DNA from: an uncultured Planctomycetales bacterium
GTDB lineage: Bacteria; Planctomycetota; Phycisphaerae; UBA1845; PWPN01
Reading direction: 5' to 3'
Assembly: GCA_964586235.1 (NCBI GenBank)
Contig: CAZPIO010000008.1
Location: 19,893-83,892, forward strand
DNA length: 64,000 nt
Part shown: positions 1 to 64,000 of the stretch, in pieces
Layout: each line of letters begins with the position of its first letter
How positions within the stretch are numbered: position 1 is the stretch's first letter
The notes under the pieces: generated by a model
Database searches by the model: none
What the model was told of the DNA's origin: nothing
What the model saw: the letters and a program-made list of their open reading frames with translations, nothing else
Position numbers and translations under genes: made by a program

Positions 1-24
1 CGATTTGCCGGCGGCCGGAAGTGG

Positions 25-1164
25 GTGGACTGCGGCCGGCTGGGCAGCGACCCGAGCTGCCATTCCGTCATGTCCATGTTGATTCATCGCGACCGGCTTT
101 ACGCCGGCAACGGCACCTGGGACTGGGTGGCGGTCAACCAGGGACAAACCGGTCAGGCCCACGTGTTTCGATACGAAGGGGGGGCGCAATGGCACGACCT
201 TGGTGCCATCGACGACGCTCGCCGGGCCACCTCCCTCGCTTCCTTCAACGATGACCTGTACGTCGCCGATGATCGCATGCACGTCTTCCGACTCAACAGG
301 GACGGCACATGGGAGATGCTCAAACAGTCGTCGGCCAAGGTTGACCGGATCGATTCCATGATGCTCTACCGCGGCCGGCTCTTCGGCTCGCGAACCTATC
401 CCTGGCTATATCAGGGCGGAACGGAATGGCTCAGAATCGGCGACCTGGTTGACTCCCTTCAGATCAGCCAGATTCACTCGATGGTTGTCTATGGCGGACG
501 GCTCTACCTTGGCGGCTGGCCCTCGGGTCGTATTATGCGCTACGGTGAGCCGGGCAAGTGGACGGAGTGCGGCATCGTCGGTATCGATCCCAAGCTCGTG
601 TGCAACGAGATCAATGACTTCGCGGTCTACAACGGCAAGCTGTATGCAGGCGTGATTCCCAGATCACAGGTGTGGCGCTACGAAGGCGGGAAGGACTGGA
701 CGCTCATCAGGCAAATCGTCAACAACCCGCATTGGGACGCCGGGGACCGCGAAACGTGGAACCGCGTTCCCTGCATGGCCATTTTTCAGGGCCGGCTATT
801 CCTGGGTGCTTCCACTTGCCGCGGCTACGCTGACGCGAGCGACAACACTGAGGCAGGGCATGTCTTCTCCTGGCAGGCCGGTCAATGCGTCTCCTACGAT
901 CATGATCTGGGGGGCGACTGGAGTCACCTGGCCGCCGTTCGTGAAGGTCCCCATCTGAAGTTGTACGTCAACGGCCGCCTGGCGGCGGTGTCGCCTTCCT
1001 TTGCCCCGGCCGACTTCGACATCTCGAATCGTCAACCGCTGATGATCGGCTTCGGCGCCGAGAACTACTTCAATGGCCGGATGTGTGAATTGCGCGTTTA
1101 CCGCCGGGCCTTGGTCGGCCGTGACATCGAGGACCTCTGGCGCCGGCCGATGGGCGGCCGGTAG
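25..1164 (+). CDS. Kelch/beta-propeller-like repeat protein with C-terminal LamG (concanavalin A-like) domain; possibly 5'-truncated by the window edge
   Basis: Recurrent '..LY.G..' blade-like repeats (RLYAGNG, DLYVADD, RLFGS, RLYLGGW, KLYAGVI, RLFLGAS). C-terminus 'LKLYVNGRLAAV...FNGRMCELRVYRRAL' is typical of LamG domains. The frame is open from base 1, so the true start may lie upstream of the window. Confidence 0.6.
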   Translation: MDCGRLGSDPSCHSVMSMLIHRDRLYAGNGTWDWVAVNQGQTGQAHVFRYEGGAQWHDLGAIDDARRATSLASFNDDLYVADDRMHVFRLNRDGTWEMLKQSSAKVDRIDSMMLYRGRLFGSRTYPWLYQGGTEWLRIGDLVDSLQISQIHSMVVYGGRLYLGGWPSGRIMRYGEPGKWTECGIVGIDPKLVCNEINDFAVYNGKLYAGVIPRSQVWRYEGGKDWTLIRQIVNNPHWDAGDRETWNRVPCMAIFQGRLFLGASTCRGYADASDNTEAGHVFSWQAGQCVSYDHDLGGDWSHLAAVREGPHLKLYVNGRLAAVSPSFAPADFDISNRQPLMIGFGAENYFNGRMCELRVYRRALVGRDIEDLWRRPMGGR

Positions 1165-1238
1165 CCCGACTCAACGATGAGCGGCGACAAATCTCATGAT
1201 GCCGGCCAACCGAGTGAGGCCAAGAGGAGGACACCAAC

Positions 1239-3371
1239 TTGTGGCTCATGACACCGGGTACCCGGCCGGCCAACACTGCTGCACGGGATTGCGGCAGGGA
1301 GAGTCGCTGCCCAAGCACAATTGGGAGCTGGCTGGCGTTCGGGCTTGTCATCTGCGCGATCAGACTACCTGACGCCGAGGCAGCACGCCTCTATGTTGCC
1401 CCCAACGGCCGAGCGGATTGGTCGGGCTCGCTGGCCGACCCGAAGGCCGACCAGTCCGACGGACCGTTGCCGTCCATCCTCGCCGCTCGCGACCTGGTCC
1501 GTGCCGGCCGGGCCAGGGGGGAGTGGCCGGACGAGGCTGTCACCGTCCTTGTTCGCGGGGGAACGTACCACCTCCCAGAGACGATTGTGTACGAGGCCCA
1601 GGACTTCGGGTCGCCGGGCAAACCGGTCACGTACGCCGCCTATGGTGATGAAAAACCGGTGCTCAGCGGCGGGCGGCTGATCACCGGCTGGCGGGCGGGC
1701 GAAGTGAACCGCAAGGCGTGCTGGGTGGCCGCGATTCCGGAGGTCAAGCACGGCCGATGGTACTTCCGCCAACTGTTCGTTAACGGCCAGCGGCGCCATC
1801 GGCCGCGGGTACCGCGGGAAGGCTATTACCGACTGGCCGCGCTGCCGGATCCGCCCTCCGGGCAGAAGAAGAAGCCCACCAGCGACACGGCGTATTTCAG
1901 ACCGGGTGATCTGCGCAACTGGCGCAACCTCGCTGATGTCGAGTACGTTTCCATGGAAGTCTGGGACGAATCCCATCTCTTCCTCAAGGAAATCGACGAG
2001 GCGGCACATAGGGTCAGGTTCAACCTGGAGAGCTACTTCCTGCTCGGCACCACCAAGGAGGGGCAGGACATCCTGACCCGGTATTACCTGAAGAACGTCA
2101 TGGAAGAGCTGGACGCCCCGGGCGAGTGGTATCTCGACCGGACAACCGGCCTGCTCTACTACATCCCGATGCCCGGAGAATCGTTGGAGGCCGTGGAGGT
2201 CATCGCCCCGTTCCTCGATGACCTGCTGCGGATTACCGGAGATCCCGATCGCGACCGCCCCGTTCACGACCTTCACCTGAAAGGGCTGACCTTCAGTCAC
2301 AACGACTGGTGGCTGCCGCCCGGCGAACGCCAGGGGGGACAAGCGGCCAGGCTGATACCGGGTGCGATTATTCTTCAGGACGCGGTCAACTGTCGAATCG
2401 ATGATTGCACCGTGACGCACGTGTCCAACTACGCAATCGAGTTGCGGGCCGGATGCGCGAACAACCTCGTTTCCGGCTGCACGCTGACCGACCTGGGGGC
2501 CGGCGGGGTCAAGATCGGTCACGACAGCAGCCACACAATGGTAACCGATTGCGAAATCGGCGATGCCGGCATTGTTCATCACGGTGCCGTGGGCATCTGG
2601 GTGGGCGATAGCTGGGCCAACACCGTCTCTCACAACCACGTGCACCATCTGAACTACTCAGGCATCAGCGTGGGATGGACGTGGGGTTATCGGCCGAGCA
2701 AGGCGGCCTGCAATACCATTGAGTACAACCACGTGCATCACGTCGGACAGGGCATGCTGAGCGATCTGGGCGGAATCTACACCCTGGGCATCTCGCCCGG
2801 AACGGCAATCCGGTTCAACCTCATTCACGATGTACAGGCCTATGACCGCGCCGGTCGCGGCATATACAACGACGAGGGCAGCAGCTTCATCCTCGTGGAG
2901 AACAACGTCGTCTACCGGACTTCACAATCGGCCTATCACCTGAACTACGGCCGCGAGAACACCATCCGTAACAACATGTTCATCTGCGGCACTGACGAAA
3001 ACGTGACCCGCAGCGGCCAGGAGGAGCATCTGTCGTTTTCTTTCGAGAAGAACCTCGTGTACATCACCGCTTCCCGCATGTTCGATGGGCAGTGGCGGTG
3101 GGACAAGGGCCATTTCCGACTGGACCACAATCTCTACTACCGCGAAAGCGGCCAGGCCTTCGACTTCCCCGGCGACCGGACGTTCGCGCAATGGCAGGAA
3201 TGGACGGGACAAGACCGACACTCCGTGATTGCCAACCCGCTGTTCGTCAACCCCGGGAAGGACGATTTCACAATCAAGCCTGGATCACCTACGGAGAAGA
3301 TCGGGTTCAAACCGATCGACATGACAAAGGTCGGGCGGCTCCGGACGCAGGCTTCGCGCACCGGAAACTGA
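1239..3371 (+). CDS. Secreted right-handed parallel beta-helix repeat protein (pectate-lyase-fold, polysaccharide lyase/hydrolase-like)
   Basis: N-terminal hydrophobic signal (WLAFGLVICAIRLPDAEA). Repeated beta-helix coils (NYAIELRAGCANNLVSGCTLTDLGAGGVKIG, GAVGIWVGDSWANTVSHNHVHH, SGISVGW, NTIEYNHVHH, RGIYNDEGSSFILVENNVVY). The start codon is uncertain (TTG at 1239). Confidence 0.7.
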   Translation: MWLMTPGTRPANTAARDCGRESRCPSTIGSWLAFGLVICAIRLPDAEAARLYVAPNGRADWSGSLADPKADQSDGPLPSILAARDLVRAGRARGEWPDEAVTVLVRGGTYHLPETIVYEAQDFGSPGKPVTYAAYGDEKPVLSGGRLITGWRAGEVNRKACWVAAIPEVKHGRWYFRQLFVNGQRRHRPRVPREGYYRLAALPDPPSGQKKKPTSDTAYFRPGDLRNWRNLADVEYVSMEVWDESHLFLKEIDEAAHRVRFNLESYFLLGTTKEGQDILTRYYLKNVMEELDAPGEWYLDRTTGLLYYIPMPGESLEAVEVIAPFLDDLLRITGDPDRDRPVHDLHLKGLTFSHNDWWLPPGERQGGQAARLIPGAIILQDAVNCRIDDCTVTHVSNYAIELRAGCANNLVSGCTLTDLGAGGVKIGHDSSHTMVTDCEIGDAGIVHHGAVGIWVGDSWANTVSHNHVHHLNYSGISVGWTWGYRPSKAACNTIEYNHVHHVGQGMLSDLGGIYTLGISPGTAIRFNLIHDVQAYDRAGRGIYNDEGSSFILVENNVVYRTSQSAYHLNYGRENTIRNNMFICGTDENVTRSGQEEHLSFSFEKNLVYITASRMFDGQWRWDKGHFRLDHNLYYRESGQAFDFPGDRTFAQWQEWTGQDRHSVIANPLFVNPGKDDFTIKPGSPTEKIGFKPIDMTKVGRLRTQASRTGN

Positions 3372-3394
3372 CACCGAGACCGATCGACTCCCTG

Positions 3395-4915
3395 TCAAAC
3401 CCGGTCGGGCACGACGAACGGCCTGCGGTAGTGTCGCGTCAGCAGAGCATCGGCCTGCGGGTCATCAACCACCATCTCGGACATCGGATCAACGACCAGC
3501 TTCCGCCCCAGTACGTACCCGTCCTTTTCGAGACTGATCCCGTGCGTCGCGAGATGCTGCTCCGTGCGATCCAGCACCTCCCTGACGTCCGCGTCGCCGT
3601 TCAGCTCCTCGGGCTGCGGGCGGAACGGCACCTTGCCGCCCAGCCGGAACGAGGCGTTGGCCAGGTGGACCAGAGCGCACGAGTGGTGAGCATCCAACGC
3701 ATCACCTCTCAAGTCGGCGATCTTCCGGCTGCGCATCACCGCCAGGAAGTTCGTGAACTTCCGTATCTCCCCTTCTCCCTCGACAGACCCCATCTCCACC
3801 GGCACCTCGGGAAGAGGGGCGGTCTCACTACTGCCTTTCGGGTAGAAAAGGATCTTCTCAAAATCACAGGCGATGGTTCCGCCGTCCAGATGCAGAATCA
3901 CCCCGATCTGCAGATCGAAGTATGGATCGGATTTGAGGCCCCGGGTCTCGAATATGAGCTTGGTCTCGCCGTAATCGGCAATCGTCACCAGCGTGCTCGG
4001 CGTCTCGCCCTGGTCGTGATACCCCAAACGTCCGCCGAAGCTGATGACGCTCCCGGGCAGCGTGGAGTTCGGAATCGCCCACCGCACGATGTCCAGCTCA
4101 TTGATACCCTGATTGCCAGTGTCACCGTTCCCGAAATCCCAGAACCAGTGCCAGCGGTAGTGCACGAGATTCTCGTGATAGGGTTGCCTGGGGGCCGGAC
4201 CGAGCCACATGTCAAAGTCCAACTCCGCCGGCGGCCGCTTGTACGGGGCATAACCGATGCTCCCGCGGGTGTTCTGTTCCCCCCAGCCGGGCTTGTAGCA
4301 AAGCCCCCTGGCCACCTTCAGCTTGCCGAGTTTGCCCGACCGGACCACGGATATCATCTGGTTGTACGGCGTGCTGTCGCGGTTCTGTATGCCGTGCCGC
4401 ACCACCCGCCCGTACTTCCTCGCGGTTTCGACGACGATGCGCCCCTCGTGCATATTGTGGCTCATGGGCTTCTCGACGAGCACGTCCTTGCCGGCCTGGC
4501 ACGCCCAGATCGTGATGAGCGAGTGCCAGTGGTTGGGCGTGGCAATGGAAACCGCGTCGACGTCCCGATCGTCCAGCGCCTGGCGGACGTCCTGAACGCA
4601 CTTTGCCGGGCGGTAACCGGCCTGGTCCTCGACGATCTTGACTCGCGACTCGAACAGTCGGGAATCCGGATCGACCAGATAGACGATTTCCACGTTGTGC
4701 GACTTCGCCAACTGCGAGTAGTACTTGATGTGCGCGGATCCCTGGTTGTGGATACCCGCGACCGCGACGCGAATCCGATCGTTCGCCCCCAACGGCCGGC
4801 CAAGGGCCCTCTGCAGTCCGGAGACTCCCTTGGACTGCCTTGCAGACAACAGCGCCGTTGTCCCGGCGGCCAGCAGCGATTTCCCGATCAACGATCGTCG
4901 GCTCAGTCTGGACAT
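3395..4915 (-). CDS. Gfo/Idh/MocA-family oxidoreductase with twin-arginine (Tat) signal
   Basis: 'MSRLSRRSLIGKSLLAAGTTALL' Tat-type leader. Rossmann segment 'IRVAVAGIHNQGSAH'. 'ATPNHWH' and 'GKDVLVEKP' are motifs typical of the family. I chose the ATG at 4915 over the ORF-track start at 5029, which would overlap the upstream gene. Confidence 0.85.
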   Translation of the reverse strand: MSRLSRRSLIGKSLLAAGTTALLSARQSKGVSGLQRALGRPLGANDRIRVAVAGIHNQGSAHIKYYSQLAKSHNVEIVYLVDPDSRLFESRVKIVEDQAGYRPAKCVQDVRQALDDRDVDAVSIATPNHWHSLITIWACQAGKDVLVEKPMSHNMHEGRIVVETARKYGRVVRHGIQNRDSTPYNQMISVVRSGKLGKLKVARGLCYKPGWGEQNTRGSIGYAPYKRPPAELDFDMWLGPAPRQPYHENLVHYRWHWFWDFGNGDTGNQGINELDIVRWAIPNSTLPGSVISFGGRLGYHDQGETPSTLVTIADYGETKLIFETRGLKSDPYFDLQIGVILHLDGGTIACDFEKILFYPKGSSETAPLPEVPVEMGSVEGEGEIRKFTNFLAVMRSRKIADLRGDALDAHHSCALVHLANASFRLGGKVPFRPQPEELNGDADVREVLDRTEQHLATHGISLEKDGYVLGRKLVVDPMSEMVVDDPQADALLTRHYRRPFVVPDRV

Positions 4916-4929
4916 GGTTCTTCTCTCTG

Positions 4930-5841
4930 CTATTTCGACGTTGCGCACCAGGGTCTGATGAACTCGATGAAAAATCGGGCGTAGCGGTCGAGGTTCTCGA
5001 TGTCGCCCCCGCCTCGCAGAGGCGAACACATCTCGAAGCCCACCGCGCCGCGGTAGCCGATCTCACCCAATGCCGTGAAAAACTTCTTGTAGTCAATGAA
5101 CCCCTCGCCGGGCGGCACGGCCCGGATTTCGTCGAGGCAGCGCTCGTAGTTGTTGCCGCGACCGGGATGGTGATACTTGAACCGCGGCCGTCTGACATAA
5201 TCGGCAACCGTCGTATGCACGATCCGCGGGCCCATGTGCCGCACGGCTTGGGCCAGATCGTCCCCGTGGAGGGCCACGGACCATGCGTCGAAACAGGCCT
5301 TGCAGTTGGGCCGGCCGACCTCGTCGATCAGGTCCGCCAGCGAAAGATAGTGGGCGGCGATATCGTCATGATTCTGAACCCCGACGATCACGTCAAACTC
5401 ACCGGCAATGTCGCAGGCCTGACGGAGAAACTCCACGCTGCGTCCCCATTGGGCGGTGTATTCTTCGTGATCGTTGGCCGAGCCGGTGAACAGGCGGAGA
5501 ATACGGGCCCCCAGAAGCCGGGCCATCTCCGCCCACTGCCGGATGGCCATCAACTGCATTTCCGCCAGGGGGGCGAACGGCACGCCGCCGCCGGCACGGC
5601 CTGCACCCGGATCGCCATAGCCCGCCAGGCAGGGCACGCTGAGCCGATGCTTCGAGAGAAGCTCCCGGAGCCGCTCAAGCCGGCGACGATCATAGTCCAG
5701 GGGAGACAGGTGAGGCCGCTTGGTCATGAGCATGACCCCGGAGTAGCCCAAGTCAGACGCCCGAGGGATGAACTCCTCCAGGCTCAGCCGAGCCTGCCCC
5801 CAGAGACCGGCATAACTCACCGAATGGAGAACCGCTTCCAT
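4930..5841 (-). CDS. Sugar phosphate isomerase/epimerase (xylose isomerase-like TIM barrel)
   Basis: 303-aa ORF with family-typical layout (MEAVLHSVSYAGLWG..., 'VGVQNHDD', 'GAVGFEMCSP'). Lies immediately upstream of, and co-directional with, the oxidoreductase. Confidence 0.75.
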   Translation of the reverse strand: MEAVLHSVSYAGLWGQARLSLEEFIPRASDLGYSGVMLMTKRPHLSPLDYDRRRLERLRELLSKHRLSVPCLAGYGDPGAGRAGGGVPFAPLAEMQLMAIRQWAEMARLLGARILRLFTGSANDHEEYTAQWGRSVEFLRQACDIAGEFDVIVGVQNHDDIAAHYLSLADLIDEVGRPNCKACFDAWSVALHGDDLAQAVRHMGPRIVHTTVADYVRRPRFKYHHPGRGNNYERCLDEIRAVPPGEGFIDYKKFFTALGEIGYRGAVGFEMCSPLRGGGDIENLDRYARFFIEFIRPWCATSK

Positions 5842-5892
5842 GAGTAGAACCTCCCATCGTGTGTGGGATCGGCTTTCGACCGGTTGAGCGCG

Positions 5893-6456
5893 TCAGGAAC
5901 CCGAGAGAAACCGCCGCACGCCCGCCTGCAGCGCCTTGGCTCGCTCGGCGGTCATCTCCGCCGGGATCTCGCGGTAGATGTCCGTGATGTCACCAGCCTG
6001 ATCGCGGAGCCGCTCGCAGAACTGGCGGGCCGTCAAACGATCACCCGCGGAGAGTGTCAGACGTTCGCACCACCGCCTGTCGATAAGCAGGTTCCAGTCC
6101 TGCTTGCCAGGCGGAGCGTTCGGCCGATACGAGGTGTCGATAACATCATCACATCTGCCATTGACGTTGTGCTTGCACGGCTTGCAGATGTCGTCCGCCC
6201 CCAGTTCCATGACCAGGGTGATGTCGCGGTGGCTCAGGATCCGCTCGGCCACGGTGTGAACGGCGTGCCCGTACGGGTGCGGCTCAAACTTTTCTCCGCG
6301 ACCGTACGACGTAATGATATCGACGAAGTGATGCGGCTTGATGCGAATCACCCCCTGGTCTCCCGTTGCGCTATGGTTGAGGTCGATGCCGTTCCGGGCG
6401 CCCCCAGCGCAGCCCCAAACAAGACAAGCCAGTACGAACAAGCTCGCGCGAATCAT
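5893..6456 (-). CDS. DUF1284-like Cys/His-rich protein with N-terminal signal peptide
   Basis: 'IRIKPHHFVDII' and 'DDICKPCKHNVNGRCDD' resemble the conserved HH and Cys-cluster motifs of DUF1284. The N-terminus 'MIRASLFVLACLVWGCAGG' looks like a signal or lipoprotein-like leader. Confidence 0.55.
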   Translation of the reverse strand: MIRASLFVLACLVWGCAGGARNGIDLNHSATGDQGVIRIKPHHFVDIITSYGRGEKFEPHPYGHAVHTVAERILSHRDITLVMELGADDICKPCKHNVNGRCDDVIDTSYRPNAPPGKQDWNLLIDRRWCERLTLSAGDRLTARQFCERLRDQAGDITDIYREIPAEMTAERAKALQAGVRRFLSGS

Positions 6457-6918
6457 GGCCTGCGGGCCTCCAGACAGATACAGACATGCACACGCCGGCT
6501 ATCGCGTTCCTCGGGGGCAGCAACAGCATAGATGATCGCCCAAACCGGGTCAACGCCGGTGCCGTCCGGACCCACCCGTCGTCAGATGGTTATGCCTCCG
6601 GCTTCCTGGAGAAGCTCACGCGCCGCCAGGTTCTTCGACTGAATGTAAGAGTGAGACAGGAACGAGCCCGCCCGGAAGGGAGGAGATGCGGGCCTTCAAG
6701 GAGAGGTGATGATTGTGGCGGGAAAGCGTTGGAGACCCGCGGCGGCCGATTAGCCGGGTGACTGCCAGCAGGACGGCATGGGACTCCAGCGCGGAGGATG
6801 AGCACGACAGCGTCCGCGCGGTGACCCGCCGGCTGCGCTCAAGCGGATTCGCCTCCCGCGCTCCGCGGATGTGCTCTGACAGGCGTCGGGCGGCCAGACA
6901 GAGGTGAGCGGAGTCCGC

Positions 6919-9900
6919 TCATGAGCCTATCAGTTTGGCGGCTTCGCTGCGTTCCGCCTCGGTCAATACGCGATGCTCCTGGTCGATCCGCAGGGCTTGC
7001 TCCAACCGCACCTTCGCTGCCTGCGCTTCCTTCAGCTCGCGCAGGACTCTTGCGAGACGAATCGCGGCATGTGCCTGCGTCGAGGGCAGACCCTTGGCGA
7101 GGTCCAGGCAGCGCTCGAGGTCCCTGCGCGCGTCGGTCCACCGCCCCAGGCGCATCAGAATGGCCCCGCGTGTGTCGAGAAGATGCGGGTCATTAAGATA
7201 CCGGGCGGCGGCCTTGTCGGCGATCTCCAGGGCCTCCTGCGGCCTGCCCAACTGTTCGCCCAACAACCATGCCAGGTCATTGCTGGCCCGCTGGTGGAAA
7301 GGCTCCAGTTTGAGGACATCGTGGTATGCAGCAGCAGCAGCCTCCAGGTCGCCTGCCTGCCGCGCCGCCTCCGCCCGTGCGATGTGCCCTTCGGTGTAAT
7401 TCGGGAACGCGGCGACGAGTTCATCGGCGACCTTGCGTGCCGTCAGAACGGCCTGCTGGTCACCCGAATTCACCAGAGCGCTCGCGGCCACCAGCAACGC
7501 CGCCGGCCGATCGGGATTCTCCGAGCGGTAATCCGCCAGAAGCCTGGGGACGGCGTCGAATTCCTTCCGCGCGGCCAGCAGGTTGACGCGGGCGGCGAAG
7601 ACGGCCGGGTTACCCCGGGCCATCGATTCAGCGCTGTCGATGCAGGCTGCGGCCGCCGGCAAGTCTCCGTTCGCGCGGTGCAGATCGGCCAGCATGAGCC
7701 GGGCGGCCGCACTGCCTCGCCCCTCTTCGCTCCGGCAGAACGCGTCAAGATGCTCTATGGCCTCGTTTCGTCGCCCGGAGGCGGTCAGGATCTCCGCCCG
7801 CACAACGTGGAGCATCTCGTGGCCGGGGGCAACCTTCAGCGCGTCGTCATTGAGGGGCATTGCCACGTCGAATTCCCCTGCTTTAACCGCAAGGGTTGTC
7901 AGCAGACCGCAGGCGGCCAGGTTTTTGGCATCCCTGCTCAGTACCGCTCGAGCCAGCGCCCGGGCAACCAGATCGTTGCCTGCCTCGGCCTCGACTTCCG
8001 CTCTCATAAGGAGAAGCCGGGGATTACCGGGGTTGGCTTCCAGCGCCCGATCAAGCCGCTCCTGAGCCTTGGCGGGGTCCCACCGAGCGCGAGCCAATTC
8101 CACAAGCCGCAGGTGAGCATCCACGTTCCCAGGATTCAGCCCGGCAGCGTGCTCGAGAAGTGTCTCCTCCTTACCCAGCCTTTCCCCCATGTCCGCCGGT
8201 TTCGTGTCGGTCGAAAGCAGACCGTTGTGAAGAGCGAGCAGATCGGCGTCATCGGGCGTCTGAGCAAGGAGATCCTCAAGCATCGCCCGGCCCCGGCTTC
8301 GCATCCCGGCTTCCTGGCTGTCCAGAAGCTCCTTCACCAGGCGCTTCTGAAGACCGACCGCGTCCGGGGCTTTCTTCAGCCCGGTCTCCCAGGTGGCGAT
8401 TGCCTTGGCCGAATCGCCGCGGCTGTCGTGGAACCTGCCCAGCAGTTCATAGCCGGCCGCGACCGCGTCCTCCATCTGGGTCAGATGAGCATAGTCGGCC
8501 TCGGCGAGGTCGTACTGCTTCATCGCCTGGTGAAACTGAGCCCGCAGCAGATATGAAGCGAAATCCTTGCGTCGGTCGACTGCCGCGTTCATCACCTCCA
8601 GCGCTTCCTTGTCCCGGCCTTCGGCGTGCAGGATCTCAGCCCGTGCGGACACTGCCCCAAATGAATCCGGCTCAATCGACTGGGCCTCGTCGAGAAGCTG
8701 CATCGCCCTGTTCACATCCTGGCCGGCACCGTAGACCAGCCTGGCCAACACGACCCTCGATGCCGCGTCCTTCGGGTCAGCGGCGACGAGCACCTCGACA
8801 TCCCGGATGGCCGAGTCTGTATCACCTGCCCCAATGGCAACGCTCACTGCCTGCCGTCTCATGTCAGGAAGGGCGCGCATCTGCTCGGGGACCTGCCTCA
8901 GGATCTCCGCGGCGGGCACGTAGCGCCGCTGACGCAGCAGCAGCCGGACGAGCCTCTCGGCCACCTCCGCCTGTGCTGTCTGGGCCTGAAGATACTGCCG
9001 GTAGGTCTGCTCCGCGAGATCGTCCTTGCCGATCAGCTCCTGCATGGCCCCGAGCATCATGACCGGCTGGGCCCAGGCGGGGTCCGCGGCAATGCAGGCG
9101 TTGAGGTGCTCGGCAATCTCCGCCTCCTGCGCCGCCGTCTTGCTCCGCGCCTCATCGGGTGTCCCCTGCGAGGTTGTATGCAGCAGGAGACGGGCCTGCT
9201 CCAGGTGCCATCGGAACGGTCTGTCACCGCCGATTGCTTTCAGCTCGTCGATCAATCCCTGGCTCAGCTTCGAGTCGGACAGCACCTCGGGAATCCGCAG
9301 AAGAGACATTCGGAGATCCAGGTCCTTCGGCCGCTCCGTCGCCAACTGTTGAAGCAACTCGATGCCTTTCGGCCGCTGCCCCTGGGAGAGGAGGAATTGA
9401 GCCAGAGCCTTGGCGGCGAGAACCCTCTCCTCGCCCGCAAGAGCTGAGCACGCTTCCTCCAGAACAGACCGAGCCTCATCTTTTCGCCCGAGACGCACGT
9501 AGAGTTCCGCCAGGGCCATTCGCGGCATGGCCACATCCCCCTGCCGTTGGATGGCCCCTTTCATCAACGCCGCTGCCTTGTCGGCAAGGTTCTTCCGTTC
9601 GTAACACTGCGCCAGCATCAGTTCCGCGGCAAATGGCCGATCGCACTCCTTGAGTGCGGTCTCAAGATCGGCGATCACGTTGTCGAGATACCCCTGGCGG
9701 GCACCGATCGTGGCTTGCAGGAGGCGGACATCCACAGACCGCGGGTACTGCTGGCGCAGGACGGTCAGCTCTCTGAGCAAGTGGCTGCCAACCTCCTGGT
9801 CGGCCCCGCGGGCAAGCCAGACATTGACGCTCAGGCGTATTCGTGCCAGGCTCTTCCCAAGGTCGGCCGGAGATGACTGCTCAGCCAGGGTGGCATACTT

Positions 9901-11364
9901 GAGGGCCTCGCTCCAGCGACCTTCCGCCTGATACGCATCCGCGAGCTGTGAGGCCAGATTGGGATCCTTGGGCCACCGTCCGGCGCTGGTCTCCAGCGCA
10001 TACAGCATCTGCTGCCGGCGGGCAGTCTGACGATATGCCTGAATCAGCATCAGCCAGGCCGCTTTCTTGTCCGGCTTGGCCGCCACAAACGGGCTCAGCA
10101 GGTCAATGACTGCGTCGGGCTTCCCCTCTGCCTCGGCCAATCCCGCTTCAACCATGACGACGTCGTCCTGCAAGGCTTCGCCCGGCTCGATCTTCTCATT
10201 GACCCCTCGGCGGTACTCGTCAACCATCTGGCGGGCTTCATCCAGGAGCCCGCCCAGCAGGTAGGCCCTCACGGCCGTCGGCAGAAACACCAGGCGGTCG
10301 TCGCCGGTCAGCTCGGCGAGGGCCTGGTCCACAGTAACAACAGTCTGTTTCGGATCTCCTTTTCGCCTCGCAAGACTCACGGCGGCCAGGAGGCGCGGCA
10401 GGGCCAGTTCCCGCTTGTCCTTGTCGTGCGAGGCGAGAGTCGCTTCGTCCAGACCCTCCAACAGCCGCAGTTCCGCCTCCGCCCGGGCTACACCGTCTCC
10501 GGGTTGCTCCAGCCACTCCTCGAACAACAGCAGAACCAGATCAGGGTCGGAGGGTTTGAGCGCGTCCACGGCCTCGAGGTCCTTCCTCGCTGCCGCCGCG
10601 TTCCCGCGAACGAGTCTCATGAACTGCGCCCGGCGCACCAGCGGCAGGAGGGAAGCCGGGTTCCTCTGGATGCCCAGCGTCAACAGTTGCTCCGACAGGT
10701 CCGCCGGCTTCGAACTGGCGACTCCTGCCCCGATTGCGAGGACTTCGAGAATGTCCTTCTGCACAGGTGGCGACTCGTCGGCTTGGGCAATGCCCGCCAG
10801 GAGAACGTACGCCTCGGGCGTGGCCGGTTCTTTCTGAACGACGATCTTCAGCTCGCGGGCGGCGTCCGGAAGCTTGCGATACCCGATCAGCGCCTTGGCA
10901 AGCAGCAGGCGCGCTTCCTGGTCGTCCGGGGCTGCGTCCAGGCGCTGCCTGCAGACATAGGCGGCCTCGCTGAATACCCGCACCCGTATGTAGAGTCCGG
11001 CCAACTCGTGGCAGACCTGCGCATCATCCGGCCTGAGCCGCATCAACCTGCGGTACGCCGCGATGGCGGCCAGGGTGTTGGCCTGGGTCCTCGGCCGGAC
11101 GGCCAGGTTCGCTCTTGCGTACCGGCCGAGGACTTCCGGATTCTCGTCCGCGTACCTCGACACGTATACCTTCAATTGCTTGCAGGCCTCAGGCCAATCC
11201 CGGCGGTCGAAGGCAGCCTGGCCGGCAGCGAGGGCTCTGTTTGCCACGACCCGCTTGCGGATCTTGTACCCGCCGACAAACGCGCCCCCCAGGAGAATGA
11301 AGACCAGCCCCAGGATCACCAGGGCCTTGACGTTGATACGGCCGGGCAAAAGCGAATGACGCAT
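6919..11364 (-). CDS. Very large TPR-repeat protein with N-terminal membrane anchor (PrsT-like, exosortase-system associated)
   Basis: About 1481 aa of tetratricopeptide-like repeats (A/L/R/E-rich, repeated 'A..Y..AL...P....A...LA'). TM segment 'ALVILGLVFILLGGAFVGG' follows the ATG at 11364, which has a GAGGA Shine-Dalgarno (SD) sequence just upstream. It is the last gene of the exosortase gene train. Confidence 0.85.
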   Translation of the reverse strand: MRHSLLPGRINVKALVILGLVFILLGGAFVGGYKIRKRVVANRALAAGQAAFDRRDWPEACKQLKVYVSRYADENPEVLGRYARANLAVRPRTQANTLAAIAAYRRLMRLRPDDAQVCHELAGLYIRVRVFSEAAYVCRQRLDAAPDDQEARLLLAKALIGYRKLPDAARELKIVVQKEPATPEAYVLLAGIAQADESPPVQKDILEVLAIGAGVASSKPADLSEQLLTLGIQRNPASLLPLVRRAQFMRLVRGNAAAARKDLEAVDALKPSDPDLVLLLFEEWLEQPGDGVARAEAELRLLEGLDEATLASHDKDKRELALPRLLAAVSLARRKGDPKQTVVTVDQALAELTGDDRLVFLPTAVRAYLLGGLLDEARQMVDEYRRGVNEKIEPGEALQDDVVMVEAGLAEAEGKPDAVIDLLSPFVAAKPDKKAAWLMLIQAYRQTARRQQMLYALETSAGRWPKDPNLASQLADAYQAEGRWSEALKYATLAEQSSPADLGKSLARIRLSVNVWLARGADQEVGSHLLRELTVLRQQYPRSVDVRLLQATIGARQGYLDNVIADLETALKECDRPFAAELMLAQCYERKNLADKAAALMKGAIQRQGDVAMPRMALAELYVRLGRKDEARSVLEEACSALAGEERVLAAKALAQFLLSQGQRPKGIELLQQLATERPKDLDLRMSLLRIPEVLSDSKLSQGLIDELKAIGGDRPFRWHLEQARLLLHTTSQGTPDEARSKTAAQEAEIAEHLNACIAADPAWAQPVMMLGAMQELIGKDDLAEQTYRQYLQAQTAQAEVAERLVRLLLRQRRYVPAAEILRQVPEQMRALPDMRRQAVSVAIGAGDTDSAIRDVEVLVAADPKDAASRVVLARLVYGAGQDVNRAMQLLDEAQSIEPDSFGAVSARAEILHAEGRDKEALEVMNAAVDRRKDFASYLLRAQFHQAMKQYDLAEADYAHLTQMEDAVAAGYELLGRFHDSRGDSAKAIATWETGLKKAPDAVGLQKRLVKELLDSQEAGMRSRGRAMLEDLLAQTPDDADLLALHNGLLSTDTKPADMGERLGKEETLLEHAAGLNPGNVDAHLRLVELARARWDPAKAQERLDRALEANPGNPRLLLMRAEVEAEAGNDLVARALARAVLSRDAKNLAACGLLTTLAVKAGEFDVAMPLNDDALKVAPGHEMLHVVRAEILTASGRRNEAIEHLDAFCRSEEGRGSAAARLMLADLHRANGDLPAAAACIDSAESMARGNPAVFAARVNLLAARKEFDAVPRLLADYRSENPDRPAALLVAASALVNSGDQQAVLTARKVADELVAAFPNYTEGHIARAEAARQAGDLEAAAAAYHDVLKLEPFHQRASNDLAWLLGEQLGRPQEALEIADKAAARYLNDPHLLDTRGAILMRLGRWTDARRDLERCLDLAKGLPSTQAHAAIRLARVLRELKEAQAAKVRLEQALRIDQEHRVLTEAERSEAAKLIGS

Positions 11365-11771
11365 GACTGGTTCCTCTGAACAGACGATCTGATGGAAGAC
11401 CTGTTGTGCAGGTCGGCAATCCAGCGGCCTGACGCGGCAGGGACTGGGAACAGGTAATCGGCGGGTGACCCGGTCGAGGGGCAAGCGACGCGAAGGAGAC
11501 CGGCTGGGCGCGGGTGTCCTCCGGGATCAGCGGGCAGAACCATTCACCGGAAGGACGGCGCGAGAATAGGTGCGGGGCCGGCGTCCAGCGCCGGTGGATA
11601 TCCCCTCTGCCCCTCGTCTAAACACGAATTGCACAGCGAAAGACCTATCGCGGGTGTCGAGCTAATCTCCGACGCATGGGAGGTCCGGAGGGTTTCAGTG
11701 AAAAGCATGCCGGCCTGTACTGCAAACACGCTCGATGCGAAATGCCCTGGACCCGTGGCATACGCGGCAAG

Positions 11772-12671
11772 TCATTCCACCTGGAGGTCCACCTCGCGGT
11801 GCGAGGCCACCTTGAACTCGACGCAGCCGTAGACTGTCTCCGTCGCTTCAACCGTCTGGCGGTAGATATCCGCCTTCGCGAAATCGGTGTAGCCGAAATC
11901 CATCAATGCATTCACCATCTCCGCCGGCACGGTGAACGAGCCATTGTCCTCCGCCTCGCAGACAAGTCTCACCGGCCAGATCTCCTCCTGGTCGATGCTG
12001 ATCGTCAGCACGATGCTGCCCTCGTCGTCCCCGGACGGCGTCCACGAGACCGTCAGCGGCTGGTCATACCGCAGGACCCACGATTCGTCGAGGATCTCGA
12101 GCGGGGTCACGCCGAATCCGTGGAGCGTAAACCCGGCGATGTCGCCGCCCTCGGCGATCAACTCAACGCAGGCGTCGGAGTCGAATGCGGGATGGGGTAG
12201 CGGATTGTCGAGGTAGGTGTTGCCAGGGACGCTCGGCTCCATGGTGACGCGCTCGCTCAGACCTTTGACGACGACGGTGCCCACGCTCAGCGAACTGGGA
12301 TAGGGAATGCACGTCCCGTCGTAGTTGCATGTGGTCCCGGGAGAACAGGAAGGCTCACAAATGGGGGCGACTTCCCACAGCAGAACGCAATCGCCGCTCT
12401 CACTGACCTTCTGAAGGATCGTGGCCGGCACGACCCCATCGGCAACCTCACCCGAAAGAACCGAATAGCCCTCCTCGTGCATGACACTGAAAGAGCCGAT
12501 CTTCTCGCCTGCCGCGCAGGTGGTCCCCGACGTCGCTCCCTGGCAGTCGGCGAGGTTGTCGCCGGGATCCGGGTTGTCAGGAGGGGGATTCGGGCCGTCT
12601 GAGGGGCTGGGGCCGCACGCGGCCAGAGCCAGCATGGACGTTGTCATCAGCAGGAAGGCAAGGAATCGCAT
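11772..12671 (-). CDS. Cys-rich secreted lipoprotein, unknown function
   Basis: Lipobox 'SMLALAAC' followed by a Pro/Asp/Asn linker (GPSPSDGPNPPPDNPDPGDN). The ATG at 12671 has GGAG 9 nt upstream. Co-directional with the PEP-CTERM genes. Confidence 0.65.
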   Translation of the reverse strand: MRFLAFLLMTTSMLALAACGPSPSDGPNPPPDNPDPGDNLADCQGATSGTTCAAGEKIGSFSVMHEEGYSVLSGEVADGVVPATILQKVSESGDCVLLWEVAPICEPSCSPGTTCNYDGTCIPYPSSLSVGTVVVKGLSERVTMEPSVPGNTYLDNPLPHPAFDSDACVELIAEGGDIAGFTLHGFGVTPLEILDESWVLRYDQPLTVSWTPSGDDEGSIVLTISIDQEEIWPVRLVCEAEDNGSFTVPAEMVNALMDFGYTDFAKADIYRQTVEATETVYGCVEFKVASHREVDLQVE

Positions 12672-12867
12672 GGGCGTCACCTCCGGGTCCTGATCCGGCT
12701 CGCGTCAACGGTCTCGATACGGGCGGACCTTCTGGACAGGCCGCGCCCGTCCCGGATCGCATCTCCGTCAAACTCGAATTCCACGGCCATAGCATACTGT
12801 TCGCCCGCCTCCCGACCACAACCTGGCCGGGAGACGGGCGATCACAATCAAAACGAACTTCGCAACC

Positions 12868-13434
12868 TCAGGTAAACCGCCGTTTGACCCAGCCGATCAG
12901 GCTGAAGCCCAACAGGCCAAGCAAGACGGCACCAGGGACGGGAACAACCGTGACAACAGGAGGAGCCGGAGGGTCCGGCGGCAGGGGGCCCGAACCAGAG
13001 CCTCCCGGAAGAGCATCGAGGCCGCCGCGGTTATCCACGACGCCGCTCGTTTGCCAGGAACCGGCCAGCCAGCTATTGGCCCGGTCGATGACGCTGCTCG
13101 ACCCGCCGCCAGCCACGGACAGATCGCCGTTGATCAGGGAGTATGTGCCGCTACCCTCATACATGATCTCCCAGATCGCGAGCTGAAAGGCCTGGCGGTC
13201 CGTCGCATCCTGGTTGCCGTCAGAGAGCTGATTGGAGTAGGCGCCGTAGAAGCGCTGCAAGCGATCGGTCCTGGTTCCACCCATCCGCTGCCCGACCCGG
13301 GTGATGTCAACGGACGTGATGCTGCCGCCCTTGGAGGTCAGGGCGCTCGCGTAATAGTCCGCCCGCGCGACGGCCGGACACAACCCGAGGACCAGGGCTG
13401 CGACGGTGGCCATGATGGCTTTGATCGCAGTCAT
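12868..13434 (-). CDS. PEP-CTERM sorting-domain protein (exosortase substrate)
   Basis: Signal peptide 'MTAIKAIMATVAALVLGLCPAVARA'. The extreme C-terminus 'VVPVPGAVLLGLLGFSLIGWVKRRFT*' is a P-x-P motif plus TM helix plus basic tail, i.e. a PEP-CTERM signal. Strong SD (AAAGGAGAGG) sits before the ATG at 13434. Confidence 0.9.
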   Translation of the reverse strand: MTAIKAIMATVAALVLGLCPAVARADYYASALTSKGGSITSVDITRVGQRMGGTRTDRLQRFYGAYSNQLSDGNQDATDRQAFQLAIWEIMYEGSGTYSLINGDLSVAGGGSSSVIDRANSWLAGSWQTSGVVDNRGGLDALPGGSGSGPLPPDPPAPPVVTVVPVPGAVLLGLLGFSLIGWVKRRFT

Positions 13435-13504
13435 GCAGCCTCTCCTTTTGTTGTCTGCCCGCCGGCTTCCGGCAGACGACCGCAACTCAGAAATCGAACG
13501 GCGC

Positions 13505-14239
13505 TCACGCAAAGCGTCTCTTAATCCAGCCGATCAGGCCGAAGCCGATCAGACCCAGCAGCACCGCCGCGGGGGCGGGTACCGGCCTGATGGACTCGAC
13601 CATCACGACCATGTCCTGGAAATCCTTGTCGGACTGATCGAACGCGACCTCCTCAAAGGCAATGATGTACTCATCCACCCCGAAGGTACCGGCGGCGTAG
13701 GGCGGAATCTGGAGCACGGTTGAGCCGTCGCCCCGATAAATAAGGGCTTGAGCATTCCCCCCGGGGTTAAGCACGTCTTGCGAGTAGAACGTGGCCCTGG
13801 GTACGCCCAGATAAAAGCCGAACGCTGAGCCGAAGCCGGAGGCCATCACGGTACCGTTGACCATGATGTCGCCGTTCGCCAGAAAGGCTATGAGAGCGAT
13901 CGCTCCTTGCCCCTGTGCACCAGCGAACACTTCGGCTTTGTTGGCGGGGTCAGCGATGTCATAGAGTCCGAACGTGTTGGCGCCCGGATTGGCTGCGAGT
14001 TCGATGATCATCGTGGCAACGGACCCGCCGGATGCACCACTCGAGAACGCCGCAAAGGGCGTCTGATCGGCAATCGCATCGATCCCGCCCGATACGGTGA
14101 TGCTGTCAAAAACCTCCTGAAGATTGTTGTCAACCCCATTGTCGCCCAACGGGCTGATCGGGCGGTTGTTGTAGTAGGGGTCTGCGTAGGCGGTTGCCGC
14201 CACCATCAGCAGAACGCCCATAATGGTCATTGTTTTCAT
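13505..14239 (-). CDS. PEP-CTERM sorting-domain protein, DUF4114-like passenger
   Basis: Signal peptide 'MKTMTIMGVLLMVAATAYA'. C-terminus 'IRPVPAPAAVLLGLIGFGLIGWIKRRFA*' is a PEP-CTERM signal. 'FGFYL...FYSQDVLNPGG' and an acidic 'FEEVAFDQSDKDFQDMVVMVE' stretch resemble DUF4114. The ATG at 14239 has a GAGGA SD. The 153 codons further upstream in the track ORF are compositionally non-protein-like. Confidence 0.88.
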   Translation of the reverse strand: MKTMTIMGVLLMVAATAYADPYYNNRPISPLGDNGVDNNLQEVFDSITVSGGIDAIADQTPFAAFSSGASGGSVATMIIELAANPGANTFGLYDIADPANKAEVFAGAQGQGAIALIAFLANGDIMVNGTVMASGFGSAFGFYLGVPRATFYSQDVLNPGGNAQALIYRGDGSTVLQIPPYAAGTFGVDEYIIAFEEVAFDQSDKDFQDMVVMVESIRPVPAPAAVLLGLIGFGLIGWIKRRFA

Positions 14240-14423
14240 TTCACGTATCCTCTTCGTTTTCCCGTTTCGCGCCGTTCCCGGGTTACCGGAAACAACGCCG
14301 TTGAAATCTGTCTTCGTCGCTGCACTGCCTGCCCGTTTGTGCCCCGCCTTGTCAGCAGCGGAACTGTCATCAAAAGAGGCGGCCGGACAAGTCAGCAAAG
14401 AGAGAACCCGACCGGGCTCAGTT

Positions 14424-15062
14424 TCAAGAAACGCTCGGAGGCCCGCGAGGAGCGGTAACGGGAAGGAAGAATTGCTGTTCGCATCGCGAGCAAGGCTCGC
14501 GCAGGTACTCGTGGAAAGCCGGGGTGTTGTCCGGCACGCCCGCCGCCGCCATCTCGGCCGTGAAGCAGACCGGCATGTCCGCCAGGTCAAAGTCAAACAC
14601 GACCGCGTGGGCAATCTGCTCGGGGCAGGCGTCGTGGTACCAGGCCGGCAAATGGCCCATGTGCACGTTGCGGGCCTTGCGGGCCAGGTGCAGGGCACCG
14701 GCGCTCAAGACCGCCGAAAGGAACAGGCTGGAACTGCCCGGCAAGGCGGGCACCTGCCAGATGTGATCGTTCGTGCTGGCCGGGATACCGGTGTCGGAGG
14801 GGGTCTCGCTGGTAATCTGCTCGCTCGTCCGGCCCGAGGAACCTTCAAGCCAGAACAGAGACTCGGCCGTTGTGGCAGAGGCCTCGCGGCCGGCCGTCGC
14901 TTCCGTCTGAGCAAGTGCAGGCAGGGACGTCACCAGGCTGCCGCTGACCACGGAGGATCGTACCAGAGGCGCGCAGACCGGATCCGCGCTCGCGGATTGC
15001 ACGACACCCGCTACCGAAAAAACCAACAGGATGGATCGAACGATCCTCAACCGGTACCTCAA
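14424..15062 (-). CDS. Secreted/membrane protein with an internal PEP-CTERM-like signal followed by a ~80-aa Cys/His-rich tail
   Basis: Signal peptide 'RIVRSILLVFSVAGVVQSASA'. Ser/Thr-rich spacer. 'VPALPGSSSLFLSAVLSAGALHLARKARN' (P-x-x-P, TM helix, basic cluster) sits at residues ~104-132 of 212, then a tail containing HDAC, PVCF and PCSRC. Only TTG starts are available (15062 or 15050). Confidence 0.5.
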   Translation of the reverse strand: MRYRLRIVRSILLVFSVAGVVQSASADPVCAPLVRSSVVSGSLVTSLPALAQTEATAGREASATTAESLFWLEGSSGRTSEQITSETPSDTGIPASTNDHIWQVPALPGSSSLFLSAVLSAGALHLARKARNVHMGHLPAWYHDACPEQIAHAVVFDFDLADMPVCFTAEMAAAGVPDNTPAFHEYLREPCSRCEQQFFLPVTAPRGPPSVS

Positions 15063-15486
15063 CTCAGTTCACCGATTCCCCTGGCGCGAACTGTGCGCGG
15101 ACACCACCAAAGATACCCTACAGTCTATCCCACCCCGACTGCACCGTCAACGGAATTGCGCCCGCCTTCGGGAAAAAACTTGCCTCGCCGACCGTAACAA
15201 TACTATCCGAGCGATGAAAACCTGAAGCTGGCGGCAGCTCGCCAACCGCGGTAAACCACAATGGGAAGGCATGCTAATCTTGCTTCGTAAACGCTTTGCG
15301 ACTGCCAGGCCCGGGCACGCGGGCGATATCCCGGCTGCGGCATCCTGTTGCCCGCCCGGTTTTGTTATGACGTGCCTGCCATCTCGCATCGGGACCGGCT
15401 TTTTGTCGTTCTTATTCTCACAGGCGCTCACAGCGGCGTCCGTCGCCGCCGCCGCCAGGCACCGGCGGGGGCTGCCACGTCGCCTC

Positions 15487-16503
15487 TCATGACCCGACCG
15501 GTCGCCCATTCTTGTCCTCAATATGGAGCAGTGAAAGGATACGCAGTTCAACGACCAGACCCAGGAGGGCGAGCGGCATCATCGCAAAGCCCGCGAAGTC
15601 GTGGAAGAACTTCTCGGCAAACCTGCTGCCGACCGCGATCAGCAGGAACACGGTCACAACCGCCCTCGCCCAGTTGCACAGGATGGCAATGGGTATGCTC
15701 GAACAGAGCAGGATGAACTTCTGCCAGGGTGGCCGCTGGATGATGTAGGCCATGCCGGCGGCAACGGCCACGAAAGCGGTCAGCATCCTGAGCCCGCTGC
15801 AGGCCTCCGCAACGCCGATCCGAAGGTTGTCGTTCACCACCATCACGTGCCCTTCCTGCACCACGGTGATGCCCAGGAGTTCCAGGGTCATCACCGTCCC
15901 GGTGGTGGCGAGCAACTGCAGCGGTCCGGAGACGAGATTGTGTACTCTGCCCGGCAACGGGACCATCAGGAACAGGAACAGCAGGACCCAGAATGTCTTG
16001 CGGAATACCTCCCGGCCGCCAATCAGCAGTACGAGCCCCGCAATCATCACGACAAGCGAATACCGTTCGGCGGACTCGAAGAGCGCGACCATACCGAAGG
16101 CCCGTCCCAGAAGGGCCAGGATGATGATCGCCAGCCCCCACAACGAAGGCTGAACGGTGCACTGGGCCAGTGTCTTCCGATCGGTCCAGAGCAGAGCGAT
16201 CGCCACCAGCGGAATCAGCCCGCCGACTGAGTAGTTGTCATCCGTTCGCCATTCACTGATGAGGGAACTGATCACCGGCCAGTAAGACCAGAGCAGCGCT
16301 GCGAGCACCCCTGCGACGCCGAGCCATCGAGCGCCGAGGCGGACCGATGCATCGATCTGCCACCTGCGGGCCACGGAACAACTGGTATGTGTGCCGGTCA
16401 TTTTCTTGCGGTCTCCATGCGCCTTGCGACGGCGGCCTGCTCGGAGCGCCACCTGAGGTGGCCGACTCGTTCGTCTCAGCGGCGAGGTCGTTATGTGCGA
16501 CAT
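15487..16503 (-). CDS. Exosortase (EpsH/Xrt family transpeptidase)
   Basis: Polytopic membrane protein carrying the catalytic signatures 'AEACSGLRML' (Cys), 'ILCNWARAV' (N..R) and 'FHDFAGFAMMP' (His). The ATG at 16503 is preceded by an AGGAGGA SD. Confidence 0.92.
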   Translation of the reverse strand: MSHITTSPLRRTSRPPQVALRAGRRRKAHGDRKKMTGTHTSCSVARRWQIDASVRLGARWLGVAGVLAALLWSYWPVISSLISEWRTDDNYSVGGLIPLVAIALLWTDRKTLAQCTVQPSLWGLAIIILALLGRAFGMVALFESAERYSLVVMIAGLVLLIGGREVFRKTFWVLLFLFLMVPLPGRVHNLVSGPLQLLATTGTVMTLELLGITVVQEGHVMVVNDNLRIGVAEACSGLRMLTAFVAVAAGMAYIIQRPPWQKFILLCSSIPIAILCNWARAVVTVFLLIAVGSRFAEKFFHDFAGFAMMPLALLGLVVELRILSLLHIEDKNGRPVGS

Positions 16504-16545
16504 ATCGTTGCTCCTCCTGAAGCGGCATCGAGGAATGAGGAGGGC

Positions 16546-17292
16546 TCAGGGGTTTACGCGATCAGGTATCGAGGTGACCGCGGGGTCCGTACCGCCCACA
16601 GCGTCGGCGAGTAGACGGCGAATGAGCGGCGCTGAACCGACGGTCAGGTCAAGAAGATACTTTTCTGTCTCATATGCGGCGCTGTCGGGGCAGGTCAACT
16701 GTATTTGCGCGGAATAGCTGCCGGCGGTGTCCGCCCGCCACGCCTTGGACCGCAAGAGCGACACATCCGGACAGTAGCGGCCGTCGACGATGTAGTAGTT
16801 CAGTACCAGTATCTTCTCGGAGGTGAGGGTGCCCTTGTGGAATCGCAACAACCGGCAAGGGATCGGCGAGCCGTCGGCTCCTTTGAGTTCGAGCGACCGG
16901 CTGTCATCCAGTGTCCAGCCCGCGCCCGGGTAGCAGACCTCCGGACGGTGAGGGGAAAGGTCTCGCAGACGCACGCCATAGGCCACGAACAGGGACACCG
17001 CCTGGCTTCCGCCCCTTCGCTTGTACAGGCGGTTAATGAGGTCATCCGTGTTCGTCTTCCGCACGATCCGCTCTTCCATCGGGGTGTCCTCGCCAACCCA
17101 ATCGCCGATGTGAACCGGCAATTTCGCGAGCGTGCCCTTGGGAATCGGAACGCTGGTGGGCGGCCGTGAGTAGTACGCCGCCAATGCTCGAAAACCGCCG
17201 CCGGTCAGCAGCAGAATGACAACGCCGACCGTGATCGCAATGAAAAACGATCGGCCGGTCAGCTCGGGGCGCTTGGTAATCTCAGCTTTCAT
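16546..17292 (-). CDS. epsI: EpsI-family exosortase-associated protein
   Basis: Single N-terminal TM (FFIAITVGVVILLLTGGGF) and the EpsI hallmark 'HRPEVCYPGAGW'. Sits directly upstream of the exosortase. The ATG at 17292 has a GGAGAAGG SD. Confidence 0.88.
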   Translation of the reverse strand: MKAEITKRPELTGRSFFIAITVGVVILLLTGGGFRALAAYYSRPPTSVPIPKGTLAKLPVHIGDWVGEDTPMEERIVRKTNTDDLINRLYKRRGGSQAVSLFVAYGVRLRDLSPHRPEVCYPGAGWTLDDSRSLELKGADGSPIPCRLLRFHKGTLTSEKILVLNYYIVDGRYCPDVSLLRSKAWRADTAGSYSAQIQLTCPDSAAYETEKYLLDLTVGSAPLIRRLLADAVGGTDPAVTSIPDRVNP

Positions 17293-17719
17293 GATGGCCT
17301 TCTCCGACAACCGCCTTCGCGGCAATGCTCTCCCATGGTCATGACGGGCAACCGTGCCTCAGCGTGCGGGAGCGAGCAAACTTATGCATCCGGAGATCGC
17401 GGCCGCTCGTCACGGATAACCACCACCAACGATTCTTGCCCCGGACAGCAGGACGGCGTGTCCGCGCGGGCGCGATCCCGATAACCTTCTGACCGCTTTT
17501 TCGGGGGTGGCTTGGCCGGCAGATCAGCCGTTTCGTCACCCGGCCGGTCTGATAAGCCACCGCACCGGCAGCTCGAATCGAAGTGCCTCATTGATGACGG
17601 TCTGTTTCGGCCCGAGAAACTTGTCCGGGAGCAACGCGTGACGATATAGGCAACGCAGCTTTTATATCCGGTCTCCCCACCGCGACCGGTCTGAGCCGCT
17701 TACCAGACACAATCTTATT

Positions 17720-17748
17720 TTGCCTATACCACCTACATTTACTATATT
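17720..17748 (+). promoter_or_regulatory. Candidate sigma70-type promoter (TTGCCT-N17-TATATT) for the large lipoprotein gene
   Basis: Read directly in the only AT-rich patch of the 17.3-17.9 kb divergent intergenic region. The consensus used is the E. coli-type one, which may not apply to this lineage. Confidence 0.3.
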
Positions 17749-17943
17749 CTATCGACTTTGACTAGATCTCGTCAGACTGGGGCAACTGACGCGATTGGGG
17801 GAGAGGGAAGCATGGATCTTCGACGATCACCCGGCCGGCCTTGCTGTCAAGACAGGCACTCTCGCATCCGACAGTCCGTCGTCAGCCTATTCGTCTCGTC
17901 CCGAGGAAGCCGCAACCCAAGCTTGTTCACTCCGTGTGGGGGT

Positions 17944-20900
17944 GTGCTGCGCCGGCTTGGCCAACTCGGTCTCCGCTTCGCACTGCTGATTGCCTGCGCG
18001 GGACAGACGTGCATGCAACCGGGTGAGGACGTCGGCGGATACCACCCCAGGAACCCTCGCGCTGGCGACGTGATCGATCCAAACCCAGACAACACAATCG
18101 ACCCGGCTTCAGTCAACGTGATGGCCGATGCCGGAGAGGACCAGACTGTCGATGAAGGCACACAGGTTGGGCTTGACGGCAGTCTCAGCACCGGCGATGG
18201 AGCGTTAAGCTACACTTGGTTCCAGGTTGCCGGAACCACGGTCGAACTCAGCGGCTACGATCAGCCGATGGCCAGCTTCACGGCCCCCCCGCCTTTGGCT
18301 GAGAGCGAAGTGTTACAGTTTCGACTGATGGTTCGCGTCAACACAGACGTTGCGGACGGCGTCTCGGTCCAGCCCGTTGTTAAGAGCGATACCGACGATG
18401 TCCAGGTGGTCGTCAGGGGGTTGGACTTTGATGGCGACGGATTGGCGGGTGCGGCGGACAACTGTCCGCAGGTGTCCAACCCAGCCCAGGAAGACGCCGA
18501 CGGCGACGGTGCGGGTGATGCGTGCGACCTCTGCCCGAATGATGCGGCCAAGACCGAACCCGGTCTGGCCGGGTGCGGCAATCCGGAACCGGCCGACCCG
18601 TCTGCTGTGGATAGTGACGACGACGGCGTTCCAGACGACACTGACAACTGTCCCGACACGCCAAACGCCGACCAGGCCGACTGCGACACGAATGGTGTAG
18701 GAAATGCCTGCGAAGCTGTACCCACCCCGCTCGTGACGGTATCGTGGAGCCCGGCCAGTCCAACAGCAGGCGATGCGGTGACGTTCCAGGCCAATCCGGC
18801 CGCCTCCGAAACGAGCTGTGTTCTGGACTGGTATCTCGCCAACGGGGGCAGGCTGACCTGGGATTTCGGCGACGGCAAGATTGCGGAAGGAAATCCGGTG
18901 TCCACAGCCTACGATTCTTCAGGTACGTACACGGTTAAGGTCACCCTGGTATTGACCGCGTTGGGCCTGGGCACGTTAAGCTGTGACCAGGGTCTGACCG
19001 ACGGCTCCTGCAAACAGGTCTCGGTCCCGGAGCGCGGCGCCACGGTCGTGCCGATCATCGCGGACGTCGCGGATCACACCGCGGCAGTCGGAGTCGCTTA
19101 CACCAGCAGCCCGACACTGACCCAGGGGACGGCACCGGTGACCTGGTCTCTCGTCGCCGGCCCGGCCAACATGACCGTCAACACGACCACCGGCCAGGTA
19201 TCCTGGCCCAACCCGGTGGCGGGCACTCACACGGTGACGATTCGCGCCGCCGGCACGACCGGCAGTGACGATGAGACGTGGGTTCTGACCGTCCAGGCCC
19301 TGCCCGTAATCGCGGATGTTCCGGACCACTCGGCCGTGGCCGACAGTCCTTACAGCCGCAGCCCGACGCTGACTCAGGGATCTACACCGGTCACCTGGTC
19401 GCTGGTATCGGGACCGTCCGGCGTCACGGTCAACGCGAGCACCGGTGCCGTGGCCTGGCCGAGCCCCGTGGTCGGCGCAAGCACCATCACGATTCGCGCC
19501 ACTAATGCCATCGGCAGCGATTATGAAAGCTGGACGCTGACCGTCTCGGCGAGCGCGCCGGTCATCGCGGATGTTCCGGATCACACGACCACGACCGGTC
19601 TGGCTTACAGCCGCACGCCGACCCTGGCGCAGGGCAGCATCCCCGTGACCTGGTCGCTGGTCAGCGGTCCGGCGGGGATGTCGGCCAACCCGAGCAGCGG
19701 CATTGTTTCCTGGCCCAGCCCGACGGTGGGCACCCACAGTGTGACCATTCGTGCCACCAACGGCGGCGGAAGTGACGATGAAATCTGGGCACTGACGGTC
19801 GTGCCGATCGGCAACTTCGCGATCATCTCGGGCAAGGTCACCCGCGTCATTACCGGCGGCGGCACGGCCCCGGTCGGTAACCTTGATCTGACATTCAGCG
19901 GCAGTGGCCCCTCGACCGGGCAGAATGTCACAGCCACCACAGCGGCCGACGGCTCGTACTCGGCCCTGGTTCCCCTCGGCTGGACAGGCAGGGCAGCCGC
20001 GACGGATCCCGACACGTGGCGGCTTACGCCGGCCAGCCTGAGCTTCACGGACGTCCGAACCGCACGCCCGAGCCAGCACTTCGCTGCCGCGCGGAACTAC
20101 TACGTCGCAACCACGGGCCGCGACACCGCTGACGGCACACTTGGGCGTCCGTTCGCAACTCCAAAGCGGGCGGCTTCCGCGGTGGAACCGGGAGACACGG
20201 TGTTCTTCCGCGGCGGGACCTATCGCGAGGCAACATCGACCCAGCAAGTTGTGCCCGTAATGGAAGTACTCAAGAGCGGCGCGGAAGGACATCTCATCAC
20301 CTTCAGGAATTATGGGAACGAGGTGGCGGTGTTCAGCGGTAGCATTCCGTCCATGCCCGGCAGCAAGAAGTTCGATGCGATCAGAACGGGTACGTACCCC
20401 AGCGACACGGCCAGCGCCTCGGGCAGCGGAGTCTCGTATCTCCACTTCGAAGGCCTGATCTTCGAGGATACGGCGCGGGCGGGGATTCTGGTCTGTGGTC
20501 CGGCGGCCAAGCTCGGCTTCGAGTTGCCCGGTCCGCCCGCGATCCGCATCACGATACGCCGCTGCGTTTCACGGGGCGGCGCCGGCTGGGGCTTCCTGAC
20601 CAGAGGCAAATGCAGCGAGATCATCATCGAACTCTGCGAAGCTTACAACCACTGGCAGACCGGCATCTTCCTCGGAAGAGTGTCCAAAACATACGACGAT
20701 GGTCTGCCGGAAGCGGATCGCAACACCGCAAGCTACAGCGAGATCCGCGACTGCCTTGCGCACAACAACGTGAACCCGGCCACCCCGGGCAATACGGATG
20801 GGCTCGGTGGAAGCCACACCTGGCGATGCGCGTTCAAGGACAACGTCGTGTTCACCAACAGCGATGATGGAATCGACATCTATGCGTCAATCGAGGCCGC

Positions 20901-21513
20901 CATCTCCGGCAACATCGTATTCGACCACAACCATCCGGACGGGAACGGATGCGGTTTCAAGATCAGCGCGGGTGGCGGCGGCAGGCACACCGTGTCACGC
21001 AACATCGCCCTGAACAACAAGGCCTGGGCATTTGAAACGTCGAACCCGAGTAATCCGCTGACGCCCTACTACGCAAACAGCTTCTACAACAACCTGGCGT
21101 ATGCCAACGGTCGCGACGCCTTCTGCCTGGGCAGCAACGCGGTCACGGGTGTCTGGATTCTCTCCAATAACATCACGCTGGCCGGTCTCACCCGGGACTA
21201 CAAGGTCTATGATCCGAAGATCACCAATTCAGACCACAACTTCATGCGGCAGTCGGACCTTCTACTTCTCCAGCAGAATGGAGACGATCTCCATTCGCGC
21301 ACTGGTGACGCGGCCTTCTCGAACCCGGGGACGGCTATCGACACCAACTTCGTCTCAGGCTGGAGCATCGAGCAGCGGTTGGAGCACGTCCGGTCGCAGG
21401 TTCGGGCGCGGTTCACGCTCAAGGCGTCTTCACCGTGCATCGACGCCGGCACCGACGTGGGTCTTCCGTTTCTCGGCAATGCCCCGGACATGGGACCGTA
21501 CGAGGCACGGTAG
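17944..21513 (+). CDS. Large multidomain lipoprotein: thrombospondin type-3 repeats, PKD domain, 3 tandem Ig-like (cadherin/dystroglycan-type) repeats, C-terminal right-handed beta-helix
   Basis: The GTG at 17944 gives 'MLRRLGQLGLRFALLIACAGQTC', a lipobox leader (an alternative ATG lies at 17811). TSP3 calcium-binding repeats 'DFDGDGLAGAADNCPQVSNPAQEDADGDGAGDACDLCPND' and 'DSDDDGVPDDTDNCPDTPNADQADCDTNGVGNAC'. PKD-like 'TWDFGDGKIAEGNPVSTAYDSSGTYTVKVTL'. Beta-helix coils in the last ~450 aa (e.g. NTDGLGG, SDDGIDIY, ISGNIVF). Confidence 0.85.
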   Translation: MLRRLGQLGLRFALLIACAGQTCMQPGEDVGGYHPRNPRAGDVIDPNPDNTIDPASVNVMADAGEDQTVDEGTQVGLDGSLSTGDGALSYTWFQVAGTTVELSGYDQPMASFTAPPPLAESEVLQFRLMVRVNTDVADGVSVQPVVKSDTDDVQVVVRGLDFDGDGLAGAADNCPQVSNPAQEDADGDGAGDACDLCPNDAAKTEPGLAGCGNPEPADPSAVDSDDDGVPDDTDNCPDTPNADQADCDTNGVGNACEAVPTPLVTVSWSPASPTAGDAVTFQANPAASETSCVLDWYLANGGRLTWDFGDGKIAEGNPVSTAYDSSGTYTVKVTLVLTALGLGTLSCDQGLTDGSCKQVSVPERGATVVPIIADVADHTAAVGVAYTSSPTLTQGTAPVTWSLVAGPANMTVNTTTGQVSWPNPVAGTHTVTIRAAGTTGSDDETWVLTVQALPVIADVPDHSAVADSPYSRSPTLTQGSTPVTWSLVSGPSGVTVNASTGAVAWPSPVVGASTITIRATNAIGSDYESWTLTVSASAPVIADVPDHTTTTGLAYSRTPTLAQGSIPVTWSLVSGPAGMSANPSSGIVSWPSPTVGTHSVTIRATNGGGSDDEIWALTVVPIGNFAIISGKVTRVITGGGTAPVGNLDLTFSGSGPSTGQNVTATTAADGSYSALVPLGWTGRAAATDPDTWRLTPASLSFTDVRTARPSQHFAAARNYYVATTGRDTADGTLGRPFATPKRAASAVEPGDTVFFRGGTYREATSTQQVVPVMEVLKSGAEGHLITFRNYGNEVAVFSGSIPSMPGSKKFDAIRTGTYPSDTASASGSGVSYLHFEGLIFEDTARAGILVCGPAAKLGFELPGPPAIRITIRRCVSRGGAGWGFLTRGKCSEIIIELCEAYNHWQTGIFLGRVSKTYDDGLPEADRNTASYSEIRDCLAHNNVNPATPGNTDGLGGSHTWRCAFKDNVVFTNSDDGIDIYASIEAAISGNIVFDHNHPDGNGCGFKISAGGGGRHTVSRNIALNNKAWAFETSNPSNPLTPYYANSFYNNLAYANGRDAFCLGSNAVTGVWILSNNITLAGLTRDYKVYDPKITNSDHNFMRQSDLLLLQQNGDDLHSRTGDAAFSNPGTAIDTNFVSGWSIEQRLEHVRSQVRARFTLKASSPCIDAGTDVGLPFLGNAPDMGPYEAR
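19045..19806 (+). repeat. Three tandem ~255-bp coding repeats (Ig-like modules 'P(V/I)IADVPDH...PTLTQG..PVTWSLVSGP...TIRATN..GSD.E.W.LTV')
   Basis: The repeat units begin near 19045, 19301 and 19558. Conservation between the units is visible at both the DNA and protein level. Confidence 0.85.
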
Positions 21514-21638
21514 TCTCATCGTGGTGATGGGCTCCCAGCGTTCGGGCTCATCCCCCGACGGGAGCCGGGGCATTTGCCTGGCAGGGCCTCGCAACCGGCT
21601 CAAGTCCGCATCGTGAGCGGCGAGGGCCGCCAGGACTG

Positions 21639-23090
21639 TCAACCCGTCGGGCTGCCGCGCGGCCCGGTGCGAGCACCGGCACCGACAGGAACGATCCGCT
21701 GGTCCACGTAAATCACCTTGCCACGCGGGGACAGAGAAATCGAATCGACGAGCTGTATATCGGCTTGCAGGCGGCCGTCGAGCTTGCGGCCAAGGTTCTG
21801 GCGGATCCGCTCACGGCTGTGGCGGTCAAAACCGTTGCCAGGGACGATTCGCAGGACTGCCCGGCCCGGCGTGTCCTGGTAGAACTGGAACTGCCGGACG
21901 TTGAGGAACGTGTCATCGTGCATGTTCATCGCGGTCCATGAGATCTCCGAGCCGTCCGACGCGATCAGCATCTCCTGAGTTCGATGACCGCGGATATCGC
22001 GGATAATCGCATGCTGCCGGCCGCAGGCCTCGCAGCGGTCGCCGGCCCATGTCGCGTAGTCGCCCGTGCGGTACCGGATGAAGGGCACCACGGTGTTGAT
22101 GAATCCGGTGCCGACGATTTCCCCCTGCTGACCAGGCGCCGTGACGGGTCGGCCCTGCTCGTCCAACAGCTCGAAGCAGCCGTACGTGGGCCAGACGTGA
22201 TAGTCCGTCGAGTGCTCGCATTCGGCGGCCAGGACGAGCTTCTCGGTATGACCGTAGCATGAGAAGAACCGACAACTGAACACTTCCTCGACCATCGCCC
22301 GTTGCTCGGGGTACACGATTTCCGATTCCGCGATGATCCCACGGACGTTGCGCGGCGGAGTCAACCCGGAGCGATGACAGAATTTCGCCAACGCGAACGC
22401 TGACGACGGGTACACGTGCAGAAAGCACGGGCCGATCGTGGCGACATGCTCAAGGTACCGTCGCATGTTCTCATCGGTCATGTGGAAGTTGCTGTAGTAG
22501 TGATGCCGCAGGATCGGGTCGTACTGATGCCGCAAGCCGTCTTGATTTTCCCGAACCACGCGTCCTCGGAAGACGGCCAAGGGGCACCCCACCGTGTAAC
22601 CGCACCGCTGCCAACTGCCCGTGAGATGGGCGTATTCGACAGCCGAGCGATCCGCGTTGAAGTAGAAGTGCAGGGGAACGCCTCCCGTACCTCCCGTGGA
22701 CACGTAATCGACGCTGCCCGCGTTAGGCGAAGTCGCGCACATCTCAGCCAGATGATCCCGAACGGTATCCTTGTCGATCGTTGGCAGATGAGACAGATCC
22801 TCGGGCCCTGTCAGATCACCCGGGCGGAAGCCCACGCTGTCAAAGAGGTGACGATAGTAGGCCGTCTTCTCGTATGCCAGGCGACAGATGCGCCGGAGTT
22901 GCACCAGTTGATATGTCCGTGACTGCTCCGCGGACCACCACTGGGCGGAATCCACAAACCGACAGTTGGCCCGAAACCGGGATCCCAGCCAATAGCGGCT
23001 CGGGACCAGCCCCAACACACGGCCAAACCGCTCCTTAACTGGGTCGGGGAGCTTCTCCCACAGGTTCTTACGTGATAATGCCCGCTTCAT
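21639..23090 (-). CDS. Adenylate-forming enzyme, phenylacetate-CoA ligase/CapK (COG1541, F390-synthetase-like) family
   Basis: 'VSTGGTGGVPLHFY' (P-loop-like), 'YRTGDYATW' (adenylation core), plus the overall length and layout of CapK-type proteins in capsule loci. The ATG at 23090 overlaps the stop of the upstream DUF362 gene by 23 nt. Confidence 0.75.
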   Translation of the reverse strand: MKRALSRKNLWEKLPDPVKERFGRVLGLVPSRYWLGSRFRANCRFVDSAQWWSAEQSRTYQLVQLRRICRLAYEKTAYYRHLFDSVGFRPGDLTGPEDLSHLPTIDKDTVRDHLAEMCATSPNAGSVDYVSTGGTGGVPLHFYFNADRSAVEYAHLTGSWQRCGYTVGCPLAVFRGRVVRENQDGLRHQYDPILRHHYYSNFHMTDENMRRYLEHVATIGPCFLHVYPSSAFALAKFCHRSGLTPPRNVRGIIAESEIVYPEQRAMVEEVFSCRFFSCYGHTEKLVLAAECEHSTDYHVWPTYGCFELLDEQGRPVTAPGQQGEIVGTGFINTVVPFIRYRTGDYATWAGDRCEACGRQHAIIRDIRGHRTQEMLIASDGSEISWTAMNMHDDTFLNVRQFQFYQDTPGRAVLRIVPGNGFDRHSRERIRQNLGRKLDGRLQADIQLVDSISLSPRGKVIYVDQRIVPVGAGARTGPRGSPTG

Positions 23091-24570
23091 TATCTGTCTC
23101 GGCAGCCTCGATCCGCCCTTCCCATCCGAAGTGCGGCTTGAAGGCGGCAGATGACCCGTTGACATCGACGAGGTTCCCGGAGAATCGGGCATCGTTGGAC
23201 CGCGCTTCAATATCCGCAAATCCGGGCAGGCCGGACAGCAACGGATGCCTCGCGGTTGCCCTGGAAAGAACCGGCAGTCGGCGAGGGTCAAAGCCCATCA
23301 GCCGGGCGCAAGCCACATCCACCGTCACCGGATTGAAGCCGGCCACCACCACTCCCGCCGGCTTTGGCGTCGGATCCAGCGGCCCGTTTCCTTCGCCGCC
23401 AATGATCCCGTCCACGACACTGAAGAATTGCCGGGCCGGCCGATCGCCAAGCCTGCCCTGGCTGTCCGCGTAGAGCAGGATGCGGTTGAGGTCGAGCACC
23501 ATCCGCCAGGTCGTGTCGTTGCCATACCAGTTGCCGGAACGGATCGTGCCGTTGTTGGTGTCCCCGAATACGCGTTTCCCCAGCGACTTCGCGGGCTTCG
23601 CAACCGCCGAGCGTAAGGGGCCCAGCAGCGGGAAGACCCGTCTGAAGCCGGTCATCAAGCCCCGCTCCATGCGATGGAGCAGCCCGTCGTCGGCAAACTG
23701 GTCGCCGCCCTGCGACGGCGTTCCCTCACGATGATGAGGCAGCCAGTTCTTGTTGCCGTTGATGCCGACGAGGTTCTTCAGGTTAACGGTAATGCCGGTT
23801 TTCTTGTGGGTCTTGAGCTTGGGGAGGCTGATCACGACATCGGCGTCCAGAACCGTCTTCGAGATCAGGTACTCGTGAACGTCGTCATGGTGGTGGCGGC
23901 GGATCTCGCTCGTATCGTACTCCGAGCCGTACAGCCGATGGCAGAGATGGTTGATTTCGGCAAACTCGGAATCCAGACCGAGGTTCACTCTGACATAGCC
24001 GGCCGGGTCGCCCGGAAGCGGCTCATGGCCGACGATGACGCCGTCAATCTTGCGGGCCCGCTCGGGACGCAGGTCGTAGACCTCGACCTCAAAGCCCGCG
24101 TGGCGGCGGTAGAAGTCCTGGATCTCTTGCAGGCCGGCGATGCGTGCGATGGCCTCGAAATCCGCGTCGTTGTGAGGGGCGTCGGCGATGATGATCCGGC
24201 CGCAGCCCTCCAAGGCAAGGTAGGCATAATCCAACACCGCTCGGATCACGGAACCGTGGGTGATCAGGCAGTCGCCGTGGCCCGGCCGCGTCTCCCGGAA
24301 CTCGCGCACGAAGTTGGGCTTCAAAACGACCGTGTCCCCCCGCTTGATGATGCCTTGGAGGGGATTCCATCCCGCCGAGAGGCTCCGGTCCGCGTCCAGT
24401 TCCAGCAGTTGCAGAGCCTGCCGGACCGCGGCGTATGCGGCGTTCGGACCGGGCGAGCGCGGCCCGCCCCTGAAAGGATACTCCGGGTAGCATTCCTGCG
24501 GCGAATAAGGGGGCGATTGCGGATAAGCACCATGCCCCGCGGAAATCGCAACGGATCGCGACGTCAACAT
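23068..24570 (-). CDS. DUF362 domain-containing protein
   Basis: 'IKRGDTVVLKPNFV' and 'CLITHGSVIRAVLDY' match the DUF362 core pattern. I chose the ATG at 24570, which avoids overlap with the upstream GT4 gene. Confidence 0.7.
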   Translation of the reverse strand: MLTSRSVAISAGHGAYPQSPPYSPQECYPEYPFRGGPRSPGPNAAYAAVRQALQLLELDADRSLSAGWNPLQGIIKRGDTVVLKPNFVREFRETRPGHGDCLITHGSVIRAVLDYAYLALEGCGRIIIADAPHNDADFEAIARIAGLQEIQDFYRRHAGFEVEVYDLRPERARKIDGVIVGHEPLPGDPAGYVRVNLGLDSEFAEINHLCHRLYGSEYDTSEIRRHHHDDVHEYLISKTVLDADVVISLPKLKTHKKTGITVNLKNLVGINGNKNWLPHHREGTPSQGGDQFADDGLLHRMERGLMTGFRRVFPLLGPLRSAVAKPAKSLGKRVFGDTNNGTIRSGNWYGNDTTWRMVLDLNRILLYADSQGRLGDRPARQFFSVVDGIIGGEGNGPLDPTPKPAGVVVAGFNPVTVDVACARLMGFDPRRLPVLSRATARHPLLSGLPGFADIEARSNDARFSGNLVDVNGSSAAFKPHFGWEGRIEAAETDNEAGIIT

Positions 24571-24575
24571 GGGAT

Positions 24576-25826
24576 TCACCGCCGGCTTTCCTTCTCGCGC
24601 CCCGCGGGGTAAGCGGACCGGATCGCCTCGCCTATGCAGCAGCGCCACCGCTCCGCGATCGCCTCAATACTGCAGCGTCCGGCAGCCTGGGCCGCCGCCC
24701 GCGAGAACTGCCGCCATCGCTCCTCGCTGCTCAAGAGCGAGAGGATGTGATCGCAATAACCGCCAATGCGGTTGGGTTGCACCAGAAATCCGCTCGTGCC
24801 GTGGGTGACCAGTTCTCCCAGTTCGCCAACATCGGCGACAACAGGCACCGCGCCCGCCGCCATGGCCTCGAGCATCGCGATCGAGAGCCCCTCGGATCTG
24901 GACGTGAGGACAAACACCTTCGACTGCGCCAGGATCGTGCAGACGTCGGATCGCCTGCCGAGAAAACTGATCTGCTGTGTCACGCCCGCCTGAACGGCCT
25001 GGATCTGGAGGAGCGGCAGGAGAGGTCCCTCTCCGACCATCACCGCCCGCACTCCGGGAGCCGACTGCTTCACAGCCGCGACTGTCTCAACGAACTGGTC
25101 AGGCTGTTTGATCGGCGCCATCCGTCCGACGAAGGCAAGGTCGTAGCAGCGATCACCGTTGCCGCCGGCCACGTCGCCAACGCTGCCCGTGATAATGTGG
25201 ACGGAAGCCGCGATGTGATGGGCAAGGAGAAAATCCTGCGCCTTGTGACCGCGCACCACGACCGTGTTGAATTCGCCGATGACCGCGATCGCCAGACGCT
25301 CAAGAAACGGGCGAGGCCGGCCCAGGTTGGCCGTCAGCCAGCTCTCACTGGCAAAACCGCCGCCAACGATCTCGAGCGGTCCGCCGGTCATCTGATAGCA
25401 GGTTGCGCTGCCGACCAGCTTGCCGACGATGAGAGCCGAGAGGCCGGCGGGGATGATGTGATAGCCCATGATCACATCGGGGGCAAACCGTACGCCGGCG
25501 ATGAAGGTCCAGATGAACTTGGCGAACGCCCTGCTGACCAGGCGCGAGAGCCATCGCGGGGGACAGAAAAAGCGGACGCGAGCGATCGGGGATTGAGGCT
25601 CGTCCACCACCAGAATCACTTCCTGCACGCCGCTGCGAGCCAGGGGAACTATGTGTGATTGATACCAGCCGGGATTGTGGAAGGTCCCGGTAACCAGAAC
25701 GCGTCCGGACGGCTTCCTGCGAAATCGGGGCAGAATCCGCGACAGGCGAGCAACGGCGAGAGCGATGCCGAAGGCGGACGCCAGGAGGAGATACGTGGAC
25801 GCAAAACGCAGTCTGGCCGCGATCAT
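24576..25826 (-). CDS. Glycosyltransferase family 4 (GT-B, group 1)
   Basis: C-terminal donor-binding signature 'VFVLTSRSEGLSIAMLEAMAAGAVPVVADVGELGELVTHGTSGFLV' (E-x7-E type). Confidence 0.85.
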   Translation of the reverse strand: MIAARLRFASTYLLLASAFGIALAVARLSRILPRFRRKPSGRVLVTGTFHNPGWYQSHIVPLARSGVQEVILVVDEPQSPIARVRFFCPPRWLSRLVSRAFAKFIWTFIAGVRFAPDVIMGYHIIPAGLSALIVGKLVGSATCYQMTGGPLEIVGGGFASESWLTANLGRPRPFLERLAIAVIGEFNTVVVRGHKAQDFLLAHHIAASVHIITGSVGDVAGGNGDRCYDLAFVGRMAPIKQPDQFVETVAAVKQSAPGVRAVMVGEGPLLPLLQIQAVQAGVTQQISFLGRRSDVCTILAQSKVFVLTSRSEGLSIAMLEAMAAGAVPVVADVGELGELVTHGTSGFLVQPNRIGGYCDHILSLLSSEERWRQFSRAAAQAAGRCSIEAIAERWRCCIGEAIRSAYPAGREKESRR

Positions 25827-25922
25827 TGTGGAGGTCGCCGCAGTGCTTGTGTCCGTGCTGGCTGCAAAAACGTATCGGTACCGACGCAGCCAGCACCTTT
25901 CGAATCACCCGGCCCCAGGAAC

Positions 25923-27140
25923 TCAATCATCACCGGCGGATCTCCGGGGCTTGTGGCCGTTCCTGTGAAGCAGATCCAGGTAGACCGCTTCCGTTTTCCG
26001 GGCCAGTGCCGCCGTGGAGAACTGTCTTGTTACCCATTCTCTCGCGTTCCGGCCGGTTGTCCGGCAGAATTCAGAATCGCCCAGCAGTTGGCAGACGCGA
26101 TCCGTCAATGCGTCGACATCTCCGAGAGCTACGATAAACCCTGTCTGCCCGTTCGGGACGATTGCGGCGTTGTCCGCGACATCCGTTGCCACCACGGGCA
26201 CGCCGCAAGCCATGGACTCGAGGAGCACGTTGGGGGTTCCCTCGCGGACGGAAGACAGCACGGTCACGTCGCACGCGTTATAGACAGCGGGCATGTCATG
26301 GCGGTTGCCGAGCAGGTGAAACCTCCCGGCGATACCGAGCGAATCGAGCAGGCATCGCATCTCGCGATGGTAGTCCGCCGCGCCCTGCTGGTTGTCACGC
26401 AGCGGCTCGCCCACACACAAGAACCACGTGTCACGGAATCTCTTGAGCACTTCGCGGGCCATCCGGAAGAAATCGCCGTGATTCTTCTGCCGCTTGAAAT
26501 GGGCCACCATGCCCACCACGTGATCTTCCGAGCGAATCCCCAGCTCGCGCCGAACCGTATCGCCGCCGCCCGGCGTGAATCGCCGGACGTCGACGCCGTT
26601 GTGTATCACGTGGATCCGATGGGCGGGGATGCCCAGCGTCCGGATGTTGAATCGCTTGCCCGCGGTGGAATTCGCGATCATGGCATGAAAGAATGGCCGC
26701 GTGAGCCGCAGGCACGCCTCCTCCACCAGCGACAAACGGTAGTCGGTGTTTCGCTCGGATGCGATCACGACAGACACACCCGCCATGCGGGCGGCAAGGC
26801 GGGCCACGATCTCGGCATCGTGCAGGAATGCATGCACCACCTGGATTCTGCGCTCCCGCATCACCCGCGCCGCCCGCAGGACCGTGGTCGCATCGAACTT
26901 CCAGCGTTTTTCCACGATGACCAGCTCCCGGGCGGGGTCGGGCAGCGCGTCGGCCAGCGGAACCTCAGCCGACAGCGAGCACACGACCGGCGCGAAGCGT
27001 GAACGATCGATCTCGCGCATCAGTTCCACGACCTGTCGCTCGGCCCCGCCGCACTCCAGGCTGCTGACCAGGAGCATCACCGGGATGGGGCCTTGATGAT
27101 CCGAACGCGTCTTGTTGATCGTGGAAACCATCCTTGACAC
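25923..27140 (-). CDS. Glycosyltransferase family 4 (GT-B, group 1)
   Basis: 'GGAERQVVEL' N-terminal motif and 'VTVLSSVREGTPNVLLESMACGVPVVATDVADNAAIVPNGQTGFIV'. Start is either the GTG at 27140 or the ATG at 27131. Confidence 0.85.
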   Translation of the reverse strand: MSRMVSTINKTRSDHQGPIPVMLLVSSLECGGAERQVVELMREIDRSRFAPVVCSLSAEVPLADALPDPARELVIVEKRWKFDATTVLRAARVMRERRIQVVHAFLHDAEIVARLAARMAGVSVVIASERNTDYRLSLVEEACLRLTRPFFHAMIANSTAGKRFNIRTLGIPAHRIHVIHNGVDVRRFTPGGGDTVRRELGIRSEDHVVGMVAHFKRQKNHGDFFRMAREVLKRFRDTWFLCVGEPLRDNQQGAADYHREMRCLLDSLGIAGRFHLLGNRHDMPAVYNACDVTVLSSVREGTPNVLLESMACGVPVVATDVADNAAIVPNGQTGFIVALGDVDALTDRVCQLLGDSEFCRTTGRNAREWVTRQFSTAALARKTEAVYLDLLHRNGHKPRRSAGDD

Positions 27141-27149
27141 CCGACCGCC

Positions 27150-29009
27150 TCAGACGTTGAACGCCCGGCACCAGTGCTCGAACATCAGCAGCGACCATAT
27201 CTTGCGGCTGAAGTCGCGCATGCCCATGCCGTGCCCCCGAATGATGTCGGCGATTGCGTCGCGGGCCAGGTAGCGGGTGCATCTGCTGTTCGGAGACAGA
27301 AGAAGATCCATCGCGTAAGGCTGCAACTCATTGCGGAACCAGTGCTTGATCGGTATGCCGAAGCCCATTTTCCGGCGACCAAGAGTCTCCGAGGGAACGT
27401 GCGGCGCCAGCAATCGTTTGAGCAGATACTTCCCGCTGTTGTTCCGCATCTTCAGGTTGACGGGCATTGAATTGACAAGTTCGACAACGTGATGATCGAG
27501 GAGCGGAACGCGCACCTCCAGCGAATTCCGCATCGACATGCGGTCCACCTTGACCAGGATGTCATCGGGCAGGTAATTCTTCTGGTCGACATGCTGGCGG
27601 AGCGACACTTCGTCCCTTCCGTTGGCCTCCGCAAACTGCCGTTCAAAGCATCGGGCGGTTCTGGAGGCTACGTCGGCCCCGTGCCCGGCGAGTAAGGTTC
27701 GTCGGTCCGCGAGGGTGAACTCGCTCATCTCCGCCTGGTACCGCCCGAGACGGTCGTACCCGAATCGTTCCACCATCCCCCGGCCCCACAGGGTCTGCGG
27801 CATGACGGTCAACAGCAGCGTGCTGAGAACCTGCCGGGGCCGCAAGGGCACACCGTCCAGGCACCGGCGGAGACGTCCCTCTCGATAACGCGTGTAGCCC
27901 GCGAACGTTTCGTCCCCCCCGTCTCCGGACAGGCACACTGTCACGTGCCGTCTGGCCTCCCGGCAGATGTAGTAGGTGGGCAGCGACGAAGGATCACCGA
28001 AAGGCTCATCCAGATAGTAGGCCAGATCACTCAGCACGGAGATATCATCGTCCCGGACCGTGATTTCGTGGTGATCCGTGTGATAGCGCCCCGCCATCAG
28101 CCGGGCGTACCGCAGTTCGTCGAAGTCCGGCTCGTCGAACCCCACGGAGAACGTCTTAACGGGCGCGCCCAGTTCCTGGCTGGCCAGGGCAACTACCGCG
28201 CTCGAATCGATCCCACCGCTGAGAAAGATCCCCAGCGGCACGTCGGCCCGCAGACGGAGCCGGACCGCCTCCCGAAGGACCGCCTCCACCCGCTCTGCCC
28301 ACTCTTGCTCATCGCTGACGGTCTCGTCGACCCGGAAGTCCACATCCCAGTACTGCGTCATGGAAACGCGGCCGTTCTTCCACCGCATCCAGTGCCCTGG
28401 CGGCAGCTTCTCGATGCCCGTGAATATGGATCGATCCGTGGGCACGCACGTGTATGTGAGGTAATCATCCACGGCACCGATGTTGAGTTCTCGCGGGACG
28501 GCGGGGTCCTCGAGAATCGCCTTCAACTCGCTGGCGAAGACAAGTCGCCCGTCCCGAAGATGATAGAAGAGCGGTTTCTTGCCGAGACGGTCGCGAGCGA
28601 TGAAGACCGACTGGTCCCGGCCGTCCCAGACCGCCAGTGCACACATCCCCATGAAATGCTCGAGGCAGCCGGAACCGTACTGCTCGTATGCATGCACGAT
28701 CACCTCTGTGTCTGATTCCGTGCGGAATACGTGACCGAGCCGCTCCAGAGTCGTACGCAGTTCGCGATAGTTGTATATCTCCCCGTTCAGGACGACACCG
28801 ATCGAGCCGTCTTCGCTGTAAATCGGCTGGTCGCCCGTTTGCAGATCGATGATGCTCAAACGCCGGTGCCCCAGCCCGACGTTCCGCTTGACCAGGTATC
28901 CTTCGCCGTCCGGGCCACGATGGATCAGCCGCCGGGTCGCGCGCCGAAGCAGGTCTTCGTCGACTCGGCCAAGCGGATCGGCCTCGCATATGCCCACGAT
29001 GCCGCACAT
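27150..29009 (-). CDS. asnB: Asparagine synthase (glutamine-hydrolysing)-type amidotransferase, EPS/exosortase-system associated
   Basis: N-terminal nucleophile 'MCGIVGI', PP-loop 'FLSGGIDSSAVVA', full 619-aa length. Embedded between glycosyltransferases. Confidence 0.9.
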   Translation of the reverse strand: MCGIVGICEADPLGRVDEDLLRRATRRLIHRGPDGEGYLVKRNVGLGHRRLSIIDLQTGDQPIYSEDGSIGVVLNGEIYNYRELRTTLERLGHVFRTESDTEVIVHAYEQYGSGCLEHFMGMCALAVWDGRDQSVFIARDRLGKKPLFYHLRDGRLVFASELKAILEDPAVPRELNIGAVDDYLTYTCVPTDRSIFTGIEKLPPGHWMRWKNGRVSMTQYWDVDFRVDETVSDEQEWAERVEAVLREAVRLRLRADVPLGIFLSGGIDSSAVVALASQELGAPVKTFSVGFDEPDFDELRYARLMAGRYHTDHHEITVRDDDISVLSDLAYYLDEPFGDPSSLPTYYICREARRHVTVCLSGDGGDETFAGYTRYREGRLRRCLDGVPLRPRQVLSTLLLTVMPQTLWGRGMVERFGYDRLGRYQAEMSEFTLADRRTLLAGHGADVASRTARCFERQFAEANGRDEVSLRQHVDQKNYLPDDILVKVDRMSMRNSLEVRVPLLDHHVVELVNSMPVNLKMRNNSGKYLLKRLLAPHVPSETLGRRKMGFGIPIKHWFRNELQPYAMDLLLSPNSRCTRYLARDAIADIIRGHGMGMRDFSRKIWSLLMFEHWCRAFNV

Positions 29010-29028
29010 CAGATCACGTCCGATCGAA

Positions 29029-30249
29029 TCAACAGTCGCGGAAAAGACGCTCGAACTGAGGCATCACCGCCTCGACCGCGTGGTGTTCTCCGAAGTACTT
29101 GAGCGCATTGCGAGATACCCGGTTCCATGATGCCGGTGAGGCAAGCAACTGCCGGATCCCGGCGATGAGGGCCGGAACGTCACGGGCCGCCTCGCCGAGG
29201 CCCCGCTCAACTATGAGATCATCCGGATCGAAGGTCGACACAACCGGCACCCCGTGGCTCCATGCCTCAAGGAACGTATTCGGAAAACCCTCGAAGACCG
29301 ACGTGCAGCACAGCACGGCCGCACTTCGGTAGAACCCGCCCATCTCCGAGTGCGGCACTCGTCCGTGCATCCGTACGTTCGCGAGACCGTCAGCTCGCCG
29401 GAGGAGTGCCGAGACATACGCCGACTGAGTGTTGGCGCCGCCCACGACCGCAAACATGAGGTCGGGACACTGCTCCGCGATCTCCAGCAGCCATTCCAGC
29501 CTCTTCTCCTCGCTGATCCGGCCGACCCAGAGCACACAGCCTGGGTCCGCCGGCGACGGCCGAGGGGCTTCGCGCTGGCAGGCGTCGGGGACCTCGCACG
29601 GCATGGGGAGCACCGTGCTGGGTATGCCGAATCCCTCCCACAGCTTCTCCTGCTGGCCTCGGGTCTGAACGATGACACGGTGAGAGTGCCGCAATCCGTA
29701 CCGGTACAGGAATCGCTCCCGAAAGGGCTCGAGACAGGATAGCCGAGGATCGCAGGCCGGATCGCTGGCGACTGAATACACGACGGTCCGCCGGTATCGC
29801 CGACACCAGAGAGCGATCTGGCCGAGTCCGAGATCCCCGCAGTTGTAGTAGTAAAGGTCGGCGTCGGCCTTGCGCAATGCCCGGTGAAGACTCGTCCACC
29901 GTGGGTGAACGAACCGCAAGGTGGGCCAGCCGGCGTCCCGCCGGCACATCTTGATCACCCGCACGCCATCAATGACCTCTTCCGGCGGGCCGGCCTCATG
30001 CCACGTCACCATGCTGACCCGCCAGCCGCGCGACGCAAGCCATCGCGCCATAAGCGACTGCTGTCGCTCGATTCCCCCGATGTGGCCGGTGCAGGTGCGC
30101 GCCAACGCTCCGTAGGCGTTGTGCGCAACAAAACAGACACTGGGCGAGCCGGCCCTCTTCCGCCGGCCGACGGAACAAGCCCCGTCAGGCCCCATGGTCG
30201 GCACCTTCCCGGCGCTGCATTGCTTCACCTGGACGCGCGGACAAGTCAC
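29029..30249 (-). CDS. Glycosyltransferase family 4 (GT-B, group 1)
   Basis: 'VLCCTSVFEGFPNTFLEAWSHGVPVVSTFDPDDLIVERGLG' donor-binding motif. The start may be the internal ATG at 30195. Confidence 0.8.
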   Translation of the reverse strand: MTCPRVQVKQCSAGKVPTMGPDGACSVGRRKRAGSPSVCFVAHNAYGALARTCTGHIGGIERQQSLMARWLASRGWRVSMVTWHEAGPPEEVIDGVRVIKMCRRDAGWPTLRFVHPRWTSLHRALRKADADLYYYNCGDLGLGQIALWCRRYRRTVVYSVASDPACDPRLSCLEPFRERFLYRYGLRHSHRVIVQTRGQQEKLWEGFGIPSTVLPMPCEVPDACQREAPRPSPADPGCVLWVGRISEEKRLEWLLEIAEQCPDLMFAVVGGANTQSAYVSALLRRADGLANVRMHGRVPHSEMGGFYRSAAVLCCTSVFEGFPNTFLEAWSHGVPVVSTFDPDDLIVERGLGEAARDVPALIAGIRQLLASPASWNRVSRNALKYFGEHHAVEAVMPQFERLFRDC

Positions 30250-30282
30250 GAACCCTCTCCTCGCCGGTCATCGTTCGCGGGA

Positions 30283-31887
30283 TCACACGCTCTCGACGGT
30301 GAGTTGCCCGAAGGTGCGTCTCAACGCCCGAGCCGCCCTGCCCCGGAAGCTCGGCGGCACGACGAACCGCCAGTAAAGCAGCGACAGAATCAGCATCGCG
30401 CTGCCCGCGCCGAGCAGGAGCGCTCGATACGCGTTATCGGCACAGAACGCCCGCCCCAGGACCAGGATGACGGCGAACGGCACGGCACAAAGCAGCGGTC
30501 CACGGTTGATCTCGGAGAGGTAGCGGCGCAGCGGCATTCCGACCCTGCGGCATGCGTACAAGGGAACGTACACCCCATTCACGAGGGCCAGCGGCAGGGA
30601 TATTGAGACGGCAGCGCCGATCAGACCCCAGCGAAGCACGCCGACGGCCAGGACACCCAGTACCACCGAGCACAAAGCCGCTGCCAGGCCGGCAATCGCG
30701 AGCCGGCCGTGGGCGTTCAGTCCCGCAAGAATGCCCATCACCGGCTGCCGGGTCATTTCCGTCAGATGGCCTATCGCCAGGATCGCCAGCACCCAGCCCA
30801 ATTGGTACCTCGGCCCCATCCAGATATACAGTATCGGATCTCCCATGATAGCCAGCAGGAGCACGACAGGCAGCGACAGGTATGTCGCGAGACGAGAGGT
30901 CGTGACCAGCAGCGCCCGCAACTCCTCGCGTCGGTCGGCCGCCTGCAGTGATCCGGCCATCGGCGTCAGCACGAAGCCAAACTTGTTGATGAAGGTCTGG
31001 GCATGACTGACCAGCGATCGCGAGCGGGAGTACACCGCCAGGGGAGCCGGCCCGAGAACGGTCATAATAATCAGGCTGTTTGTCTGGTAGAGCAGGAGAC
31101 GCGAGAGACTGCCCGCCAGCGTCTTGCTGCCGAAGACCAGCATCTCCAATGCCTGACGCCAACGCACGTGCGACAGCCTCACGGACAGCCCCGGGCACAC
31201 GCGGTACGCCATCATGGCCCGGGTGATCTCGGTGGCGATGACGCCGATGAGATAGGCGGTTGCCTGGCTCCGCAGACCGCCGCCGGCGATCAACAGGCCG
31301 ATCATGGCGACGACTGTCAGTGCGTAGAACAGGGCGTTGATGCCGTTATGCAGGTCCCAGCGATGACAACCCGTGATGACTCCACGATACGAGTCGAAGG
31401 CCATCTGCACGGCCAGGCCCATGCCCAGAAGAAAGACCACCCAGCGGGCATCGCCGACCTGCTCGCGCAGTTGTCCGCTGAGCAGGGATGGAACCAGCCA
31501 GGTCGCCAGGCAGGTCAGCAGCAGGACGATCACCGTCGCCACCGCCTGCACACACATGACCGAGGCAACCGCCCGGTTGACCCCGGCCTGATCGCCCTGC
31601 GCCCGGTGCCGGGCAACGAATCTGTTGACCGAGGAACCGATGCCTCCCTGAGCAAGGCTGAGATAGCTCACCAGCGACCATCCGAAGTCCCATACGCCGA
31701 GGGCGGCCTGTCCGATGTGCCGATCCATGAACCGAGGCATCACGAATCCGGCAACGACGAACACCATCTGCCCGGCCCAACTGGCGAAGACATTCCACGC
31801 CATGCGCTCGCGACCGGTCAGGTCTTCGGCGGGCGGCGATGGCTGCCCGCTCGGATCAGGCAATGATTCGGTAAGGGGATCGGACAT
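30283..31887 (-). CDS. Polysaccharide/oligosaccharide flippase (Wzx-like, MOP superfamily)
   Basis: 534-aa protein with ~12-14 predicted TM helices across its length. Its position within the EPS operon fits this role. Confidence 0.75.
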   Translation of the reverse strand: MSDPLTESLPDPSGQPSPPAEDLTGRERMAWNVFASWAGQMVFVVAGFVMPRFMDRHIGQAALGVWDFGWSLVSYLSLAQGGIGSSVNRFVARHRAQGDQAGVNRAVASVMCVQAVATVIVLLLTCLATWLVPSLLSGQLREQVGDARWVVFLLGMGLAVQMAFDSYRGVITGCHRWDLHNGINALFYALTVVAMIGLLIAGGGLRSQATAYLIGVIATEITRAMMAYRVCPGLSVRLSHVRWRQALEMLVFGSKTLAGSLSRLLLYQTNSLIIMTVLGPAPLAVYSRSRSLVSHAQTFINKFGFVLTPMAGSLQAADRREELRALLVTTSRLATYLSLPVVLLLAIMGDPILYIWMGPRYQLGWVLAILAIGHLTEMTRQPVMGILAGLNAHGRLAIAGLAAALCSVVLGVLAVGVLRWGLIGAAVSISLPLALVNGVYVPLYACRRVGMPLRRYLSEINRGPLLCAVPFAVILVLGRAFCADNAYRALLLGAGSAMLILSLLYWRFVVPPSFRGRAARALRRTFGQLTVESV

Positions 31888-31926
31888 GGGAGAAGAGAGG
31901 CTGATTGCCGGTCGCTGTTTACATCG

Positions 31927-32919
31927 CTACTGATATCCGTAACGCCGGTTCGTCGCTCCCGCGACACGGTCGAAAACCGCCAGGTCATCCTTTGACAACG
32001 CACTCTTCCATCGTTCGTCAGGCCGGATCTCAGACGTCGAGTCGAGGCGCATGCCGTTGCCGATCACATGATGATCGACCGAACGGAAACCCCGCACCCA
32101 TCGGCTCGGGTCCAGGTCGAGGAAGTCAAGGATCCGGCGGAGTGTACCCTGAGGGTCGGCGCACAGCTCCTCGTAGCGCACTTCAACCCATCGCGAACGG
32201 TCCAAGCCACCGAGCACGTGCTCAACCTCCTCGTTGCTGCGGCGCCAGGCCAGGGCGGCCTGGGCCATGGACAGCCGCTCGGCGTCGCGATCGCCGCCCA
32301 TGCCGCCACCTCGCCTCTCCGGATTATTCGCGTCGGCAAACCGGGCCGGGTCCGTGTAGGTCAGCGCCACCGCCCGGCCGTCGCGGACCAGCCGGATCAC
32401 CTTCAAGTCGAACTCCGGACCGCGCAACAGATACTTGAGGCGAAGTGCAACCTTGGAGGAATCCACGACGGTCTTCGCACCGGTCAGCTCCCGGATGGCG
32501 TCGACCAGGGCCGCGTTTCGACGTCGTATCTCCGGAAACTGCGCCCGCCACACCGGGGACAGCCCGAGCGCGAAGTCCCGACATCGCTCGAACACGGCTC
32601 CCCTGTGCAGGGCTCCGGCCAGACGCCGCGTGAGCCCTCGACCGTTCAATCGGAAGTCGGTGCCCGCATGAGCAATGTCAAACGAGATCCCTCTGAGCCC
32701 CAGGGCGTCGCGAACACGGTTCCAGAACGGGCACTGACGGATGAACTCTCCGCACGAGCAACGGTAATGCTCGACGTCACCCAGACTCGTCGCTTTCAAC
32801 TCTCCGACGCTGCACACGTCCGGATGCGCATTCAGAAGCATGGCCAGCAACGTGGATCCGGAATGGCTGGCGGACAGGATGTAGGCGAGGCGGGTGATCG
32901 GCCTTGAGTTGTCAGACAT
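31927..32919 (-). CDS. Sulfotransferase family protein (PAPS-dependent)
   Basis: 5'-phosphosulfate-binding loop 'ILSASHSGSTLLAMLL'. Later 'VRLVRDGRAVALT' resembles the 3'-phosphate-binding region. I preferred the ATG at 32919 to the TTG at 32943. Confidence 0.75.
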   Translation of the reverse strand: MSDNSRPITRLAYILSASHSGSTLLAMLLNAHPDVCSVGELKATSLGDVEHYRCSCGEFIRQCPFWNRVRDALGLRGISFDIAHAGTDFRLNGRGLTRRLAGALHRGAVFERCRDFALGLSPVWRAQFPEIRRRNAALVDAIRELTGAKTVVDSSKVALRLKYLLRGPEFDLKVIRLVRDGRAVALTYTDPARFADANNPERRGGGMGGDRDAERLSMAQAALAWRRSNEEVEHVLGGLDRSRWVEVRYEELCADPQGTLRRILDFLDLDPSRWVRGFRSVDHHVIGNGMRLDSTSEIRPDERWKSALSKDDLAVFDRVAGATNRRYGYQ

Positions 32920-32953
32920 GGGGAGAGTCAGCGACCCACACAAGCAGCGATAC

Positions 32954-34624
32954 TCAGTTGCCCAATGGGCGTACCTGCACCATGCGGTAGTCCCAGATGG
33001 TGAATCGAACAGGCGGTTTCAACCACCGGCGAAGACCTTCCTGGTGATAGGGCTCCGACGCGTAGACCTCCCCTGCCGGCGACGGGCGGAGTTCATACCC
33101 CGGCCTGCCCGCCAACCGGGCCGGAAGCTTGATCCGGCGGTTGTCACGACGGTCAATCGGGACCTCATAGTCGACGATGTGCGTGACCCCGCAGTCAGCC
33201 AGGTACTCGGGCAACCGCCCCGCGCCGAGAGCTGCCTGGTACTCAAAGCCGTTGATGACACCGTCCAGATTGACCGTGGCCCTGCCGGAAAAGTAGCCGA
33301 AGTAACCCGCGTCCGTCATGGCAAAGACGGCGTTCTCGGGGGTGTGATTCCGGGCCCACATCGCCGCATCGCGCCATACCTCGCGACAGCCGTGACGCCA
33401 GAGATGCTCCACCACCAGTCCGGCCACGCCGGCGCATGCCAGCACGCACACAACGATCCAGCGGGTTGCACGTCCTGCGCCGCGCCTGCGCATCAGATCG
33501 CCGCATGCGGTTGCCACCATAACCGCGGCTACGGGCAGGTAACTGGCGAAATGCCACCATTGCACAAGGTGGTTCAAGAAGGCGACCGAGTAGACGAAGT
33601 GCATCACACAGCCGATCCACAAAACGGCCAGGAGCGAAACCTGGCGCGGCTGCGAGTGATCCTTCAGGAATGAAACGATGCGGTTCTTGAAGCTCTGGTG
33701 CGAGATCGCTACCCAGGCGACGGTTCCCGCGATGAACACCGCCGACGCCAGCCACCAGGGGTGAACGAGCCTGTGAAAGTCCGTACACGGGCGCGGAAAA
33801 GTGCTCTTCAAGGCCCCCGAAATCGGCATGATGTGACCCGTGGACAAGATATTCCAGAGAATATAGGGGGCCGTAAGGATCAGAAAGATCGCCAGCACGG
33901 GGGCACATCCGGCGACGGCGGCAACCACGCTGCGCCAGGCGGGAGAACGGCCGAGATACAGGCAGGCTACACCCGCGAAGATCGCCGCGACGATGAACGC
34001 CATGTCCAGCCTGCCCAGGAAGAGCATCGCGCAAAGCACACCGAGCAGGGCCTTCCTCGAAAACGGCATGGGAACGCTCAGGAGTCTCATCCGCTGATCG
34101 AGGAGAAGCAGCAGGAACAGGATGAACAGCAGCAGACCCGTTTCCAGTCCGTTAAGAAAGACCCGGCTCGCAACCGGATTCACCAGGATAAACAGCGCGA
34201 TCGCACCTGCGAGTCTTCCTGCGCGCGCGCTGACGTACGCCCAGCACATCAGGAGGGTTCCGCCCGCGAGCAATGTGGAGAGCACGGACACAAGCCGGAT
34301 CGGCAGATCGGGGTCATCGGGGCAGGCGGCAAAAATCGGTAGAATGACCCCCATCCAGAGAGGATGAAAGCCGTTGGTGCGGTTGATCCCGTCAAAAGTG
34401 ACGCCGTGTCCGGCCACGATGTTCTGCGCCGTCTTGAAGTAGTAATACGCATCGTCACTGGCGTAGACCGAGACGTCATCAATGGGCGCGTATGCAAGCC
34501 ACACCAGGCGTGCGGCGACGAGGCCGATGATCAGAACCGCCACGAACAGGTTGACCGGGGCCGGTCGAACCGCGCTTCCGGCTGGTGATGCCGTGGTCAT
34601 ACTGGCTGCCGCTATGCCGGGCAT
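32954..34624 (-). CDS. Polytopic membrane protein with C-terminal soluble domain; possible GT-C-fold glycosyltransferase
   Basis: At least 10 hydrophobic helices. An early loop 'YASDDAYYYFKTAQN' resembles the acidic first-loop motif of GT-C enzymes. The ~130-aa C-terminal domain is non-membrane. The functional call is tentative. Confidence 0.5.
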   Translation of the reverse strand: MPGIAAASMTTASPAGSAVRPAPVNLFVAVLIIGLVAARLVWLAYAPIDDVSVYASDDAYYYFKTAQNIVAGHGVTFDGINRTNGFHPLWMGVILPIFAACPDDPDLPIRLVSVLSTLLAGGTLLMCWAYVSARAGRLAGAIALFILVNPVASRVFLNGLETGLLLFILFLLLLLDQRMRLLSVPMPFSRKALLGVLCAMLFLGRLDMAFIVAAIFAGVACLYLGRSPAWRSVVAAVAGCAPVLAIFLILTAPYILWNILSTGHIMPISGALKSTFPRPCTDFHRLVHPWWLASAVFIAGTVAWVAISHQSFKNRIVSFLKDHSQPRQVSLLAVLWIGCVMHFVYSVAFLNHLVQWWHFASYLPVAAVMVATACGDLMRRRGAGRATRWIVVCVLACAGVAGLVVEHLWRHGCREVWRDAAMWARNHTPENAVFAMTDAGYFGYFSGRATVNLDGVINGFEYQAALGAGRLPEYLADCGVTHIVDYEVPIDRRDNRRIKLPARLAGRPGYELRPSPAGEVYASEPYHQEGLRRWLKPPVRFTIWDYRMVQVRPLGN

Positions 34625-36012
34625 GGGTGGCCCTCCGATCTTGCGGCTGCCGGGCGCACCGGCCACGGTATGCCGCTGGCCACCGTGGAAATCCTGCACT
34701 TTTCGCGGTGCAGGCGAAGCGTCAGCCCGATGGCAGCCCACATGCCCACGGCCCACTGGCGGGGGTAGAACGAGTGGCTGCCCATCGAAGCGACGAGCAG
34801 GGCCAGCACCAGCGCGCAGGTTATCCCGCCGACCACCGCGCACCAGGGCTCACGAGAGTCGAGAAAGAGCCGCATCGCGTAAGCCGTCACAAGGATATAG
34901 AACACGATCACCGGTACGAATCCCGCAAGGCCATTGTCCAGAAGGCATTCGAGATAGGCATTGTGCGGATGGTTGAAGTAGAGTCCCTGACTGTCGGCGT
35001 TGAGCCCGGTCCGGATCATCGCCTCGCGACCATAACCGGTTCCCGGCGATTCCATGATCTTGTCAATCACGCTCGGCCAGATCAACAATCGGTCCGACGT
35101 GAGCTCCGCGTGGTCCAGTGTCTTTTCACCGGTCGCGCTGGTGACACCAACACCTTGCAGCATCCTCTCGGCCACGCCCGGCATGGCGATCGCCACCGCA
35201 ATCGGGATCAGCGGGGCAATCAACAGCATCCGGCGCCACTTGAACAGGCACAATATCAGCCCGACGATACCCCACGTGACATAACCCATGCGGCCACCGG
35301 TCAGCGCCTGGGCGTAGGCGACGATCGCAAAAGCGGCGAAAACGAGCACCTGTTGCCATCGCCGTTTCATCAGCGGCATGGTGGCCAGCACGGCCCAGGA
35401 TGCGCCGGCCAGCAGCATGGACACGGTGACCCGACTGTAGCCGATGTTCTTCTGGATGGGCGCGCTCACCATTTCCGCCAGTTCATCCCCGCCGCGAACC
35501 GCCGCGCCGGGAGGCACCTGCCTGATCACCTGGACAGCCAGCAGGAGGTACAGCGCTACGATACATCCGACTGCCCACTTCAACCGCGGACGTGTCCTGC
35601 AGCCGTCAAACAGCAGCAGGCCCGGAATGACCCATTTGACGCTGTTGATCAGATACTCCGTCAACAGATCCAGAAAAGTGAAATACTCGATGCCTGTGGG
35701 ATCGACCATCATCCGGACGAGGCTGACTACAATAACCCCGAGGTACAACAGGAGCAGGGCCGTCATGTGTCGCGGCATGTCCCAGACGAGCCCCTCCCGC
35801 CTGCGCGTGACGACCCAGACCAGCAGGATGACGACCATGAGCAGATTCCACGGGTTCAGACCCGGGATACCCATGATCTTCTTGGGCATGTCTGGGTGCT
35901 CGATCACCGCCATGAGCAGGATCAGCCCGCACAGCGACTTGTACCAGTCGCGCCAGGCGTAGATCGCCAGAGCGATCACCAGCAGTGTCAGTAGAACGAT
36001 GCGAATGGACAT
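34612..36012 (-). CDS. O-antigen ligase/polymerase-like (Wzy_C) membrane protein, exosortase-system associated type
   Basis: 466-aa multi-TM protein. N-terminus 'MSIRIVLLTLLVIALAIYAWRDWYKSL' and a large periplasmic loop are typical of the O-glycosylation-ligase-like proteins found in PEP-CTERM EPS loci. Confidence 0.7.
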   Translation of the reverse strand: MSIRIVLLTLLVIALAIYAWRDWYKSLCGLILLMAVIEHPDMPKKIMGIPGLNPWNLLMVVILLVWVVTRRREGLVWDMPRHMTALLLLYLGVIVVSLVRMMVDPTGIEYFTFLDLLTEYLINSVKWVIPGLLLFDGCRTRPRLKWAVGCIVALYLLLAVQVIRQVPPGAAVRGGDELAEMVSAPIQKNIGYSRVTVSMLLAGASWAVLATMPLMKRRWQQVLVFAAFAIVAYAQALTGGRMGYVTWGIVGLILCLFKWRRMLLIAPLIPIAVAIAMPGVAERMLQGVGVTSATGEKTLDHAELTSDRLLIWPSVIDKIMESPGTGYGREAMIRTGLNADSQGLYFNHPHNAYLECLLDNGLAGFVPVIVFYILVTAYAMRLFLDSREPWCAVVGGITCALVLALLVASMGSHSFYPRQWAVGMWAAIGLTLRLHREKCRISTVASGIPWPVRPAAARSEGHPCPA

Positions 36013-36021
36013 GGGCGATGG

Positions 36022-38391
36022 TCAACTGGCGGCGTCGACGGTCTCCTCGGTGTTTTCGTAACCGTATCCATAGCCGTAGCCGTAACCGTAGCCGTAGCCA
36101 CCGAGGCCATGGTGGCCGCCAACAAGGATCGTCCCCAGGAGTGTGCCCCCCGAGGCGCTCAGATAAGCGTACGCCTGGGTGGCCTCAGGCCGGCGGCAGT
36201 GCCGGGCTTTCAGGACCATCACTGTCCCGTCCACCTGCCGGGCAAGCATCCCGGCATCGGCCACCACCAGGACCGGCGGCCCATCGAGAAGAATCAGGTC
36301 ATATTGTTGTTTCCATCTCTTCAGACATTTCGACAGAACACCGTTTCCGAGCGATTCCGTGTTGAAACCCTCGGGCCTCTCGCCGGCCAGGAGCAGGTCG
36401 AGCCCGCTGGCCTCGTCGTGGACGATCGGATCGCCACTATGAGCCAGACCGGCCAGCAGGGTAACCAGCCCCTTGTCCTGCTCGAGGCCGAGCCGCCGGC
36501 CCAGACACGGACGTCGCAGATCAACCTCGACCAGAAGAACCTTCTTCCCAAGCTGCACGACGCTTCTGGCCAGCAAAACCGAGACGCTGGTCTTTCCCGT
36601 TTGCGGAGTCGGGCTGGTCACCAGGATCACCGGAGCCTGCATGCCCTGCAGGTGCTCCAGCAGGGTCGTGCGGATCATGCGGATGCTCTCCAGCAGCGCG
36701 GCGGGAGAGTTGGCGATCGGGTCAACCGGGAATGGCGATTGGCACACCTGCCCAAGGAACGGCACCCGAAGGCTCTTGGTCACGTCGCCGGCCTCACGGA
36801 TGGTCGTGTCTGCATTTCCTCGCAGATAGGCGAGGGCTATCCCGGCCAATAATCCCCCGACAACCGCCCCAACGGTCATGAGTATCCGCCGGTCGTTGCT
36901 GGGTTCCGCGGGCAGCAGACCGTGGGAAGCGATCTGGATCCGGGCCGGTCCCTTGCCTTCGACCTGCAGTTCCTCGATTCGGGCCGCGATGGCCCCGCTG
37001 ACTTCGACGTTCTTGCTGGTTTTCGCGTCGAGGTCGGCTATCTGCCGGGAGACTTCGCCGACCTCCTTCAGCTCGGCCCGTACTTTCTTGATATCCTCAT
37101 CGAGCAGCTTCAGCTTCTGCTCATGCTCCTGCGCGAGGACCTCAAGAGCAGCCTGGTCGGGTGTCCCCGCCAGGCCCGGGGTCCCGGCCGATCCGGCGAT
37201 CCTTGCCGCCTGCTGGTCCGCGCGGAGTTGTTCCTCCCGCTCCTGCCTGAGCTGTTCCACGAACCGCAGTTGAGCCTGGAGCTCCTTCATTCTCGGATGG
37301 GCTTCCGCCAGTTTCTCGGCGGCGCGCTCAATCTCATAGCGGGCCCTTTTGACTTCCAGGTTGCGAGCCCTCCAGTCGGCGTCGTACACGTACCAGCCGG
37401 CGGAGGACCCGGCCGGGGCCGTCGCGGTCGCCGGATCCGCCGTGACGGCGGCCGGCTGACTGGCGGCAGATGACAACCTGCCAAGCTGCCACCGGACGAC
37501 GTTGAGACTCCGCTCCACCTCGCCGAATTCGAACTCCAGCTTCCGCAGGTCCGTGCCAAGCTGGGCCCGGCGCTGTTCCGAATCGACGGCACCCATCTGC
37601 CTGAGGAACAGGAATTTCTGGTCCCTGAGACCGGCGATCATCCGCTCGCGGTCATTCCGCTCGGCCTTCAGGGTCTCAATCAGCGTGGAGTCGCGATTCC
37701 TCTCCTGGCTGTCACTGATGGTCTGATACTCGTCTACCACGGCATCAACGATGATCTGCGCGTCAGAGGCCTTCAGTGTGCTGATGGACACGTCGATCAG
37801 TTCCGTTTGGGGCCGCACCTGAACCTTGAGGTCGTCCCTCAGCCGGTTCAGACGCGGTACGGGGTCGCCCCAGAGCGAGCGCCGTTCCGCCTTGTACCAG
37901 TCGGTCTTCTGGACGTCGCTGCGGTCGAGCACGCGTTCGAGAACGCGCGGATCGCGAATCAATGAGACCTGCGTGTTCAGGAAGCTCTGATACAGCGGCA
38001 CGATCCCGTTGTCTTCGGTCTTGAACACGATCCGGGAAACCACCGGCGACACCCGAACGACCGCCGTCGACTGGTAGGTCGGTTTGATGAAAACCCATAT
38101 CGGCGGAATGGCAAGGACGCAAACCGCCAGGCATATGCCGCCGATCAACCACTTCTGCCGGAGCAGCATCGGGGCGATGGATCGGCTCGCGGGCGCCCGC
38201 TCTCCGGACGGGGAGTTGAGAAGCAGGCTGCCGCCCTCCTGCTCCGGCTGAGGCGGCATTTCAGGCTCGTGTGCCGGCGTGAGCGGCGCGAGAGGGCCGC
38301 CGGAACCCACGATCGTCGATTCGCTGTTGTCGGAAGGCATTGAAATATACTCCTGGTCTCGTTTTACCCTCGGCAGTTCGTCACTTGTCAT
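36022..38391 (-). CDS. Polysaccharide co-polymerase fused to bacterial tyrosine (BY) kinase (Wzc/GumC-like)
   Basis: Wzz-type N-terminal TM plus a long coiled-coil periplasmic region and a second TM. Kinase motifs are Walker A 'TSPTPQTGKTSVS', A' 'VLLVEVDLRRP' and B 'DLILLDGPPVL'. The C-terminal Tyr cluster is 'GGYGYGYGYGYGYGYEN'. ATGA overlap with the stop of the upstream GT26 gene. Confidence 0.9.
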   Translation of the reverse strand: MTSDELPRVKRDQEYISMPSDNSESTIVGSGGPLAPLTPAHEPEMPPQPEQEGGSLLLNSPSGERAPASRSIAPMLLRQKWLIGGICLAVCVLAIPPIWVFIKPTYQSTAVVRVSPVVSRIVFKTEDNGIVPLYQSFLNTQVSLIRDPRVLERVLDRSDVQKTDWYKAERRSLWGDPVPRLNRLRDDLKVQVRPQTELIDVSISTLKASDAQIIVDAVVDEYQTISDSQERNRDSTLIETLKAERNDRERMIAGLRDQKFLFLRQMGAVDSEQRRAQLGTDLRKLEFEFGEVERSLNVVRWQLGRLSSAASQPAAVTADPATATAPAGSSAGWYVYDADWRARNLEVKRARYEIERAAEKLAEAHPRMKELQAQLRFVEQLRQEREEQLRADQQAARIAGSAGTPGLAGTPDQAALEVLAQEHEQKLKLLDEDIKKVRAELKEVGEVSRQIADLDAKTSKNVEVSGAIAARIEELQVEGKGPARIQIASHGLLPAEPSNDRRILMTVGAVVGGLLAGIALAYLRGNADTTIREAGDVTKSLRVPFLGQVCQSPFPVDPIANSPAALLESIRMIRTTLLEHLQGMQAPVILVTSPTPQTGKTSVSVLLARSVVQLGKKVLLVEVDLRRPCLGRRLGLEQDKGLVTLLAGLAHSGDPIVHDEASGLDLLLAGERPEGFNTESLGNGVLSKCLKRWKQQYDLILLDGPPVLVVADAGMLARQVDGTVMVLKARHCRRPEATQAYAYLSASGGTLLGTILVGGHHGLGGYGYGYGYGYGYGYENTEETVDAAS
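36058..36099 (-). repeat. Hexanucleotide (TAC-GGN)x7 microsatellite encoding the (YG)7 tail of the BY-kinase
   Basis: Plus-strand 'gta acc gta tcc ata gcc gta gcc gta acc gta gcc gta gcc', read directly. Confidence 0.9.
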
Positions 38392-39149
38392 TGTGCCGGC
38401 TGCCGCAACCTTGACTTGAGAACATCGAACACGAACAACGGCAGCACCGCTTGTCTGGCCAATCTTCCGGGCTGAACCATCAGGCGATACAGGAACTCCG
38501 TTCCCGTTCGTCGGAAGAGGCGCGGTGCCCGCCGGGCTTTTCCACTGAGGACGTCAAAACTCCCACCTACCCCCATGCAGAAGGGCACGGCGAGAACCGC
38601 CCGATTCCTGGCGATCCAGTACTCCTGCCTCGGAGAACCGAGCGCCACAAAGAGCAGGTCGGCCTTGCTGTTGTTGATCCTGTCAACCAGGCCGGCATCG
38701 TCCGGCTGATAGCCATGTTCAGCACCTGCGATCCGCAGGGTCGGATACCTGTCGACGAGCGCCGCACGAGCACCCTCGTTGGATTCGGGCGAAGCGCCGT
38801 AGAGAAAAATGGACCAGCTTTCGACGGACGCGGCACGGGCCAGCTCCAGGAAAAAATCGACGCCCGTGCAGCGCCGAAGCCTGTGCCCATAGAGCACCCG
38901 CGCGGCGATCGCGACGCCGATACCGTCGCATATCCCAACCTCGAATCCGTTCAACGCGGAGCGCAAGGCCGGGTCGCGCGTCGCATGCATGATCTTCTCG
39001 GGGTTGATGGCCACGGCGCATCTCCGCGAACGCTCCCGGATACCCCCGGCGACGCAGTCAACGGCCTCCTGATACGAGGCAAAGGGCGTGACGGAAACAC
39101 CCATGATCCGCAGGGGCTGGGGCAGAGAATTGGACTGGGCCACGCTCAT
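38388..39149 (-). CDS. WecB/TagA/CpsF-family glycosyltransferase (GT26)
   Basis: 'AINPEKIMHA', 'ICDGIGVAIAAR', 'LLFVALGSPRQEYW' and 'MGVGGSFDVLSGKARRAP' are characteristic GT26 blocks. The ATG at 39149 has an AAGGAG SD. Confidence 0.85.
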   Translation of the reverse strand: MSVAQSNSLPQPLRIMGVSVTPFASYQEAVDCVAGGIRERSRRCAVAINPEKIMHATRDPALRSALNGFEVGICDGIGVAIAARVLYGHRLRRCTGVDFFLELARAASVESWSIFLYGASPESNEGARAALVDRYPTLRIAGAEHGYQPDDAGLVDRINNSKADLLFVALGSPRQEYWIARNRAVLAVPFCMGVGGSFDVLSGKARRAPRLFRRTGTEFLYRLMVQPGRLARQAVLPLFVFDVLKSRLRQPAQ

Positions 39150-39197
39150 CGCTCCTTTCAAAGTGACGGGGTCAGTCGCGCAAGGCTGGTTCGCGGA

Positions 39198-40778
39198 TCA
39201 CGTCGGCTGGCGCAGCGGCCAGGAGGGTGGAGTTTCCTTTTCATTCCGTCGCCGCCGGCTCTCAACGCGAACCCCGTTGTGCCCGAGCGGGCGCAGCCTG
39301 GAGTGTGCCGGACCACCGCCGGACACCGGGACGTCAACATCAGGAGGCATGGCGAATTCGTCGATGAGACGGTTGAAGAGGGTCACTCGCCGTCCCGCCG
39401 ACTCAAGAGAACCGTTCTGCTTGACCGTGGCCTCGATCTGGAGCGGGCAGGACCTGGGGCTGTGGTTAAGGGGCACCACGATACGCATGCCGACGGGCGT
39501 CGCTCCGTTACGCTCCGTGCAGCGCCAGGTCCGTATGCGGCGGTCCGGATGGCCCCGGCTCCTGGTCAGCGATATTTCGACAAACGCAAGCCCCTCGGCA
39601 GCCCTGCACACCGCCCCCCACCACGCCTCAAAAGACACCGCCTCACGCAACAGGAGCTGCATCATCTCGAATCGCCGTTTCTCTTCCTTCCTCTCGCTGG
39701 CCATCGTGAAGTTGCGCCGGGCCACCGCCAGGCTGTCGCCAAGCCTCACCGCTCCAAAAAAGCGGAATGCGAAGAGCAGGAAACATATCGCGACCCCGAA
39801 AATCAGCAGCGTCAGCCTGTCATGAACGATCATCATCAGCATGCCGGTACCGGTTGCCGCCAGAGTCACTCCGTACAGGACCAGCACGGCCTGCCGATGG
39901 GCAAGACCGCGCTCCAGGAGCCTGTGGTGTATGTGACGGCGATCGGGCGCGAACAAGGACCTGCGCTCCAGAACTCGCCGCAGCATGCTGAAGAGAGTGT
40001 CGAACAGGGGAACGCCCAGGGCGATCAGCGGAAGGCCCAGGCCGGCCACGGTGGCGTACTTCGCGCCTGAAAGCATACTGCAGCCCGCGACGGCAAAGCC
40101 CAGGAAGAGGCTTCCGCAGTCGCCCAGGAAAATCCTGGCCGGGTTGAAATTGAAGACCAGAAAGCCGATCAGGCTTCCCAGAAACGCAAGCATGAATACG
40201 GATGCGATAGGCAGCGATGCATGTATGGAGATCATTGCGATGACGCCGCAGGCGACCGCGGAGATGCCGGCAGCCAGGCCGTCGAGGCCGTCGATGAGGT
40301 TGACCGCGTTGGTGATCGCCGTCACCCATAGGATCGTGGCGAACAGCGAAAACCATCCGAGATCGATGACCAGGTTCTCGGTCAGGCCGATGGAGTCGAT
40401 TCGCGTACCCGACAGGTAGAGGATCACGGCGGCAACCACCTGCGCAAGCAGCTTGTGACGGGCCCTAAGGCCGACAACATCATCGACAAGCCCGACCGCG
40501 AAAATGAACAAGCCCGCCCCCAGCAGCGCGAAGACCTGCAGTTGCAGGGCATTAAAAGCGTTTCCGACGGGGTTCTGCAGAAGGAGGACGGGGAGCGTGG
40601 CGGCTGTGACCGCGATGAGTATCACCAGACCGCCGAGACGAGGAATTTCTGATCGATGGACCTTGCGCGGGCCCGGTTTGTCCACCACGCGTGTTCGTCG
40701 GGCAAACCGAATGACCAGTGGCGTAGCCAGCATCGACACGATCATCGCTATGAGGAAAACAACAGTGTAGGTTTTCAT
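39198..40778 (-). CDS. Polyprenyl-phosphate HexNAc-1-phosphate transferase (MraY/WecA family) with ~180-aa C-terminal extension
   Basis: 'VVDKPGPRKVHRSEIPRLGGL', 'NAVNLIDGLDGLA' and 'GDCGSLFLGF' are WecA/MraY family motifs. The protein is 526 aa, against ~350-370 aa for typical WecA. The tail after the last TM helix has no motif I recognise. Confidence 0.85.
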   Translation of the reverse strand: MKTYTVVFLIAMIVSMLATPLVIRFARRTRVVDKPGPRKVHRSEIPRLGGLVILIAVTAATLPVLLLQNPVGNAFNALQLQVFALLGAGLFIFAVGLVDDVVGLRARHKLLAQVVAAVILYLSGTRIDSIGLTENLVIDLGWFSLFATILWVTAITNAVNLIDGLDGLAAGISAVACGVIAMISIHASLPIASVFMLAFLGSLIGFLVFNFNPARIFLGDCGSLFLGFAVAGCSMLSGAKYATVAGLGLPLIALGVPLFDTLFSMLRRVLERRSLFAPDRRHIHHRLLERGLAHRQAVLVLYGVTLAATGTGMLMMIVHDRLTLLIFGVAICFLLFAFRFFGAVRLGDSLAVARRNFTMASERKEEKRRFEMMQLLLREAVSFEAWWGAVCRAAEGLAFVEISLTRSRGHPDRRIRTWRCTERNGATPVGMRIVVPLNHSPRSCPLQIEATVKQNGSLESAGRRVTLFNRLIDEFAMPPDVDVPVSGGGPAHSRLRPLGHNGVRVESRRRRNEKETPPSWPLRQPT

Positions 40779-41045
40779 GGCTGCAGATCCATTCTGAAAT
40801 AGACGGCGGTCGTAGTCGGCTCAAGAAGCTGAAAGCGGGCGGTCCCCGGCAGACTTGCCCGGCATGTCGTGATCGCGGTTCAGGGTCTGGTGATGGGGAA
40901 GCATGCAGCGGCCTTCTGCCCAGGCGCCTCGGGAGGCCTCACCCTCCCCACCAGACCCCCAGCCGTACGTGCGCTGTGGTCAGCGATCCGGACGATCCTG
41001 TCGCACACGCTTATCCCGGACCGGCCGGCCCGGTGTGCTGTTACC

Positions 41046-43124
41046 TCATACAAGCTGGCTCTGGCCGTGCATGCCTCGGCTGCGCAGGGCCGGTCGCCGG
41101 ACGGGATCACTGAAAGCGATCACGCTTCGCAGAGCAGTGTTGCCGTCGACCGTGCATCGTGCGACAAGCGTTACGGTCGGAGTCTTCCTGTGGTATCCGT
41201 CACTCACCCACCCCCCGATGGGCGCCTCGCTCCCTTCCAGCGTGTGAATCACCAGCCGCTCATCGAGTTCGAAGATCAACTGTCCGGCGCCCGTGTCCAC
41301 GGCGAACCTGTTCGCTTCGTGCTCGAGGACGCGGCATTGCGGGGCGAGGTGGAAGAACAGCTTCACCTCATGTTGCCCGGCCGTGATGAGCTCATCGAGG
41401 ACCGACAGGCTGCGGGCGGCGCCGTCCAGTTCCAGCCGGCGCCTGTGAATCACCGGCGACTTGAGACGCGTGTAGCCGTCATGCTCGCCGACGACCGTCC
41501 CCCCGTTAGCGCTGACCTCAAAGTGCAGACACCGGGCCCGAGCCCGTGCACCCCACAAGAAACGCCCGGCCATGACAGATTGATCGCAGTCATCGACCAG
41601 AAGCGTATTGTGAGCTCTGGTGCTCCGGAAATACTCCCGCCAGGCCGGAAAGCGGAAGTAGTCATACGTTCCGGGGTCCACCAGCACCGGCGTGCCGGAC
41701 AGGCGCAAGGTGAAGCTCAGCGCGTCGGCATGGCCGTGACCGGCCAGGGGCGGCAGTCCAAGCTCGCCACAGTCAAAAACGACGCTCATACAGCCGTCGC
41801 GGCCTGCTTGCCCATGCTGCAGCACGTAATACCCGGTTTGTGGAAAGCCCTTGCTGGACAGCCGGCCATCCCATGCCCTTTTGTCGTCGTACACAAGCCG
41901 TTCATATGCCTCCCGGCCGAGCGACCACAGGACCGATTCACCGGATCTGGACGCCAACGCCCTGAAATCGCTGCGATCCCACAAGGCTGCTCCTACCGCC
42001 AGCAGGCTTCGAACGCGGTCACCGCCTTCTCCGAGATCCAGCACGTACCCATCGTCACAGTCGCCGAGCATCGGCGGCCCGTCACCACCTTCGGTCAGCG
42101 CGGCCAGGAAACCGAACATCCTCCCCAGCCGTTCCCAATAAGATGGCGGGAAATCGCAGCCGCAGTTCCGAGCCGCCAGTCCTGCCACCAGAAAGAACTC
42201 GAGTACAAACAGGTGGTACCCCATTGACAACTCGCGGTGGCCGCCGTCCTCGTGCGTTTGCGTCTGCATTTCTCGCAGCAGAATCGCGCGGGCCTCCTGC
42301 CTCCAGGCATGCGCCCCACGAAAGCCGGAGAAGTAACAACTGCCTACGAACACGCCGGCCGCTTCGCCGACCAGATGGTTGCCTACGGAGGAATAGCGCG
42401 AGTACTTCCTGGATATCTCCCACAGATGACGATACACCGCTGTCAGCAGCCTGGCCTGGAAATCGTCGCTGAGCCGCAGCGCCGGCCGAATCAGCTCCAG
42501 TGCCCAGACCCAGTTGATCAGGCGAATGGCCAGCTCCAAGGGGCTTCGCCAGTTCATCCCGCGACCAAACGGGCATTGTTGCAGCCAGCTCTCCAGGTGC
42601 TCAATGACCTTGTGAGCGTAAGTCGGGTTGCCGGTGAGCCGGTAGGCGCGGCCCAGTACCACCAGGTGCTGATGCCGGTTGAGCTCCCACACCAGCTTGG
42701 CATCTCCGGTCAAAGCGTAGTCACGATAGTCGATCGCCGCGGCAGACCCGAGCGGAGTCGGTTGCTGAGCCTCATACTCGTAGTTCCAGTTCAGGGGACG
42801 CTGCCCTGGCACATCCAGGATGCTGAGGAAACGCAGGTGATTCCCGCAGATCGTGTCAGCCCGCGCGATCAGAGCGGCACGCCACCCGTCGGCTCCCGGC
42901 AAATCCTTCAGTTGTTCTGACGACGGGAGCTGTCTCAGCACGTCTGGGCATGTGGGATCTCCATTACAGCCGGCCGTTGTAAGACGTCCAGGGGAGATCG
43001 GCCTGGCCCGCAACCACAGCAGACACCGGTCTGTCCAAGCCTGGATCGCAGCCCCGGCGCGCCAGCAGACCTCCGCGGGCGACATGAACCTGAGCCGGCG
43101 AGCGTACCACTGCAAAGACTGCAT
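41046..43124 (-). CDS. Heparinase II/III-family protein (alginate-lyase-like N-domain plus Hepar_II_III C-domain)
   Basis: 'NWRSPLELAIRLINWVWAL', 'VGNHLVGEAAG' and 'GHGHADALSFTL' are family hallmarks. The ATG at 43124 has a GGGAGGA SD. Confidence 0.85.
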   Translation of the reverse strand: MQSLQWYARRLRFMSPAEVCWRAGAAIQAWTDRCLLWLRARPISPGRLTTAGCNGDPTCPDVLRQLPSSEQLKDLPGADGWRAALIARADTICGNHLRFLSILDVPGQRPLNWNYEYEAQQPTPLGSAAAIDYRDYALTGDAKLVWELNRHQHLVVLGRAYRLTGNPTYAHKVIEHLESWLQQCPFGRGMNWRSPLELAIRLINWVWALELIRPALRLSDDFQARLLTAVYRHLWEISRKYSRYSSVGNHLVGEAAGVFVGSCYFSGFRGAHAWRQEARAILLREMQTQTHEDGGHRELSMGYHLFVLEFFLVAGLAARNCGCDFPPSYWERLGRMFGFLAALTEGGDGPPMLGDCDDGYVLDLGEGGDRVRSLLAVGAALWDRSDFRALASRSGESVLWSLGREAYERLVYDDKRAWDGRLSSKGFPQTGYYVLQHGQAGRDGCMSVVFDCGELGLPPLAGHGHADALSFTLRLSGTPVLVDPGTYDYFRFPAWREYFRSTRAHNTLLVDDCDQSVMAGRFLWGARARARCLHFEVSANGGTVVGEHDGYTRLKSPVIHRRRLELDGAARSLSVLDELITAGQHEVKLFFHLAPQCRVLEHEANRFAVDTGAGQLIFELDERLVIHTLEGSEAPIGGWVSDGYHRKTPTVTLVARCTVDGNTALRSVIAFSDPVRRPALRSRGMHGQSQLV

Positions 43125-43134
43125 CGATCCTCCC

Positions 43135-43521
43135 TCAACTCACCAGTTCCAGCCCTGCATCGGGGTCCAGGTCGGTGAAGGACTTCGGCTGAACCGGCAC
43201 GAAGGGGAATTCGGTCTCTACCCGGGACCAGTCGATCCGAGTGCCCTTCGACAAGCTCTCGGTCAGAATCTTCTGGACCTCCGGCCAGACACCCGCGAGC
43301 TGCCAGTCACGCAGACGGCGAAGACAGGTCATGCCGCAACCGCAGCCTAACTCGGCCGGCAGGTCGCCCCACGCAATCCCCGTCCGCAAAACAAAAACAA
43401 TCCCGGTCAGCGCTTGCCGGTCCGAAAGCGCCGGCCTGCCCCCCTTCGGCCGTCGCCGGCGAACAGGCAGCCTTTCCTTGACCAATTCCCAGACTCGGTC
43501 GGGCAACACTTGTGTAGGCAT
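43135..43521 (-). mobile_element. IS5/IS1182-group transposase N-terminal fragment (DUF4096 region only); IS remnant/pseudogene
   Basis: 'GRPALSDRQALTGIVFVLRTGIAWGDLPAELGCGCGMTCLRRLRDWQLAGVWPEV...IDWSR' matches the N-terminal HTH/DUF4096 part of IS5-family transposases. No DDE domain follows: the frame runs into the SD of the next gene. I did not identify any inverted repeats. Confidence 0.7.
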
Positions 43522-43688
43522 GAGGTCTATCCTTGCGATCAGCTAAACGTGTCCATCGAGCGGCAATTACGTGAAGTGCCTTGCAGCGGTGTGTGGTCTT
43601 CAGACGGGTCCGTCTGGACTCCGTCCCCGTCGACTAAGCTCATTCTTGGCCGTAACCGCTTGGGAAGAAGTGAGTTATGGCCTTTCTG

Positions 43689-44285
43689 CTAGTCGATTGC
43701 TTCAAGCATGGCAGGGTCGATTTCGAGCTCCGCCGACTGGCCAAGCGTCTCGACCCCTACATAGATCCGGCACGAACCGCGTCGCCGGAGCACAACGCCC
43801 TCCAGGCCCGCCAGACTCCCTCGCACGATCCGGCAGCGCCGGCCGCGACACAGGTGTGGATACAGGTCCACTGATTCGCTGCTGGTGGTGACGAGGTACA
43901 CATGACGGAGTTCCGTTCTCAGTTGCCCCTGGTCCACCACGTTGATGACGGCCGCCGCCCGATGCGTGAGTAACGTCGCATACCGTTCGTCGTCGCCGCC
44001 GCACATGAAGAGGTAACCAGGAAAGAGCGGTATCTCGGTTAATGAAACGTGGCCGGCGTGCTTCCGCCGCGTTCGAACCAGCGGAAGAAAGTAACCGATT
44101 CTCATGGCGGTCAGGTCGCCAGCCAATGCTTTCTCATTGCGTGACTTGGTGTGAACCAGCCACCATCGTCCGTCGTATATGTCGACCGGGCAAGCCGCAG
44201 GACCGTCGAGCATGCGGATCCGACCCGCCATCGCCGGTGCCGCCTCCGTCTGACTGCTCGCTGCTCGACCATCCATCGCCATCAC
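43689..44285 (-). CDS. NusG-paralog transcription antiterminator (RfaH/UpxY-like), first gene of the EPS operon
   Basis: NGN domain 'WWLVHTKSRNEKALAGDL...IPLFPGYLFM' and KOW motif 'GRRCRIVRGSLAGLEGVV'. Positioned at the head of a ~22-kb co-directional polysaccharide gene train. The start could be an internal ATG (e.g. 44213). Confidence 0.8.
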   Translation of the reverse strand: MMAMDGRAASSQTEAAPAMAGRIRMLDGPAACPVDIYDGRWWLVHTKSRNEKALAGDLTAMRIGYFLPLVRTRRKHAGHVSLTEIPLFPGYLFMCGGDDERYATLLTHRAAAVINVVDQGQLRTELRHVYLVTTSSESVDLYPHLCRGRRCRIVRGSLAGLEGVVLRRRGSCRIYVGVETLGQSAELEIDPAMLEAID

Positions 44286-45882
44286 ACGAACCTGCCGGCC
44301 TCTGCCCCCGGTGACTGCCCGGCGGGTTCTTCATCCCGCTGCGGGCGCGTAACAGCGTCCCTCGCCGCAAACGCGCCCCGGTCGCGCGACAAGGTGGTGC
44401 TGCTATCCGTTTTCAAAAAGGGAAAACACGCGAGAGACCCGCCCCCATAGGCGTTATCGGTACTGCCGGCTGAGGCCCGGGCTTGACTACCGACACCGGG
44501 GGCCTAGAATGCTGAACAATGCGCAGGCCCACTGCGCGTTTCCCCGGGGTTAGCCAGCCCATGACTGTGACAAGGACAAGCTGGCCAACCCCCTTTTTAT
44601 GTCCGAAAGTCCTGCCTCCTCTGTTCTCCGCTCCCGAAGCACTATCCCCTTGTCCCCAAAGGTATCGAAACCAGGGCTTCTGCCCGTTTTCGGGCAGGCC
44701 GGGGCGACACCAAGACCCCCGGGCCGGTTAAGGCCCCTGGAACACCATCGCGCAGGGCCCGAGCCCGTCTGTCATTCCCTGTCGAAGAGAGAGAATCTGT
44801 GATGTTCTCCCACAGCCCTGACGTGAAGTCCCTTTCGCATCGTCGGCCGAACACTTCTTATGGAAGACTCAGCCTTCCACCTACAACCGCAGATGCCGTA
44901 CCTCCTTCGCTTGGAGGCCCTCCGGGAAGCATCGATTGGCCGGAAACTCCCCCAACTTGTGCGGAATTACGCCTGGAGCACAACCTCCGGGCAACGCACG
45001 CGAGAGTCATCATTCGCCAGACTTACAAGCCTAAAGAAACGTCCAGTCGAAGCACAGATCGTTCCCCGTATTCCAACGTCTCACGTGCAGTAACCATAAG
45101 CCCCCTTCACTGGCCTGTCAATGGGGTGTTTTGTGATTCCCGGTTAAGGCGCCTCTGTGGCCGCATGGGGGAGCAGTCCTGCGGCCTTCGCAACGTGTTT
45201 GTTTTCAGTTGCTTACACAATTCAAGATGCAGACCCTGTCGGCGGTTGCGGTGTGCGCGTAAGAAGTTTTTTTTTAGGGTTGTGAGATTCTCGGGGGTGC
45301 GCTACTCCATTTCGATGCGGATGCGAACCAGAAAATAACCAACCATATGATGGATGATTCGGCCCGAGTTGTGCCCGAGCGTACGTGTTTGGCGTGCGGG
45401 CGTCTGGCTCTTTTTGCCCGGATGCGGTTCTACGTGTGGTCTGGGGATGCTCGCCGAGCCCGGATGACACTTGGCGGCGCAGAAAAGTCGGCAAAAAATG
45501 CCTGACCCGCTCTCTTGCACGCTAAACACGTACGTGCGGGTACCGCACGCAACCGCCGCCACTCGCGAACGCCTGCCTGGATGAGCGATCGTTGCCCGCT
45601 CCGACCAGACCGATACGGCCTCCGCCCTTCACGATTTCGACATAACCTCATGCCGAGAATGTCCTGCATGCCCTTGGGGGCCGTACAATGGTAACGCATG
45701 ACCCGGCCCTGCGACCGAACACGGCTATCCGGCAGATCTCGGCTCGAGAACGCTCATGCGAAGTAGTGTGACGCCGATCGCGGATCATCGCTGACGGGGC
45801 ACGGTCATCGGAACACTCTTCAGTGCCTGCCAGACCGCCGGCCGGATGGGGTCTGGCCATGGCCCTGGATCGGAGGTGCCCA

Positions 45883-46734
45883 ATGCGATGGGAAAATCGA
45901 CGCGAGAGCTCGAATGTTGAAGACCGCCGTGGAACGAAAAAACTGGCGATCGGCGGAGGAGGGCTGGTCACGCTGATCATCGTTGTGATTGCCCTTTACA
46001 CCGGCCGCGACCCCACACCCCTGCTGAATCAGGCCGCCGTGGATAACACCGCCGCACCCGCGCAGGTCGACCCCGCCCAGGAGCCGCTTCGCCGCTTTGT
46101 GAGCGTGGTCCTGGCGGATACCGAGGATGTCTGGGGAGATCTGTTTCCCAAGCAGTTCAATCGCCCATACCAGCAGCCGCACCTGGTCTTGTTCAGCGGC
46201 CGGGTGGATTCCGCCTGCGGAATGGCCTCAGCCGCGGCCGGACCGTTCTACTGCCCGGGAGACCACAAGGCCTACCTCGACCTCGAGTTTTTTCAGCAGA
46301 TGCGGGACCGCTTTCACGCTCCCGGCGACTTCGCGATGGCTTATGTCATCGCCCACGAGATCGGACACCACGTTCAGAACCTGCTCGGGATCAATGACCA
46401 GGTCGATGATGCCCGAAAACGGTTAAGCGAAGCCGAATATAACCGCCTTTCCGTCCGGCTTGAACTCCAGGCCGATTTCCTGGCGGGCGTCTGGGCGCAC
46501 CATGCACATCGAACCAAGAACATCCTGGAGGACGGCGACGTCGAAGAGGCTCTGGGGGCTGCCCAGGCCATCGGGGATGATACCCTCCAGAAGCAATCGC
46601 AGGGCTACGTCGTCCCTGATTCATTCACCCACGGCACCAGCGAGCAGCGGGCGAAGTGGTTCCGCGACGGACTCCGGACGGGCGATGTTTCGCGGATGCG
46701 GCTTCTCTTCGATCTGCCCGACCACGAGTTGTAG
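45883..46734 (+). CDS. ypfJ: YpfJ-family neutral zinc metallopeptidase
   Basis: 'MRWENRRESSNVEDRRG' N-terminus, a TM segment, and the zinc motif 'IAHEIGHHVQNLLG', characteristic of the YpfJ/PF04228 family. Confidence 0.88.
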   Translation: MRWENRRESSNVEDRRGTKKLAIGGGGLVTLIIVVIALYTGRDPTPLLNQAAVDNTAAPAQVDPAQEPLRRFVSVVLADTEDVWGDLFPKQFNRPYQQPHLVLFSGRVDSACGMASAAAGPFYCPGDHKAYLDLEFFQQMRDRFHAPGDFAMAYVIAHEIGHHVQNLLGINDQVDDARKRLSEAEYNRLSVRLELQADFLAGVWAHHAHRTKNILEDGDVEEALGAAQAIGDDTLQKQSQGYVVPDSFTHGTSEQRAKWFRDGLRTGDVSRMRLLFDLPDHEL

Positions 46735-46818
46735 ACCGCCCGCCGCGGCAACGCCGTTGTGACGCGTCCTCGGGTTAGTGATTCGCCCGTGTCCGAACGG
46801 GACAACCGGACGTCGGAG

Positions 46819-47244
46819 TCAGGACTGCCTGCCGCCCAGGAAGGATTGCAGCAGGCCGGCCAGGCCCGCGCCATCGGGCAGCTTGCCATCCGGTGAGAGC
46901 TTGTCGACAAGTTGCGGCAGCAACTGGGCCAGCCCTCCTGCGGTCTCCTCCTTGGACAGCCCGGCACTCTGGGCAATCTCTGCAATCTTCTGCTCACCCA
47001 GCGAAGCCTGCACATCCTGGCCGCTGATGGGCGTGTTCGAGCCGGTCCCGATCCACGACTGCACGGCCTCGCCAAGCCCCTTCTGCCGGAAACTGTCCAG
47101 GAGGCCGTTGAGCCCACCTCCTCCGATCATCCCCATGATGCTGTTCACCAGGTTCTGCTGACCAGCCGAAGGAGCCGCTCCCTGTCCCTGGGGTCCCTCG
47201 CCCTGCGAGAGAATGGAGTCCATCAGGTTCTTCAACATGCTCAT
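46819..47244 (-). CDS. yidB: YidB-family protein (DUF937)
   Basis: 'GLGEAVQSWIGTGSNTPISGQDVQASLGEQKIAEIAQSAGLSKEETAGGLAQLLPQLVDKLSPDG' matches the YidB family pattern. The ATG at 47244 is 6 nt downstream of GGAGG. Confidence 0.8.
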   Translation of the reverse strand: MSMLKNLMDSILSQGEGPQGQGAAPSAGQQNLVNSIMGMIGGGGLNGLLDSFRQKGLGEAVQSWIGTGSNTPISGQDVQASLGEQKIAEIAQSAGLSKEETAGGLAQLLPQLVDKLSPDGKLPDGAGLAGLLQSFLGGRQS

Positions 47245-47810
47245 CTGCATCCTCCAATCATGTGTCCTATCTGGTTCTCCTGGTCCTGCCTCAGTCTCTT
47301 CGTTCAGCGCCAGGCTATGCTGAGCGAACGCCACGCAGTTGCTCTTGGGCTCAAAAAAAGACTCTTCGCGTTGACCTCGGTCATGAACTCAACTTTGTTT
47401 CGTTCGTCTTTCTGTACCGGCGGCCGTTCTGCTCGTGGGACCACCGACAAGCACCGAGGAACGACAAAACGCGATCGCTCACACGATCGTGCGTCAGAGA
47501 CTGCTCAGTCGAAGGCTCGTGGTCATGGTAGGTTTGTCCTAGAGACAAGGCAAGAGCAGTACGTATATTGCAGTAGGTATTTTCAGTATCTCAGGCAGGC
47601 AAATGTCGGTCAGCCTGCAGGGATCGCTGTACGCGGTCTGTCCTGCTCTGGGGCAAATAACCGGGGTGATTCACCACTCCGCCTGTTCTCGCAGGCATCT
47701 CGACAGCACCGCCGATCTTCGAGGGCGTTTCACGACCACGGGTCATGGCAGAACCGGCACGACTTCATGCTGATGGCCAGGCGGTCGCCCGGCTGCCCTG
47801 CTCGCCGCTG

Positions 47811-50800
47811 TCACTTTCTTGGCGCGGCCTTCTTCCCCTGCTCACGGTCCTTCAGGAGGCTGTCGAGCAGCTTCTTTGTTGCGTCCTCCAAGGGCTTAGC
47901 GGTCGGCTGCGTAGATGACGACTGATCGGGCGGCTTTTTGCCAGCGGAATCCTGTTTTGACTTGCGGAGGGCGTCTATCACACCGGCCGCCTCCCCCGCC
48001 ACGGCTGACCGCATCGCTCGTTCGACCAACGGCTTGATGTCCACGCGGGTCAGGTCCACTTTCGGCAATAGCCGGTTGCCCGTCATCGGGACCGCCACGC
48101 GGGCGCCTTCCAGCAGGCGCGCATATTCGATGACCGGCCCGCGGACACCGAATCGCTCGAGCAGCGCGGCCCGTACGGGAACGGACACAGTCAGGTCAAC
48201 CGTCTCGTCAAGCCCGACGGAGCCGGAGAACTTCAGGTCGAAGTTCTCCGGAAAGACCATTGTCAGGTTGTCATACCAGATGCGACCGTCCCTCAGGGTG
48301 AAGTCCACGCCGTCCATTGTCACCGCCAGCATGTTCTCCTTGTCCAGTGCCCCCAATTCGAGCAGCACGGCCATCGGCCCGCCAAACTGGACCTTGAAGT
48401 CCTTCATGTCCAGTCGGCCCCGGCCGCTGCCGCTTCGATTGATCTCCTCGCTCAGCGGCACGAGCACATCCTGCGTCGTGAGCGAGAGTGTGCCCTCCGC
48501 GCGAGTCATGAAAGCGAAAATCGGATTGACCCGGCTGAGCACGTGCCGGCCGATCTCCGGCGTAATCTGGGCTCCTTCGACCACAAGAACTCTGCCGGGC
48601 AGACGGAACATCGGGTCCGGTGTGCGAAGGTCGATCACGCCGCCGAGGCGGACTTGCCCGATGCTCGCCGGGATAGCCGTCACCGGCATTGTGAGCTCTC
48701 CGTCGCGCAGAGCGGGCGAGAGCTTCGCCTTGCCCAGGGTCACCCCATATGCCTTGACGGAGGTCCATCCGGCATCCAGCCCGCCGGTGATGCCGCGATA
48801 GACCGGGCGGATCTCCGGCTGATGCGCGGGGCCCGCCACGGTAAACGCACCCGCGGCGGTGCCGGCGAAAGACAGCGCCTCGCGTGTTGCCGGGGCCAAT
48901 TCGTGGATGAGGGAGGTGATACGGTCCCAGGATCCTTCGTACGACCCGGACAGCGACAAGACGCACGCGGTCGAATAGCGATCGATCTTGCCCGTCATCC
49001 TGGCGGACAGCAGTTGGGAAGCGAGCTGAAACTGTTTCAGGGTGATGTTCTCTTCTCGCGTGTTCACGGCTGCGTCGTAGATGAACTCAACCCGGTCTTC
49101 GCGAACAGCCTGCTTGCCGGCACCGATTTCGAGAGAGTCGACGCGGCAATTGCCTGACGCATCGATAGCGCCTGCGGTTGAAGCGCAGGTCCCGGCGAGC
49201 GTCAGCCGGCCGGCGATTTGCGGCGGGGTCTTCCATTGGCCGATACGGCCGGCCGTCGCGAGGCACCGGGCCAGGTCCGCGGTCGCCTCGACCTTGCCGT
49301 CGAGGCTGAGTCTCTCACGAGTCTCCAAGTGGACTTGTCTGGCGGTCGCGCGCGCCAGACCACTATCCAACTCCGCGGTTTCGATGCTCAACGTGCCGAG
49401 CGCCGGCGACCAGCGCGCGTCCGACCAGCCGAGCACGATGTCCTGCTTCGCAAGCAGTTCGCCGTCCACGGTGGCATTGCGCAACGCGGCCTGTCCGCCG
49501 GAGACAACCGGTCCGTCAGCCGAGGCCCGATCGATCTTCACACGAACAGCAGCCGTACCCGCATAGCGATTCAGGTCCTTCACGCCATACCCGGCCGCCT
49601 TGGAGCCCAGGTAAGCCAGGTCGGCGTTCTTAACATCCGCCTCGGCGGAGCAGGTGCCCTGGTCAAAATCGAACCACCCGGAGCCGGAGGCAACAACCTG
49701 GCCGTCGACGTCGGCGGCAAAGCCGGAGGTTACGAGCTTCACGACCCTTCCGCTCGCCAGTTCCAGATGCCCCGTCTGCTTCAGCGCTGCCTTAGCGGCC
49801 TCCAGTCGGCCCTTCTCTGTCTCATAGCGCAGGTCGCTCGCGACCAGGTCGCATGCCACGTCGATCCGGTCGTCGCCGGCACGCTTCACGCCGAGCGTTC
49901 CGGTTATCAGCCCGGCCGGTTCTCTCAAACCGATGTCAACCACTTGCCCGAGCTGCTGGTTGAGTTTGCCGAGGTCCGCCGTGAGATCCGCGTGCAGTTC
50001 CGAAGCAGTGCCGGTGGCGACGACTCGAGCGAAGTCCGACTCGACCTCGGTTCGGTGTATCTTCAGGCCGTGCTTTGCCTCCAGCGACACGTCGAATGCC
50101 GCGACGATCGGCTCCCAGCGTGTGGTTCGTCCCTTGTCGACGGCAGTCAGTTCAGCCAGTCGGATCGATCCCTTCAGGGCCGGCTGCGCGCCGCCGCGAA
50201 TGCTCAGATCCTCGATCCCGAGATGCCCGCCGGTGATCTGCACGCCGGGCCGGATGTGGAGCAACGCCGGCACCGCCTGCGCCAGGACGGCGAGATTCAC
50301 GTTGGAGCTTGCGTCGACGGTCAAGTCCGGCATCGCGATCTCGCTGCCCGTCAGCACGGCGGACAGCAGTTGCCGCGCCGAGATTCGGACAGGCTGACCG
50401 GACAGCGCATAGGTCATGCGGACCTGGGCGTTCCCCGCTTGCCCGGCCAGAGAGACATCCGCGGACATCCCGGCAGACGTCATGCGCGTCTGACCCTCGA
50501 TCGCCAGGTCGGTCGGGTTGATCGCCGCCGTCCCCGCCCGGGCAATCTGGACCCCGGTCACGCGCGACTTGACGTCAACCAGCGTCTCGCCCGGCTTGAA
50601 CGTCAATCTGGCGTCCAGGTTGCCCTTCCCGGCCGCGCTCACCTGTTCCATAATAAACCGGGTAAGACTGGCAATATCTACTTCGCCACTGGTGATGGCT
50701 TTGACCTGCCCGGATGTCTGAGACAGGTCCAGTCGGCCGTTCGTGGTGAACTGCTGGATCGCCGCGTCGACGGCCACGGTCGAGGTGTCGGCAAGTGTGA

Positions 50801-51458
50801 TCTGTACCGTTCCCTTCAGGTCGCGCAGACCATCCACATCACACTTCGCATCCAGTTGGGGCACGTCGTACGCTCGCCCATCGGCCTGGACCAGGCGGAC
50901 TGAGCCCTTGTTGAGAACGACGCGTCCGGTCAGCGGCGGCAGCACGATTGGCTCGGTGCTCGTCGAAGGCTTGCGGGGACTGAATGCCTCCACCAGCGAG
51001 ATCTGATTGTTCTCGTCGATGCAAAGCACGGCCCGCGGTGAATCGACCCTGATCTCCCCGAGCTGTTGCCGGGATAGCAGCACGGTCCACACCCCGCCGG
51101 GCCAGGCGGCCTGGTCGACGGTCAGGACGTCCCTACCCGCCGGGTCCGCCACAGTCAGCCCGGTGAGCTTTGTCGGCCCGCGCCAGGACAGCGAGATCTG
51201 CTCGACGCCGACGCGGCCCCGGATCTGATCGTTGACCAGACTGAGGATCAACCTGGAGCCGGTCGCAGTCGATGCCAGATACGGAGCAAGGGCGACCAGG
51301 ACGATCAGAAGAACCAGGATCCCCAGCGGCACACGGATCCACCAGCGCCGGCGTCGGCGCTTCCTTTGAGGCGGCACCTGCTCGGGCCCTTGGGAACCGG
51401 CATAAGATTCCGGGGGAGCGTCAACCGCGCCCCGGTCGGCTTCGGGATTGGCGGGCAT
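47811..51458 (-). CDS. AsmA/TamB-like large envelope protein (N-terminal anchor, long beta-rich body)
   Basis: 1215 aa. N-terminal TM 'VPLGILVLLIVLVALAPYLA' is followed by 'GRVGVEQISLSWRGPTKLTGLTVADPAGRDVL', typical of AsmA-like N-domains. The remainder is G/T/V/A-rich and beta-prone. The family assignment is by pattern only. Confidence 0.6.
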   Translation of the reverse strand: MPANPEADRGAVDAPPESYAGSQGPEQVPPQRKRRRRRWWIRVPLGILVLLIVLVALAPYLASTATGSRLILSLVNDQIRGRVGVEQISLSWRGPTKLTGLTVADPAGRDVLTVDQAAWPGGVWTVLLSRQQLGEIRVDSPRAVLCIDENNQISLVEAFSPRKPSTSTEPIVLPPLTGRVVLNKGSVRLVQADGRAYDVPQLDAKCDVDGLRDLKGTVQITLADTSTVAVDAAIQQFTTNGRLDLSQTSGQVKAITSGEVDIASLTRFIMEQVSAAGKGNLDARLTFKPGETLVDVKSRVTGVQIARAGTAAINPTDLAIEGQTRMTSAGMSADVSLAGQAGNAQVRMTYALSGQPVRISARQLLSAVLTGSEIAMPDLTVDASSNVNLAVLAQAVPALLHIRPGVQITGGHLGIEDLSIRGGAQPALKGSIRLAELTAVDKGRTTRWEPIVAAFDVSLEAKHGLKIHRTEVESDFARVVATGTASELHADLTADLGKLNQQLGQVVDIGLREPAGLITGTLGVKRAGDDRIDVACDLVASDLRYETEKGRLEAAKAALKQTGHLELASGRVVKLVTSGFAADVDGQVVASGSGWFDFDQGTCSAEADVKNADLAYLGSKAAGYGVKDLNRYAGTAAVRVKIDRASADGPVVSGGQAALRNATVDGELLAKQDIVLGWSDARWSPALGTLSIETAELDSGLARATARQVHLETRERLSLDGKVEATADLARCLATAGRIGQWKTPPQIAGRLTLAGTCASTAGAIDASGNCRVDSLEIGAGKQAVREDRVEFIYDAAVNTREENITLKQFQLASQLLSARMTGKIDRYSTACVLSLSGSYEGSWDRITSLIHELAPATREALSFAGTAAGAFTVAGPAHQPEIRPVYRGITGGLDAGWTSVKAYGVTLGKAKLSPALRDGELTMPVTAIPASIGQVRLGGVIDLRTPDPMFRLPGRVLVVEGAQITPEIGRHVLSRVNPIFAFMTRAEGTLSLTTQDVLVPLSEEINRSGSGRGRLDMKDFKVQFGGPMAVLLELGALDKENMLAVTMDGVDFTLRDGRIWYDNLTMVFPENFDLKFSGSVGLDETVDLTVSVPVRAALLERFGVRGPVIEYARLLEGARVAVPMTGNRLLPKVDLTRVDIKPLVERAMRSAVAGEAAGVIDALRKSKQDSAGKKPPDQSSSTQPTAKPLEDATKKLLDSLLKDREQGKKAAPRK

Positions 51459-51690
51459 CAGTCCGGCTCCTTATTCGTTGCGGTGTTGCGGCTTACCCTC
51501 GGGCTATGATAGCACATGCCATGTCACCTCGACACCTGCAAACGCTCATCCCGGCGTCGGGTAAAGTGCGGCCCACTGCCCATCGGAGAAGGAGATCAGA
51601 ACTCGAACGGCAGGATACGCGGCGGCGGATTCGGATCTCTGTGCCGCCGCCTGGGTGGCGTGCAGTTGCCGCTCGGCACCGCGCACAGCC

Positions 51691-53565
51691 TTATTCCTGC
51701 GGATCGCGGCGATTCGATGAACGCGTGCCGGGCCTGACCTTCGGATCGGGCGCAGCCGCTTTGGGCTTGGCGGGCGGAGTCTTGAGGATCTCCAACAAGC
51801 TCCGCGAGCGGCTGACCAGCGGCGATCTTTTCAACTGCAACTGCGTCGGCTGAGCGAGACTACGCTGGGCCGTCTCAGACACCGCCGGTTGGCCCGACCT
51901 GGTCACCCGCGGAGGCGTCGCGGCCGGCGGGGCCGATGCTTGTCGCTGTCTGGCCGGTGCCGGCTGCACCTGGCCGGGCGCCGGCGAGCTCCGATCTGGT
52001 GACGGCACCTTCCTTGGCTCGGCAGTTCGAATCGTCGGGACGGGGACCGGCTCCTTCGGGGTGGCCGCCGGTTTCGGGGTTTCCACGTCCTTGCGATGGT
52101 CCCTGTACTGCCGTGTTTCTGTGATCGTCTGGCGGTACTTCTTGATGCGGTCCTGCGAGATCGATTCGAACCGGAAAGGCAGGTCCGAGCGTTTAACGAT
52201 CCTGTCCAATGGCTCCACCATTTCGGGCTGGACGGTCACACGGAAGTCGATATCGCGGCGAGTTTCCAGTCTCCCAGGTGCCGCATAAGTGCGAGGCGGC
52301 CGGGCCTCCGGATGATCGCGCCGATAGTGGTATTCGTCGCGCAGTCGCTGTGTGAATTCGGTCGCGGCCATGCGCTGCGTCGCAACATACCGGGCGAAGA
52401 CAGGATCATAGCCGTAACGGCTGTTATGAAATGAAACCATCGGATAGATGCCGGAGCGGAAAAACGCGCTATCGTAGTAGTCGCCGAAGTAGAAATGGTC
52501 GTAGCGAGGCCGGGCGAAGAGATCTCCGATGAGCAGGGACACATTCACCACCGCGCTTGGCGAATAGATCAAGGTACGCCGGGCCCGGATCTGAGGCGGC
52601 ACATGAATCGGTGCAAACACCACACCCCGGCGGGGCACGATATGGTCCCAGTAACCGCTGACGAAGACATATCCTCTCGGTGTCCAGACATAGTGATCCG
52701 GAACCCACACCCAGTTGTCCTGCGGCGCCATCCAGCATCCCGCTCGCCAGAGATAAGTCGTTTGACGCCACACCCAGATGCCTGGGACCCAGATGTGATT
52801 CGGTCTGGGTGGCTGACCCACTGGTCCGCTTTCGAGCGATTCGGGAGGCGGCGGAAGGTATTGCACCGTCTCGACCTTGTGGGCCTGCCAGAAGCCCGAG
52901 ACCCACTGGAAACCACCCTGGACCTCGCGCCAGTAGCCCGGCACAAACTGTCTGTCAGGCGGCATGTTCCGCCAGATGCCGCTCACCCAGACGAAGTCGG
53001 AGCGCTCGTCGTCCCAGCCCCAGTAACCCGCAATCCACGCCATGTCGTCACCGCGAGGATACTGATCAGGCGGAACCTCATCGATCAGAGGCGGCGGGGG
53101 CTTGGAGACAATAAGCCCGGGCGCCGGATCGAAGAGGACCGGCACGGCGAACGCCTCATGCACCAAGCCGCGGTTTTCAACAACGTAGGAAGTATCTGCC
53201 GGGACTATCGAGGCTGCTGGGACTGGCGGCACTACCGCTGCCGGCGGCGCGATCGGCGCTGGCGGCACCACGGGAGTTACCGGCGCAGGAGGAGGCGGCT
53301 GGACCCGGACTACCGCCGGTCGCTGCTGAACACTGTCACTGCTGTGTCGCTTCTCATCCTTGTCCCGATCGCGCCGCCTTTCATCATCGTCTCTGTCACG
53401 TCGCTTCTCATCTCGGTGATCATCACGCTGCTCGTATCGTTGCGGGTAGCGGTGCCGATCTTCGCGAAAGCGATCTCCGTGATCGTCGCCACATCCAGTC
53501 AGGGCTGTCAGCACGGCCAGGGCGAACGGAACCGTCGTCAACAGGCATTTTCCTGGATCGCTCAT
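51691..53565 (-). CDS. YXWGXW-repeat lipoprotein with highly charged R/D/E/K linker and Pro-rich regions
   Basis: Lipobox 'LTALTGCG'. 'RDDHRDEKRRDRDDDERRRDRDKDEKRH'. Repeats 'WIAGYWGW', 'WVSGIWR', 'FVPGYWRE', 'WVSGFWQ', 'WVPGIWVW', 'RAGCWM', 'FVSGYWDH'. Confidence 0.75.
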   Translation of the reverse strand: MSDPGKCLLTTVPFALAVLTALTGCGDDHGDRFREDRHRYPQRYEQRDDHRDEKRRDRDDDERRRDRDKDEKRHSSDSVQQRPAVVRVQPPPPAPVTPVVPPAPIAPPAAVVPPVPAASIVPADTSYVVENRGLVHEAFAVPVLFDPAPGLIVSKPPPPLIDEVPPDQYPRGDDMAWIAGYWGWDDERSDFVWVSGIWRNMPPDRQFVPGYWREVQGGFQWVSGFWQAHKVETVQYLPPPPESLESGPVGQPPRPNHIWVPGIWVWRQTTYLWRAGCWMAPQDNWVWVPDHYVWTPRGYVFVSGYWDHIVPRRGVVFAPIHVPPQIRARRTLIYSPSAVVNVSLLIGDLFARPRYDHFYFGDYYDSAFFRSGIYPMVSFHNSRYGYDPVFARYVATQRMAATEFTQRLRDEYHYRRDHPEARPPRTYAAPGRLETRRDIDFRVTVQPEMVEPLDRIVKRSDLPFRFESISQDRIKKYRQTITETRQYRDHRKDVETPKPAATPKEPVPVPTIRTAEPRKVPSPDRSSPAPGQVQPAPARQRQASAPPAATPPRVTRSGQPAVSETAQRSLAQPTQLQLKRSPLVSRSRSLLEILKTPPAKPKAAAPDPKVRPGTRSSNRRDPQE

Positions 53566-53935
53566 GTCGAGTTCCTTGCAGTGAGGAGCCCCATTCGAAA
53601 TCCAATCGCGCACAATCATCGCGAATCACCAGAAGCTGATAACCTTAACCGGCGTTGGGCGCTGCGCAAAGCAACCGGTGCCGGCCTGATAGAAGAAGCT
53701 CGGAAGTCATCTGTCTCAGTTCGGCAGAACAACAAGCCCATCATTTCAGGAGCCGTTGAAGTCTGCCCGCACCTGCACCGAGTGACCCCGATCACGTCTG
53801 CCGTTGTCGCCCGCGAGCCGCGGACCGCTGGTCAGGCCCTGAAGCCCCGCGCCGACAAAGCTGATAGAATGACACAATATGGCCGGGCAAGAGTTGCATG
53901 GGCAATGCCGGTTCATGATGTTTGGAGACCCCCGC

Positions 53936-56056
53936 ATGCCTTTCTGCAGAATCGTGCTCCTTGCGCACCTGGCCCTGATGACCGTGCCGTCGCTTGCCGC
54001 TCAGTCGGCCCCTTCTTCCGTTCCCGAACAGTTTCCGAGATTCGTTGTGCCGGGCCACGACAAGGAAATGGACAGCCTGCGGCGGCTGTTCTGGTTGCAC
54101 TACCGGCCGGCTGGCCCGTTGATCACATTGTGGGACGAGTGGATGCCGATGTCGACGCTGTGGCCGGCCATGGGCGCCGGGCGTGAAATGGAGTCGATGC
54201 GTCTCCGCTGGGCGGCGGCACTGGCCAGTCGTGGGGTGAACAACGAGGGTTACGTCCACACGCACCAGCACGATGGCCCGGCTCACGCCGAGGGCTGGCC
54301 GTTCCCCCTCTGGATGCAGGCCGGAGGGATCGGCTGGCATTTTCGCGGCACGGGCGTGTCGGGATACGACGCGCCGCCGGCCACCCCCGACGGATGGACG
54401 CTCACAGGGGCGACCAGCGGCGGTGTAAATGAAAAGGGCTGGGTCGTCGACCTGACTGCCGCCCGCTCCACCGCCCAGACACCCCCGTTCGCTGTCGAGG
54501 CGAGAATCGCCCCCTGGCTCCGGCTGAACTGGTGGGCCGGCGGACTGGCAGGCGCCAACTGTTACGTTGAGTGGACGACAAAGGACCAGCCGGACTACTC
54601 ACTCGAGCGCCGATGCTATTTCACACCGGCGATCGGCCGCGACAAGGCACAAACGCACCTGCCCATGGGAGGCGACGACGGAGCACTCAAGACCGACGCC
54701 GTCGAGACCCGGACCATGATCCCGGTATGCCGCCTGCCGGCCTGGAAGGGAACCATCACCGGTCTGCGAATCGGCTTCGACAACCCGGGGCCCGCGAAAC
54801 TGGTCATCAAGTCCTTTCACACGGCCTGCGACACGCGTCACAACATCAATAACTCCAACTTCATTCGCGGCTGCCACGATCATTTCCTGTGGTCCCTCGA
54901 CTACACATTCCTGCGCGATCAGATCGGCAGGTTGCGCAGCGCGATGCGGTTCATGATGCGCGAGTTCGACACGCGCAACCGCAAGTGCATTTACACAACC
55001 TGGCCCGGCCACGAAGGCCGCAGCGGCGTGCGGTATGTCGACGGCAAGAAGGTTGTGGTCGCCGGCGAAGGCATCGGCAGCAACTACTGGGACCTGCTGC
55101 CCTTCGGCGGCGAGGATGCGCTCGCGACGATCTACTACTACGACACCCTGCTGGATCTGGCGAACCTGGAAGAACTGATCGCCGCTCATCCCGGGTGGAA
55201 CATCGCCACCGGCGCCGACGCTTTTGACCCGGCGGATCTGCGCCGCCATGCACAGGAGGTGAAGAGCTACGGCACCAGGCGGTTCTGGAACGAGAAGACC
55301 GGCCGTTTCGGCACCGTTGACCTCGACGGCCGGATGCACGATTACGGCTGGACGTTCCTCAACAACGAAGCCATCTACTACGACTTCGCCACGCCCGAAC
55401 AAGCCCGGTCCATCCGCGACTGGATCAGCGGACACCGCAGCGTCGCAGGTGATACCTCACAGGGACCGGATATCTACCACTGGCGTTTCGGCCCCCGCTC
55501 ATCCACGTTGCGCAATCTCGACTACTACTTCTGGGGCTGGTCGAATCCGGAATCGGTCCCTTGGGGCAACCAGGTGCAGGATGGCGGCGGCGTGCTCGGC
55601 TGGTCCTATCACGACCTGATGACCCGCCTGCTGGTCGACGGGCCCGACGACGCCTGGCGGCGGCTGCGGGAAATCCTCGTGTGGTTCGACGAGACCCAGG
55701 CGGCGGGCGGCTATCGCGCCTACTACAGCGACCCGGCCAAGGGCACTCTGCAAGGCGGCAATGTCCCCGGCGGCCTTGGTCTGGACAGGGAGTTCTTCGA
55801 GTCTATCCTGGTACCCCAGGTGATGCTCTATGGGTTCATGGGGTTCAGGCCGACGGCCGAGGGATGCGAGGTTGCGCCCCGATTCCCGGCCGACTGGCCC
55901 TCGCTGACCATCACCCAAATCCACCTGCACGACCATCTGCTGGACATCACGGCAAAGCCCAACGCGTTGCAGGTAACCGATCACGACACAGGCGGTAGCC
56001 CGTTGCGGATTAAGGCCCCGCCCGGCTGGACGGTGACCAGGAGCAATGCCCGTTGA
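53936..56056 (+). CDS. Secreted putative glycoside hydrolase, (alpha/alpha)6-barrel-like
   Basis: Signal peptide 'MPFCRIVLLAHLALMTVPSLAAQ' with a GGAGAC SD. 'NYWDLLPFGGEDALATIYYYDTLLDLANLEEL' resembles the catalytic-barrel helices of rhamnosidase/trehalase-like six-hairpin enzymes, and a similar block occurs in the 59855-62482 protein. The functional call is tentative. Confidence 0.5.
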   Translation: MPFCRIVLLAHLALMTVPSLAAQSAPSSVPEQFPRFVVPGHDKEMDSLRRLFWLHYRPAGPLITLWDEWMPMSTLWPAMGAGREMESMRLRWAAALASRGVNNEGYVHTHQHDGPAHAEGWPFPLWMQAGGIGWHFRGTGVSGYDAPPATPDGWTLTGATSGGVNEKGWVVDLTAARSTAQTPPFAVEARIAPWLRLNWWAGGLAGANCYVEWTTKDQPDYSLERRCYFTPAIGRDKAQTHLPMGGDDGALKTDAVETRTMIPVCRLPAWKGTITGLRIGFDNPGPAKLVIKSFHTACDTRHNINNSNFIRGCHDHFLWSLDYTFLRDQIGRLRSAMRFMMREFDTRNRKCIYTTWPGHEGRSGVRYVDGKKVVVAGEGIGSNYWDLLPFGGEDALATIYYYDTLLDLANLEELIAAHPGWNIATGADAFDPADLRRHAQEVKSYGTRRFWNEKTGRFGTVDLDGRMHDYGWTFLNNEAIYYDFATPEQARSIRDWISGHRSVAGDTSQGPDIYHWRFGPRSSTLRNLDYYFWGWSNPESVPWGNQVQDGGGVLGWSYHDLMTRLLVDGPDDAWRRLREILVWFDETQAAGGYRAYYSDPAKGTLQGGNVPGGLGLDREFFESILVPQVMLYGFMGFRPTAEGCEVAPRFPADWPSLTITQIHLHDHLLDITAKPNALQVTDHDTGGSPLRIKAPPGWTVTRSNAR

Positions 56057-56160
56057 GTATCAGATGCAGCGTGCGGCACCCCGGAGAATCGATATCAGCA
56101 GAGGAACGTGGAGTCACCCCCCGGGCGCAGAGAAGTGCTGAACCAGTAAGGGGATTGTCT

Positions 56161-57732
56161 ATGAAACGTCCTGTAATCGTCCTTTGCGCCGTGTCGGCGA
56201 TCATCTCGTCGGCCGGGTCCCTCGCGACTGCGGCATCCGCGGCTGAGATCACCAAGCCGGAGAAAAGGAAAAACATCTGCCTGATCCAGTTTGACAGTTG
56301 GGACGGACGGGTCCTGGGCAGCATGGGGCACGCGGTGGTGAAGAACGCCACGCCCAACTGTGACCGCCTCGCCGGGCAGGGCGTGCTGTTTCGCAACGCC
56401 TATTGCAGTCATCCCATCTGCTGTCCTTCGCGAGCCAATATGTGGGCCGGCAAATACACCCATCACCTCGAAAGCTGGAACAACTACAAAGGGCTGGAGC
56501 CGGGCGTGCCGACCTTCAAGGACCTCCTCGAAAAAACCGGCTATCGTTTCGCCTCGGATGAGGGCGGGATCGGCAAGCACGACTATCGCAGCGGGGGGCA
56601 CAGCCAGTTGGCCCGCATCACCGCCTGGGCCGGGACGGCGAATATCGCCCTTCCGTTCTTCCGGCCCGAGGCCCCCAGGATCATCGAGAGCCAGGAGAAG
56701 AGGGTTCATCGGTCCGATTGGGAGCGGGTGGACGAGGCGTGCACATGGCTGACACAGAACGCTCGCGGCGAGCGGCCCTTCTTCCTCTACGTCTCGATGG
56801 GAATTCCCCATCCCGCTTTCGTGACCTCGCGGTACTGGCTTTCGCGGATCAACATGGACGCGGTGACCCTCCCGCCGGCCGACGACGAAGACCACCCCGT
56901 CATGCAGTTTCAGCGCACCGGCAAGAACTGGCAGCACGGTTTTGACGATGACACCGTTCGCAAGACCCGGGCCATCTACTACGCGATGTGCGCGGAGGCC
57001 GATGCGATGGTCGGGCGGTTGCTGGACAAGCTCGATGAACTGAGGCTCGACGACGAGACCTACGTCATCCTGATCAGCGACCACGGCGAAAACAACATGG
57101 AGCATCGCCAGTGGTACAAGATGAACATGTACGAATCATCCGTGCGCGTGCCAATGATCGTAGCCGGCCCGGGCCTTCTGAAGGGTACGACCATCGACAA
57201 CATCGTTTCGCTGATCGATCTCTATCCCACCCTCATGGACATGGGCCAGACCGCCGGGCCGGATGACCTCGACGGCGAATCCTTGATGCCGCTGCTGACC
57301 GGCCGAACAACCAGGAGCCGGAACTGGGCTCTGACGCTCTTCACCGGATGCAGCGCGAACACGTCAATGTTCATGCTCCGCCAGGGGGATTGGAAATACG
57401 TGGCCTATCCCGGCTACAAACCCCAGTTGTTTAACCTGAAGGACGACCCCGACGAGGTGCACAACCTGGCCGGCCGGCGGGCCGAAGTGACCGGCAACAT
57501 GGACCGTCAACTGCGTTCGATCGTGGACTACGAGGAGGTTCACGGCCGCTGGGTTCGCTACTGCAAGTCGGCGTTCAGGCAATGGCGCGAGCAGATTAAG
57601 GCGCACCCCGTTCACCTGAAGGAATACGGCAGCGACATCCCCGCCGCCACTTACGAACAGATCATGGCGAATACCTACATCGGCTGGAACGACGATTGGG
57701 CAAAAAAGATTGACGACTGGCTCGCCCAGTAG
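56161..57732 (+). CDS. Sulfatase (formylglycine-dependent arylsulfatase family)
   Basis: Signal peptide 'MKRPVIVLCAVSAIISSAGSLATAASA'. Active-site 'CCPSRANMWAGKY' (C-x-P-x-R). 'ISDHGE' metal-binding block. Confidence 0.9.
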   Translation: MKRPVIVLCAVSAIISSAGSLATAASAAEITKPEKRKNICLIQFDSWDGRVLGSMGHAVVKNATPNCDRLAGQGVLFRNAYCSHPICCPSRANMWAGKYTHHLESWNNYKGLEPGVPTFKDLLEKTGYRFASDEGGIGKHDYRSGGHSQLARITAWAGTANIALPFFRPEAPRIIESQEKRVHRSDWERVDEACTWLTQNARGERPFFLYVSMGIPHPAFVTSRYWLSRINMDAVTLPPADDEDHPVMQFQRTGKNWQHGFDDDTVRKTRAIYYAMCAEADAMVGRLLDKLDELRLDDETYVILISDHGENNMEHRQWYKMNMYESSVRVPMIVAGPGLLKGTTIDNIVSLIDLYPTLMDMGQTAGPDDLDGESLMPLLTGRTTRSRNWALTLFTGCSANTSMFMLRQGDWKYVAYPGYKPQLFNLKDDPDEVHNLAGRRAEVTGNMDRQLRSIVDYEEVHGRWVRYCKSAFRQWREQIKAHPVHLKEYGSDIPAATYEQIMANTYIGWNDDWAKKIDDWLAQ

Positions 57733-57953
57733 CCGTCGCCCCGGATCAAACTGCAAACGGACTCCAGCGAACGGTTGCCGGCTCTGTCCGTTCGACATAT
57801 GCTGCTCATGCGCCTGTGGGCCTCAGAAAACGAGCGGCCAAGAAGGAGCATCATCGCGCCCGAACCAGACAAGGCTCGAATGCCCCAAGCCCGAGCAGTG
57901 AATTCAACGGCTCGGCAGGCACCACCATCACACATTGATTGAAGGAGACGACA

Positions 57954-59516
57954 ATGAGGCATCGAAAATGGTCACGCATCTGCCTGTGCTTCATGATGGG
58001 CTTGGGCTGCCTGGGCTGCGCCGCCCGGAACTCCTCCACGCCGATCGATGTCGGTTCACGCAAACAACTATTTGTCGACGATCGGTTCATCGCATCCAGC
58101 CGGGGCGTGCAACTCACCATGAACCCGCCGGTCAAGATGAACGAGCCCGTTCTCGCCAACTACATCCCTTGGGAAGGCGAGGAGGGCGCTTCGGCCATTT
58201 CCTACTCCTCGGTCCTCAAGGATGGTAACAAGGTCCGCATCTGGGGGGCGGGCAAGGCCCTTCTGCCGGTCTGGCTCAAGGCCGACGGCCCGATCGTCGA
58301 TCTCTATGCCTACGCCGAATCCGCCGACGGCATCCACTTCACGAAACCCGATCCGAGCCTGTACCGCTACGATGAGGCGCGAGCCGAGGTCGGCAAGCAC
58401 GGCCGCACCGGCGGCGTATCGGTCTGGTTCGACCCCCAGGCACCGCCCTCACAGCGATACAAGACGCAGGCGAAGTTCTATCCGCCCGGAGCCACCGCTC
58501 AATTCCATATCTGTGCCTCGCCGGATGGGTATCGTTGGACGCTCCTCACCAAACCCGCCATTAAGGAAATGGACACCCAGAGCGTTGCCTTCTGGGATGA
58601 AAGCATCCGGAAGTATGTCCTCTATACGCGCAAGAACCCACGCCGCCACACGCCTCAGCGGTACCGGGTCGTCCGCCGGTTTGAGTCCGTCGATCTCCTG
58701 GACTGGCAGAACGAGGTTTTTGTGATGCAGGCGGACGAGATCGACAAGTCGATCTACGTGTCTCCGACGCCCCAACCGCCTGTGGATTACTATGGGGCAG
58801 CGGTCTTCAAATACCCGGCAGACTCCCCTGACGGCGTGTACATCATGCTCGCTCAAGCCTTCTGGCACTGGCAACGCCGGCCGCTCGAGCAACGGCGAGG
58901 GGGCCATCCGGATCACAAGTTCGAATTCGAGGTTCTGGCCCCGGCCACATTGGATGTCCGGCTGGCAGTGAGCCGGGACGGCGTTCACTTTCAGCGGGTC
59001 GGCGGCAGAAAGTCGTTCATCAGCCTCGGCATGGAGGGCACCTTCTCCGCCAAGCGAACCTGGGCGCTGCCGAACCCGATCCGCATGGGCAGCGAGCTAT
59101 GGATCTACTACTTTGGGGAAAACCGCGACCACGACGGTTTTATCGATCCCGTCGCATCCAGGTACTTGTGCGGGATTGACAGGGCGATCCTGCGGCTCGA
59201 CGGGTTCGTGTCGGCCGACGCCGATTACGCAGGCGGCGAACTGGTGACTCCGCTGATCACCTTCCAGGGTCGGCGTCTGGAGCTCAACCTCGACGCCGGC
59301 GCGGGAGGCAGTGCCCGCGTCGAGCTGCTGGACCGGCAGGGTCGGCCGATCAGCGGATATACCCGTGAAGATGCGTCGCCCCTCTACGGCAACTCGGTTC
59401 GCATGCCGGTAAGCTGGCGCAGCGGAACCGACCTCCAGTCGTTGGCGGGCAAGCCCATCCGTGTCCGCTTCCTGATGCGCGACTGCAAGCTGTACGCTTT
59501 CCAGTTCGTGAACTGA
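57954..59516 (+). CDS. Secreted lipoprotein, possible beta-propeller glycoside hydrolase-like protein
   Basis: Lipobox-like 'CFMMGLGCLGCAA' and an AAGGAG SD before the ATG at 57954. 'KQLFVDDRFI' and 'GSELWIYYFGENRDHDG' recall 5-bladed propeller GH-like families. No catalytic motif is securely recognised. Confidence 0.45.
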   Translation: MRHRKWSRICLCFMMGLGCLGCAARNSSTPIDVGSRKQLFVDDRFIASSRGVQLTMNPPVKMNEPVLANYIPWEGEEGASAISYSSVLKDGNKVRIWGAGKALLPVWLKADGPIVDLYAYAESADGIHFTKPDPSLYRYDEARAEVGKHGRTGGVSVWFDPQAPPSQRYKTQAKFYPPGATAQFHICASPDGYRWTLLTKPAIKEMDTQSVAFWDESIRKYVLYTRKNPRRHTPQRYRVVRRFESVDLLDWQNEVFVMQADEIDKSIYVSPTPQPPVDYYGAAVFKYPADSPDGVYIMLAQAFWHWQRRPLEQRRGGHPDHKFEFEVLAPATLDVRLAVSRDGVHFQRVGGRKSFISLGMEGTFSAKRTWALPNPIRMGSELWIYYFGENRDHDGFIDPVASRYLCGIDRAILRLDGFVSADADYAGGELVTPLITFQGRRLELNLDAGAGGSARVELLDRQGRPISGYTREDASPLYGNSVRMPVSWRSGTDLQSLAGKPIRVRFLMRDCKLYAFQFVN

Positions 59517-59569
59517 ACGGTTGGCCTTCGCGGTGCCTGGCAGGCACTCGGTGGTCAATGACGCAGGCC

Positions 59570-59695
59570 CATGGACCATTCGTAAAATCGGCAGGAGCGG
59601 TCACTTATGTTATGACCACTCCTGTCGCCCGAAGGCAGCTTCAGCCGCCAGACCCCAGGAGGACTCGAACTGCTGTCTCCAGGATGAGAACCTGA
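59570..59695 (-). repeat. Copy 1 of a ~125-nt repeat: tRNA-like 3' half (degenerate T-arm) plus 7-bp hairpin plus terminator-like hairpin
   Basis: Aligns by eye with 63008-63132 ('ccat.cgtaaaa...aggagcgg.cacttatg..acc.ctcctgtcgcccgaaggcagcttc.gccgcc.ga..cccca.g.ggactcgaac..c.gtctccaggatgagaacctga'). The hairpin at 59594-59622 has one mismatch and, read on the minus strand, a weak T-run. Confidence 0.6.
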
Positions 59696-59854
59696 CCGAG
59701 GCCATCAGTAAGGCTTTCAACCGCAAGACTTGCGAACACGCGGGCGATTTCTTTGTGGATTTCTTGGTGTCCATGGAGAAGGCATGTCCTGATCTGGTTG
59801 CAGTCATCAGTACTCGAAATCGCTAACATGTGGTCAAAACGGGAGCACACAAAA

Positions 59855-62482
59855 ATGAACTGGCGAATCCTGCAGATGACATGGCTCTGTGGCGGCGTTT
59901 GTGCCTGCGGCCCGGTTGCTCCGGTTTCAGCCCAAGAAGCGGCCGTCAATCCGACGGAACAGAACGTTGCCTTGGCGTCGGTGGGTGCTGTCGCGGTGGC
60001 TGATTCCGAGTACGCCGGGTCGGTGTATCAGCGTCCAGGCGGGACAGTCAGGCAGATCAACGACGGCGTGTGGCCCGAGCCCGGCAAATCGTCACCCTCG
60101 AATCGATGGGTGGCCTCGATCTCCGATCCGCATCCTCATTGGGTCTGGATTCGCTTCCGCAAGCCGGCACGGATCACCCGCGTGGTGCTCCACGGTGTCG
60201 ATCTGACCACGCCCCCAGTCGATTTTGTCGGCCAGTACAGCCCGAACGGCGGCCTCGAGGTGCGGAACCTGTTCAAGGCCACCGGCAGCCGGATGAATGC
60301 GGATACTCTGACCACGGAGCAGTCTTTCCCGCCCGTTGTCACCGACAATTTCCGCCTGTTCATCGGGAAGTCGGCGGACGTCAAGCACTCTGATGAGACC
60401 GAGCTCTCCGAGATAGAGGTCTTTGGCCACTTTGTCTCGGCGGCAACCCAGCCCTCCCCCGCTACGAAAGCACAACAACCGCTTAAAGCAATCCTCCAGC
60501 CGACGACGCAGCCGTTCAGGTTCTTTCGGACCAGGCGAACCGAACGGGAAATCGAATTCAGCTCGCGATGGCTTCGTGTGGTGATGGCCGCGGACCGACC
60601 ACAGATCGTCGCCCTCTGCTGGGACAGTCTCGGCGAGGGGAAACTGGATCTGAATCTGCTCAAGCCCGGGACCGAGGGCGGCGGGCGGCTGTGCAGTGCC
60701 CCGCTCTTCTCCCAGGTCATGTTCGCACAGAAGGCCGAGGTCGAGTGCGAGGGCAACGTCGTCCGTTATCTGACGGATCTGGCCGACGGTCTGCCCGCTC
60801 GCTGGGAGGTGCGAGTAGAGGAGAAGTCGATACGGATGGCCGTCAGTTGGTCGGCCGCCGACGAAACGGCATTTCGCATACCCCCCGCCGTGTCCTTCGC
60901 CTTCGATGTGAGCCGTACGCCGACGGCTCCGCTGGCCAACCCGCGGCCGGGCCTTTCGGCACCCCTGCCCTGCCTGCTTCATGCTGCTGACCAAGGCAGC
61001 CTCTTGATGCGACGTCCCGATGGCGGGTTGTCCTCTCTGAAGGGTCGTCGCTCTGCGGCCCCGAAACAATGGGATGCTTGTATCGTCGAGGAGGCCGGCC
61101 GTCGTTCGGCCGATGGGCTCTACATTCTGCCTGTAGGACCGCGCGGTTGGGAACTGGCCGCTTCGGTGGAGGGTGTCACACCGCTTGCGACCCTGGCTGG
61201 CGAGGATGCCCGTCTGCGAGGTCTGCCACGTCATTGGCTGAACGTCTTCCAATACCGCGACGACATCGGGATCCTCAGCAACAACATCATCAGCGCCAAT
61301 GCCCTCAGTTCCTGTCTGCTCTCGTTCATCGAACCCGTGGTGTTCACCCCACCGCTTCCAGGGGGCGTGGAGGCCGTTCAACCGGCCCGCGAAACCCTCG
61401 ACCGATACATTGCCGGGGCTCGCGGTTACGGAACCGAAGGTGACCAGCCCTGGATCTTTCTCGATTCATACCCGTCCTTGCTGATCGCCGCCTGGGACGT
61501 GATCCGGGTGACCGGAGACCTGGAGTTGCTCGGCAAATGGCTGCCGAGCCTGGAGCAATATGCTGCACACATCAAGAAGCAGGACCGTGACGGCAACGGG
61601 GTGCCGGAGGGGATCAAGCCGGGTAGGTCAGGCGTGGTCCACTGTCCGAATACCAACTGGTTTGACCAGATCAATTTCGGGCACGAGGATGCCTACTCAG
61701 CGGCGCTCACCTACAAAGCACTGCACGATCTGGCTGACCTTGAGCGGCTGGCGAACAGGCCGCAGCAGGCCAATGATTACCAGCGCGACGCGGAGAAACT
61801 GCGCGCCGTCTACCTGCGGAATTTCTTCAACCCCCAGACAGGGATCATCGCTGGGTGGAAAGACGCTGACGGGAAGCTGCACGATTACTGGTTCGTGTTC
61901 GTCAACGGCGCGGCTGTCACCTATAGGCTCGTCCCGACCGACAAGGCGAATGAAATCGTGGACCGGATCGAAGCGAAGATGCGCGAGGTCGGGTTCGATC
62001 GCTTCGATTTGGGCTTGCCGGGCAATCTGGTGCCGATTCGCAAAGCCGATTACGGCGTCAACACCCTCGGTACCCCTCGCGAAGAAGACGGGAGCGACAG
62101 CTACGGCGTCTTCGAGAACGGCGGGGCCACTGCGGCCATGGCCTACTTCTATATTCAGGCCCTCTATCAGCTCGGTCGGCGTCAGGAGGCTGACCGCATT
62201 CTCTGGCCGATGATGAAGACCTATGCCGCTGGCGGTTTTCAGAACGGTATCGAACCGGGCTGGGAGATCGGTGGTGAATGGCGCCACTGGAACGGCACCC
62301 CCTCCGGCTATGAAGGGTTCCTGGCGGATTGCTACTACACCCAGTTGGCCCTCGTGACCGGCTACTACGGAATCGGCTTCGGGCCCGATGGTTTCCATCT
62401 CGAACCCTGGTCACCGCACAAGGGCAAGACGATTCGGCTCGGGTTGCGGTACATGGGCCGGATCGTCGAGGAAATCCGTTGA
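59855..62482 (+). CDS. Secreted protein with N-terminal F5/8 type C (discoidin/CBM32-like) domain and (alpha/alpha)6-barrel glycoside-hydrolase-like domain
   Basis: Signal peptide 'MNWRILQMTWLCGGVCACGPVAPVSAQEA'. 'NRWVASISDPHPHWVWIRFRKPARITRVVLHG...PVDFVGQYSPNGG' is discoidin-like. 'NWFDQINFGHEDAYSAALTYKALHDLADLERL' and 'ENGGATAAMAYFYIQALYQLGR' are six-hairpin-like blocks. Confidence 0.6.
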   Translation: MNWRILQMTWLCGGVCACGPVAPVSAQEAAVNPTEQNVALASVGAVAVADSEYAGSVYQRPGGTVRQINDGVWPEPGKSSPSNRWVASISDPHPHWVWIRFRKPARITRVVLHGVDLTTPPVDFVGQYSPNGGLEVRNLFKATGSRMNADTLTTEQSFPPVVTDNFRLFIGKSADVKHSDETELSEIEVFGHFVSAATQPSPATKAQQPLKAILQPTTQPFRFFRTRRTEREIEFSSRWLRVVMAADRPQIVALCWDSLGEGKLDLNLLKPGTEGGGRLCSAPLFSQVMFAQKAEVECEGNVVRYLTDLADGLPARWEVRVEEKSIRMAVSWSAADETAFRIPPAVSFAFDVSRTPTAPLANPRPGLSAPLPCLLHAADQGSLLMRRPDGGLSSLKGRRSAAPKQWDACIVEEAGRRSADGLYILPVGPRGWELAASVEGVTPLATLAGEDARLRGLPRHWLNVFQYRDDIGILSNNIISANALSSCLLSFIEPVVFTPPLPGGVEAVQPARETLDRYIAGARGYGTEGDQPWIFLDSYPSLLIAAWDVIRVTGDLELLGKWLPSLEQYAAHIKKQDRDGNGVPEGIKPGRSGVVHCPNTNWFDQINFGHEDAYSAALTYKALHDLADLERLANRPQQANDYQRDAEKLRAVYLRNFFNPQTGIIAGWKDADGKLHDYWFVFVNGAAVTYRLVPTDKANEIVDRIEAKMREVGFDRFDLGLPGNLVPIRKADYGVNTLGTPREEDGSDSYGVFENGGATAAMAYFYIQALYQLGRRQEADRILWPMMKTYAAGGFQNGIEPGWEIGGEWRHWNGTPSGYEGFLADCYYTQLALVTGYYGIGFGPDGFHLEPWSPHKGKTIRLGLRYMGRIVEEIR

Positions 62483-62608
62483 GAGGGACGAGAGGTTGCT
62501 GGGTATTGTGGGTGGCCACGCCCTGATGAAATCGGGGTGCCGCCATGTCTGCCGGCCACGGGGATCCCCGCCTGTTCTCCCTCACATCATTGGCCCCGGT
62601 CCCATGGC

Positions 62609-62986
62609 TCAGAGTTGATTCATGAGTTGCTGTTCATGAGGCCGCTGCGGCTCTGGCTGTGGCTGCTCAAGCGGAGCCTGCATCTGATCCGTGTACTGCT
62701 CCACACTTTGGGCCTGCTGCTCCAGGCCGCTGACCATCTCTGCGATTGGATCGGACGAGAAAAACGAATCGACAATCTGCTCCAGGGGCCCAGAATCCAC
62801 CATGTCATCCAGAGCTACCCGTTGCCCTCTCCCAGCAGCTTCAGTGTCGGCATCTTGCCGATCCATGCGCCACTGCTGCATCAGGTGCTCGAACAACCCC
62901 GGGGTCATCAGGCAGTCTTCGTATCCTGGCGGCGGCTCAGGCCACTCAACCCGTTCCGGTGGCCTGAAGCCGTCATCGGAGGGCAC
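62609..62986 (-). CDS. Small acidic Gln/Glu/Pro-rich hypothetical protein
   Basis: 125-aa ORF with a GTG start (internal ATG at 62908). No recognisable domain. It is more protein-like than the overlapping plus-strand ORF 62537-63013. Confidence 0.35.
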   Translation of the reverse strand: MPSDDGFRPPERVEWPEPPPGYEDCLMTPGLFEHLMQQWRMDRQDADTEAAGRGQRVALDDMVDSGPLEQIVDSFFSSDPIAEMVSGLEQQAQSVEQYTDQMQAPLEQPQPEPQRPHEQQLMNQL

Positions 62987-63007
62987 TCCGGAATCAACAA
63001 CTCACAG

Positions 63008-63132
63008 CCATGATCCATCCGTAAAAACAGAAGGAGCGGCCACTTATGACCGCTCCTGTCGCCCGAAGGCAGCTTCGGCCGCCGGATACCCCCAAGGGGA
63101 CTCGAACCCCTGTCTCCAGGATGAGAACCTGA
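63008..63132 (-). repeat. Copy 2 of the ~125-nt repeat: well-formed tRNA-Glu(CUC)-like 3' half plus hairpin plus intrinsic terminator
   Basis: Read on the minus strand: anticodon-arm-like 'tcagg-ttCTCat-cctgg' (63116-63132), variable 'agac', T-arm 'agggg-ttcgagt-cccct' (63095-63111), acceptor 3' strand 'tgggggt' plus 'a' (63087-63094). Then hairpin 'gccgaag-ctgc-cttcggc' and the terminator. No complementary 5' acceptor, D-arm or encoded CCA is present. Confidence 0.6.
63021..63056 (-). terminator. Rho-independent terminator (minus strand)
   Basis: Minus-strand 'ggagcgg-tcataagtgg-ccgctcc' is a perfect 7-bp GC-rich stem (63033-63056), followed by 'ttctgttttt'. Confidence 0.5.
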
Positions 63133-63284
63133 TATACGAGAACGCGGTTTTTGGCCTGTTTTCTGTAAGTCGCCCCAGAGCGACTATTTGCCACTAAGTT
63201 ACGCATTTCAAGCAACTTACGTCTTTCCTGTTGTTGCTCGTTCTTGCCAGCCGTTTCCTGTCTCAGACGGTCATTTCGGCAGAA

Positions 63285-63306
63285 ACTATGGACAGACTAT
63301 GGACAG
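63285..63306. repeat. Perfect tandem 11-mer 'actatggacag' x2
   Basis: Read directly. It lies in the unusually AT-rich, ORF-poor stretch next to repeat copy 2. Confidence 0.8.
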
Positions 63307-64000
63307 GAATCAGTGATCACGGGCTGCGCCGACATGGGAAAAACGACCATCCCGGGGTGGGGGAAACGCATCGCTTCCGCCGCACGACTTGCGTATGGGC
63401 TCCGTACGAGTCGGCCGCGGATGGGACGGCAGCAGCCAAACCCGCCCGTAGGTAGCCGCATTCAACCTGTCCGATGACGTGACCTGCGGTTTACAAAGTC
63501 TACCAGCCGGCTCTTTTTATGTCGCATTCCTTAAGGAATACGCGTTTTTGTGCCCGTGAAGGCCAACGTCATGCCAGTTGCCTGCCAGTGATACCCTGCG
63601 GCGCGCACGGCGCCATGCACTTTGGGGGCACACTTTGGGGCGCATTCTGGCCAAGCCGCGCCGCAGTTCTCCAATTCAATCTCCAGTCGCCCCCCAGAGC
63701 TATGCCTGGTTTGGTCCAGCCTGTCCCTTTCGACAATTTCGCGAGACCGAGCGGGGCGAACACCTGTGGGCAAGAATCCCATCCGGTACCCTTCGCATCC
63801 AACACGGCACATGGCTCGGTCCTCCCGGTCTATGTAGCGGTTGAACTCAGTCGCGAATTGCAGCGCCACACGAGTCCCGGTGCGCCCCGACCTGCGTGCA
63901 TAGCTGCAACCTGCGGTGTTTCACCGACCACGGCAGGGTTCAGATTGCCATAAGCCGTTCAATCTGGGTGGCCCGCCGATGGGCATCCTGCTCGTTGTCA

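Follow-up and report, generated by a model that had tools for sequence, protein, structure and literature searches.

Described exosortase systems

Exosortase systems are catalogued by subfamily, every subfamily having a sorting signal of its own, and the biochemistry of exosortase-mediated sorting is largely unknown. Two described systems come closest to the locus reported here. In the XrtA/PEP-CTERM/PrsT system of Proteobacteria (EpsH, EpsI, PrsT and PEP-CTERM cargo), the exosortase and EpsI adjoin a large EPS locus with an amidotransferase, GT4 glycosyltransferase, AMP ligase and chain-length/tyrosine-kinase protein, the cargo consists of multiple small, diverse secreted proteins, and there is a dedicated TPR protein, the lipoprotein PrsT (Haft et al. 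2006, PMC1569441); the EPS neighbourhood, the diverse small cargo and the TPR protein have counterparts here. An invariant Cys, Arg and His have been recognised as the putative catalytic triad of exosortases (PMC1569441). The other is XrtD/VPLPA-CTERM (models TIGR04152 and TIGR03370), whose 400-bit exosortase cut-off applies to the full length of the model and implies a fused exosortase-EpsI architecture, the EpsI region following the exosortase region. The likeness lies in XrtD being the best named model both for the EpsI protein and for 10 of 10 relatives of the exosortase, and in the Glu-less V-P-x-P-[AG] skeleton that the cargo tails of the clade share with VPLPA-CTERM.

The locus likely represents an exosortase sorting system that is widespread in the Phycisphaerae but has no name so far, with XrtD/VPLPA-CTERM as its closest named relative. 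Its observed components are tripartite-tail cargo cassettes downstream of an exosortase with a Cys-Arg-His triad, EpsI upstream, an anchored PrsT-like TPR protein and an adjoining EPS operon of the Wzx/Wzy type.

The locus and its distribution

The window, a 64,000-nucleotide stretch of DNA from an uncultured Planctomycetales bacterium, carries on its minus strand the genes listed below in the order of transcription; their positions and order are those given by the initial annotation.

16546-17292, minus strand: epsI, stand-alone EpsI protein (ATG start, 248 aa; the ORF extends to a TTG at 17325)
15487-16503, minus strand: exosortase (338-aa ORF; likely true start at 16401, Met35, giving 304 aa)
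15063-15486: gap of 424 bp between the exosortase gene and atyp
14424-15062, minus strand: atyp, membrane protein (212 aa, or 208 aa from 15050)
13505-14239, minus strand: cargo1 (244 aa; signal peptide, passenger, tail RPVPAPAAVLLGLIGFGLIGWIKRRFA)
12868-13434, minus strand: cargo2 (188 aa; signal peptide, passenger, tail VVPVPGAVLLGLLGFSLIGWVKRRFT)
11772-12671, minus strand: Cys-rich lipoprotein (299 aa, lipobox LAAC, 11 Cys)
6919-11364, minus strand: TPR protein (1481 aa)

HMM searches support the earlier reading of this region as an exosortase module in which EpsI is encoded separately, with cargo genes that end in tails, a lipoprotein gene and a PrsT-like TPR protein of great length, the whole adjoining an EPS operon of XrtA style. 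The attribute "compact" that it had been given is no distinguishing trait, as relatives of the module occur in 369 species-level genomes. More than 1556 homologues of the exosortase were found, and its clade spans 369 species-representative genomes; the 80 loci that were kept all come from MAGs of Planctomycetota, most of which bear the label Phycisphaerae. Recurrence of the gene set in dozens of independent loci exceeds what chance would give. Module statistics were drawn from the 43 loci with a full downstream flank, in which partner genes were sought within 10 kb downstream: the TPR protein was found in 28 (at least 1200 aa long in 26), at least one cargo tail in 27, atyp in 21, and all three together in 19. 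Since 15 of the 43 have neither TPR protein nor atyp nor cargo within that distance, the linkage is frequent and not obligatory.

The module type is common in Phycisphaerae, yet unnamed. NCBI names the clade members only as 'exosortase/archaeosortase family protein', and the clade, large as it is (369 species-level genomes and over 1500 proteins), is captured by no NCBIfam subfamily model. Phycisphaerae are abundant polysaccharide degraders of sediments, anaerobic digesters and marine snow. The absence of a subfamily model, together with cargo tails that score below the PEP-CTERM thresholds, implies that their surface proteomes are systematically under-annotated; the signal, the enzyme clade and its partners (EpsI upstream, the anchored TPR protein of about 1500 aa and atyp) offer a basis for new models and for the prediction of surface proteins in this group.

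The exosortase and EpsI

The identity of the ORF at 15487-16503, which the initial annotation had made to depend on the exosortase HMMs, is secure at the level of the general family, with 196.5 bits for PF09721 (cut-off 25.7) and 153.2 bits for TIGR02602 (cut-off 105.55). The putative catalytic residues are Cys235 (in AEACSG), Arg280 and His301 (in FFHDF), in the numbering of the 338-aa ORF, and this Cys/Arg/His triad is invariant across 16 clade members; the relatives also suggest Met35 as the likely start. The classification by Xrt subfamily HMMs that had been proposed assigns no named subfamily: none reaches its cut-off on the window protein (XrtA 161.5 of 208 bits, XrtD 159.6 of 400, XrtW 157.7 of 425), nor on any of 10 relatives. 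XrtA is nominally the top subfamily match of the window exosortase, in a near-tie with XrtD, and XrtD is the top model for all 10 relatives (165-192 bits, as against 151-176 bits for XrtA on the same proteins).

EpsI passes TIGR02914 with 50.2 bits (cut-off 42.8) and matches PF11984 with 83.4 bits. Among the NCBIfam models it fits XrtD best, in the C-terminal half of that profile (positions 248-409, 55 bits). The gene lies immediately upstream of that of the exosortase, a position that it also takes, upstream of the exosortase, in 76 of the 80 related loci.

Cargo proteins and their tails

The near-identical tails quoted in the initial annotation are present at the ends of cargo1 and cargo2, each of which combines an N-terminal signal peptide with a C-terminal motif, a transmembrane helix and a basic cluster, as read from the sequences. 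The two proteins had been taken for paralogs; BLASTP finds no similarity between them beyond a common 19-residue tail, and they are therefore not paralogs. The passenger of cargo1 weakly resembles DUF4114/NF038129 and is conserved in six other loci (L018, L022, L048, L063, L077 and L078), and the unrelated passenger of cargo2 has a QLAIWE motif and a Pro-rich linker. Unrelated passengers joined to near-identical tails are the signature of a sorting signal.

The name PEP-CTERM, which the initial annotation had staked on the HMM scores of the tails, formally falls with those scores. The tail motifs, VPAPAA and VPVPGA, contain no Glu; PF07589 gives 16.8 bits for cargo1 (cut-off 20.7) and no match for cargo2, and TIGR02595 (PEP-CTERM) has no match on the isolated tails even at E<=10. 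For TIGR03370 (VPLPA-CTERM) none was reported on the isolated tails at E<=10, a threshold at which the speed filters of HMMER may hide weak matches. The tails belong instead to a clade-wide VPxP[GA]A variant: the consensus [VI]P[VA]P[GA]A..LLG…KRRF, made up of the motif [VI]-P-[VA]-P-[GA]-A, a Gly/Leu-rich transmembrane helix and K-R-R-F, ends 105 ORFs downstream of the clade exosortase in 50 loci, and every one of these ORFs shares the strand of the exosortase. PEP occurs in only 5 of these 105 tails, and the other 100 lack Glu. Despite the sub-threshold HMM scores, this context argues for the tails as putative sorting signals.

How the cargo would be handled can be outlined by analogy with the established exosortase/archaeosortase model. 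The proteins would be exported by the Sec pathway and retained in the inner membrane by their tails, Cys235 of the exosortase would cleave at or near the VPxPGA motif, and the passenger would be handed on to an acceptor at the surface or linked to EPS, so that cleavage, transfer and surface display are all expected by the same analogy; the TPR protein may act as a scaffold.

The TPR protein and the Cys-rich lipoprotein

The TPR protein has many Pfam TPR matches, and its best NCBIfam match is PrsT (TIGR02917), with 214.7 bits against a cut-off of 312.2, over five stretches within residues 779-1348 of the long ORF; it is a distant PrsT relative. It had been described as longer than the PrsT-type proteins, and at about 1.6 times the PrsT model (1481 aa, the NCBIfam model having 899 positions) this is correct; the length is, however, no oddity of the locus, as the clade's TPR partners of at least 1200 aa measure 1444-1601 aa, except for two ORFs that run off the fetched sequence. 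Its membrane anchorage, also proposed earlier, is upheld in the form of a transmembrane helix and not of a lipid. The N-terminus MRHSLLPGRINVK is followed by the helix and then by KIRKR, with a conserved RINVK before the helix, and there is no lipobox Cys; the same lipobox-free transmembrane anchor is seen in 32 of 35 relatives. The topology is ambiguous because both flanks of the helix carry a net charge of about +3.4.

The Cys-rich lipoprotein matches no family and has a homologue only in L005, the relative with 80% identity; it is a lineage-specific accessory gene.

Comparison with alternative readings

The resemblance to XrtA and XrtD raises the question of whether the locus simply belongs to one of them. 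Membership of the canonical XrtA/PEP-CTERM system as found in Proteobacteria is suggested by the markers of the EPS operon, which are XrtA-style (TIGR03108 at 654.6 bits, a stp2-like GT4, an AMP ligase and a Wzc-like kinase), by the nominal first place of XrtA among the subfamily models of the window exosortase and by PrsT as the best match of the TPR protein. Yet every XrtA-specific model stays below its cut-off (XrtA 161.5 of 208 bits, PrsT 214.7 of 312.2, amidotransferase 654.6 of 816.9), XrtD outscores XrtA in 10 of 10 relatives, the tails of the window lack the PEP tripeptide, and the TPR protein is anchored by a helix, unlike the lipoprotein PrsT, and is far longer. A scan for the sigma-54 motif TGGCAC-N5-TTGC with up to 2 mismatches found no site upstream of atyp or the cargo genes, and neither PrsK nor PrsR is among the window ORFs scanned. 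A canonical XrtA locus is accordingly a very unlikely description. A true XrtD/VPLPA-CTERM member, its once fused EpsI domain now encoded by a gene of its own, would account for the leading score of XrtD in all 10 relatives and its tie with XrtA for the window protein, for the match of EpsI to profile positions 248-409 and for the resemblance of V-P-[VA]-P-[GA]-A to V-P-L-P-A, as the motif reads from the family name. However, the exosortase, which aligns with the N-terminal half of the model only (about 160-190 bits), and EpsI (55 bits) together reach just some 55-60% of the 400-bit cut-off, TIGR03370 misses the tails, and the order is reversed, with EpsI encoded upstream of the exosortase here and placed after it in the XrtD model, so that a simple split of XrtD is not enough. 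The phylum and the partner set also differ, and to our knowledge neither a giant TPR protein nor atyp is part of XrtD systems. We regard this reading as improbable.

A more sceptical view would take the tail proteins for ordinary C-terminally anchored inner-membrane proteins that lie next to an exosortase by accident, and the hairpins described below for chance GC-rich structures. The failure of the tails in the curated sorting-signal HMMs, the weak z-score of the first hairpin in its 81-nt context and the 15 of 43 loci without downstream cargo fit such a view. It leaves without explanation 105 tails of one consensus, downstream of the exosortase and co-oriented with it in 50 loci of different species, the near-identical tails on unrelated passengers, and a hairpin enrichment specific to cargo and atyp genes, and we give it almost no credence. 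The reading as an unnamed Phycisphaerae system related to XrtD is the one followed below.

The atyp membrane protein

The initial annotation registered the gene here called atyp as an "atypical signal protein"; the gene is indeed present, and its product, which was passed over there, is the most distinctive component of the locus and belongs to a large, unannotated, cargo-coupled family. The family comprises at least 636 clusters at 50% identity, and 122 of its members gave no match in Pfam, NCBIfam, PADLOC or the PDB. The protein consists of a signal peptide, a variable periplasmic segment of about 80 aa, an LPxxPGS motif, a conserved transmembrane helix, an Arg cluster and a conserved cytoplasmic tail of about 80 aa (P-x-W-Y-H, Q-I-G-H, D, C and a final P-R-G-P-P followed by 3 aa). 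In an AF2 model the helix is confidently placed at residues 110-130 and the tail has neither a fold nor predicted secondary structure (pLDDT 54-69). The topology is N-out, the helix leading into a cytoplasmic tail that is conserved although it seems to lack structure.

In 52 of 54 cases the next gene after atyp is a cargo gene, including metagenome loci that were found by starting from atyp, so that the two are tightly coupled genetically. We interpret atyp as a membrane subunit dedicated to the cargo cassette, with an accessory or regulatory role. It is a concrete candidate for an accessory or regulatory component so far missing from exosortase-mediated sorting. Its helix might contact the exosortase complex and its tail a cytoplasmic partner. 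It may even be, although we hold this to be rather doubtful, an unrecognised dedicated exosortase component that docks as a pseudo-substrate or is itself cleaved, and that couples sorting to a cytoplasmic read-out, for example by feeding back on EPS synthesis or on the expression of the cargo; if true, no exosortase would have had a regulatory or adaptor subunit described before it. The transmembrane region of atyp goes unrecognised by an HMM made from the cargo tails (at most 4.5 bits), and the idea of a substrate mimic is for that reason without sequence support.

Neighbouring genes

Beyond epsI lie a divergent gene and an EPS operon:

17758-21513, plus strand: putative lipoprotein, divergent (1251 aa; TSP3, PKD, He_PIG and a pectate-lyase-like beta-helix)
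21639-43124, minus strand: upstream EPS operon

The lipoprotein gene had been called unrelated; it is a recurrent neighbour, since about a dozen further loci have a large PKD/Big/beta-helix gene in this divergent position (L001, L003, L004, L005, L015, L022, L027, L033, L038, L039, L060, L067, L075 and L084). The operon encodes an AMP-dependent ligase, a DUF362-like protein, GT4 glycosyltransferases (stp2-like), an XrtA-type amidotransferase, a flippase, a Wzc-like co-polymerase/tyrosine kinase, WecG, WecA and a heparinase-like protein.

Candidate promoter and stem-loops of the cargo cassette

Intercistronic stem-loops are known to set differential mRNA stability in polycistronic operons such as pap and puf. 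Four candidate regulatory elements were located in the cassette:

15122-15150, minus strand: sigma-70-like promoter candidate, TTGACG-17 nt-TAGACT (consensus scan), in the 424-bp gap about 60 nt upstream of atyp
14404-14419, minus strand: terminator-like hairpin with a T-rich tail, directly behind the stop codon of atyp (consensus match only)
13453-13480, minus strand: intercistronic stem-loop, GUCGUCUGCCGG-AAG-CCGGCGGGCAGAC, without a U-run, 8 nt upstream of the cargo2 Shine-Dalgarno (AAGGAG)
12809-12833, minus strand: second stem-loop, downstream of cargo2

L001 and L005 retain both hexamers of the promoter candidate at the 17-nt spacing, with a diverged spacer sequence between them, and the cassette probably has its own predicted sigma-70-type promoter in the gap. 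The terminator-like hairpin comes from a scan that found no more such sites than in shuffled sequences. The stem-loop without a U-run that the initial annotation noted between the cargo genes does exist, with a z-score of -1.13 in an 81-nt context and of -2.34 in a 57-nt context; a hairpin with a different stem sequence stands at the same place in L001 and L005, only two independent lineages. For the second stem-loop, the 60 nt after the cargo2 stop codon fold with -24.6 kcal/mol and a z-score of -3.7.

Stem-loops are enriched in general behind cargo and atyp genes, and the hairpin between cargo1 and cargo2 is an example of this. Structures with z<-2 in the 60 nt after the stop codon were found for 28% of cargo genes (n=139) and 25% of atyp genes (n=64), as against 8% for the exosortase, 5% for the TPR protein and 5% for generic ORF ends (Mann-Whitney p=1.7e-6), none of which is enriched. 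By analogy with the known differential-stability elements, to which they are alike as stable hairpins without a U-run directly after the cargo genes, the stem-loops following atyp and each cargo gene probably determine how abundant the mRNA segments are relative to one another; here the enrichment is statistical and concerns 25-28% of these genes, not all of them.

Organization and distribution of the module

The locus represents a type of exosortase sorting module with a wide distribution in Phycisphaerae, in which two fixed partners, a roughly 1500-aa anchored TPR protein and a small membrane protein (atyp, the "atypical signal protein" of the initial annotation), are added to the exosortase and to its cargo, secreted proteins with a C-terminal sorting tail. 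The gene order proposed in that annotation, and nearly all of its coordinates, were borne out by a six-frame ORF listing and by direct reading of the minus strand. The ORF listing places the genes as follows:

16546-17292, minus strand, epsI
15487-16503, minus strand, exosortase gene (xrt)
424-bp gap between xrt and atyp, minus strand
14424-15062, minus strand, atyp (208-212 aa, N-terminal signal peptide)
13505-14239, minus strand, cargo1
12868-13434, minus strand, cargo2
11772-12671, minus strand, lipoprotein with 11 Cys
6919-11364, minus strand, TPR protein (1481 aa)

An exosortase relative is encoded by 369 genomes. The 80 loci kept, drawn from species-representative genomes, all belong to Planctomycetota MAGs, mostly labelled Phycisphaerae, and in 76 of them the gene immediately upstream of xrt is epsI. 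Module statistics were taken from a non-redundant set of 43 loci, each with 9 kb or more of sequence downstream of the exosortase gene; the TPR gene was found in 28 of these, at least one cargo tail in 27, atyp in 21, and all three together in 19, usually with xrt first, then atyp, between one and five cargo genes, and TPR last. Among the related loci compared, the sole homologue of the Cys-rich lipoprotein was in L005, a relative at 80% identity; by this distribution the lipoprotein is apparently lineage-specific.

Exosortase and EpsI

The exosortase passes its family models (PF09721, 196.5 bits; TIGR02602, 153.2 bits against a cut-off of 105.55), as had been expected, and an alignment of 16 members of its clade showed Cys235, Arg280 and His301 to be invariant. 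EpsI also scored above the cut-offs of its models (TIGR02914, 50.2 against 42.8, and PF11984). The start of the exosortase is ambiguous: the ATG at 16503 gives 338 aa, and relatives with 85-86% identity are called at 303-304 aa, with a start that corresponds to Met35 at 16401, in which case the epsI-xrt spacer measures 144 nt, not 42 nt.

At the subfamily level no cut-off was reached by the window exosortase (XrtA, 161.5 bits of 208; XrtD, 159.6 of 400; XrtW, 157.7 of 425), and ten further clade members failed every Xrt subfamily cut-off; the NCBI name of clade members is only 'exosortase/archaeosortase family protein'. In all ten further members the best model was the N-terminal half of XrtD, the VPLPA-CTERM exosortase, at 165-192 bits, which exceeds XrtA by 10-30 bits, and the C-terminal half of the same model is the best match of the window EpsI. 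The system is thus closest to XrtD/VPLPA-CTERM by HMM score and motif skeleton and to XrtA by gene neighbourhood, and qualifies as a member of neither.

Sorting signal and cargo proteins

The tails of the two cargo proteins, with the motifs VPAPAA and VPVPGA, had been quoted exactly in the initial annotation; their assignment to PEP-CTERM did not hold in the strict sense. They contain no Glu, cargo1 scores 16.8 on PF07589, under the cut-off of 20.7, cargo2 is not matched by that model, and neither TIGR02595 nor TIGR03370 finds a match at E<=10, even with the isolated tails. In the 80 loci and a further set of related loci, the consensus [VI]P[VA]P[GA]A-x-LLG-x-LGL...G-x-K(R/L)R(K)F(A) ends 105 ORFs in 50 loci, every one of them in the orientation of the exosortase, and PEP occurs in only 5 of the 105 tails. 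The cargo tails are a Glu-less variant signal and not strict PEP-CTERM.

Detectable similarity between cargo1 and cargo2 is limited to 19 tail residues (84% identity), and the two are therefore not paralogs, as they had been described. A single tail conserved on passengers that appear unrelated in sequence is the pattern that classically marks a sorting signal.

In cargo2-type passengers (cargo2, 12868-13434; its homologue in the related locus L003, 13055-13843) a (F/M)QLAIWE(I/V).Y motif is conserved, preceded in the L003 protein by an additional CID motif. The QLAIWE motif resembles TQxA(I/V)W, a motif of thioester-domain (TED) adhesins; identity as a TED adhesin is not supported, given that Pfam returned no TED match in cargo2 or in the L003 homologue and that the mature part of cargo2 is devoid of Cys.

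The TPR protein

The length of the TPR protein had been regarded as unusual. In 26 of the 28 loci with a TPR gene the product is at least 1200 aa long and measures 1444-1601 aa, except for two ORFs that reach the end of the fetched sequence, and 1481 aa therefore lies within the norm of the clade. Among NCBIfam models PrsT matches best, with a score of 214.7 bits where the cut-off is 312.2; this protein has been described as a lipoprotein (PMC1569441), whereas the TPR proteins of this clade have no lipobox and are anchored by a transmembrane helix. The N-terminal arrangement M..R..(R/K)INVK, transmembrane helix, then K(I/V)RKR, again with no lipobox, was observed in 32 of 35 members. In a wider form the peptide before the helix reads M..R..(R/K)(I/V)N(V/I)K and the basic box after it K(I/V)RKR or RQIRR; the peptide is located in the window at:

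11326-11364, minus strand, conserved TPR N-terminal peptide, shared with homologues in about 32 loci

The conserved peptide and the basic box point to a specific cytoplasmic contact, with an ambiguous topology; the segments on either side of the helix are basic to the same degree, so that the positive-inside rule favours neither a periplasmic nor a cytoplasmic TPR array.

The atyp family

The atyp family, which is conserved in related loci, is the part of the module most deserving of follow-up. When its profile was run against 1.84 billion cluster representatives, 636 clusters matched at E<=1e-3, of which 411 reached E<=1e-10, and among the 150 clusters listed the lengths range from 122 to 291 aa, most of them 180-240 aa. 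No match was obtained for 122 members against Pfam and NCBIfam, for the family profile against PDB, or for the window atyp against PADLOC. The conserved core starts at a juxtamembrane L-P-x-x-P-G-S (P105 96%, P108 98%, S110 88%) and continues through a transmembrane helix with the fixed small residues L113 and G122, followed by R128, into a cytoplasmic tail in which P139 and W141 are conserved at 100% and Y142, H143, P147, G151, H152, D157 and C166 at about 90% or more; the protein ends in P-R-G-P-P plus three residues. AlphaFold2 prediction improved from a pLDDT of 44 with a 9-sequence alignment to 63 with 122 sequences; with the latter, confidence was confined to the signal and transmembrane helices, and the tail had no predicted fold or secondary structure. 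An unfolded prediction for so conserved a tail suggests linear motifs that might fold upon a partner.

Metagenome contigs were also searched starting from atyp, with a 15-sequence alignment, and the loci obtained were pooled with the genome loci. A cargo gene directly follows atyp in 52 of the 54 cases with sufficient downstream sequence. In loci L056 (CAZQTW010000051), L091, L102 and L115 the atyp-plus-cargo unit stands in tandem, with two or three copies per locus, which suggests that the two genes duplicate jointly as a cassette. It was also considered that atyp might itself carry an internal cargo sorting signal; however, an HMM built from 134 distinct cargo tails scores atyp members at no more than 4.5 bits and does not match the window atyp. 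Homology is therefore rejected, and the atyp helix resembles a sorting signal in architecture alone. In a sub-branch of Sedimentisphaerales type (L042, L043, L045, L059 and L079, for example) atyp has lost LPxxP; the juxtamembrane sequence is ..DGPGS.., and the helix after it, LCLYALIGLGLC, contains Cys. The cargo tails of this sub-branch end in ...AGIKLRKFA in place of ...VGWVKRRFA, and the divergence of atyp between lineages is thus paralleled by that of the cargo tails.

By analogy with the general exosortase model, Cys235 would cleave the cargo at VPxPGA and the cleaved cargo would be transferred to EPS or to a surface acceptor; the TPR protein could serve as a scaffold and atyp as an accessory or regulatory subunit.

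Promoter and intercistronic elements

Two elements were located outside the coding regions:

15122-15150, minus strand, candidate promoter TTGACG-17 nt-TAGACT, a consensus match in the 424-bp gap
13453-13480, minus strand, GC-rich stem-loop (9+3 bp) with no U-run, shortly before the Shine-Dalgarno sequence of cargo2

Both promoter hexamers and their spacing are kept in L001 and L005, the relatives used for comparison at the DNA level, with a diverged spacer sequence. Proteobacterial XrtA systems feature a sigma-54 site (PMC1569441); the window module, in contrast, has none, matches to sigma-54 sites being fewer than expected by chance and absent upstream of the cargo genes. When 5000-23000 was compared with Rfam, the sole match was a chance one to mir-637 (E=0.056).

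The stem-loop noticed in the initial annotation between the cargo genes does exist. Hairpins of three intercistronic regions were folded sequence by sequence, as indels made MAFFT misalign them and RNAalifold covariation could not be counted. The hairpin at 13453-13480 is kept in L001 and L005 with a different stem sequence (z -2.3 to -3.3), and a second one follows cargo2 (z = -3.7). A survey of the 60 nt after stop codons showed more structure after cargo genes than after generic ORF ends (Mann-Whitney p=1.7e-6).

Share of genes with a structure of z<-2 in the 60 nt after the stop codon
cargo: 28% (n=139)
atyp: 25% (n=64)
xrt: 8% (n=92)
TPR: 5% (n=37)
generic ORF ends: 5% (n=150)

Retention of the hairpin and enrichment after cargo and atyp genes thus make it plausible that such stem-loops tune relative cargo expression, and that this generalises beyond the present locus.

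The atyp-cargo1 spacer (14240-14423, minus strand, roughly 185 nt) shows strong conservation of its DNA sequence among the window, L001 and L005, for example in CTTTGCTGACTTGT and CAGCGACGAAGACAGATTTCAACGGC..GTTTCCGG, and this conservation seems to exceed that of the atyp N-terminal coding sequence. The spacer may serve the cargo genes as a cis-regulatory leader.

Genomic surroundings

Upstream of the module lie:

17758-21513, opposite strand, 1251-aa gene product with TSP3, PKD, He_PIG and pectate-lyase-like beta-helix domains
21639-43124, same strand as the module, EPS operon, by HMM annotation

The first of these, a lipoprotein gene in the initial annotation, had been regarded as unrelated. 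A large PKD/Big/beta-helix gene, highly divergent in sequence, is found, likewise divergently oriented, at the equivalent site in roughly a dozen further loci, and the gene is therefore a recurrent neighbour and not an unrelated insertion. The EPS operon encodes an AMP-dependent ligase, stp2-like GT4 glycosyltransferases, a flippase, a Wzc-like kinase, WecG, WecA and an XrtA-type amidotransferase (654.6 bits, cut-off 816.9). The maximal ORFs of the ligase (21639-23291) and of a DUF362/Npun_F2552-like protein (23068-24648) overlap by about 220 nt, and in L001 the ligase region is apparently fused to a glycosyltransferase (918 aa).

The region 43200-64000, where no VPxPGA tail occurs, carries glycan-degradation and envelope genes typical of planctomycetes, including those for a WXXGXW-repeat protein, a GH65-like protein and the following:

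45823-46734, Zn-peptidase
47811-51458, DUF748-like protein (1215 aa)
56053-57732, sulfatase
59753-62482, rhamnosidase-like GH

Follow-up and report, generated by a model that had tools for sequence, protein, structure and literature searches.

The locus analysed here raises the question of whether a specialised NusG paralog, encoded at the head of a long polysaccharide gene train, governs the transcription of that train, and through which site it might do so. The window examined was a 64-kb stretch (64,000 nt, to which all coordinates refer) from a Phycisphaerae (Planctomycetota) bacterium, and the locus is one of Wzx/Wzy-type polysaccharide biosynthesis. The train comprises 16 co-directional minus-strand ORFs running from 44231/44285 to 21639, which would presumably be transcribed continuously. 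A preliminary description had recognised this single-strand train, and the three overlaps it cited (38388-38391, 23068-23090 and 34612-34624) are exact: an ATGA in which the WecG/TagA stop codon lies on the start codon of the Wzz-tyrosine kinase gene, 23 nt between the ATG at 23090 and the DUF362 stop codon TAA at 23068-23070, and 13 nt between the ATG at 34624 and the Wzy stop codon TAG at 34612-34614. It had, however, counted fifteen genes, apparently passing over a 128-aa ORF (43135-43521) between the paralog and the heparinase-like gene, and had called the gaps short, whereas those between the NusG paralog and the next gene (167 nt), heparinase and WecA (267 nt), and the second and third GT4 genes (96 nt) are not. 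The last of these contains a terminator-like hairpin (25897-25877), and a further gap of about 87 nt separates Wzx from the first GT4 gene. Consensus promoter and terminator scans of the train gave matches at chance level, and no convincing sigma-70 promoter was found near the train outside the element described below.

The first structural gene (41046-43124) encodes a heparinase II/III-like protein of 692 aa (Pfam Hepar_II_III_C, 190.6 bits; Hepar_II_III_N, 116.3 bits). It is followed, on the same minus strand, by genes for a 526-aa WecA/MraY-type initiating glycosyl-1-phosphate transferase extended by a long C-terminal region (39198-40778; Pfam Glycos_transf_4, 136 bits; TIGR02380 WecA, 131 bits, below its cut-off), a WecG/TagA/CpsF glycosyltransferase (38388-39161; Pfam, 185 bits; TIGR00696, 152.7 bits against a cut-off of 69) and a 789-aa fusion of a Wzz-like chain-length determinant with a BY tyrosine autokinase, ending in a GYGYGY tail (36022-38391; TIGR01007, 102.7 bits; Pfam AAA_31 and Wzz). 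Next come a Wzy_C polymerase/ligase-like protein (34612-36012) and an unknown membrane protein (32954-34624), and Pfam/NCBIfam matches, as for Wzy_C, assign the remainder as a sulfotransferase (31927-32943), a Wzx-like flippase (30283-31887), a GT4 (29029-30249), an AsnB-type amidotransferase (27150-29009), two further GT4 proteins (25923-27140 and 24576-25826), DUF362 (23068-24648) and a PaaK-like adenylating enzyme (21639-23090/23291). The operon had also been termed exosortase-associated. Minus-strand genes for an exosortase (15487-16545; Pfam Exosortase_EpsH, 196 bits) and EpsI/DUF3485 (16546-17358; Pfam DUF3485, 83 bits) are indeed adjacent, but they form a neighbouring unit (15487-17358) outside the train, cut off from it by a convergent plus-strand gene (17758-21513).

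The head gene (43689-44231, minus strand) encodes a protein of 180 aa and starts at the ATG at 44231, as in the public 180-aa entry P0001 of exactly this sequence; the GTG at 44285 gives the longest ORF. Profile and structure comparisons identify its product as a specialised NusG paralog (NusG_SP) rather than housekeeping NusG. The NGN+KOW architecture proposed earlier was borne out by the Pfam NusG match of the NGN domain (36.1 bits against a cut-off of 22.2), by an AF2 model (pLDDT 85.8) with NGN at residues 22-97, a helix at 101-116 and a beta-barrel KOW domain at 132-179, and by Foldseek matches of that model to NusG, RfaH, Spt5 and LoaP. Among the NCBIfam families UpxY gave the best match (73.7 bits, cut-off 100), ahead of RfaH (53.7 bits, cut-off 144.5) and LoaP (32 bits, cut-off 125), every score lying below the family cut-off, and no housekeeping NusG model matched at E<=0.01. 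A PDB profile search with the paralog family likewise returned LoaP-type (8f5g) and RfaH chains, with no housekeeping NusG at E<=0.01; the best sequence match, 8f5g, is a NusG-RNA complex which we take to be LoaP. The KOW domain is strongly basic by residue count on the translation. Autoinhibition is the feature that makes RfaH strictly ops-dependent, and the AF2 model of the paralog, with its beta-barrel C-terminal domain, gives no sign of it. The possibility that the paralog is the housekeeping NusG was rejected on the missing model match, on neighbours that are polysaccharide genes and not secE/rplK, and on the two copies found in each of five related MAGs.

We found 398 homologs of the paralog, the closest from Phycisphaerae MAGs, in which relatives 54-83% identical to it head polysaccharide or exosortase trains. 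Across the 75 genome loci recovered, the homologs are consistently first in polysaccharide, exosortase or Wza trains, which supports, by comparative genomics, the earlier proposal of a locus-specific paralog. The trains that follow them are of several types: heparinase-WecA-WecG-Wzc as in the window; GMPPB-Bac_transf-rmlCABD-GT2, alternatively with exosortase and EpsI added; and a Wza-like export protein. In five loci (L005, L015, L020, L021, L081) exosortase and EpsI lie inside the paralog-headed train.

The second gene (43135-43521, minus strand), which ends 10 nt before the heparinase-like gene, encodes a small protein of 128 aa whose sole Pfam match is DUF4096 (74.9 bits) and which aligns to positions 4-92 of a 258-position IS5 transposase model. 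In 16 related loci a homolog is encoded downstream of the paralog, at a distance of 109-416 nt, and about half of the paralog loci have the gene. Fifteen of its 16 closest database relatives are also 128 aa long (the other 143 aa), its AF2 model is all-alpha, and a median dN/dS of 0.24 indicates purifying selection. No DDE domain was found, nor is there room for one. Since it lacks a DDE domain, is single-copy, holds a fixed place behind the NusG paralog in the window and in 16 other loci, and is under purifying selection, a mobile element was ruled out. By homology the protein is a domesticated form of the N-terminal (OrfA-type) domain found in IS5-family (IS1031/IS427-type) transposases, and it is a conserved partner of the paralog. 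The ancestral domain of IS5-family OrfA proteins binds IS terminal repeats.

A recruitment site had been expected in the leader, and a comparison of leaders for an ops-like element had been suggested. Upstream of the paralog gene no common motif was found across 25 loci; a strongly conserved candidate lies instead directly downstream of that gene. This non-coding element of about 87 nt (43604-43690, minus strand; covariance model R1, 72.8 bits) begins in the window at the paralog stop codon; in it, box A is followed by a covarying hairpin and then by an invariant core (GACGGGGACGGAGTC). Box A (ATAACTCACTT, 43668-43678, minus strand) has the consensus rTAAsnnnTTg, with a TAA that varies little or not at all among 24 sequences. 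The hairpin (43633-43657, minus strand) pairs GGTTACr with yGTAGyC around a loop of roughly 8-12 nt. The core (CGACGGGGACGGAGTCC, 43616-43632, minus strand) is made up of columns invariant or at least 90% conserved; it is able to form a mini-hairpin GGAC-GGA-GTCC, and its GG-N8-GT has consensus-pause-like spacing. The window contains a single exact copy of the 12-mer GGGGACGGAGTC, and R1 likewise has one match there even with filters off, the next best scoring 11.8 bits. The distance from the element to the next start codon is 26-183 nt, with no overlap of a ribosome-binding site.

RNAalifold on a MAFFT alignment predicted seven hairpin pairs, three with compensatory changes; the covariance-model alignment is itself fitted to the structure. 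Paired cells make up 88.9% of the total in an alignment of 45 sequences, where shuffles give 82.6+-0.8, and the covariation score of 0.355 (0.241 shuffled) was reached by 0 of 500 shuffles, while slid registers gave at most 0.111. Frequent U-G pairs in the stem make the fold strand-specific. The window's own copy of the hairpin is imperfect, the 171-nt region in the window folds no better than shuffles (z = -0.96), and neither a multi-stem junction nor further covarying pairs were found in the element, which has a single hairpin. The Rfam collection scanned, which presumably includes a JUMPstart model, held no family matching it. The element is previously undescribed, and the DUF4096 partner is likewise a new feature.

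The element is tightly linked to the paralog: the window has it, as do 24 of the 35 close-group loci, each with one copy on the same strand 0-90 nt past the paralog stop codon. The 24 related copies score 38.9-73.9 bits with R1, and L026 carries the element though absent from the seed alignment. At L067, where the paralog is only 37-38% identical, a weak copy occupies the corresponding position (20.8 bits at an E of about 0.01, E-values here being rough). The heparinase-like gene follows the element also in L004, L011, L012, L018, L024, L029, L032, L070, L083, L095 and L100. Eleven close homologs have no element: four stand before a Wza-like gene, another four have a gene on the opposite strand behind them, and the remaining three are in other or unresolved contexts. 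Orphan copies were found as well. When metagenomes were scanned with part of the motif, 22 of the loci recovered fitted the full model, with box A present although it was outside the search pattern; among the 19 of these pattern-selected copies with at least 700 nt upstream, the paralog was upstream in 4 and absent in 15. The 15 orphan copies precede genes for UDP-GlcNAc 2-epimerase, GDP-mannose dehydratase, NAD-epimerase or NTP-transferase, or else a methyltransferase with a Wzx-like ORF, an AMP-ligase with AsnB, or heparinase, and they often lie 3' of EpsI or AsnB. Such copies suggest action in trans. Within one genome the core is nearly invariant between paralogs, so that locus specificity, if any, would come from elsewhere.

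We therefore put the element forward as the best candidate for an ops-like recruitment site of the paralog, and consider it somewhat probable that the cis-encoded NusG_SP governs the long transcript of the locus through it, by pausing, recruitment and antitermination. RNA polymerase, on leaving the paralog gene or after starting just behind it, would cross the element, where the nascent hairpin and the G-rich core, with its mini-hairpin on the non-template strand, would halt the elongation complex. The paused complex would display a sequence-specific signal to be read by the NGN domain of the paralog, possibly also by its very basic KOW domain; the paralog would then displace housekeeping NusG from the polymerase, and the modified complex would resist pausing, Rho and terminators over the train of about 22 kb. 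Where orphan elements precede other polysaccharide genes, the factor would be recruited in trans, and, if this is true, the element copies and the paralog would make up a regulon. With the element placed 3' of the paralog gene, transcription of the paralog itself would not be under its own control. This 3' position was counted against the main reading, as were the 11 loci that lack the element, the near-invariant core and the fixed box A spacing. Also counted were the imperfect hairpin of the window, the unremarkable folding z and the lack of RfaH-style autoinhibition.

The spacing between box A and GGTTAC is fixed, being free of indels in 44 of 45 sequences, and looks more like that of a protein/duplex-DNA site or a promoter than an RNA feature. 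The element might thus be a promoter with the start of its 5' leader, in which box A would be -35-like and GGTTAC -10-like, both read by a sigma factor of an alternative or lineage-specific kind; the paralog would then be a separate upstream unit linked by gene order only. The orphan copies that head gene trains, and the want of a convincing sigma-70 promoter elsewhere near the train, fit this view. We nevertheless regard it as unlikely. By our reading the two boxes do not look like sigma-70, sigma-54 or common ECF consensus sequences, and the most conserved part, a 15-nt core, lies 25-35 nt past the putative -10, where promoters are not conserved. The stem, moreover, covaries with U-G pairs, which is unexpected for duplex recognition, and many copies lie within about 30 nt of a co-directional stop codon (NusG_SP, EpsI) with no common upstream promoter DNA.

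An independent cis-regulatory RNA without a direct link to the paralog, either riboswitch-like or a CsrA-type site with GGA in the loop of GGAC-GGA-GUCC, appears decidedly unlikely. The structured strand-specific hairpin, the GGA in a short stem-loop, the 15 of 19 pattern-selected copies without an upstream paralog gene and the 11 paralog loci without the element are all compatible with it. It does not, however, account for the identical place behind the paralog in 25 independent loci, including the one of 37-38% protein identity; a single hairpin without junction or extra covarying pairs is atypical of ligand-binding RNA, and a position 26-183 nt from the next start, clear of any ribosome-binding site, is atypical of CsrA-type control.

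The paralog could, on the other hand, be a pro-pausing or silencing factor, or a coupling factor for translation or export, and not a processive antiterminator, with several promoters along the train. Some UpxY proteins do increase pausing at their cognate site (PMC11685472), the train contains the terminator-like hairpin as well as three gaps (267, 96 and 87 nt), and an RfaH-like autoinhibited C-terminal domain is absent. According to reviews, however, every characterised operon-linked NusG_SP (RfaH, UpxY, LoaP, TaA) activates its operon (PMC7819879). Together with the conserved 5'-end position of the family in long co-directional trains, this makes a non-activating role very doubtful. That box A and the inverted repeat are a duplex-DNA operator read by the DUF4096 protein and not by the paralog is scarcely credible, for although its gene lies 3' of the element in the window and 16 related loci under purifying selection, the ancestral OrfA domain binds IS terminal repeats, and box A stands at a constant distance from the 5' arm of the repeat, the element is equally conserved without DUF4096 in cis (e.g. 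L009, L011, L017, L020, L032, L036, L070), most orphan copies also lack the gene in cis, stem changes preserve complementarity and not sequence, and the invariant core is outside the repeat.

The proposed recruitment of the paralog at the element can be compared with three known systems. In Bacteroides the ops lies upstream of upxY. The UpxY/UpxZ capsular polysaccharide operons of that genus were reportedly described by Chatzidaki-Livanis in 2009 and 2010. As there, a polysaccharide operon opens with the gene of a locus-encoded NusG paralog, UpxY being its top family model, and a small second gene comes next; genomes also have several such paralogs, every one with a polysaccharide locus of its own. 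The Bacteroides opsX consists of an RNA hairpin followed by a conserved site of ~12-15 nt that can form a small non-template-strand hairpin (PMC11685472, Saba et al. 2024), and the candidate site matches this anatomy, including a distance of 26-95 nt to the next start codon. In contrast to UpxY, the paralog falls short of the family cut-off (73.7 against 100 bits) and belongs to Planctomycetota; the element stands after and not before its gene, also occurs as orphan copies without a paralog in cis, and has a core that hardly varies from one paralog to another rather than being locus-specific; the second gene, present at about half of the loci, is transposase-derived DUF4096 and not an UpxZ homolog; and no invertible promoters were seen.

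With RfaH and ops/JUMPstart the system shares the use of one short element to mark the leaders of several polysaccharide operons, and behind some family members the next gene is on the opposite strand, comparable to single-cistron rfaH. The E. coli ops (GGCGGTAGCGTG) and the 12-nt core can be aligned in register at consensus-pause positions, with G1, G2, G4, G8, G10 and T11 putatively in common; the E. coli ops sequence itself is absent, and one-mismatch matches are at chance level. Unlike RfaH, the paralog scores well below the family cut-off (53.7 against 144.5 bits), has a C-terminal domain predicted as a beta-barrel and not an alpha-hairpin, and is linked to a target.

The recognition element of LoaP lies in the leader downstream of the LoaP gene, the same arrangement as here. 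The differences from LoaP are the low family score (32 bits, cut-off 125), loops of roughly 8-12 nt instead of UNCG tetraloops, the extra invariant single-stranded core and box A, the lack of an obvious intrinsic terminator after the element, and targets that are polysaccharide and not polyketide clusters. As with LoaP of Bacillus velezensis (dfn/mln leader hairpin, PMC12691694), however, the paralog gene adjoins its target cluster, the signal includes an RNA hairpin, the protein has a strongly basic KOW domain, and 8f5g is the best PDB sequence match.

On the minus strand, co-directional ORFs follow one another without a break from 44285 down to 21639 (ATG starts where available); the co-directionality claimed in the preliminary description was thus borne out, although its count of fifteen genes has to be raised to 16. 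The series, all on the minus strand and with families assigned by Pfam and NCBIfam, opens with the NusG paralog (43689-44231; longest ORF to 44285) and a 128-aa DUF4096 ORF (43135-43521), and continues with genes for a heparinase II/III-like protein (41046-43124), a WecA-like transferase (39198-40778), WecG/TagA (38388-39161), a Wzz-tyrosine kinase fusion (36022-38391), Wzy_C (34612-36012), a membrane protein without an assigned family (32954-34624), a sulfotransferase (31927-32943), a Wzx-like flippase (30283-31887), a GT4 (29029-30249), an AsnB-type amidotransferase (27150-29009), two further GT4 enzymes (25923-27140 and 24576-25826), a DUF362 protein (23068-24648) and a PaaK-like adenylating enzyme (21639-23090). 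The three overlaps reported earlier are exact (the ATGA at 38388-38391, 23 nt at 23068-23090 and 13 nt at 34612-34624); the gaps, said to be short throughout, include several of 167, 267, 96 and 87 nt. Promoter and terminator consensus scans of the train gave matches at chance level and, with gaps that are not all short, the train is plausible as a putative continuous operon. Two of the GT4 genes are 96 nt apart, and the gap contains a terminator-like hairpin at 25877-25897 (minus strand; nine pairs, then GATACGTTTT), a candidate internal signal for a processive factor to override. The 267-nt non-coding gap between the heparinase-like and WecA-like genes (40779-41045, minus strand) could contain an internal promoter; about 40807-40879 within it is 73% identical by blastn to the equivalent gap of the related locus L004. 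The WecA/MraY-type transferase has 526 aa, its family match stops near residue 340, and its C-terminal extension of about 190 aa has no family match. The Wzz-tyrosine kinase fusion bears a C-terminal tyrosine cluster (GYGYGYGYGYGYGY), such a cluster being the usual autophosphorylation tail of BY-kinases.

The head gene was confirmed as a specialised NGN+KOW paralog of NusG. Pfam placed an NGN domain (PF02357, 36.1 bits; cut-off 22.2 bits) at residues 40-117 of the 198-aa ORF and reported no separate KOW match; the AF2 model (84 homologs, pLDDT 85.8) comprises an NGN fold, a linker helix and a beta-barrel KOW domain with strands at 132-135, 144-151, 153-160, 165-171 and 176-179. The modelled C-terminal domain is thus a beta-barrel and not all-alpha, a single predicted state that is still compatible with fold switching. 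Foldseek searches with this model returned NusG, RfaH, Spt5 and the NusG-RNA complex 8f5g, which we take to be LoaP, with full-length alignments to NusG and RfaH chains, and a family profile searched against the PDB matched 8f5g and RfaH/PrfaH and no housekeeping NusG chain at E<=0.01. HMM scores were used as a proxy for phylogeny in placing the protein among the NusG/RfaH/UpxY/LoaP/TaA families. UpxY (NF033644) was the best-scoring NCBIfam model at 73.7 bits, ahead of RfaH (TIGR01955, 53.7 bits; second model NF006534, 31.4 bits) and LoaP (NF033641, 32 bits), each below its own cut-off (100, 144.5, 124 and 125 bits, respectively), and the housekeeping NusG models gave no match (NCBIfam, E<=0.01). 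The exact 180-aa protein is present in public data, and 398 homologs were found, the closest of them in Phycisphaerae MAGs. The absence of a housekeeping match together with these homologs makes it very unlikely that the paralog is the genome's only, housekeeping NusG, a possibility that the preliminary description had raised; the MAGs with two copies described below point the same way, as does the gene context within the 64-kb window, where the neighbours are polysaccharide genes and a Zn-peptidase and not secE-nusG-rplKA. The most conserved segment of the protein, VHT[KR][SA]RxEKA, presumably belongs to the part of the NGN domain that contacts ops DNA in RfaH. Arginine is very frequent in the KOW domain of the paralog, a trait shared with LoaP and class-2 UpxY proteins.

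The preliminary description had looked to the leader upstream of the paralog for the recruitment site of this factor, and had proposed that leaders of orthologous loci be aligned in search of an ops-like element. No shared motif was found upstream, where no 9-mer was common to more than four of 25 regions and islands of sequence were common to the nearest relatives only; a conserved element was indeed recovered, but downstream of the gene. The E. coli ops (GGCGGTAGnnTG) has no exact match in the window, and its one-mismatch matches (6, against 4.4+-1.9 expected) are at chance level. The sequence GGCGGTTGCGTG at 45546-45557 (minus strand) differs from the E. coli ops at one position and is situated in non-coding DNA 1.3 kb 5' of the paralog, and blastn of the region around it against L004 gave no similarity. 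A sigma-70-like promoter at 45121-45093 (minus strand) was rejected as being of chance frequency and not kept in L004. Also set aside as coincidental were core-like matches about 930-950 nt 5' of distant paralogs (38-44% identical; L039, L048, L050, L052, L062 and L076), which by reading of the flanks lie inside conserved coding sequence, probably of an aminotransferase (PGDEV...), and do not match the full model of the element. Some 300 nt 5' of the paralog, a block at 44519-44601 (minus strand) contains two hairpins, GGGTTGGCCAGC...GCTGGCTAACCC, with a compensatory change in the related locus L029, and ACGCGCAG...CTGCGC; this block is kept only in L004 and L029. About 75 nt past it, at 44415-44447 (minus strand), there is a weak terminator-like hairpin with a T-run, also kept in L004. 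The arrangement may represent a small RNA or leader structure.

The downstream element was discovered by sensitive blastn with the 167-nt spacer, which matched the same position in many loci, followed by alignment of the sequences after the stop codons. It occupies 43690-43604 (minus strand), directly 3' of the paralog gene. The first of its three parts is box A (ATAACTCACTT; consensus rTAAsnnnTTg). Next come a hairpin (GGTTACr...yGTAGyC), 10 nt 3' of box A in the window and at a distance from it that is constant throughout the family, and an invariant core (CGACGGGGACGGAGTCC, also given as GACGGGGACGGAGTC or GGGGACGGAGTC). The core is able to form a small non-template-strand hairpin (GGAC-GGA-GTCC), and its GG-N8-GT spacing is consensus-pause-like. 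RNAalifold on an unbiased MAFFT alignment predicted the main hairpin with compensatory changes (for example A-U to G-C, 13:7 sequences, and a closing pair that varies between G-C, C-G and A-U), and in a model-fitted alignment of 45 sequences pairing and covariation were above those of shuffled and slid controls. A mutual-information scan found no further covarying pairs or pseudoknot with box A, and single-sequence folding of the element region of the window was no better than that of shuffles. Rfam gave no match for the whole window at gathering scores or for 43000-45900 at E<=5, and a tRNA search of the window was likewise negative. With a covariance model, the element was found in the window and in 24 of the 35 loci whose paralogs form the close group (54-83% identical), at 38.9-73.9 bits and including L026, a locus outside the seed; there is one element per locus, on the strand of the paralog, starting 0-90 nt after its stop codon. 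A weak copy (20.8 bits) occupies the same place in L067, where the paralog is 37-38% identical. The same model with filters off detected no second copy in the window, and none in the 267-nt gap. The next start codon follows 26-95 nt after the element in most loci, and 183 nt after it in the orphan locus L094.

The wider family was surveyed with one genome per species, which gave 75 paralog loci; gene calls in the relatives were taken from catalogued calls and a GC3-based choice, crude ORF calling having produced shadow ORFs in high-GC loci. Downstream trains in the close group are either as in the window (heparinase, WecA, WecG, Wzc), or begin with GMPPB/NTP-transferase, Bac_transf and rmlCABD and continue with GT2 or with exosortase and EpsI, or have a Wza-like export gene after the paralog; in a few loci the gene after the paralog is on the opposite strand. 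Five MAGs contain two paralog copies each, and paralogs of one genome are 58-71% identical. On a 2.4-Mb contig (L013 and L024) and a 4.6-Mb contig (L018 and L026) the two copies stand at different polysaccharide loci and head the first two train kinds, and between these two genomes a copy is slightly more similar to its counterpart at the corresponding kind of locus than to the second copy of its own genome. The multi-copy, locus-linked pattern of Bacteroides UpxY is thereby matched. Four loci with a Wza-like Poly_export/SLBB gene after the paralog (L022, L027, L034 and L077) and four with the next gene on the opposite strand (L028, L030, L033 and L035), their paralogs 54-61% identical, have no element at all; most members of this sub-group cluster apart from the remaining family, and they may rely on another site or reach orphan elements in trans.

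Such orphan elements were found in metagenomes. A scan with the pattern GGTTAC-N14-26-GAMGGGGACGGAGTC gave 28 loci, and 22 of these fit the full model (33.6-63 bits) and possess box A, although it was absent from the search pattern; five or six of the 28 did not fit and were treated as chance matches. At least 700 nt of upstream sequence was available in 19 of the 22, with the paralog directly upstream in four and no NusG-like ORF anywhere in the fetched DNA of the other 15. Orphan elements lie 5' of genes for UDP-GlcNAc 2-epimerase, GDP-mannose 4,6-dehydratase, NAD-epimerase and NTP-transferase, and also 5' of a methyltransferase with a Wzx-like ORF, of an AMP-ligase with AsnB and of a heparinase-like gene, and often stand 3' of EpsI or AsnB on the same strand. 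With copies in front of such a range of polysaccharide genes, the element thus marks the polysaccharide operons of these bacteria in general, and its spread looks like that of ops/JUMPstart-type signals. The same orphan copies would fit an independent regulatory RNA or protein-binding site, which is possible as an alternative to a site for the paralog; it leaves unexplained the exact positional linkage of the element to the paralog in 25 loci. In two metagenome loci (L082, 4598-4685; L102, 8388-8475) an orphan element lies between a gene whose product looks by sequence like a sigma-54-dependent, PrsR-like response regulator and a 4Fe-4S protein gene, a context not obviously related to polysaccharides.

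The gene that follows the element in the window recalls upxZ in its position, and no UpxZ family match was found for it. Pfam and NCBIfam recognised in the ORF at 43135-43521 only the N-terminal DUF4096 domain of IS5-family transposases; it covers profile positions 4-92 of 258 of the IS5 transposase model and lacks the DDE domain of a complete IS5-family insertion sequence. In each of 16 other loci a homolog lies 109-416 nt 3' of the paralog. Of the 16 nearest relatives in the database, 15 have 128 aa and one has 143 aa. None of 17 DUF4096 ORFs extracted from the loci is of DDE length, and a median dN/dS of 0.24 over the first 100 codons indicates purifying selection. A decaying IS5 copy was excluded by this recurrent truncated architecture, the fixed position and the purifying selection. 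In the window, 10 nt separate the stop codon of the ORF from the start of the gene that follows. The protein model is all-alpha and gave no significant Foldseek match in the PDB (best E = 2.3). Its role could be that of a DNA-binding co-regulator or, by position only, of a UpxZ-like modulator. A rival reading takes the element for the operator of the DUF4096 protein; the element is equally conserved at loci without this gene.

Among specialised NusG paralogs, RfaH (with ops), UpxY of Bacteroides (opsX) and LoaP (an RNA hairpin) are to our knowledge the only ones with a known recruitment site. An opsX site consists of a nascent-RNA hairpin and then a short conserved site with a small non-template-strand hairpin (PMC11685472), and the element is alike in having an RNA hairpin followed, a few nt later, by a short site with a possible mini-hairpin. 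The pause-like GG-N8-GT spacing and the distance to the next start codon belong to the likeness too. Its resemblance to RfaH-ops and to the LoaP hairpin (PMC12691694) is looser. The LoaP signal is a leader hairpin of UNCG type; the loops here are of about 8-12 nt and not UNCG. As with UpxY, a paralog stands at the head of a polysaccharide operon (in the window) and several paralogs occur per genome (in the relatives). However, UpxY genes are followed by that of the antagonist UpxZ, where only the DUF4096/IS5 gene is present here, and the cognate ops lies in the leader 5' of the Y gene, in contrast to an element 3' of the paralog. Given scores below the family cut-offs, no UpxZ, no E. coli ops and a site behind the regulator gene, the system appears to work like UpxY/opsX and RfaH/ops while being a member of neither family.

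The correspondence of the element with opsX leads us to propose that RNA polymerase would pause at the core and that the paralog would be loaded there onto the paused polymerase. Modified in this way, the complex would go on to read through all 22 kb of the train, past candidate obstacles such as the gaps of 267 and 96 nt and the terminator-like hairpin (25897-25877), and would not terminate early. We infer binding, pausing and antitermination, and a competing interpretation gives the paralog a role other than that of an antiterminator. An element acting as a promoter would agree with the fixed spacing of box A and hairpin, and is opposed by the covarying stem, the position of the invariant core and the way in which copies abut upstream co-directional genes. 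Antitermination from the element might, as a long shot, extend to an ops-type regulon of the Planctomycetota's own, made up of one signal of about 75 nt, several locus-encoded NusG paralogs and DUF4096 as specificity factor or antagonist. If this were true, box A, hairpin and GACGGGGACGGAGTC would mark many polysaccharide and exosortase operons, DUF4096 would be a functional analogue of Bacteroides UpxZ with an independent mobile-element origin, and alternative polysaccharides would be expressed hierarchically and in a mutually exclusive manner.

NusG paralogs beside polysaccharide genes are a known theme, and many of those in other phyla have no known site (PMC7593976, PMC7819879). New here are the Planctomycetota NusG_SP family, a defined candidate site with orphan copies, and a transposase-derived partner. 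The candidate site is specific, strongly conserved and easily synthesised; 45 or more natural variants are available together with a covariance model, and the question is thereby directly testable. The element also offers a marker for polysaccharide operons in Phycisphaerae MAGs and an example of a putative site behind, not before, its regulator gene, and in the DUF4096 gene a domesticated transposase domain is associated with a transcription elongation factor.

The train had further been described as an exosortase-associated EPS operon, and an exosortase is indeed linked to it, 4.3 kb past its end, but separated from it by a convergent plus-strand gene. The region 6919-21513 contains the exosortase, EpsI, a 1535-aa TPR protein and a 1251-aa PKD/He_PIG/beta-helix protein; exosortase and EpsI (15487-17358, minus strand) score 196 bits with Exosortase_EpsH and 83 bits with DUF3485/EpsI. 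For the XrtA markers, AsnB reached 654.6 bits against the TIGR03108 cut-off of 816.9 and GT4b 187.8 against the stp2 cut-off of 409. A simple search of the window gave no convincing PEP-CTERM tail and revealed no PEP-CTERM substrate, and there is no such tail on the PKD/He_PIG protein (17758-21513); the single regex match, in an 81-aa ORF inside 17758-21513, looks spurious. In the literature searched there was no paper linking exosortase and NusG. Exosortase and EpsI lie inside the paralog-headed train itself in five related loci (L005, L015, L020, L021 and L081).

Follow-up and report, generated by a model that had tools for sequence, protein, structure and literature searches.

Synechan, the product of the xss cluster of Synechocystis sp. 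PCC 6803, is a Wzx/Wzy/PCP-dependent heteropolysaccharide built with several glycosyltransferases and in-cluster sulfotransferases, and its outer-membrane exporter is encoded elsewhere in the genome (PMC8205485). In the PVC superphylum, Pontiella sulfatireligans F21 has many sulfatases and a sulfated exopolymer detected chemically, and its putative sulfated glycosaminoglycan cluster holds a PF13469 sulfotransferase among many glycosyltransferases (PMC7356697). The XrtA/PEP-CTERM system of exopolysaccharide (EPS) loci (Haft et al. 2006, PMC1569441) has been described without a sulfotransferase, and no paper linking such an enzyme with this system was found in the literature.

Here, we describe a locus in a stretch of 64,000 nucleotides from an uncultured Planctomycetales bacterium (the window). 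It is very probably a Wzx/Wzy polysaccharide locus, and the evidence, read from sequence, moderately favors a Wzx/Wzy-dependent surface polysaccharide or exopolysaccharide line with a built-in sulfation step, lying inside a larger exosortase/PEP-CTERM locus. An earlier note on this DNA predicted a HexNAc-initiated, acidic, amidated, sulfated, and glycosaminoglycan-like exopolysaccharide. All activities named in it were recovered with Pfam and NCBIfam on the minus strand between 27150 and 43124, and domain assignments and synteny support its placement of the locus in the Wzx/Wzy/Wzc type. The features are as follows.

43689–44285, minus strand: UpxY/RfaH-like NusG-paralogue antiterminator, upstream of the operon (Pfam NusG, 9.3e-9)
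41046–43124, minus strand: PL12 heparinase-III-like protein, lyase or epimerase-like (Hepar_II_III_N, 2.5e-33; Hepar_II_III_C, 4e-56)
39198–40778, minus strand: WecA-type polyprenyl-phosphate HexNAc-1-phosphate transferase, the initiating enzyme (Glycos_transf_4, PF00953, 1.5e-39)
38388–39161, minus strand: GT26 WecG/TagA/CpsF-family glycosyltransferase (PF03808 Glyco_tran_WecG, 1.1e-54)
36022–38391, minus strand: Wzc-type co-polymerase/tyrosine autokinase (Wzz and AAA_31, BY-kinase ATPase; TIGR01007, 102.7 bits)
34612–36012, minus strand: Wzy_C-family membrane protein, presumed repeat-unit polymerase (PF04932, 6.5e-16)
32954–34624, minus strand: GT-C-fold membrane glycosyltransferase, ArnT/PMT/OST-like (distant homologues, AF2, Foldseek)
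31927–32919, minus strand: PAPS-fold sulfotransferase (Sulfotransfer_3, 1.6e-15; Sulfotransfer_1, 1.3e-7)
30283–31887, minus strand: Wzx-type flippase (Polysacc_synt_3, PF13440, 7e-14; weak match to NF041503 WZX_like)
29029–30249, minus strand: GT4 glycosyltransferase, GT4a (Pfam GT4/Glycos_transf_1)
27150–29009, minus strand: glutamine-dependent AsnB-family amidotransferase (PF00733 Asn_synthase, 1.8e-106, and GATase_7)
25923–27140, minus strand: GT4 glycosyltransferase, GT4b, stp2-like (Pfam; TIGR03088, 187.8 bits, cut-off 409)
24576–25826, minus strand: GT4 glycosyltransferase, GT4c (Pfam Glycos_transf_1, 1.4e-29)
23068–24648, minus strand: DUF362 protein (PF04015, 7.8e-31)
21639–23291, minus strand: PaaK/F390-synthetase-like AMP-forming ligase (NF045666, 111 bits; PaaK-like matches)
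16546–17325, minus strand: EpsI-family exosortase partner (PF11984, 2.2e-23; TIGR02914, 50.2 bits, above the cut-off of 42.8)
15487–16503, minus strand: exosortase (PF09721, 6.6e-58; TIGR02602, 153.2 bits, above 105.55)
12868–14698, minus strand: two genes for proteins with PEP-CTERM-variant sorting signals (C-termini read; PF07589, 16.8 and 13.9 bits, both below the cut-off of 20.7)
6919–11484, minus strand: PrsT-like giant TPR protein (TIGR02917, 214.7 bits, cut-off 312.2)

The ten genes from PL12 to AsnB, in the order listed, are close-set, with overlaps or gaps of at most 40 nt, except for a 267-nt gap after the PL12-like gene. The operon extends beyond 27150 down to 21639 through two further GT4 genes, the DUF362 gene, whose annotated start is probably too far upstream, and the AMP-forming ligase gene, the final one of the co-directional block. 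In related loci, DUF362 follows GT4c at least nine times and the ligase follows DUF362 at least 12 times. The exosortase/EpsI/PEP-CTERM/PrsT-like module (6919–17325) adjoins this operon. The antiterminator scores 73.7 bits with the NCBIfam UpxY model (cut-off 100) and 53.7 bits with RfaH, and its homologues, of 40–42% identity, lie upstream of WecA in two related loci (L025 and L058). The earlier note had left out the GT-C gene, the genes below 27150, of which GT4b is the first, and the PrsT-like protein.

Homologues of the sulfotransferase number more than 2000, and at least 177 species-representative genomes of Planctomycetota, Acidobacteriota, Verrucomicrobiota, Desulfobacterota, Gammaproteobacteria, and others share the syntenic core Wzy_C–sulfotransferase–Wzx–GT4. 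Such loci, which had been called uncommon, are thus widespread, and no paper describing the core cluster was found. In a set of 76 genome loci from at least eight phyla, the sulfotransferase gene directly follows Wzy_C on the same strand in 67 and directly precedes Wzx in 52; GT4a (43 loci), WecG (37), and Wzc (32) are found around it. A metagenome survey that began from Wzy_C homologues gave 60 loci with enough flank, of which 44 contain the sulfotransferase, immediately downstream in 39; where it is missing, Wzx directly follows Wzy_C. This presence or absence between Wzy_C and Wzx suggests that the sulfotransferase gene plugs into a conserved polysaccharide pathway as a tailoring step. Wza/Poly_export (8 loci) and UDP-GlcNAc 2-epimerase (13 loci) are found in related loci and missing here, and PHPT stands in for WecA in 24. 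In Desulfopila aestuarii DSM 18488 (L068), the core reads WecB-PHPT-WecG-Wzy_C-sulfotransferase-Wzx. The cluster is probably a common, unstudied route to sulfated bacterial slime and not a rarity.

HexNAc initiation, as earlier proposed, agrees with the WecA-type enzyme, in which D99-D100, NxxNxxDGxDG (N160..DGLDG), and HIHH (H282-IHH) are intact, followed by the GT26 enzyme. The former scores 131 bits with TIGR02380 (cut-off 326) and bears a C-terminal extension of ~180 aa matching no family; the latter exceeds the TIGR00696 cut-off (152.7 against 69 bits) and probably adds the second sugar, ManNAc or ManNAcA. GT4a is a member of the conserved core, with 46–65% identity across phyla. Wzc has a Walker A motif at 599 (GKTS), a Tyr cluster (765–778), and a C-terminal GYGYGYGYGYGYGY tail. 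The WecA, Wzc, AsnB, PL12-like, and sulfotransferase proteins all keep intact catalytic or binding motifs. No Poly_export/Wza protein was found in the window, either with Pfam on all ORFs of at least 200 aa or by tblastn with the Wza proteins of related loci, which upholds what had been said of a Wza/EpsL-type exporter.

The presumed polymerase raises the question of whether the oligosaccharide is instead transferred onto proteins (e.g., VPxP/PEP-CTERM proteins) or lipid, not released as free high-molecular-weight EPS, in which case Wzy_C would be a ligase of the WaaL/PglL type or GT-C an oligosaccharyltransferase. The Wzy_C Pfam family also includes O-antigen ligases and O-oligosaccharyltransferases, and the protein, with an invariant HPHNAY motif, shows an unusually high identity across phyla (38–64%), far above that of typical Wzy polymerases. 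However, the Wzc tyrosine-kinase co-polymerase here and Wza in relatives are hallmarks of polymer export; they call for a polymerase, for which the consensus locus offers only Wzy_C. The GT-C protein has no Pfam or NCBIfam match, but its distant homologues bear PF13231/'GT39', D57-D58 is invariant, and all of the best 26 Foldseek matches of its AF2 model (pLDDT 89.1) are GT-C enzymes. The lowest E-values belong to the oligosaccharyltransferases STT3/AglB/PglB, whereas the highest TM-scores belong to ArnT and AftB, and the gene occurs in just two of the 76 loci. Likewise, the operon meets the exosortase/EpsI/PEP-CTERM block here and in L057, but an exosortase lies within 10 kb in only one other related locus. 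Transfer to protein or lipid is accordingly considered unlikely, and a Wzx/Wzy-dependent polysaccharide is preferred.

That this polysaccharide would be sulfated, as the earlier note held, appears on balance probable at the gene level. The AF2 model of the sulfotransferase is confident (pLDDT 85.9), and its top Foldseek matches are all PAPS sulfotransferases (4gox/4gbm, TPST1/2, Stf9, Stf1, Stf0, and HS 3-OST). Both predicted PAPS motifs are conserved: S18-H-S-G-S-T23, E40, and R179-D-G-R182 are invariant and T187 near-invariant among 30 homologues of 57–81% identity. In the aligned 5'-phosphosulfate loop, His19 corresponds to an Arg in CurM ST (P-R-S-G-S-T); this position is Arg in TPST and Lys in cytosolic sulfotransferases, so activity or donor could differ. 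The conserved Cys54/Cys56/Cys63 cluster is also atypical of sulfotransferases. Catalytic alteration, i.e., an inactive protein or one using another donor or chemistry, is nevertheless very improbable, since the invariance of His19 and of the remainder of both motifs points to purifying selection on a working site, and the sulfotransferase fold is assigned with confidence.

The acceptor is a separate matter. The closest structures, the CurM/OLS and tyrosylprotein sulfotransferases, act on an acyl-ACP hydroxyl or protein tyrosine, not on sugars, and the acceptor is therefore assigned from gene context. Moreover, no carbohydrate sulfotransferase family model of NCBIfam matches, and the 3'-phosphate motif VRDGRAVALT resembles the TPST motif VRDGRASVHS. 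The enzyme could thus be merely co-located and act on protein tyrosine, lipid, or a small molecule. Against this, it lies co-directionally between Wzy_C and Wzx in dozens of loci from at least eight phyla, its start overlaps the Wzy_C stop in some (L003), and no peptide-substrate candidate or PKS gene is conserved nearby; a target other than the polysaccharide is improbable. No PAPS-synthesis genes were found in the window with approximate cysC/cysD probes.

The remaining parts of the earlier prediction, an acidic, amidated, and glycosaminoglycan-like polymer, fare less well and stay at the level of inference. Neither the window nor the flanking regions of 83 related loci contain a UDP-sugar 6-dehydrogenase, WecB, or WecC, and the sole hints of acidity are AsnB and the PL12-like protein. 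The latter has heparinase III as its best solved homologue (PDB 5jmd, 1.9e-25), and its N249-H250, Y303-H304, and H463 align with identical residues there; uronates are the substrates of lyases with this fold, and a uronate-containing glycan is its putative target. It is a poor fit as a periplasmic lyase because its sequence has no recognizable signal peptide. AsnB is intact (Cys2; SGGIDSS at 264), but its best model, the XrtA/PEP-CTERM system amidotransferase TIGR03108, scores 654.6 bits, below the cut-off of 816.9. The two are accessory and vary independently, AsnB occurring in 10, the PL12-like protein in 11, and both in just four of the 76 loci. An acidic and amidated product is conceivable, with the balance tilted against it.

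The full prediction, a sulfated, partly amidated, glycosaminoglycan-like HexNAc/uronic acid polymer, draws further on the WecA/GT26 pair, which can yield ManNAcA-GlcNAc as in enterobacterial common antigen, on the AsnB homologues WbpS and WbtH, which amidate GalNAcA in some O-antigens, and on a borderline glucuronyl C5-epimerase match in some related loci (PF06662, 23.1 bits, cut-off 23.3). Yet a GAG-type synthase is absent, and the five glycosyltransferases, to which the GT-C enzyme is added, indicate an oligosaccharide repeat, not a disaccharide. With the nearest sulfotransferase structures not being those of heparan-sulfate enzymes, a truly glycosaminoglycan-like product is improbable, and the combined prediction is scarcely more probable.

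For the preferred sulfated Wzx/Wzy polysaccharide, gene functions are assigned by homology, and we infer step order and substrates. The antiterminator would probably allow read-through of the ~21-kb operon. The WecA-type enzyme would place HexNAc-1-phosphate, probably GlcNAc, onto undecaprenyl phosphate, GT26 would add ManNAc or ManNAcA, and the three GT4 enzymes would lengthen the repeat to about five sugars. While the repeat is still lipid-linked at the cytoplasmic face and PAPS is within reach, the sulfotransferase would esterify one of the sugars, and AsnB may turn a carboxylate into an amide. Wzx would flip the unit, Wzy_C would polymerize the units, and Wzc would control polymerization and export, while an outer-membrane exporter encoded elsewhere would take the polymer out. 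The GT-C enzyme might decorate it in the periplasm from a polyprenyl-phosphate sugar, and the PL12-like protein might trim or epimerize a uronate-containing polymer.

Compared with known systems, the succession of a PNPT-family HexNAc-1-P transferase and a GT26 enzyme recalls WecA-WecG of enterobacterial common antigen and TagO-TagA of the wall teichoic acid linkage unit, but both scores fall well short of the equivalog cut-offs (131 against 326; 142 against 323), WecB/WecC are not in the window, and WecA is extended. With XrtA/PEP-CTERM loci, judged by the NCBIfam models TIGR03108, TIGR02917, TIGR03088, and TIGR02914, the locus shares the exosortase, EpsI, PEP-CTERM-type proteins, and PrsT-like TPR protein, and an AsnB-type amidotransferase, stp2-like GT4, AMP-ligase, and tyrosine kinase in one neighborhood. 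However, none of the XrtA- (161.5, cut-off 208), PrsT-, amidotransferase-, and stp2-specific models reaches its cut-off, priming is WecA-type and not by the usual PHPT, and the two sorted proteins end in a near-identical signal, VP(A/V)P...LLGL.GF.LIGW.KRRF, with VP(A/V)P in place of PEP. PrsK/PrsR regulators are missing from the window, as previously noted, no histidine-kinase or sigma-54 regulator pair being found.

Among annotated plasmid homologues of the sulfotransferase found by tblastn, the nearest (~30% identity, full length) lies on Sinorhizobium pSymB, beside an O-antigen-ligase-domain protein, GT4 enzymes, a sugar transferase, a pectate lyase, and cysQ; this uncharacterized polysaccharide cluster differs in its low identity and gene order. 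The P. sulfatireligans F21 cluster, like the present one, is a candidate on gene content, but its gene set differs (GT2/GT4, TuaB, VioA, YfhO, and GtrA; exosortase unmentioned) (PMC7356697). The plasmid tblastn summary does not list Synechocystis as a genus with matches, so that, judged by that summary, the xss and present sulfotransferases are not close. Nonetheless, the cyanobacterial xss cluster is the closest characterized analogue: both are Wzx/Wzy/PCP loci with an internal sulfotransferase, several glycosyltransferases, and no local outer-membrane exporter. The xss cluster differs in its priming enzyme, eight glycosyltransferases, and two sulfotransferases, whereas the WecA/GT26 pair, AsnB, the PL12-like protein, the GT-C enzyme, and the exosortase neighborhood distinguish the present locus.

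The polysaccharide locus consists of 14 co-directional minus-strand genes, running from 43124 down to 21639 in a window of ~63% G+C. Neighboring genes overlap or are separated by gaps of at most 40 nt; the exceptions are 267 nt after the first gene and 96 nt before GT4c. An earlier note on this DNA had predicted from the genes at 27150-43124 an acidic, amidated and sulfated (glycosaminoglycan-like) exopolysaccharide, and had called sulfated EPS loci with their own sulfotransferase uncommon. The activities and coordinates that it gave were confirmed with Pfam and NCBIfam, but the operon ends ~5.5 kb further down. Every functional assignment in the locus is based on homology and gene order.

Genes of the polysaccharide operon and its upstream flank (operon genes assigned with Pfam/NCBIfam unless stated otherwise)
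43689-44285, minus strand: NusG paralogue of the UpxY/RfaH/LoaP type
43135-43521, minus strand: IS5-family transposase remnant, a truncated N-terminal part (DUF4096, 6.2e-21; NF033580, 76 bits, cut-off 110)
41046-43124, minus strand: PL12 heparinase-III-like protein
39198-40778, minus strand: WecA-type PNPT
38388-39161, minus strand: GT26 WecG/TagA
36022-38391, minus strand: Wzc co-polymerase/tyrosine kinase
34612-36012, minus strand: Wzy_C protein (PF04932)
32954-34624, minus strand: multi-span membrane protein without Pfam/NCBIfam assignment (GT-C by fold)
31927-32919, minus strand: sulfotransferase
30283-31887, minus strand: Wzx (PF13440)
29029-30249, minus strand: GT4 (GT4a)
27150-29009, minus strand: AsnB amidotransferase
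25923-27140, minus strand: GT4
24576-25826, minus strand: GT4 (GT4c)
23068-24648, minus strand: DUF362
21639-23291, minus strand: PaaK-like AMP-ligase

The IS5 remnant lies 10 nt upstream of the PL12-like gene, between it and the UpxY/RfaH-like antiterminator gene, a position from which the operon may have been cut off from its original leader. Two related loci from planctomycetes (L025 and L058) also have homologues of the NusG paralogue (40-42% identity) ahead of WecA, which suggests operon-specific antitermination by analogy with Bacteroides capsule loci. Promoter and terminator scans at the operon ends gave counts not above those of shuffled controls.

The gene set is that of a textbook Wzx/Wzy pathway, with both a flippase (Wzx) and a polymerase-type protein (Wzy_C) encoded. 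The WecA-type transferase matches PF00953 (1.5e-39) and, as read from the translation, retains D99-D100, NLIDGLDG at 160 and H282-IHH, the last of which is the motif tied to UDP-GlcNAc recognition in E. coli WecA. Its residues ~345-526 form a cytoplasmic C-terminal extension of ~180 aa that matches nothing in Pfam or NCBIfam; its counterpart in L001, a locus closest to the window, is a protein of 499 aa. Wzc combines Wzz and AAA_31 domains with a TIGR01007 match, and its translation contains a Walker A GKTS at 599, the A' and B boxes, and a C-terminal GYGYGY tail with seven tyrosines. The Wzy_C protein is a putative polymerase, a role that sequence cannot separate from that of a ligase, and a sequence search of the PDB with it gave no match. 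No OPX exporter Wza was found across the 64-kb window, in agreement with the earlier note. This poses no problem for the pathway, because relatives carry Wza in the cluster (8 loci) and synechan uses a distant OPX gene (PMC8205485); here, too, Wza may be encoded elsewhere.

The sulfotransferase sits between the polymerase and flippase genes, apart from the GT-C gene. Among 30 homologues at 57-81% identity, the 5'-phosphosulfate-binding loop S18-H-S-G-S-T23, E40, and the 3'-phosphate-binding motif R179-D-G-R182 do not vary, and T187 is near-invariant. A phmmer search against the PDB paired the first motif with P-R-S-G-S-T in the sulfotransferase domains of CurM and OLS; these domains act on acyl-ACP. 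Residue 19 of this phosphosulfate loop is an invariant His in the clade and Arg in the CurM domain; Arg or Lys is the usual residue at this position. The AlphaFold (AF2) model (pLDDT 85.9, pTM 0.88) predicts a sulfotransferase fold of the PAPS-dependent superfamily. The top Foldseek matches were all PAPS sulfotransferases, namely 4gox/4gbm, the tyrosylprotein sulfotransferases TPST1/2, mycobacterial Stf9/Stf1/Stf0, and heparan-sulfate 3-OST, each with a probability of 1.00, as well as cytosolic SULTs. TM values to TPST1/2 reached 0.65, and the 3-OST structures followed the CurM/OLS domains and TPST at rank 38 and lower (E about 5e-4). The earlier note had named loss of the PAPS-binding residues as grounds for abandoning its proposal; with both motifs kept in the 30 homologues and the fold confidently predicted by the model, these grounds do not apply. 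Residues 54-63 form an invariant Y-x-C-S-C...C-x-F-W cluster (Cys54-x-Cys56...Cys63) in a lower-confidence loop of the model, possibly a metal or disulfide knob. Since the closest structural matches have tyrosine or an acyl-ACP hydroxyl as their acceptor, we infer a sugar acceptor from gene context and synteny, not from the protein. The mechanism proposed for the pathway draws on family knowledge and the fixed position of the sulfotransferase. No NCBIfam model names the sulfotransferase, Wzy_C, or GT-C proteins. PAPS-synthesis genes were not found by tblastn with E. coli CysC and CysD in the window and 83 related loci; these probes, like that for Ugd used below, were approximate sequences, and a negative at the level of loci does not show that the genome lacks the genes.

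The closest named relatives of the sulfotransferase are in Phycisphaerae/Planctomycetota MAGs, and its database homologues number more than 2000. When one genome per GTDB species was scanned, 177 genomes were found to encode it, from which 80 loci were retained (taxon labels are those on the MAG records, and ORF calling was mechanical). Most carriers are Planctomycetota, joined by Vicinamibacteria and other Acidobacteriota, Verrucomicrobiota, Desulfobacterota (including a cultured carrier, Desulfopila aestuarii DSM 18488, locus L068), Steroidobacteraceae, tubeworm endosymbionts, Nitrospirota, Fibrobacterota, and Binatia. Sulfotransferase identity is 53-66% across phyla and 82% in a close relative, L004; in L001/L004, which is most closely related to the window, the operon is the same except that AsnB is missing. 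Tblastn with the window proteins and clustering of all ORFs gave the consensus order Wzc – PHPT or WecA – (Wza) – u392 – WecG – Wzy_C – sulfotransferase – Wzx – GT4a – GT4d – u415 – GT4c – (AsnB) – (DUF362 – AMP-ligase), where PHPT is a Bac_transf-type initiating enzyme.

Genes counted in 76 related loci, many of them incomplete at their ends
Wzy_C: 67/76
Wzx: 52/76
GT4a: 43/76
u415: 38/76
WecG: 37/76
u392: 33/76
Wzc: 32/76
PHPT: 24/76
Polysaccharide deacetylase: 15/76
UDP-GlcNAc 2-epimerase: 13/76
AMP-ligase: 12/76
PL12-like: 11/76
WecA: 10/76
AsnB: 10/76
DUF362: 9/76
Wza: 8/76

The priming enzyme is interchangeable, as PHPT replaces WecA in 24 loci, while Wzy_C, the sulfotransferase, and Wzx are conserved. 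PHPT (e.g., L069:4806-6461) is a Bac_transf protein of 540-550 aa with an N-terminal left-handed beta-helix (hexapeptide) region. u415 and u392 (e.g., L005:18331-19578 and L070:1064-2242 for u415/u392) are conserved cluster proteins without a Pfam family; u392 has a mean column identity of 54%, and a PDB sequence search with its profile gave no match. Neither of these two, nor PHPT, Wza, or WecB, was found in the window. Metagenome loci were also collected from the Wzy_C side: the sulfotransferase is present in 44 of the 60 with enough downstream sequence, directly adjacent to Wzy_C in 39, and where it is missing, Wzx directly follows Wzy_C. This indicates a frequent but non-obligatory tailoring insert, in ~70% of loci, within a conserved polysaccharide pathway. 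An obligatory partnership with the Wzy_C family was rejected, as ~27% of the Wzy_C-seeded loci lack the sulfotransferase. The breadth and synteny of the core over 177 species genomes contradict its description as uncommon.

The chemical character proposed for the polymer fared less well. The PL12-like protein has both Pfam domains (alpha/alpha toroid and beta-sandwich) and matches Bacteroides heparinase III (5jmd, 1.9e-25) with GNHL (248), YHL (303), and His463 identical, presumably the Asn/Tyr/His catalytic positions of PL12. Its scores are far from the HepC equivalog cut-offs (95.8 vs. 700), so it is a family member and not a heparinase orthologue; its translated N-terminus has no hydrophobic signal-like stretch. 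AsnB is intact, with the Cys2 nucleophile and the SGGIDSS pyrophosphatase loop in the translation. These two proteins hint at an acidic, amidated polymer; they are accessory, however, occurring together in only 4 loci, and no credible UDP-sugar 6-dehydrogenase was detected in the window or 83 loci when an E. coli Ugd probe was used alongside a scan for GG.C[LFIV]..D, which leaves the claim thin. GT26 enzymes add ManNAc or ManNAcA. A third protein of the related loci besides u415 and u392, c45, matches the glucuronyl C5-epimerase C-terminal model just short of its cut-off (23.1 vs. 23.3 bits). A glycosaminoglycan-like product in the strict sense is unsupported: no dehydrogenase was detected by these probes, a dedicated GT2-type synthase of the kind that makes GAG-type disaccharides is absent, and in its place the locus has five glycosyltransferases and the GT-C enzyme. 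The literature searched contained no paper on a heparinase II/asparagine synthase/glycosyltransferase cassette.

The membrane protein at 32954-34624 is 100% identical to a 556-aa NCBI protein, and distant homologues of it are annotated with PF13231 or as GT39. A PDB sequence search gave nothing, and it was the fold search alone that identified it as a predicted GT-C glycosyltransferase. The model (pLDDT 89.1) has ~13 helices followed by an alpha/beta domain, and the first 26 Foldseek ranks are all GT-C enzymes (STT3, AglB, PglB, AftB, ArnT, DPY19, and ALG9/12). A multi-span N-terminal module, an acidic DD/DE motif in the first outward loop (invariant D57-D58 within DDAYYYF), and a soluble C-terminal domain are all present. 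Enzymes of this family use a polyprenyl-linked donor and work on the outward side of the membrane. As the gene occurs in only 2 of the 76 related loci, it is a lineage-specific add-on.

Downstream of the operon, the window encodes an exosortase neighborhood.

Genes downstream of the polysaccharide operon
17758-21513, plus strand: 1251-aa protein with PKD, He_PIG, thrombospondin-3, and right-handed beta-helix (pectate-lyase-like) domains, between the operon and the EpsI/exosortase genes
16546-17325, minus strand: EpsI (50.2 bits, above the 42.8 cut-off)
15487-16503, minus strand: exosortase (general model 153.2, above 105.55)
12868-13512 and 13505-14698, minus strand: two VPxP sorting-signal proteins (C-termini read)
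6919-11484, minus strand: PrsT-like TPR giant (TIGR02917 214.7, below 312.2)

The two adjacent sorting-signal genes encode near-identical C-termini, VP(A/V)P(A/G)AVLLGL(I/L)GF(G/S)LIGW(I/V)KRRF, which read as a PEP-CTERM variant with VPxP in place of PEP. The exosortase scores 161.5 with the XrtA-specific model (TIGR03109), below 208, and nearly the same with the XrtD (VPLPA-CTERM) model. AsnB likewise remains below the cut-off of the XrtA-system amidotransferase model TIGR03108 (654.6 vs. 816.9). As previously noted, the window contains no PrsK/PrsR-like regulator genes. With sorted proteins encoded nearby, the glycan could instead end on the PEP-CTERM proteins, Wzy_C acting as ligase or the GT-C protein as oligosaccharyltransferase. 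This alternative is disfavored, since the presence of Wzc, and of Wza in relatives, speaks against it and for a polymer made by the Wzx/Wzy pathway. Exosortase as a general neighbor of the core was rejected, as only one other locus has one within 10 kb; in L057, EpsI and exosortase directly follow the AMP-ligase. Several planctomycete loci stop at DUF362/AMP-ligase, the point where exosortase would come next. The literature searched yielded no paper linking a sulfotransferase to exosortase/PEP-CTERM or to Phycisphaerae EPS.

Taken alone, the window appears to hold an ordinary polysaccharide operon with one interesting putative tailoring step. Sulfated extracellular polymers have been measured in many microbial aggregates, but as to the bacterial genes that make them, cyanobacterial synechan and a few marine isolates are, to our knowledge, essentially the only known cases. 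In sludge EPS, reference sulfotransferases give few matches (PMC10483923), and the sulfotransferases behind the sulfated EPS of sludge and mats have yet to be named (PMC10483923, PMC9723792). Given how broadly and syntenically its core occurs, the cluster is a candidate source of this material. It is conceivable, if somewhat short of probable, that the Wzy_C–sulfotransferase–Wzx–GT4 core of Planctomycetota, Acidobacteriota, Verrucomicrobiota, Desulfobacterota, Nitrospirota, tubeworm endosymbionts, and other Gammaproteobacteria is a previously unrecognized pathway, spread horizontally, that accounts for much of the sulfated "glycosaminoglycan-like" material found by chemical means in sediments, granular sludge, and biofilms, coupled in planctomycetes to exosortase-sorted proteins. 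The conserved sulfotransferase, fixed between polymerase and flippase in a widespread cluster, would serve as a metagenome marker for sulfated-EPS producers and as a compact tailoring enzyme for engineered sulfated polysaccharides. A direct test is feasible in at least one cultured carrier, D. aestuarii DSM 18488.

The nearest annotated plasmid homologue of the sulfotransferase (~30% identity) is on Sinorhizobium meliloti pSymB (L084, CP050512.1 1517734-1542645), in a cluster with cysQ, an ATP-grasp protein, a formyltransferase, a pectate lyase, an O-antigen-ligase-domain protein, GT4 enzymes, and a sugar transferase; we know of no characterized product of this cluster. The window also contains a catabolic-looking block (53879-62482, plus strand) encoding a GH65-C-like protein, an unassigned 525-aa protein, a six-hairpin glycosidase-like protein, and a formylglycine-type sulfatase (PF00884, 6.8e-41, with an SGSH_C domain). 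A sulfatase block and a putative sulfated-polymer operon in one window recall Pontiella, which degrades and makes sulfated glycans. A putative sulfotransferase-bearing cluster has been described in this PVC bacterium (PMC7356697). The synechan cluster is a Wzx/Wzy system with sulfotransferases and a distant OPX gene (PMC8205485), and the sulfated capsules of Vibrio and Cobetia are also reported to be encoded by Wzx/Wzy clusters with sulfotransferases (PMC11641403, PMC11766843). The present locus joins these known bacterial Wzx/Wzy clusters bearing sulfotransferases, and what it adds to the earlier note is the breadth and synteny of its core.
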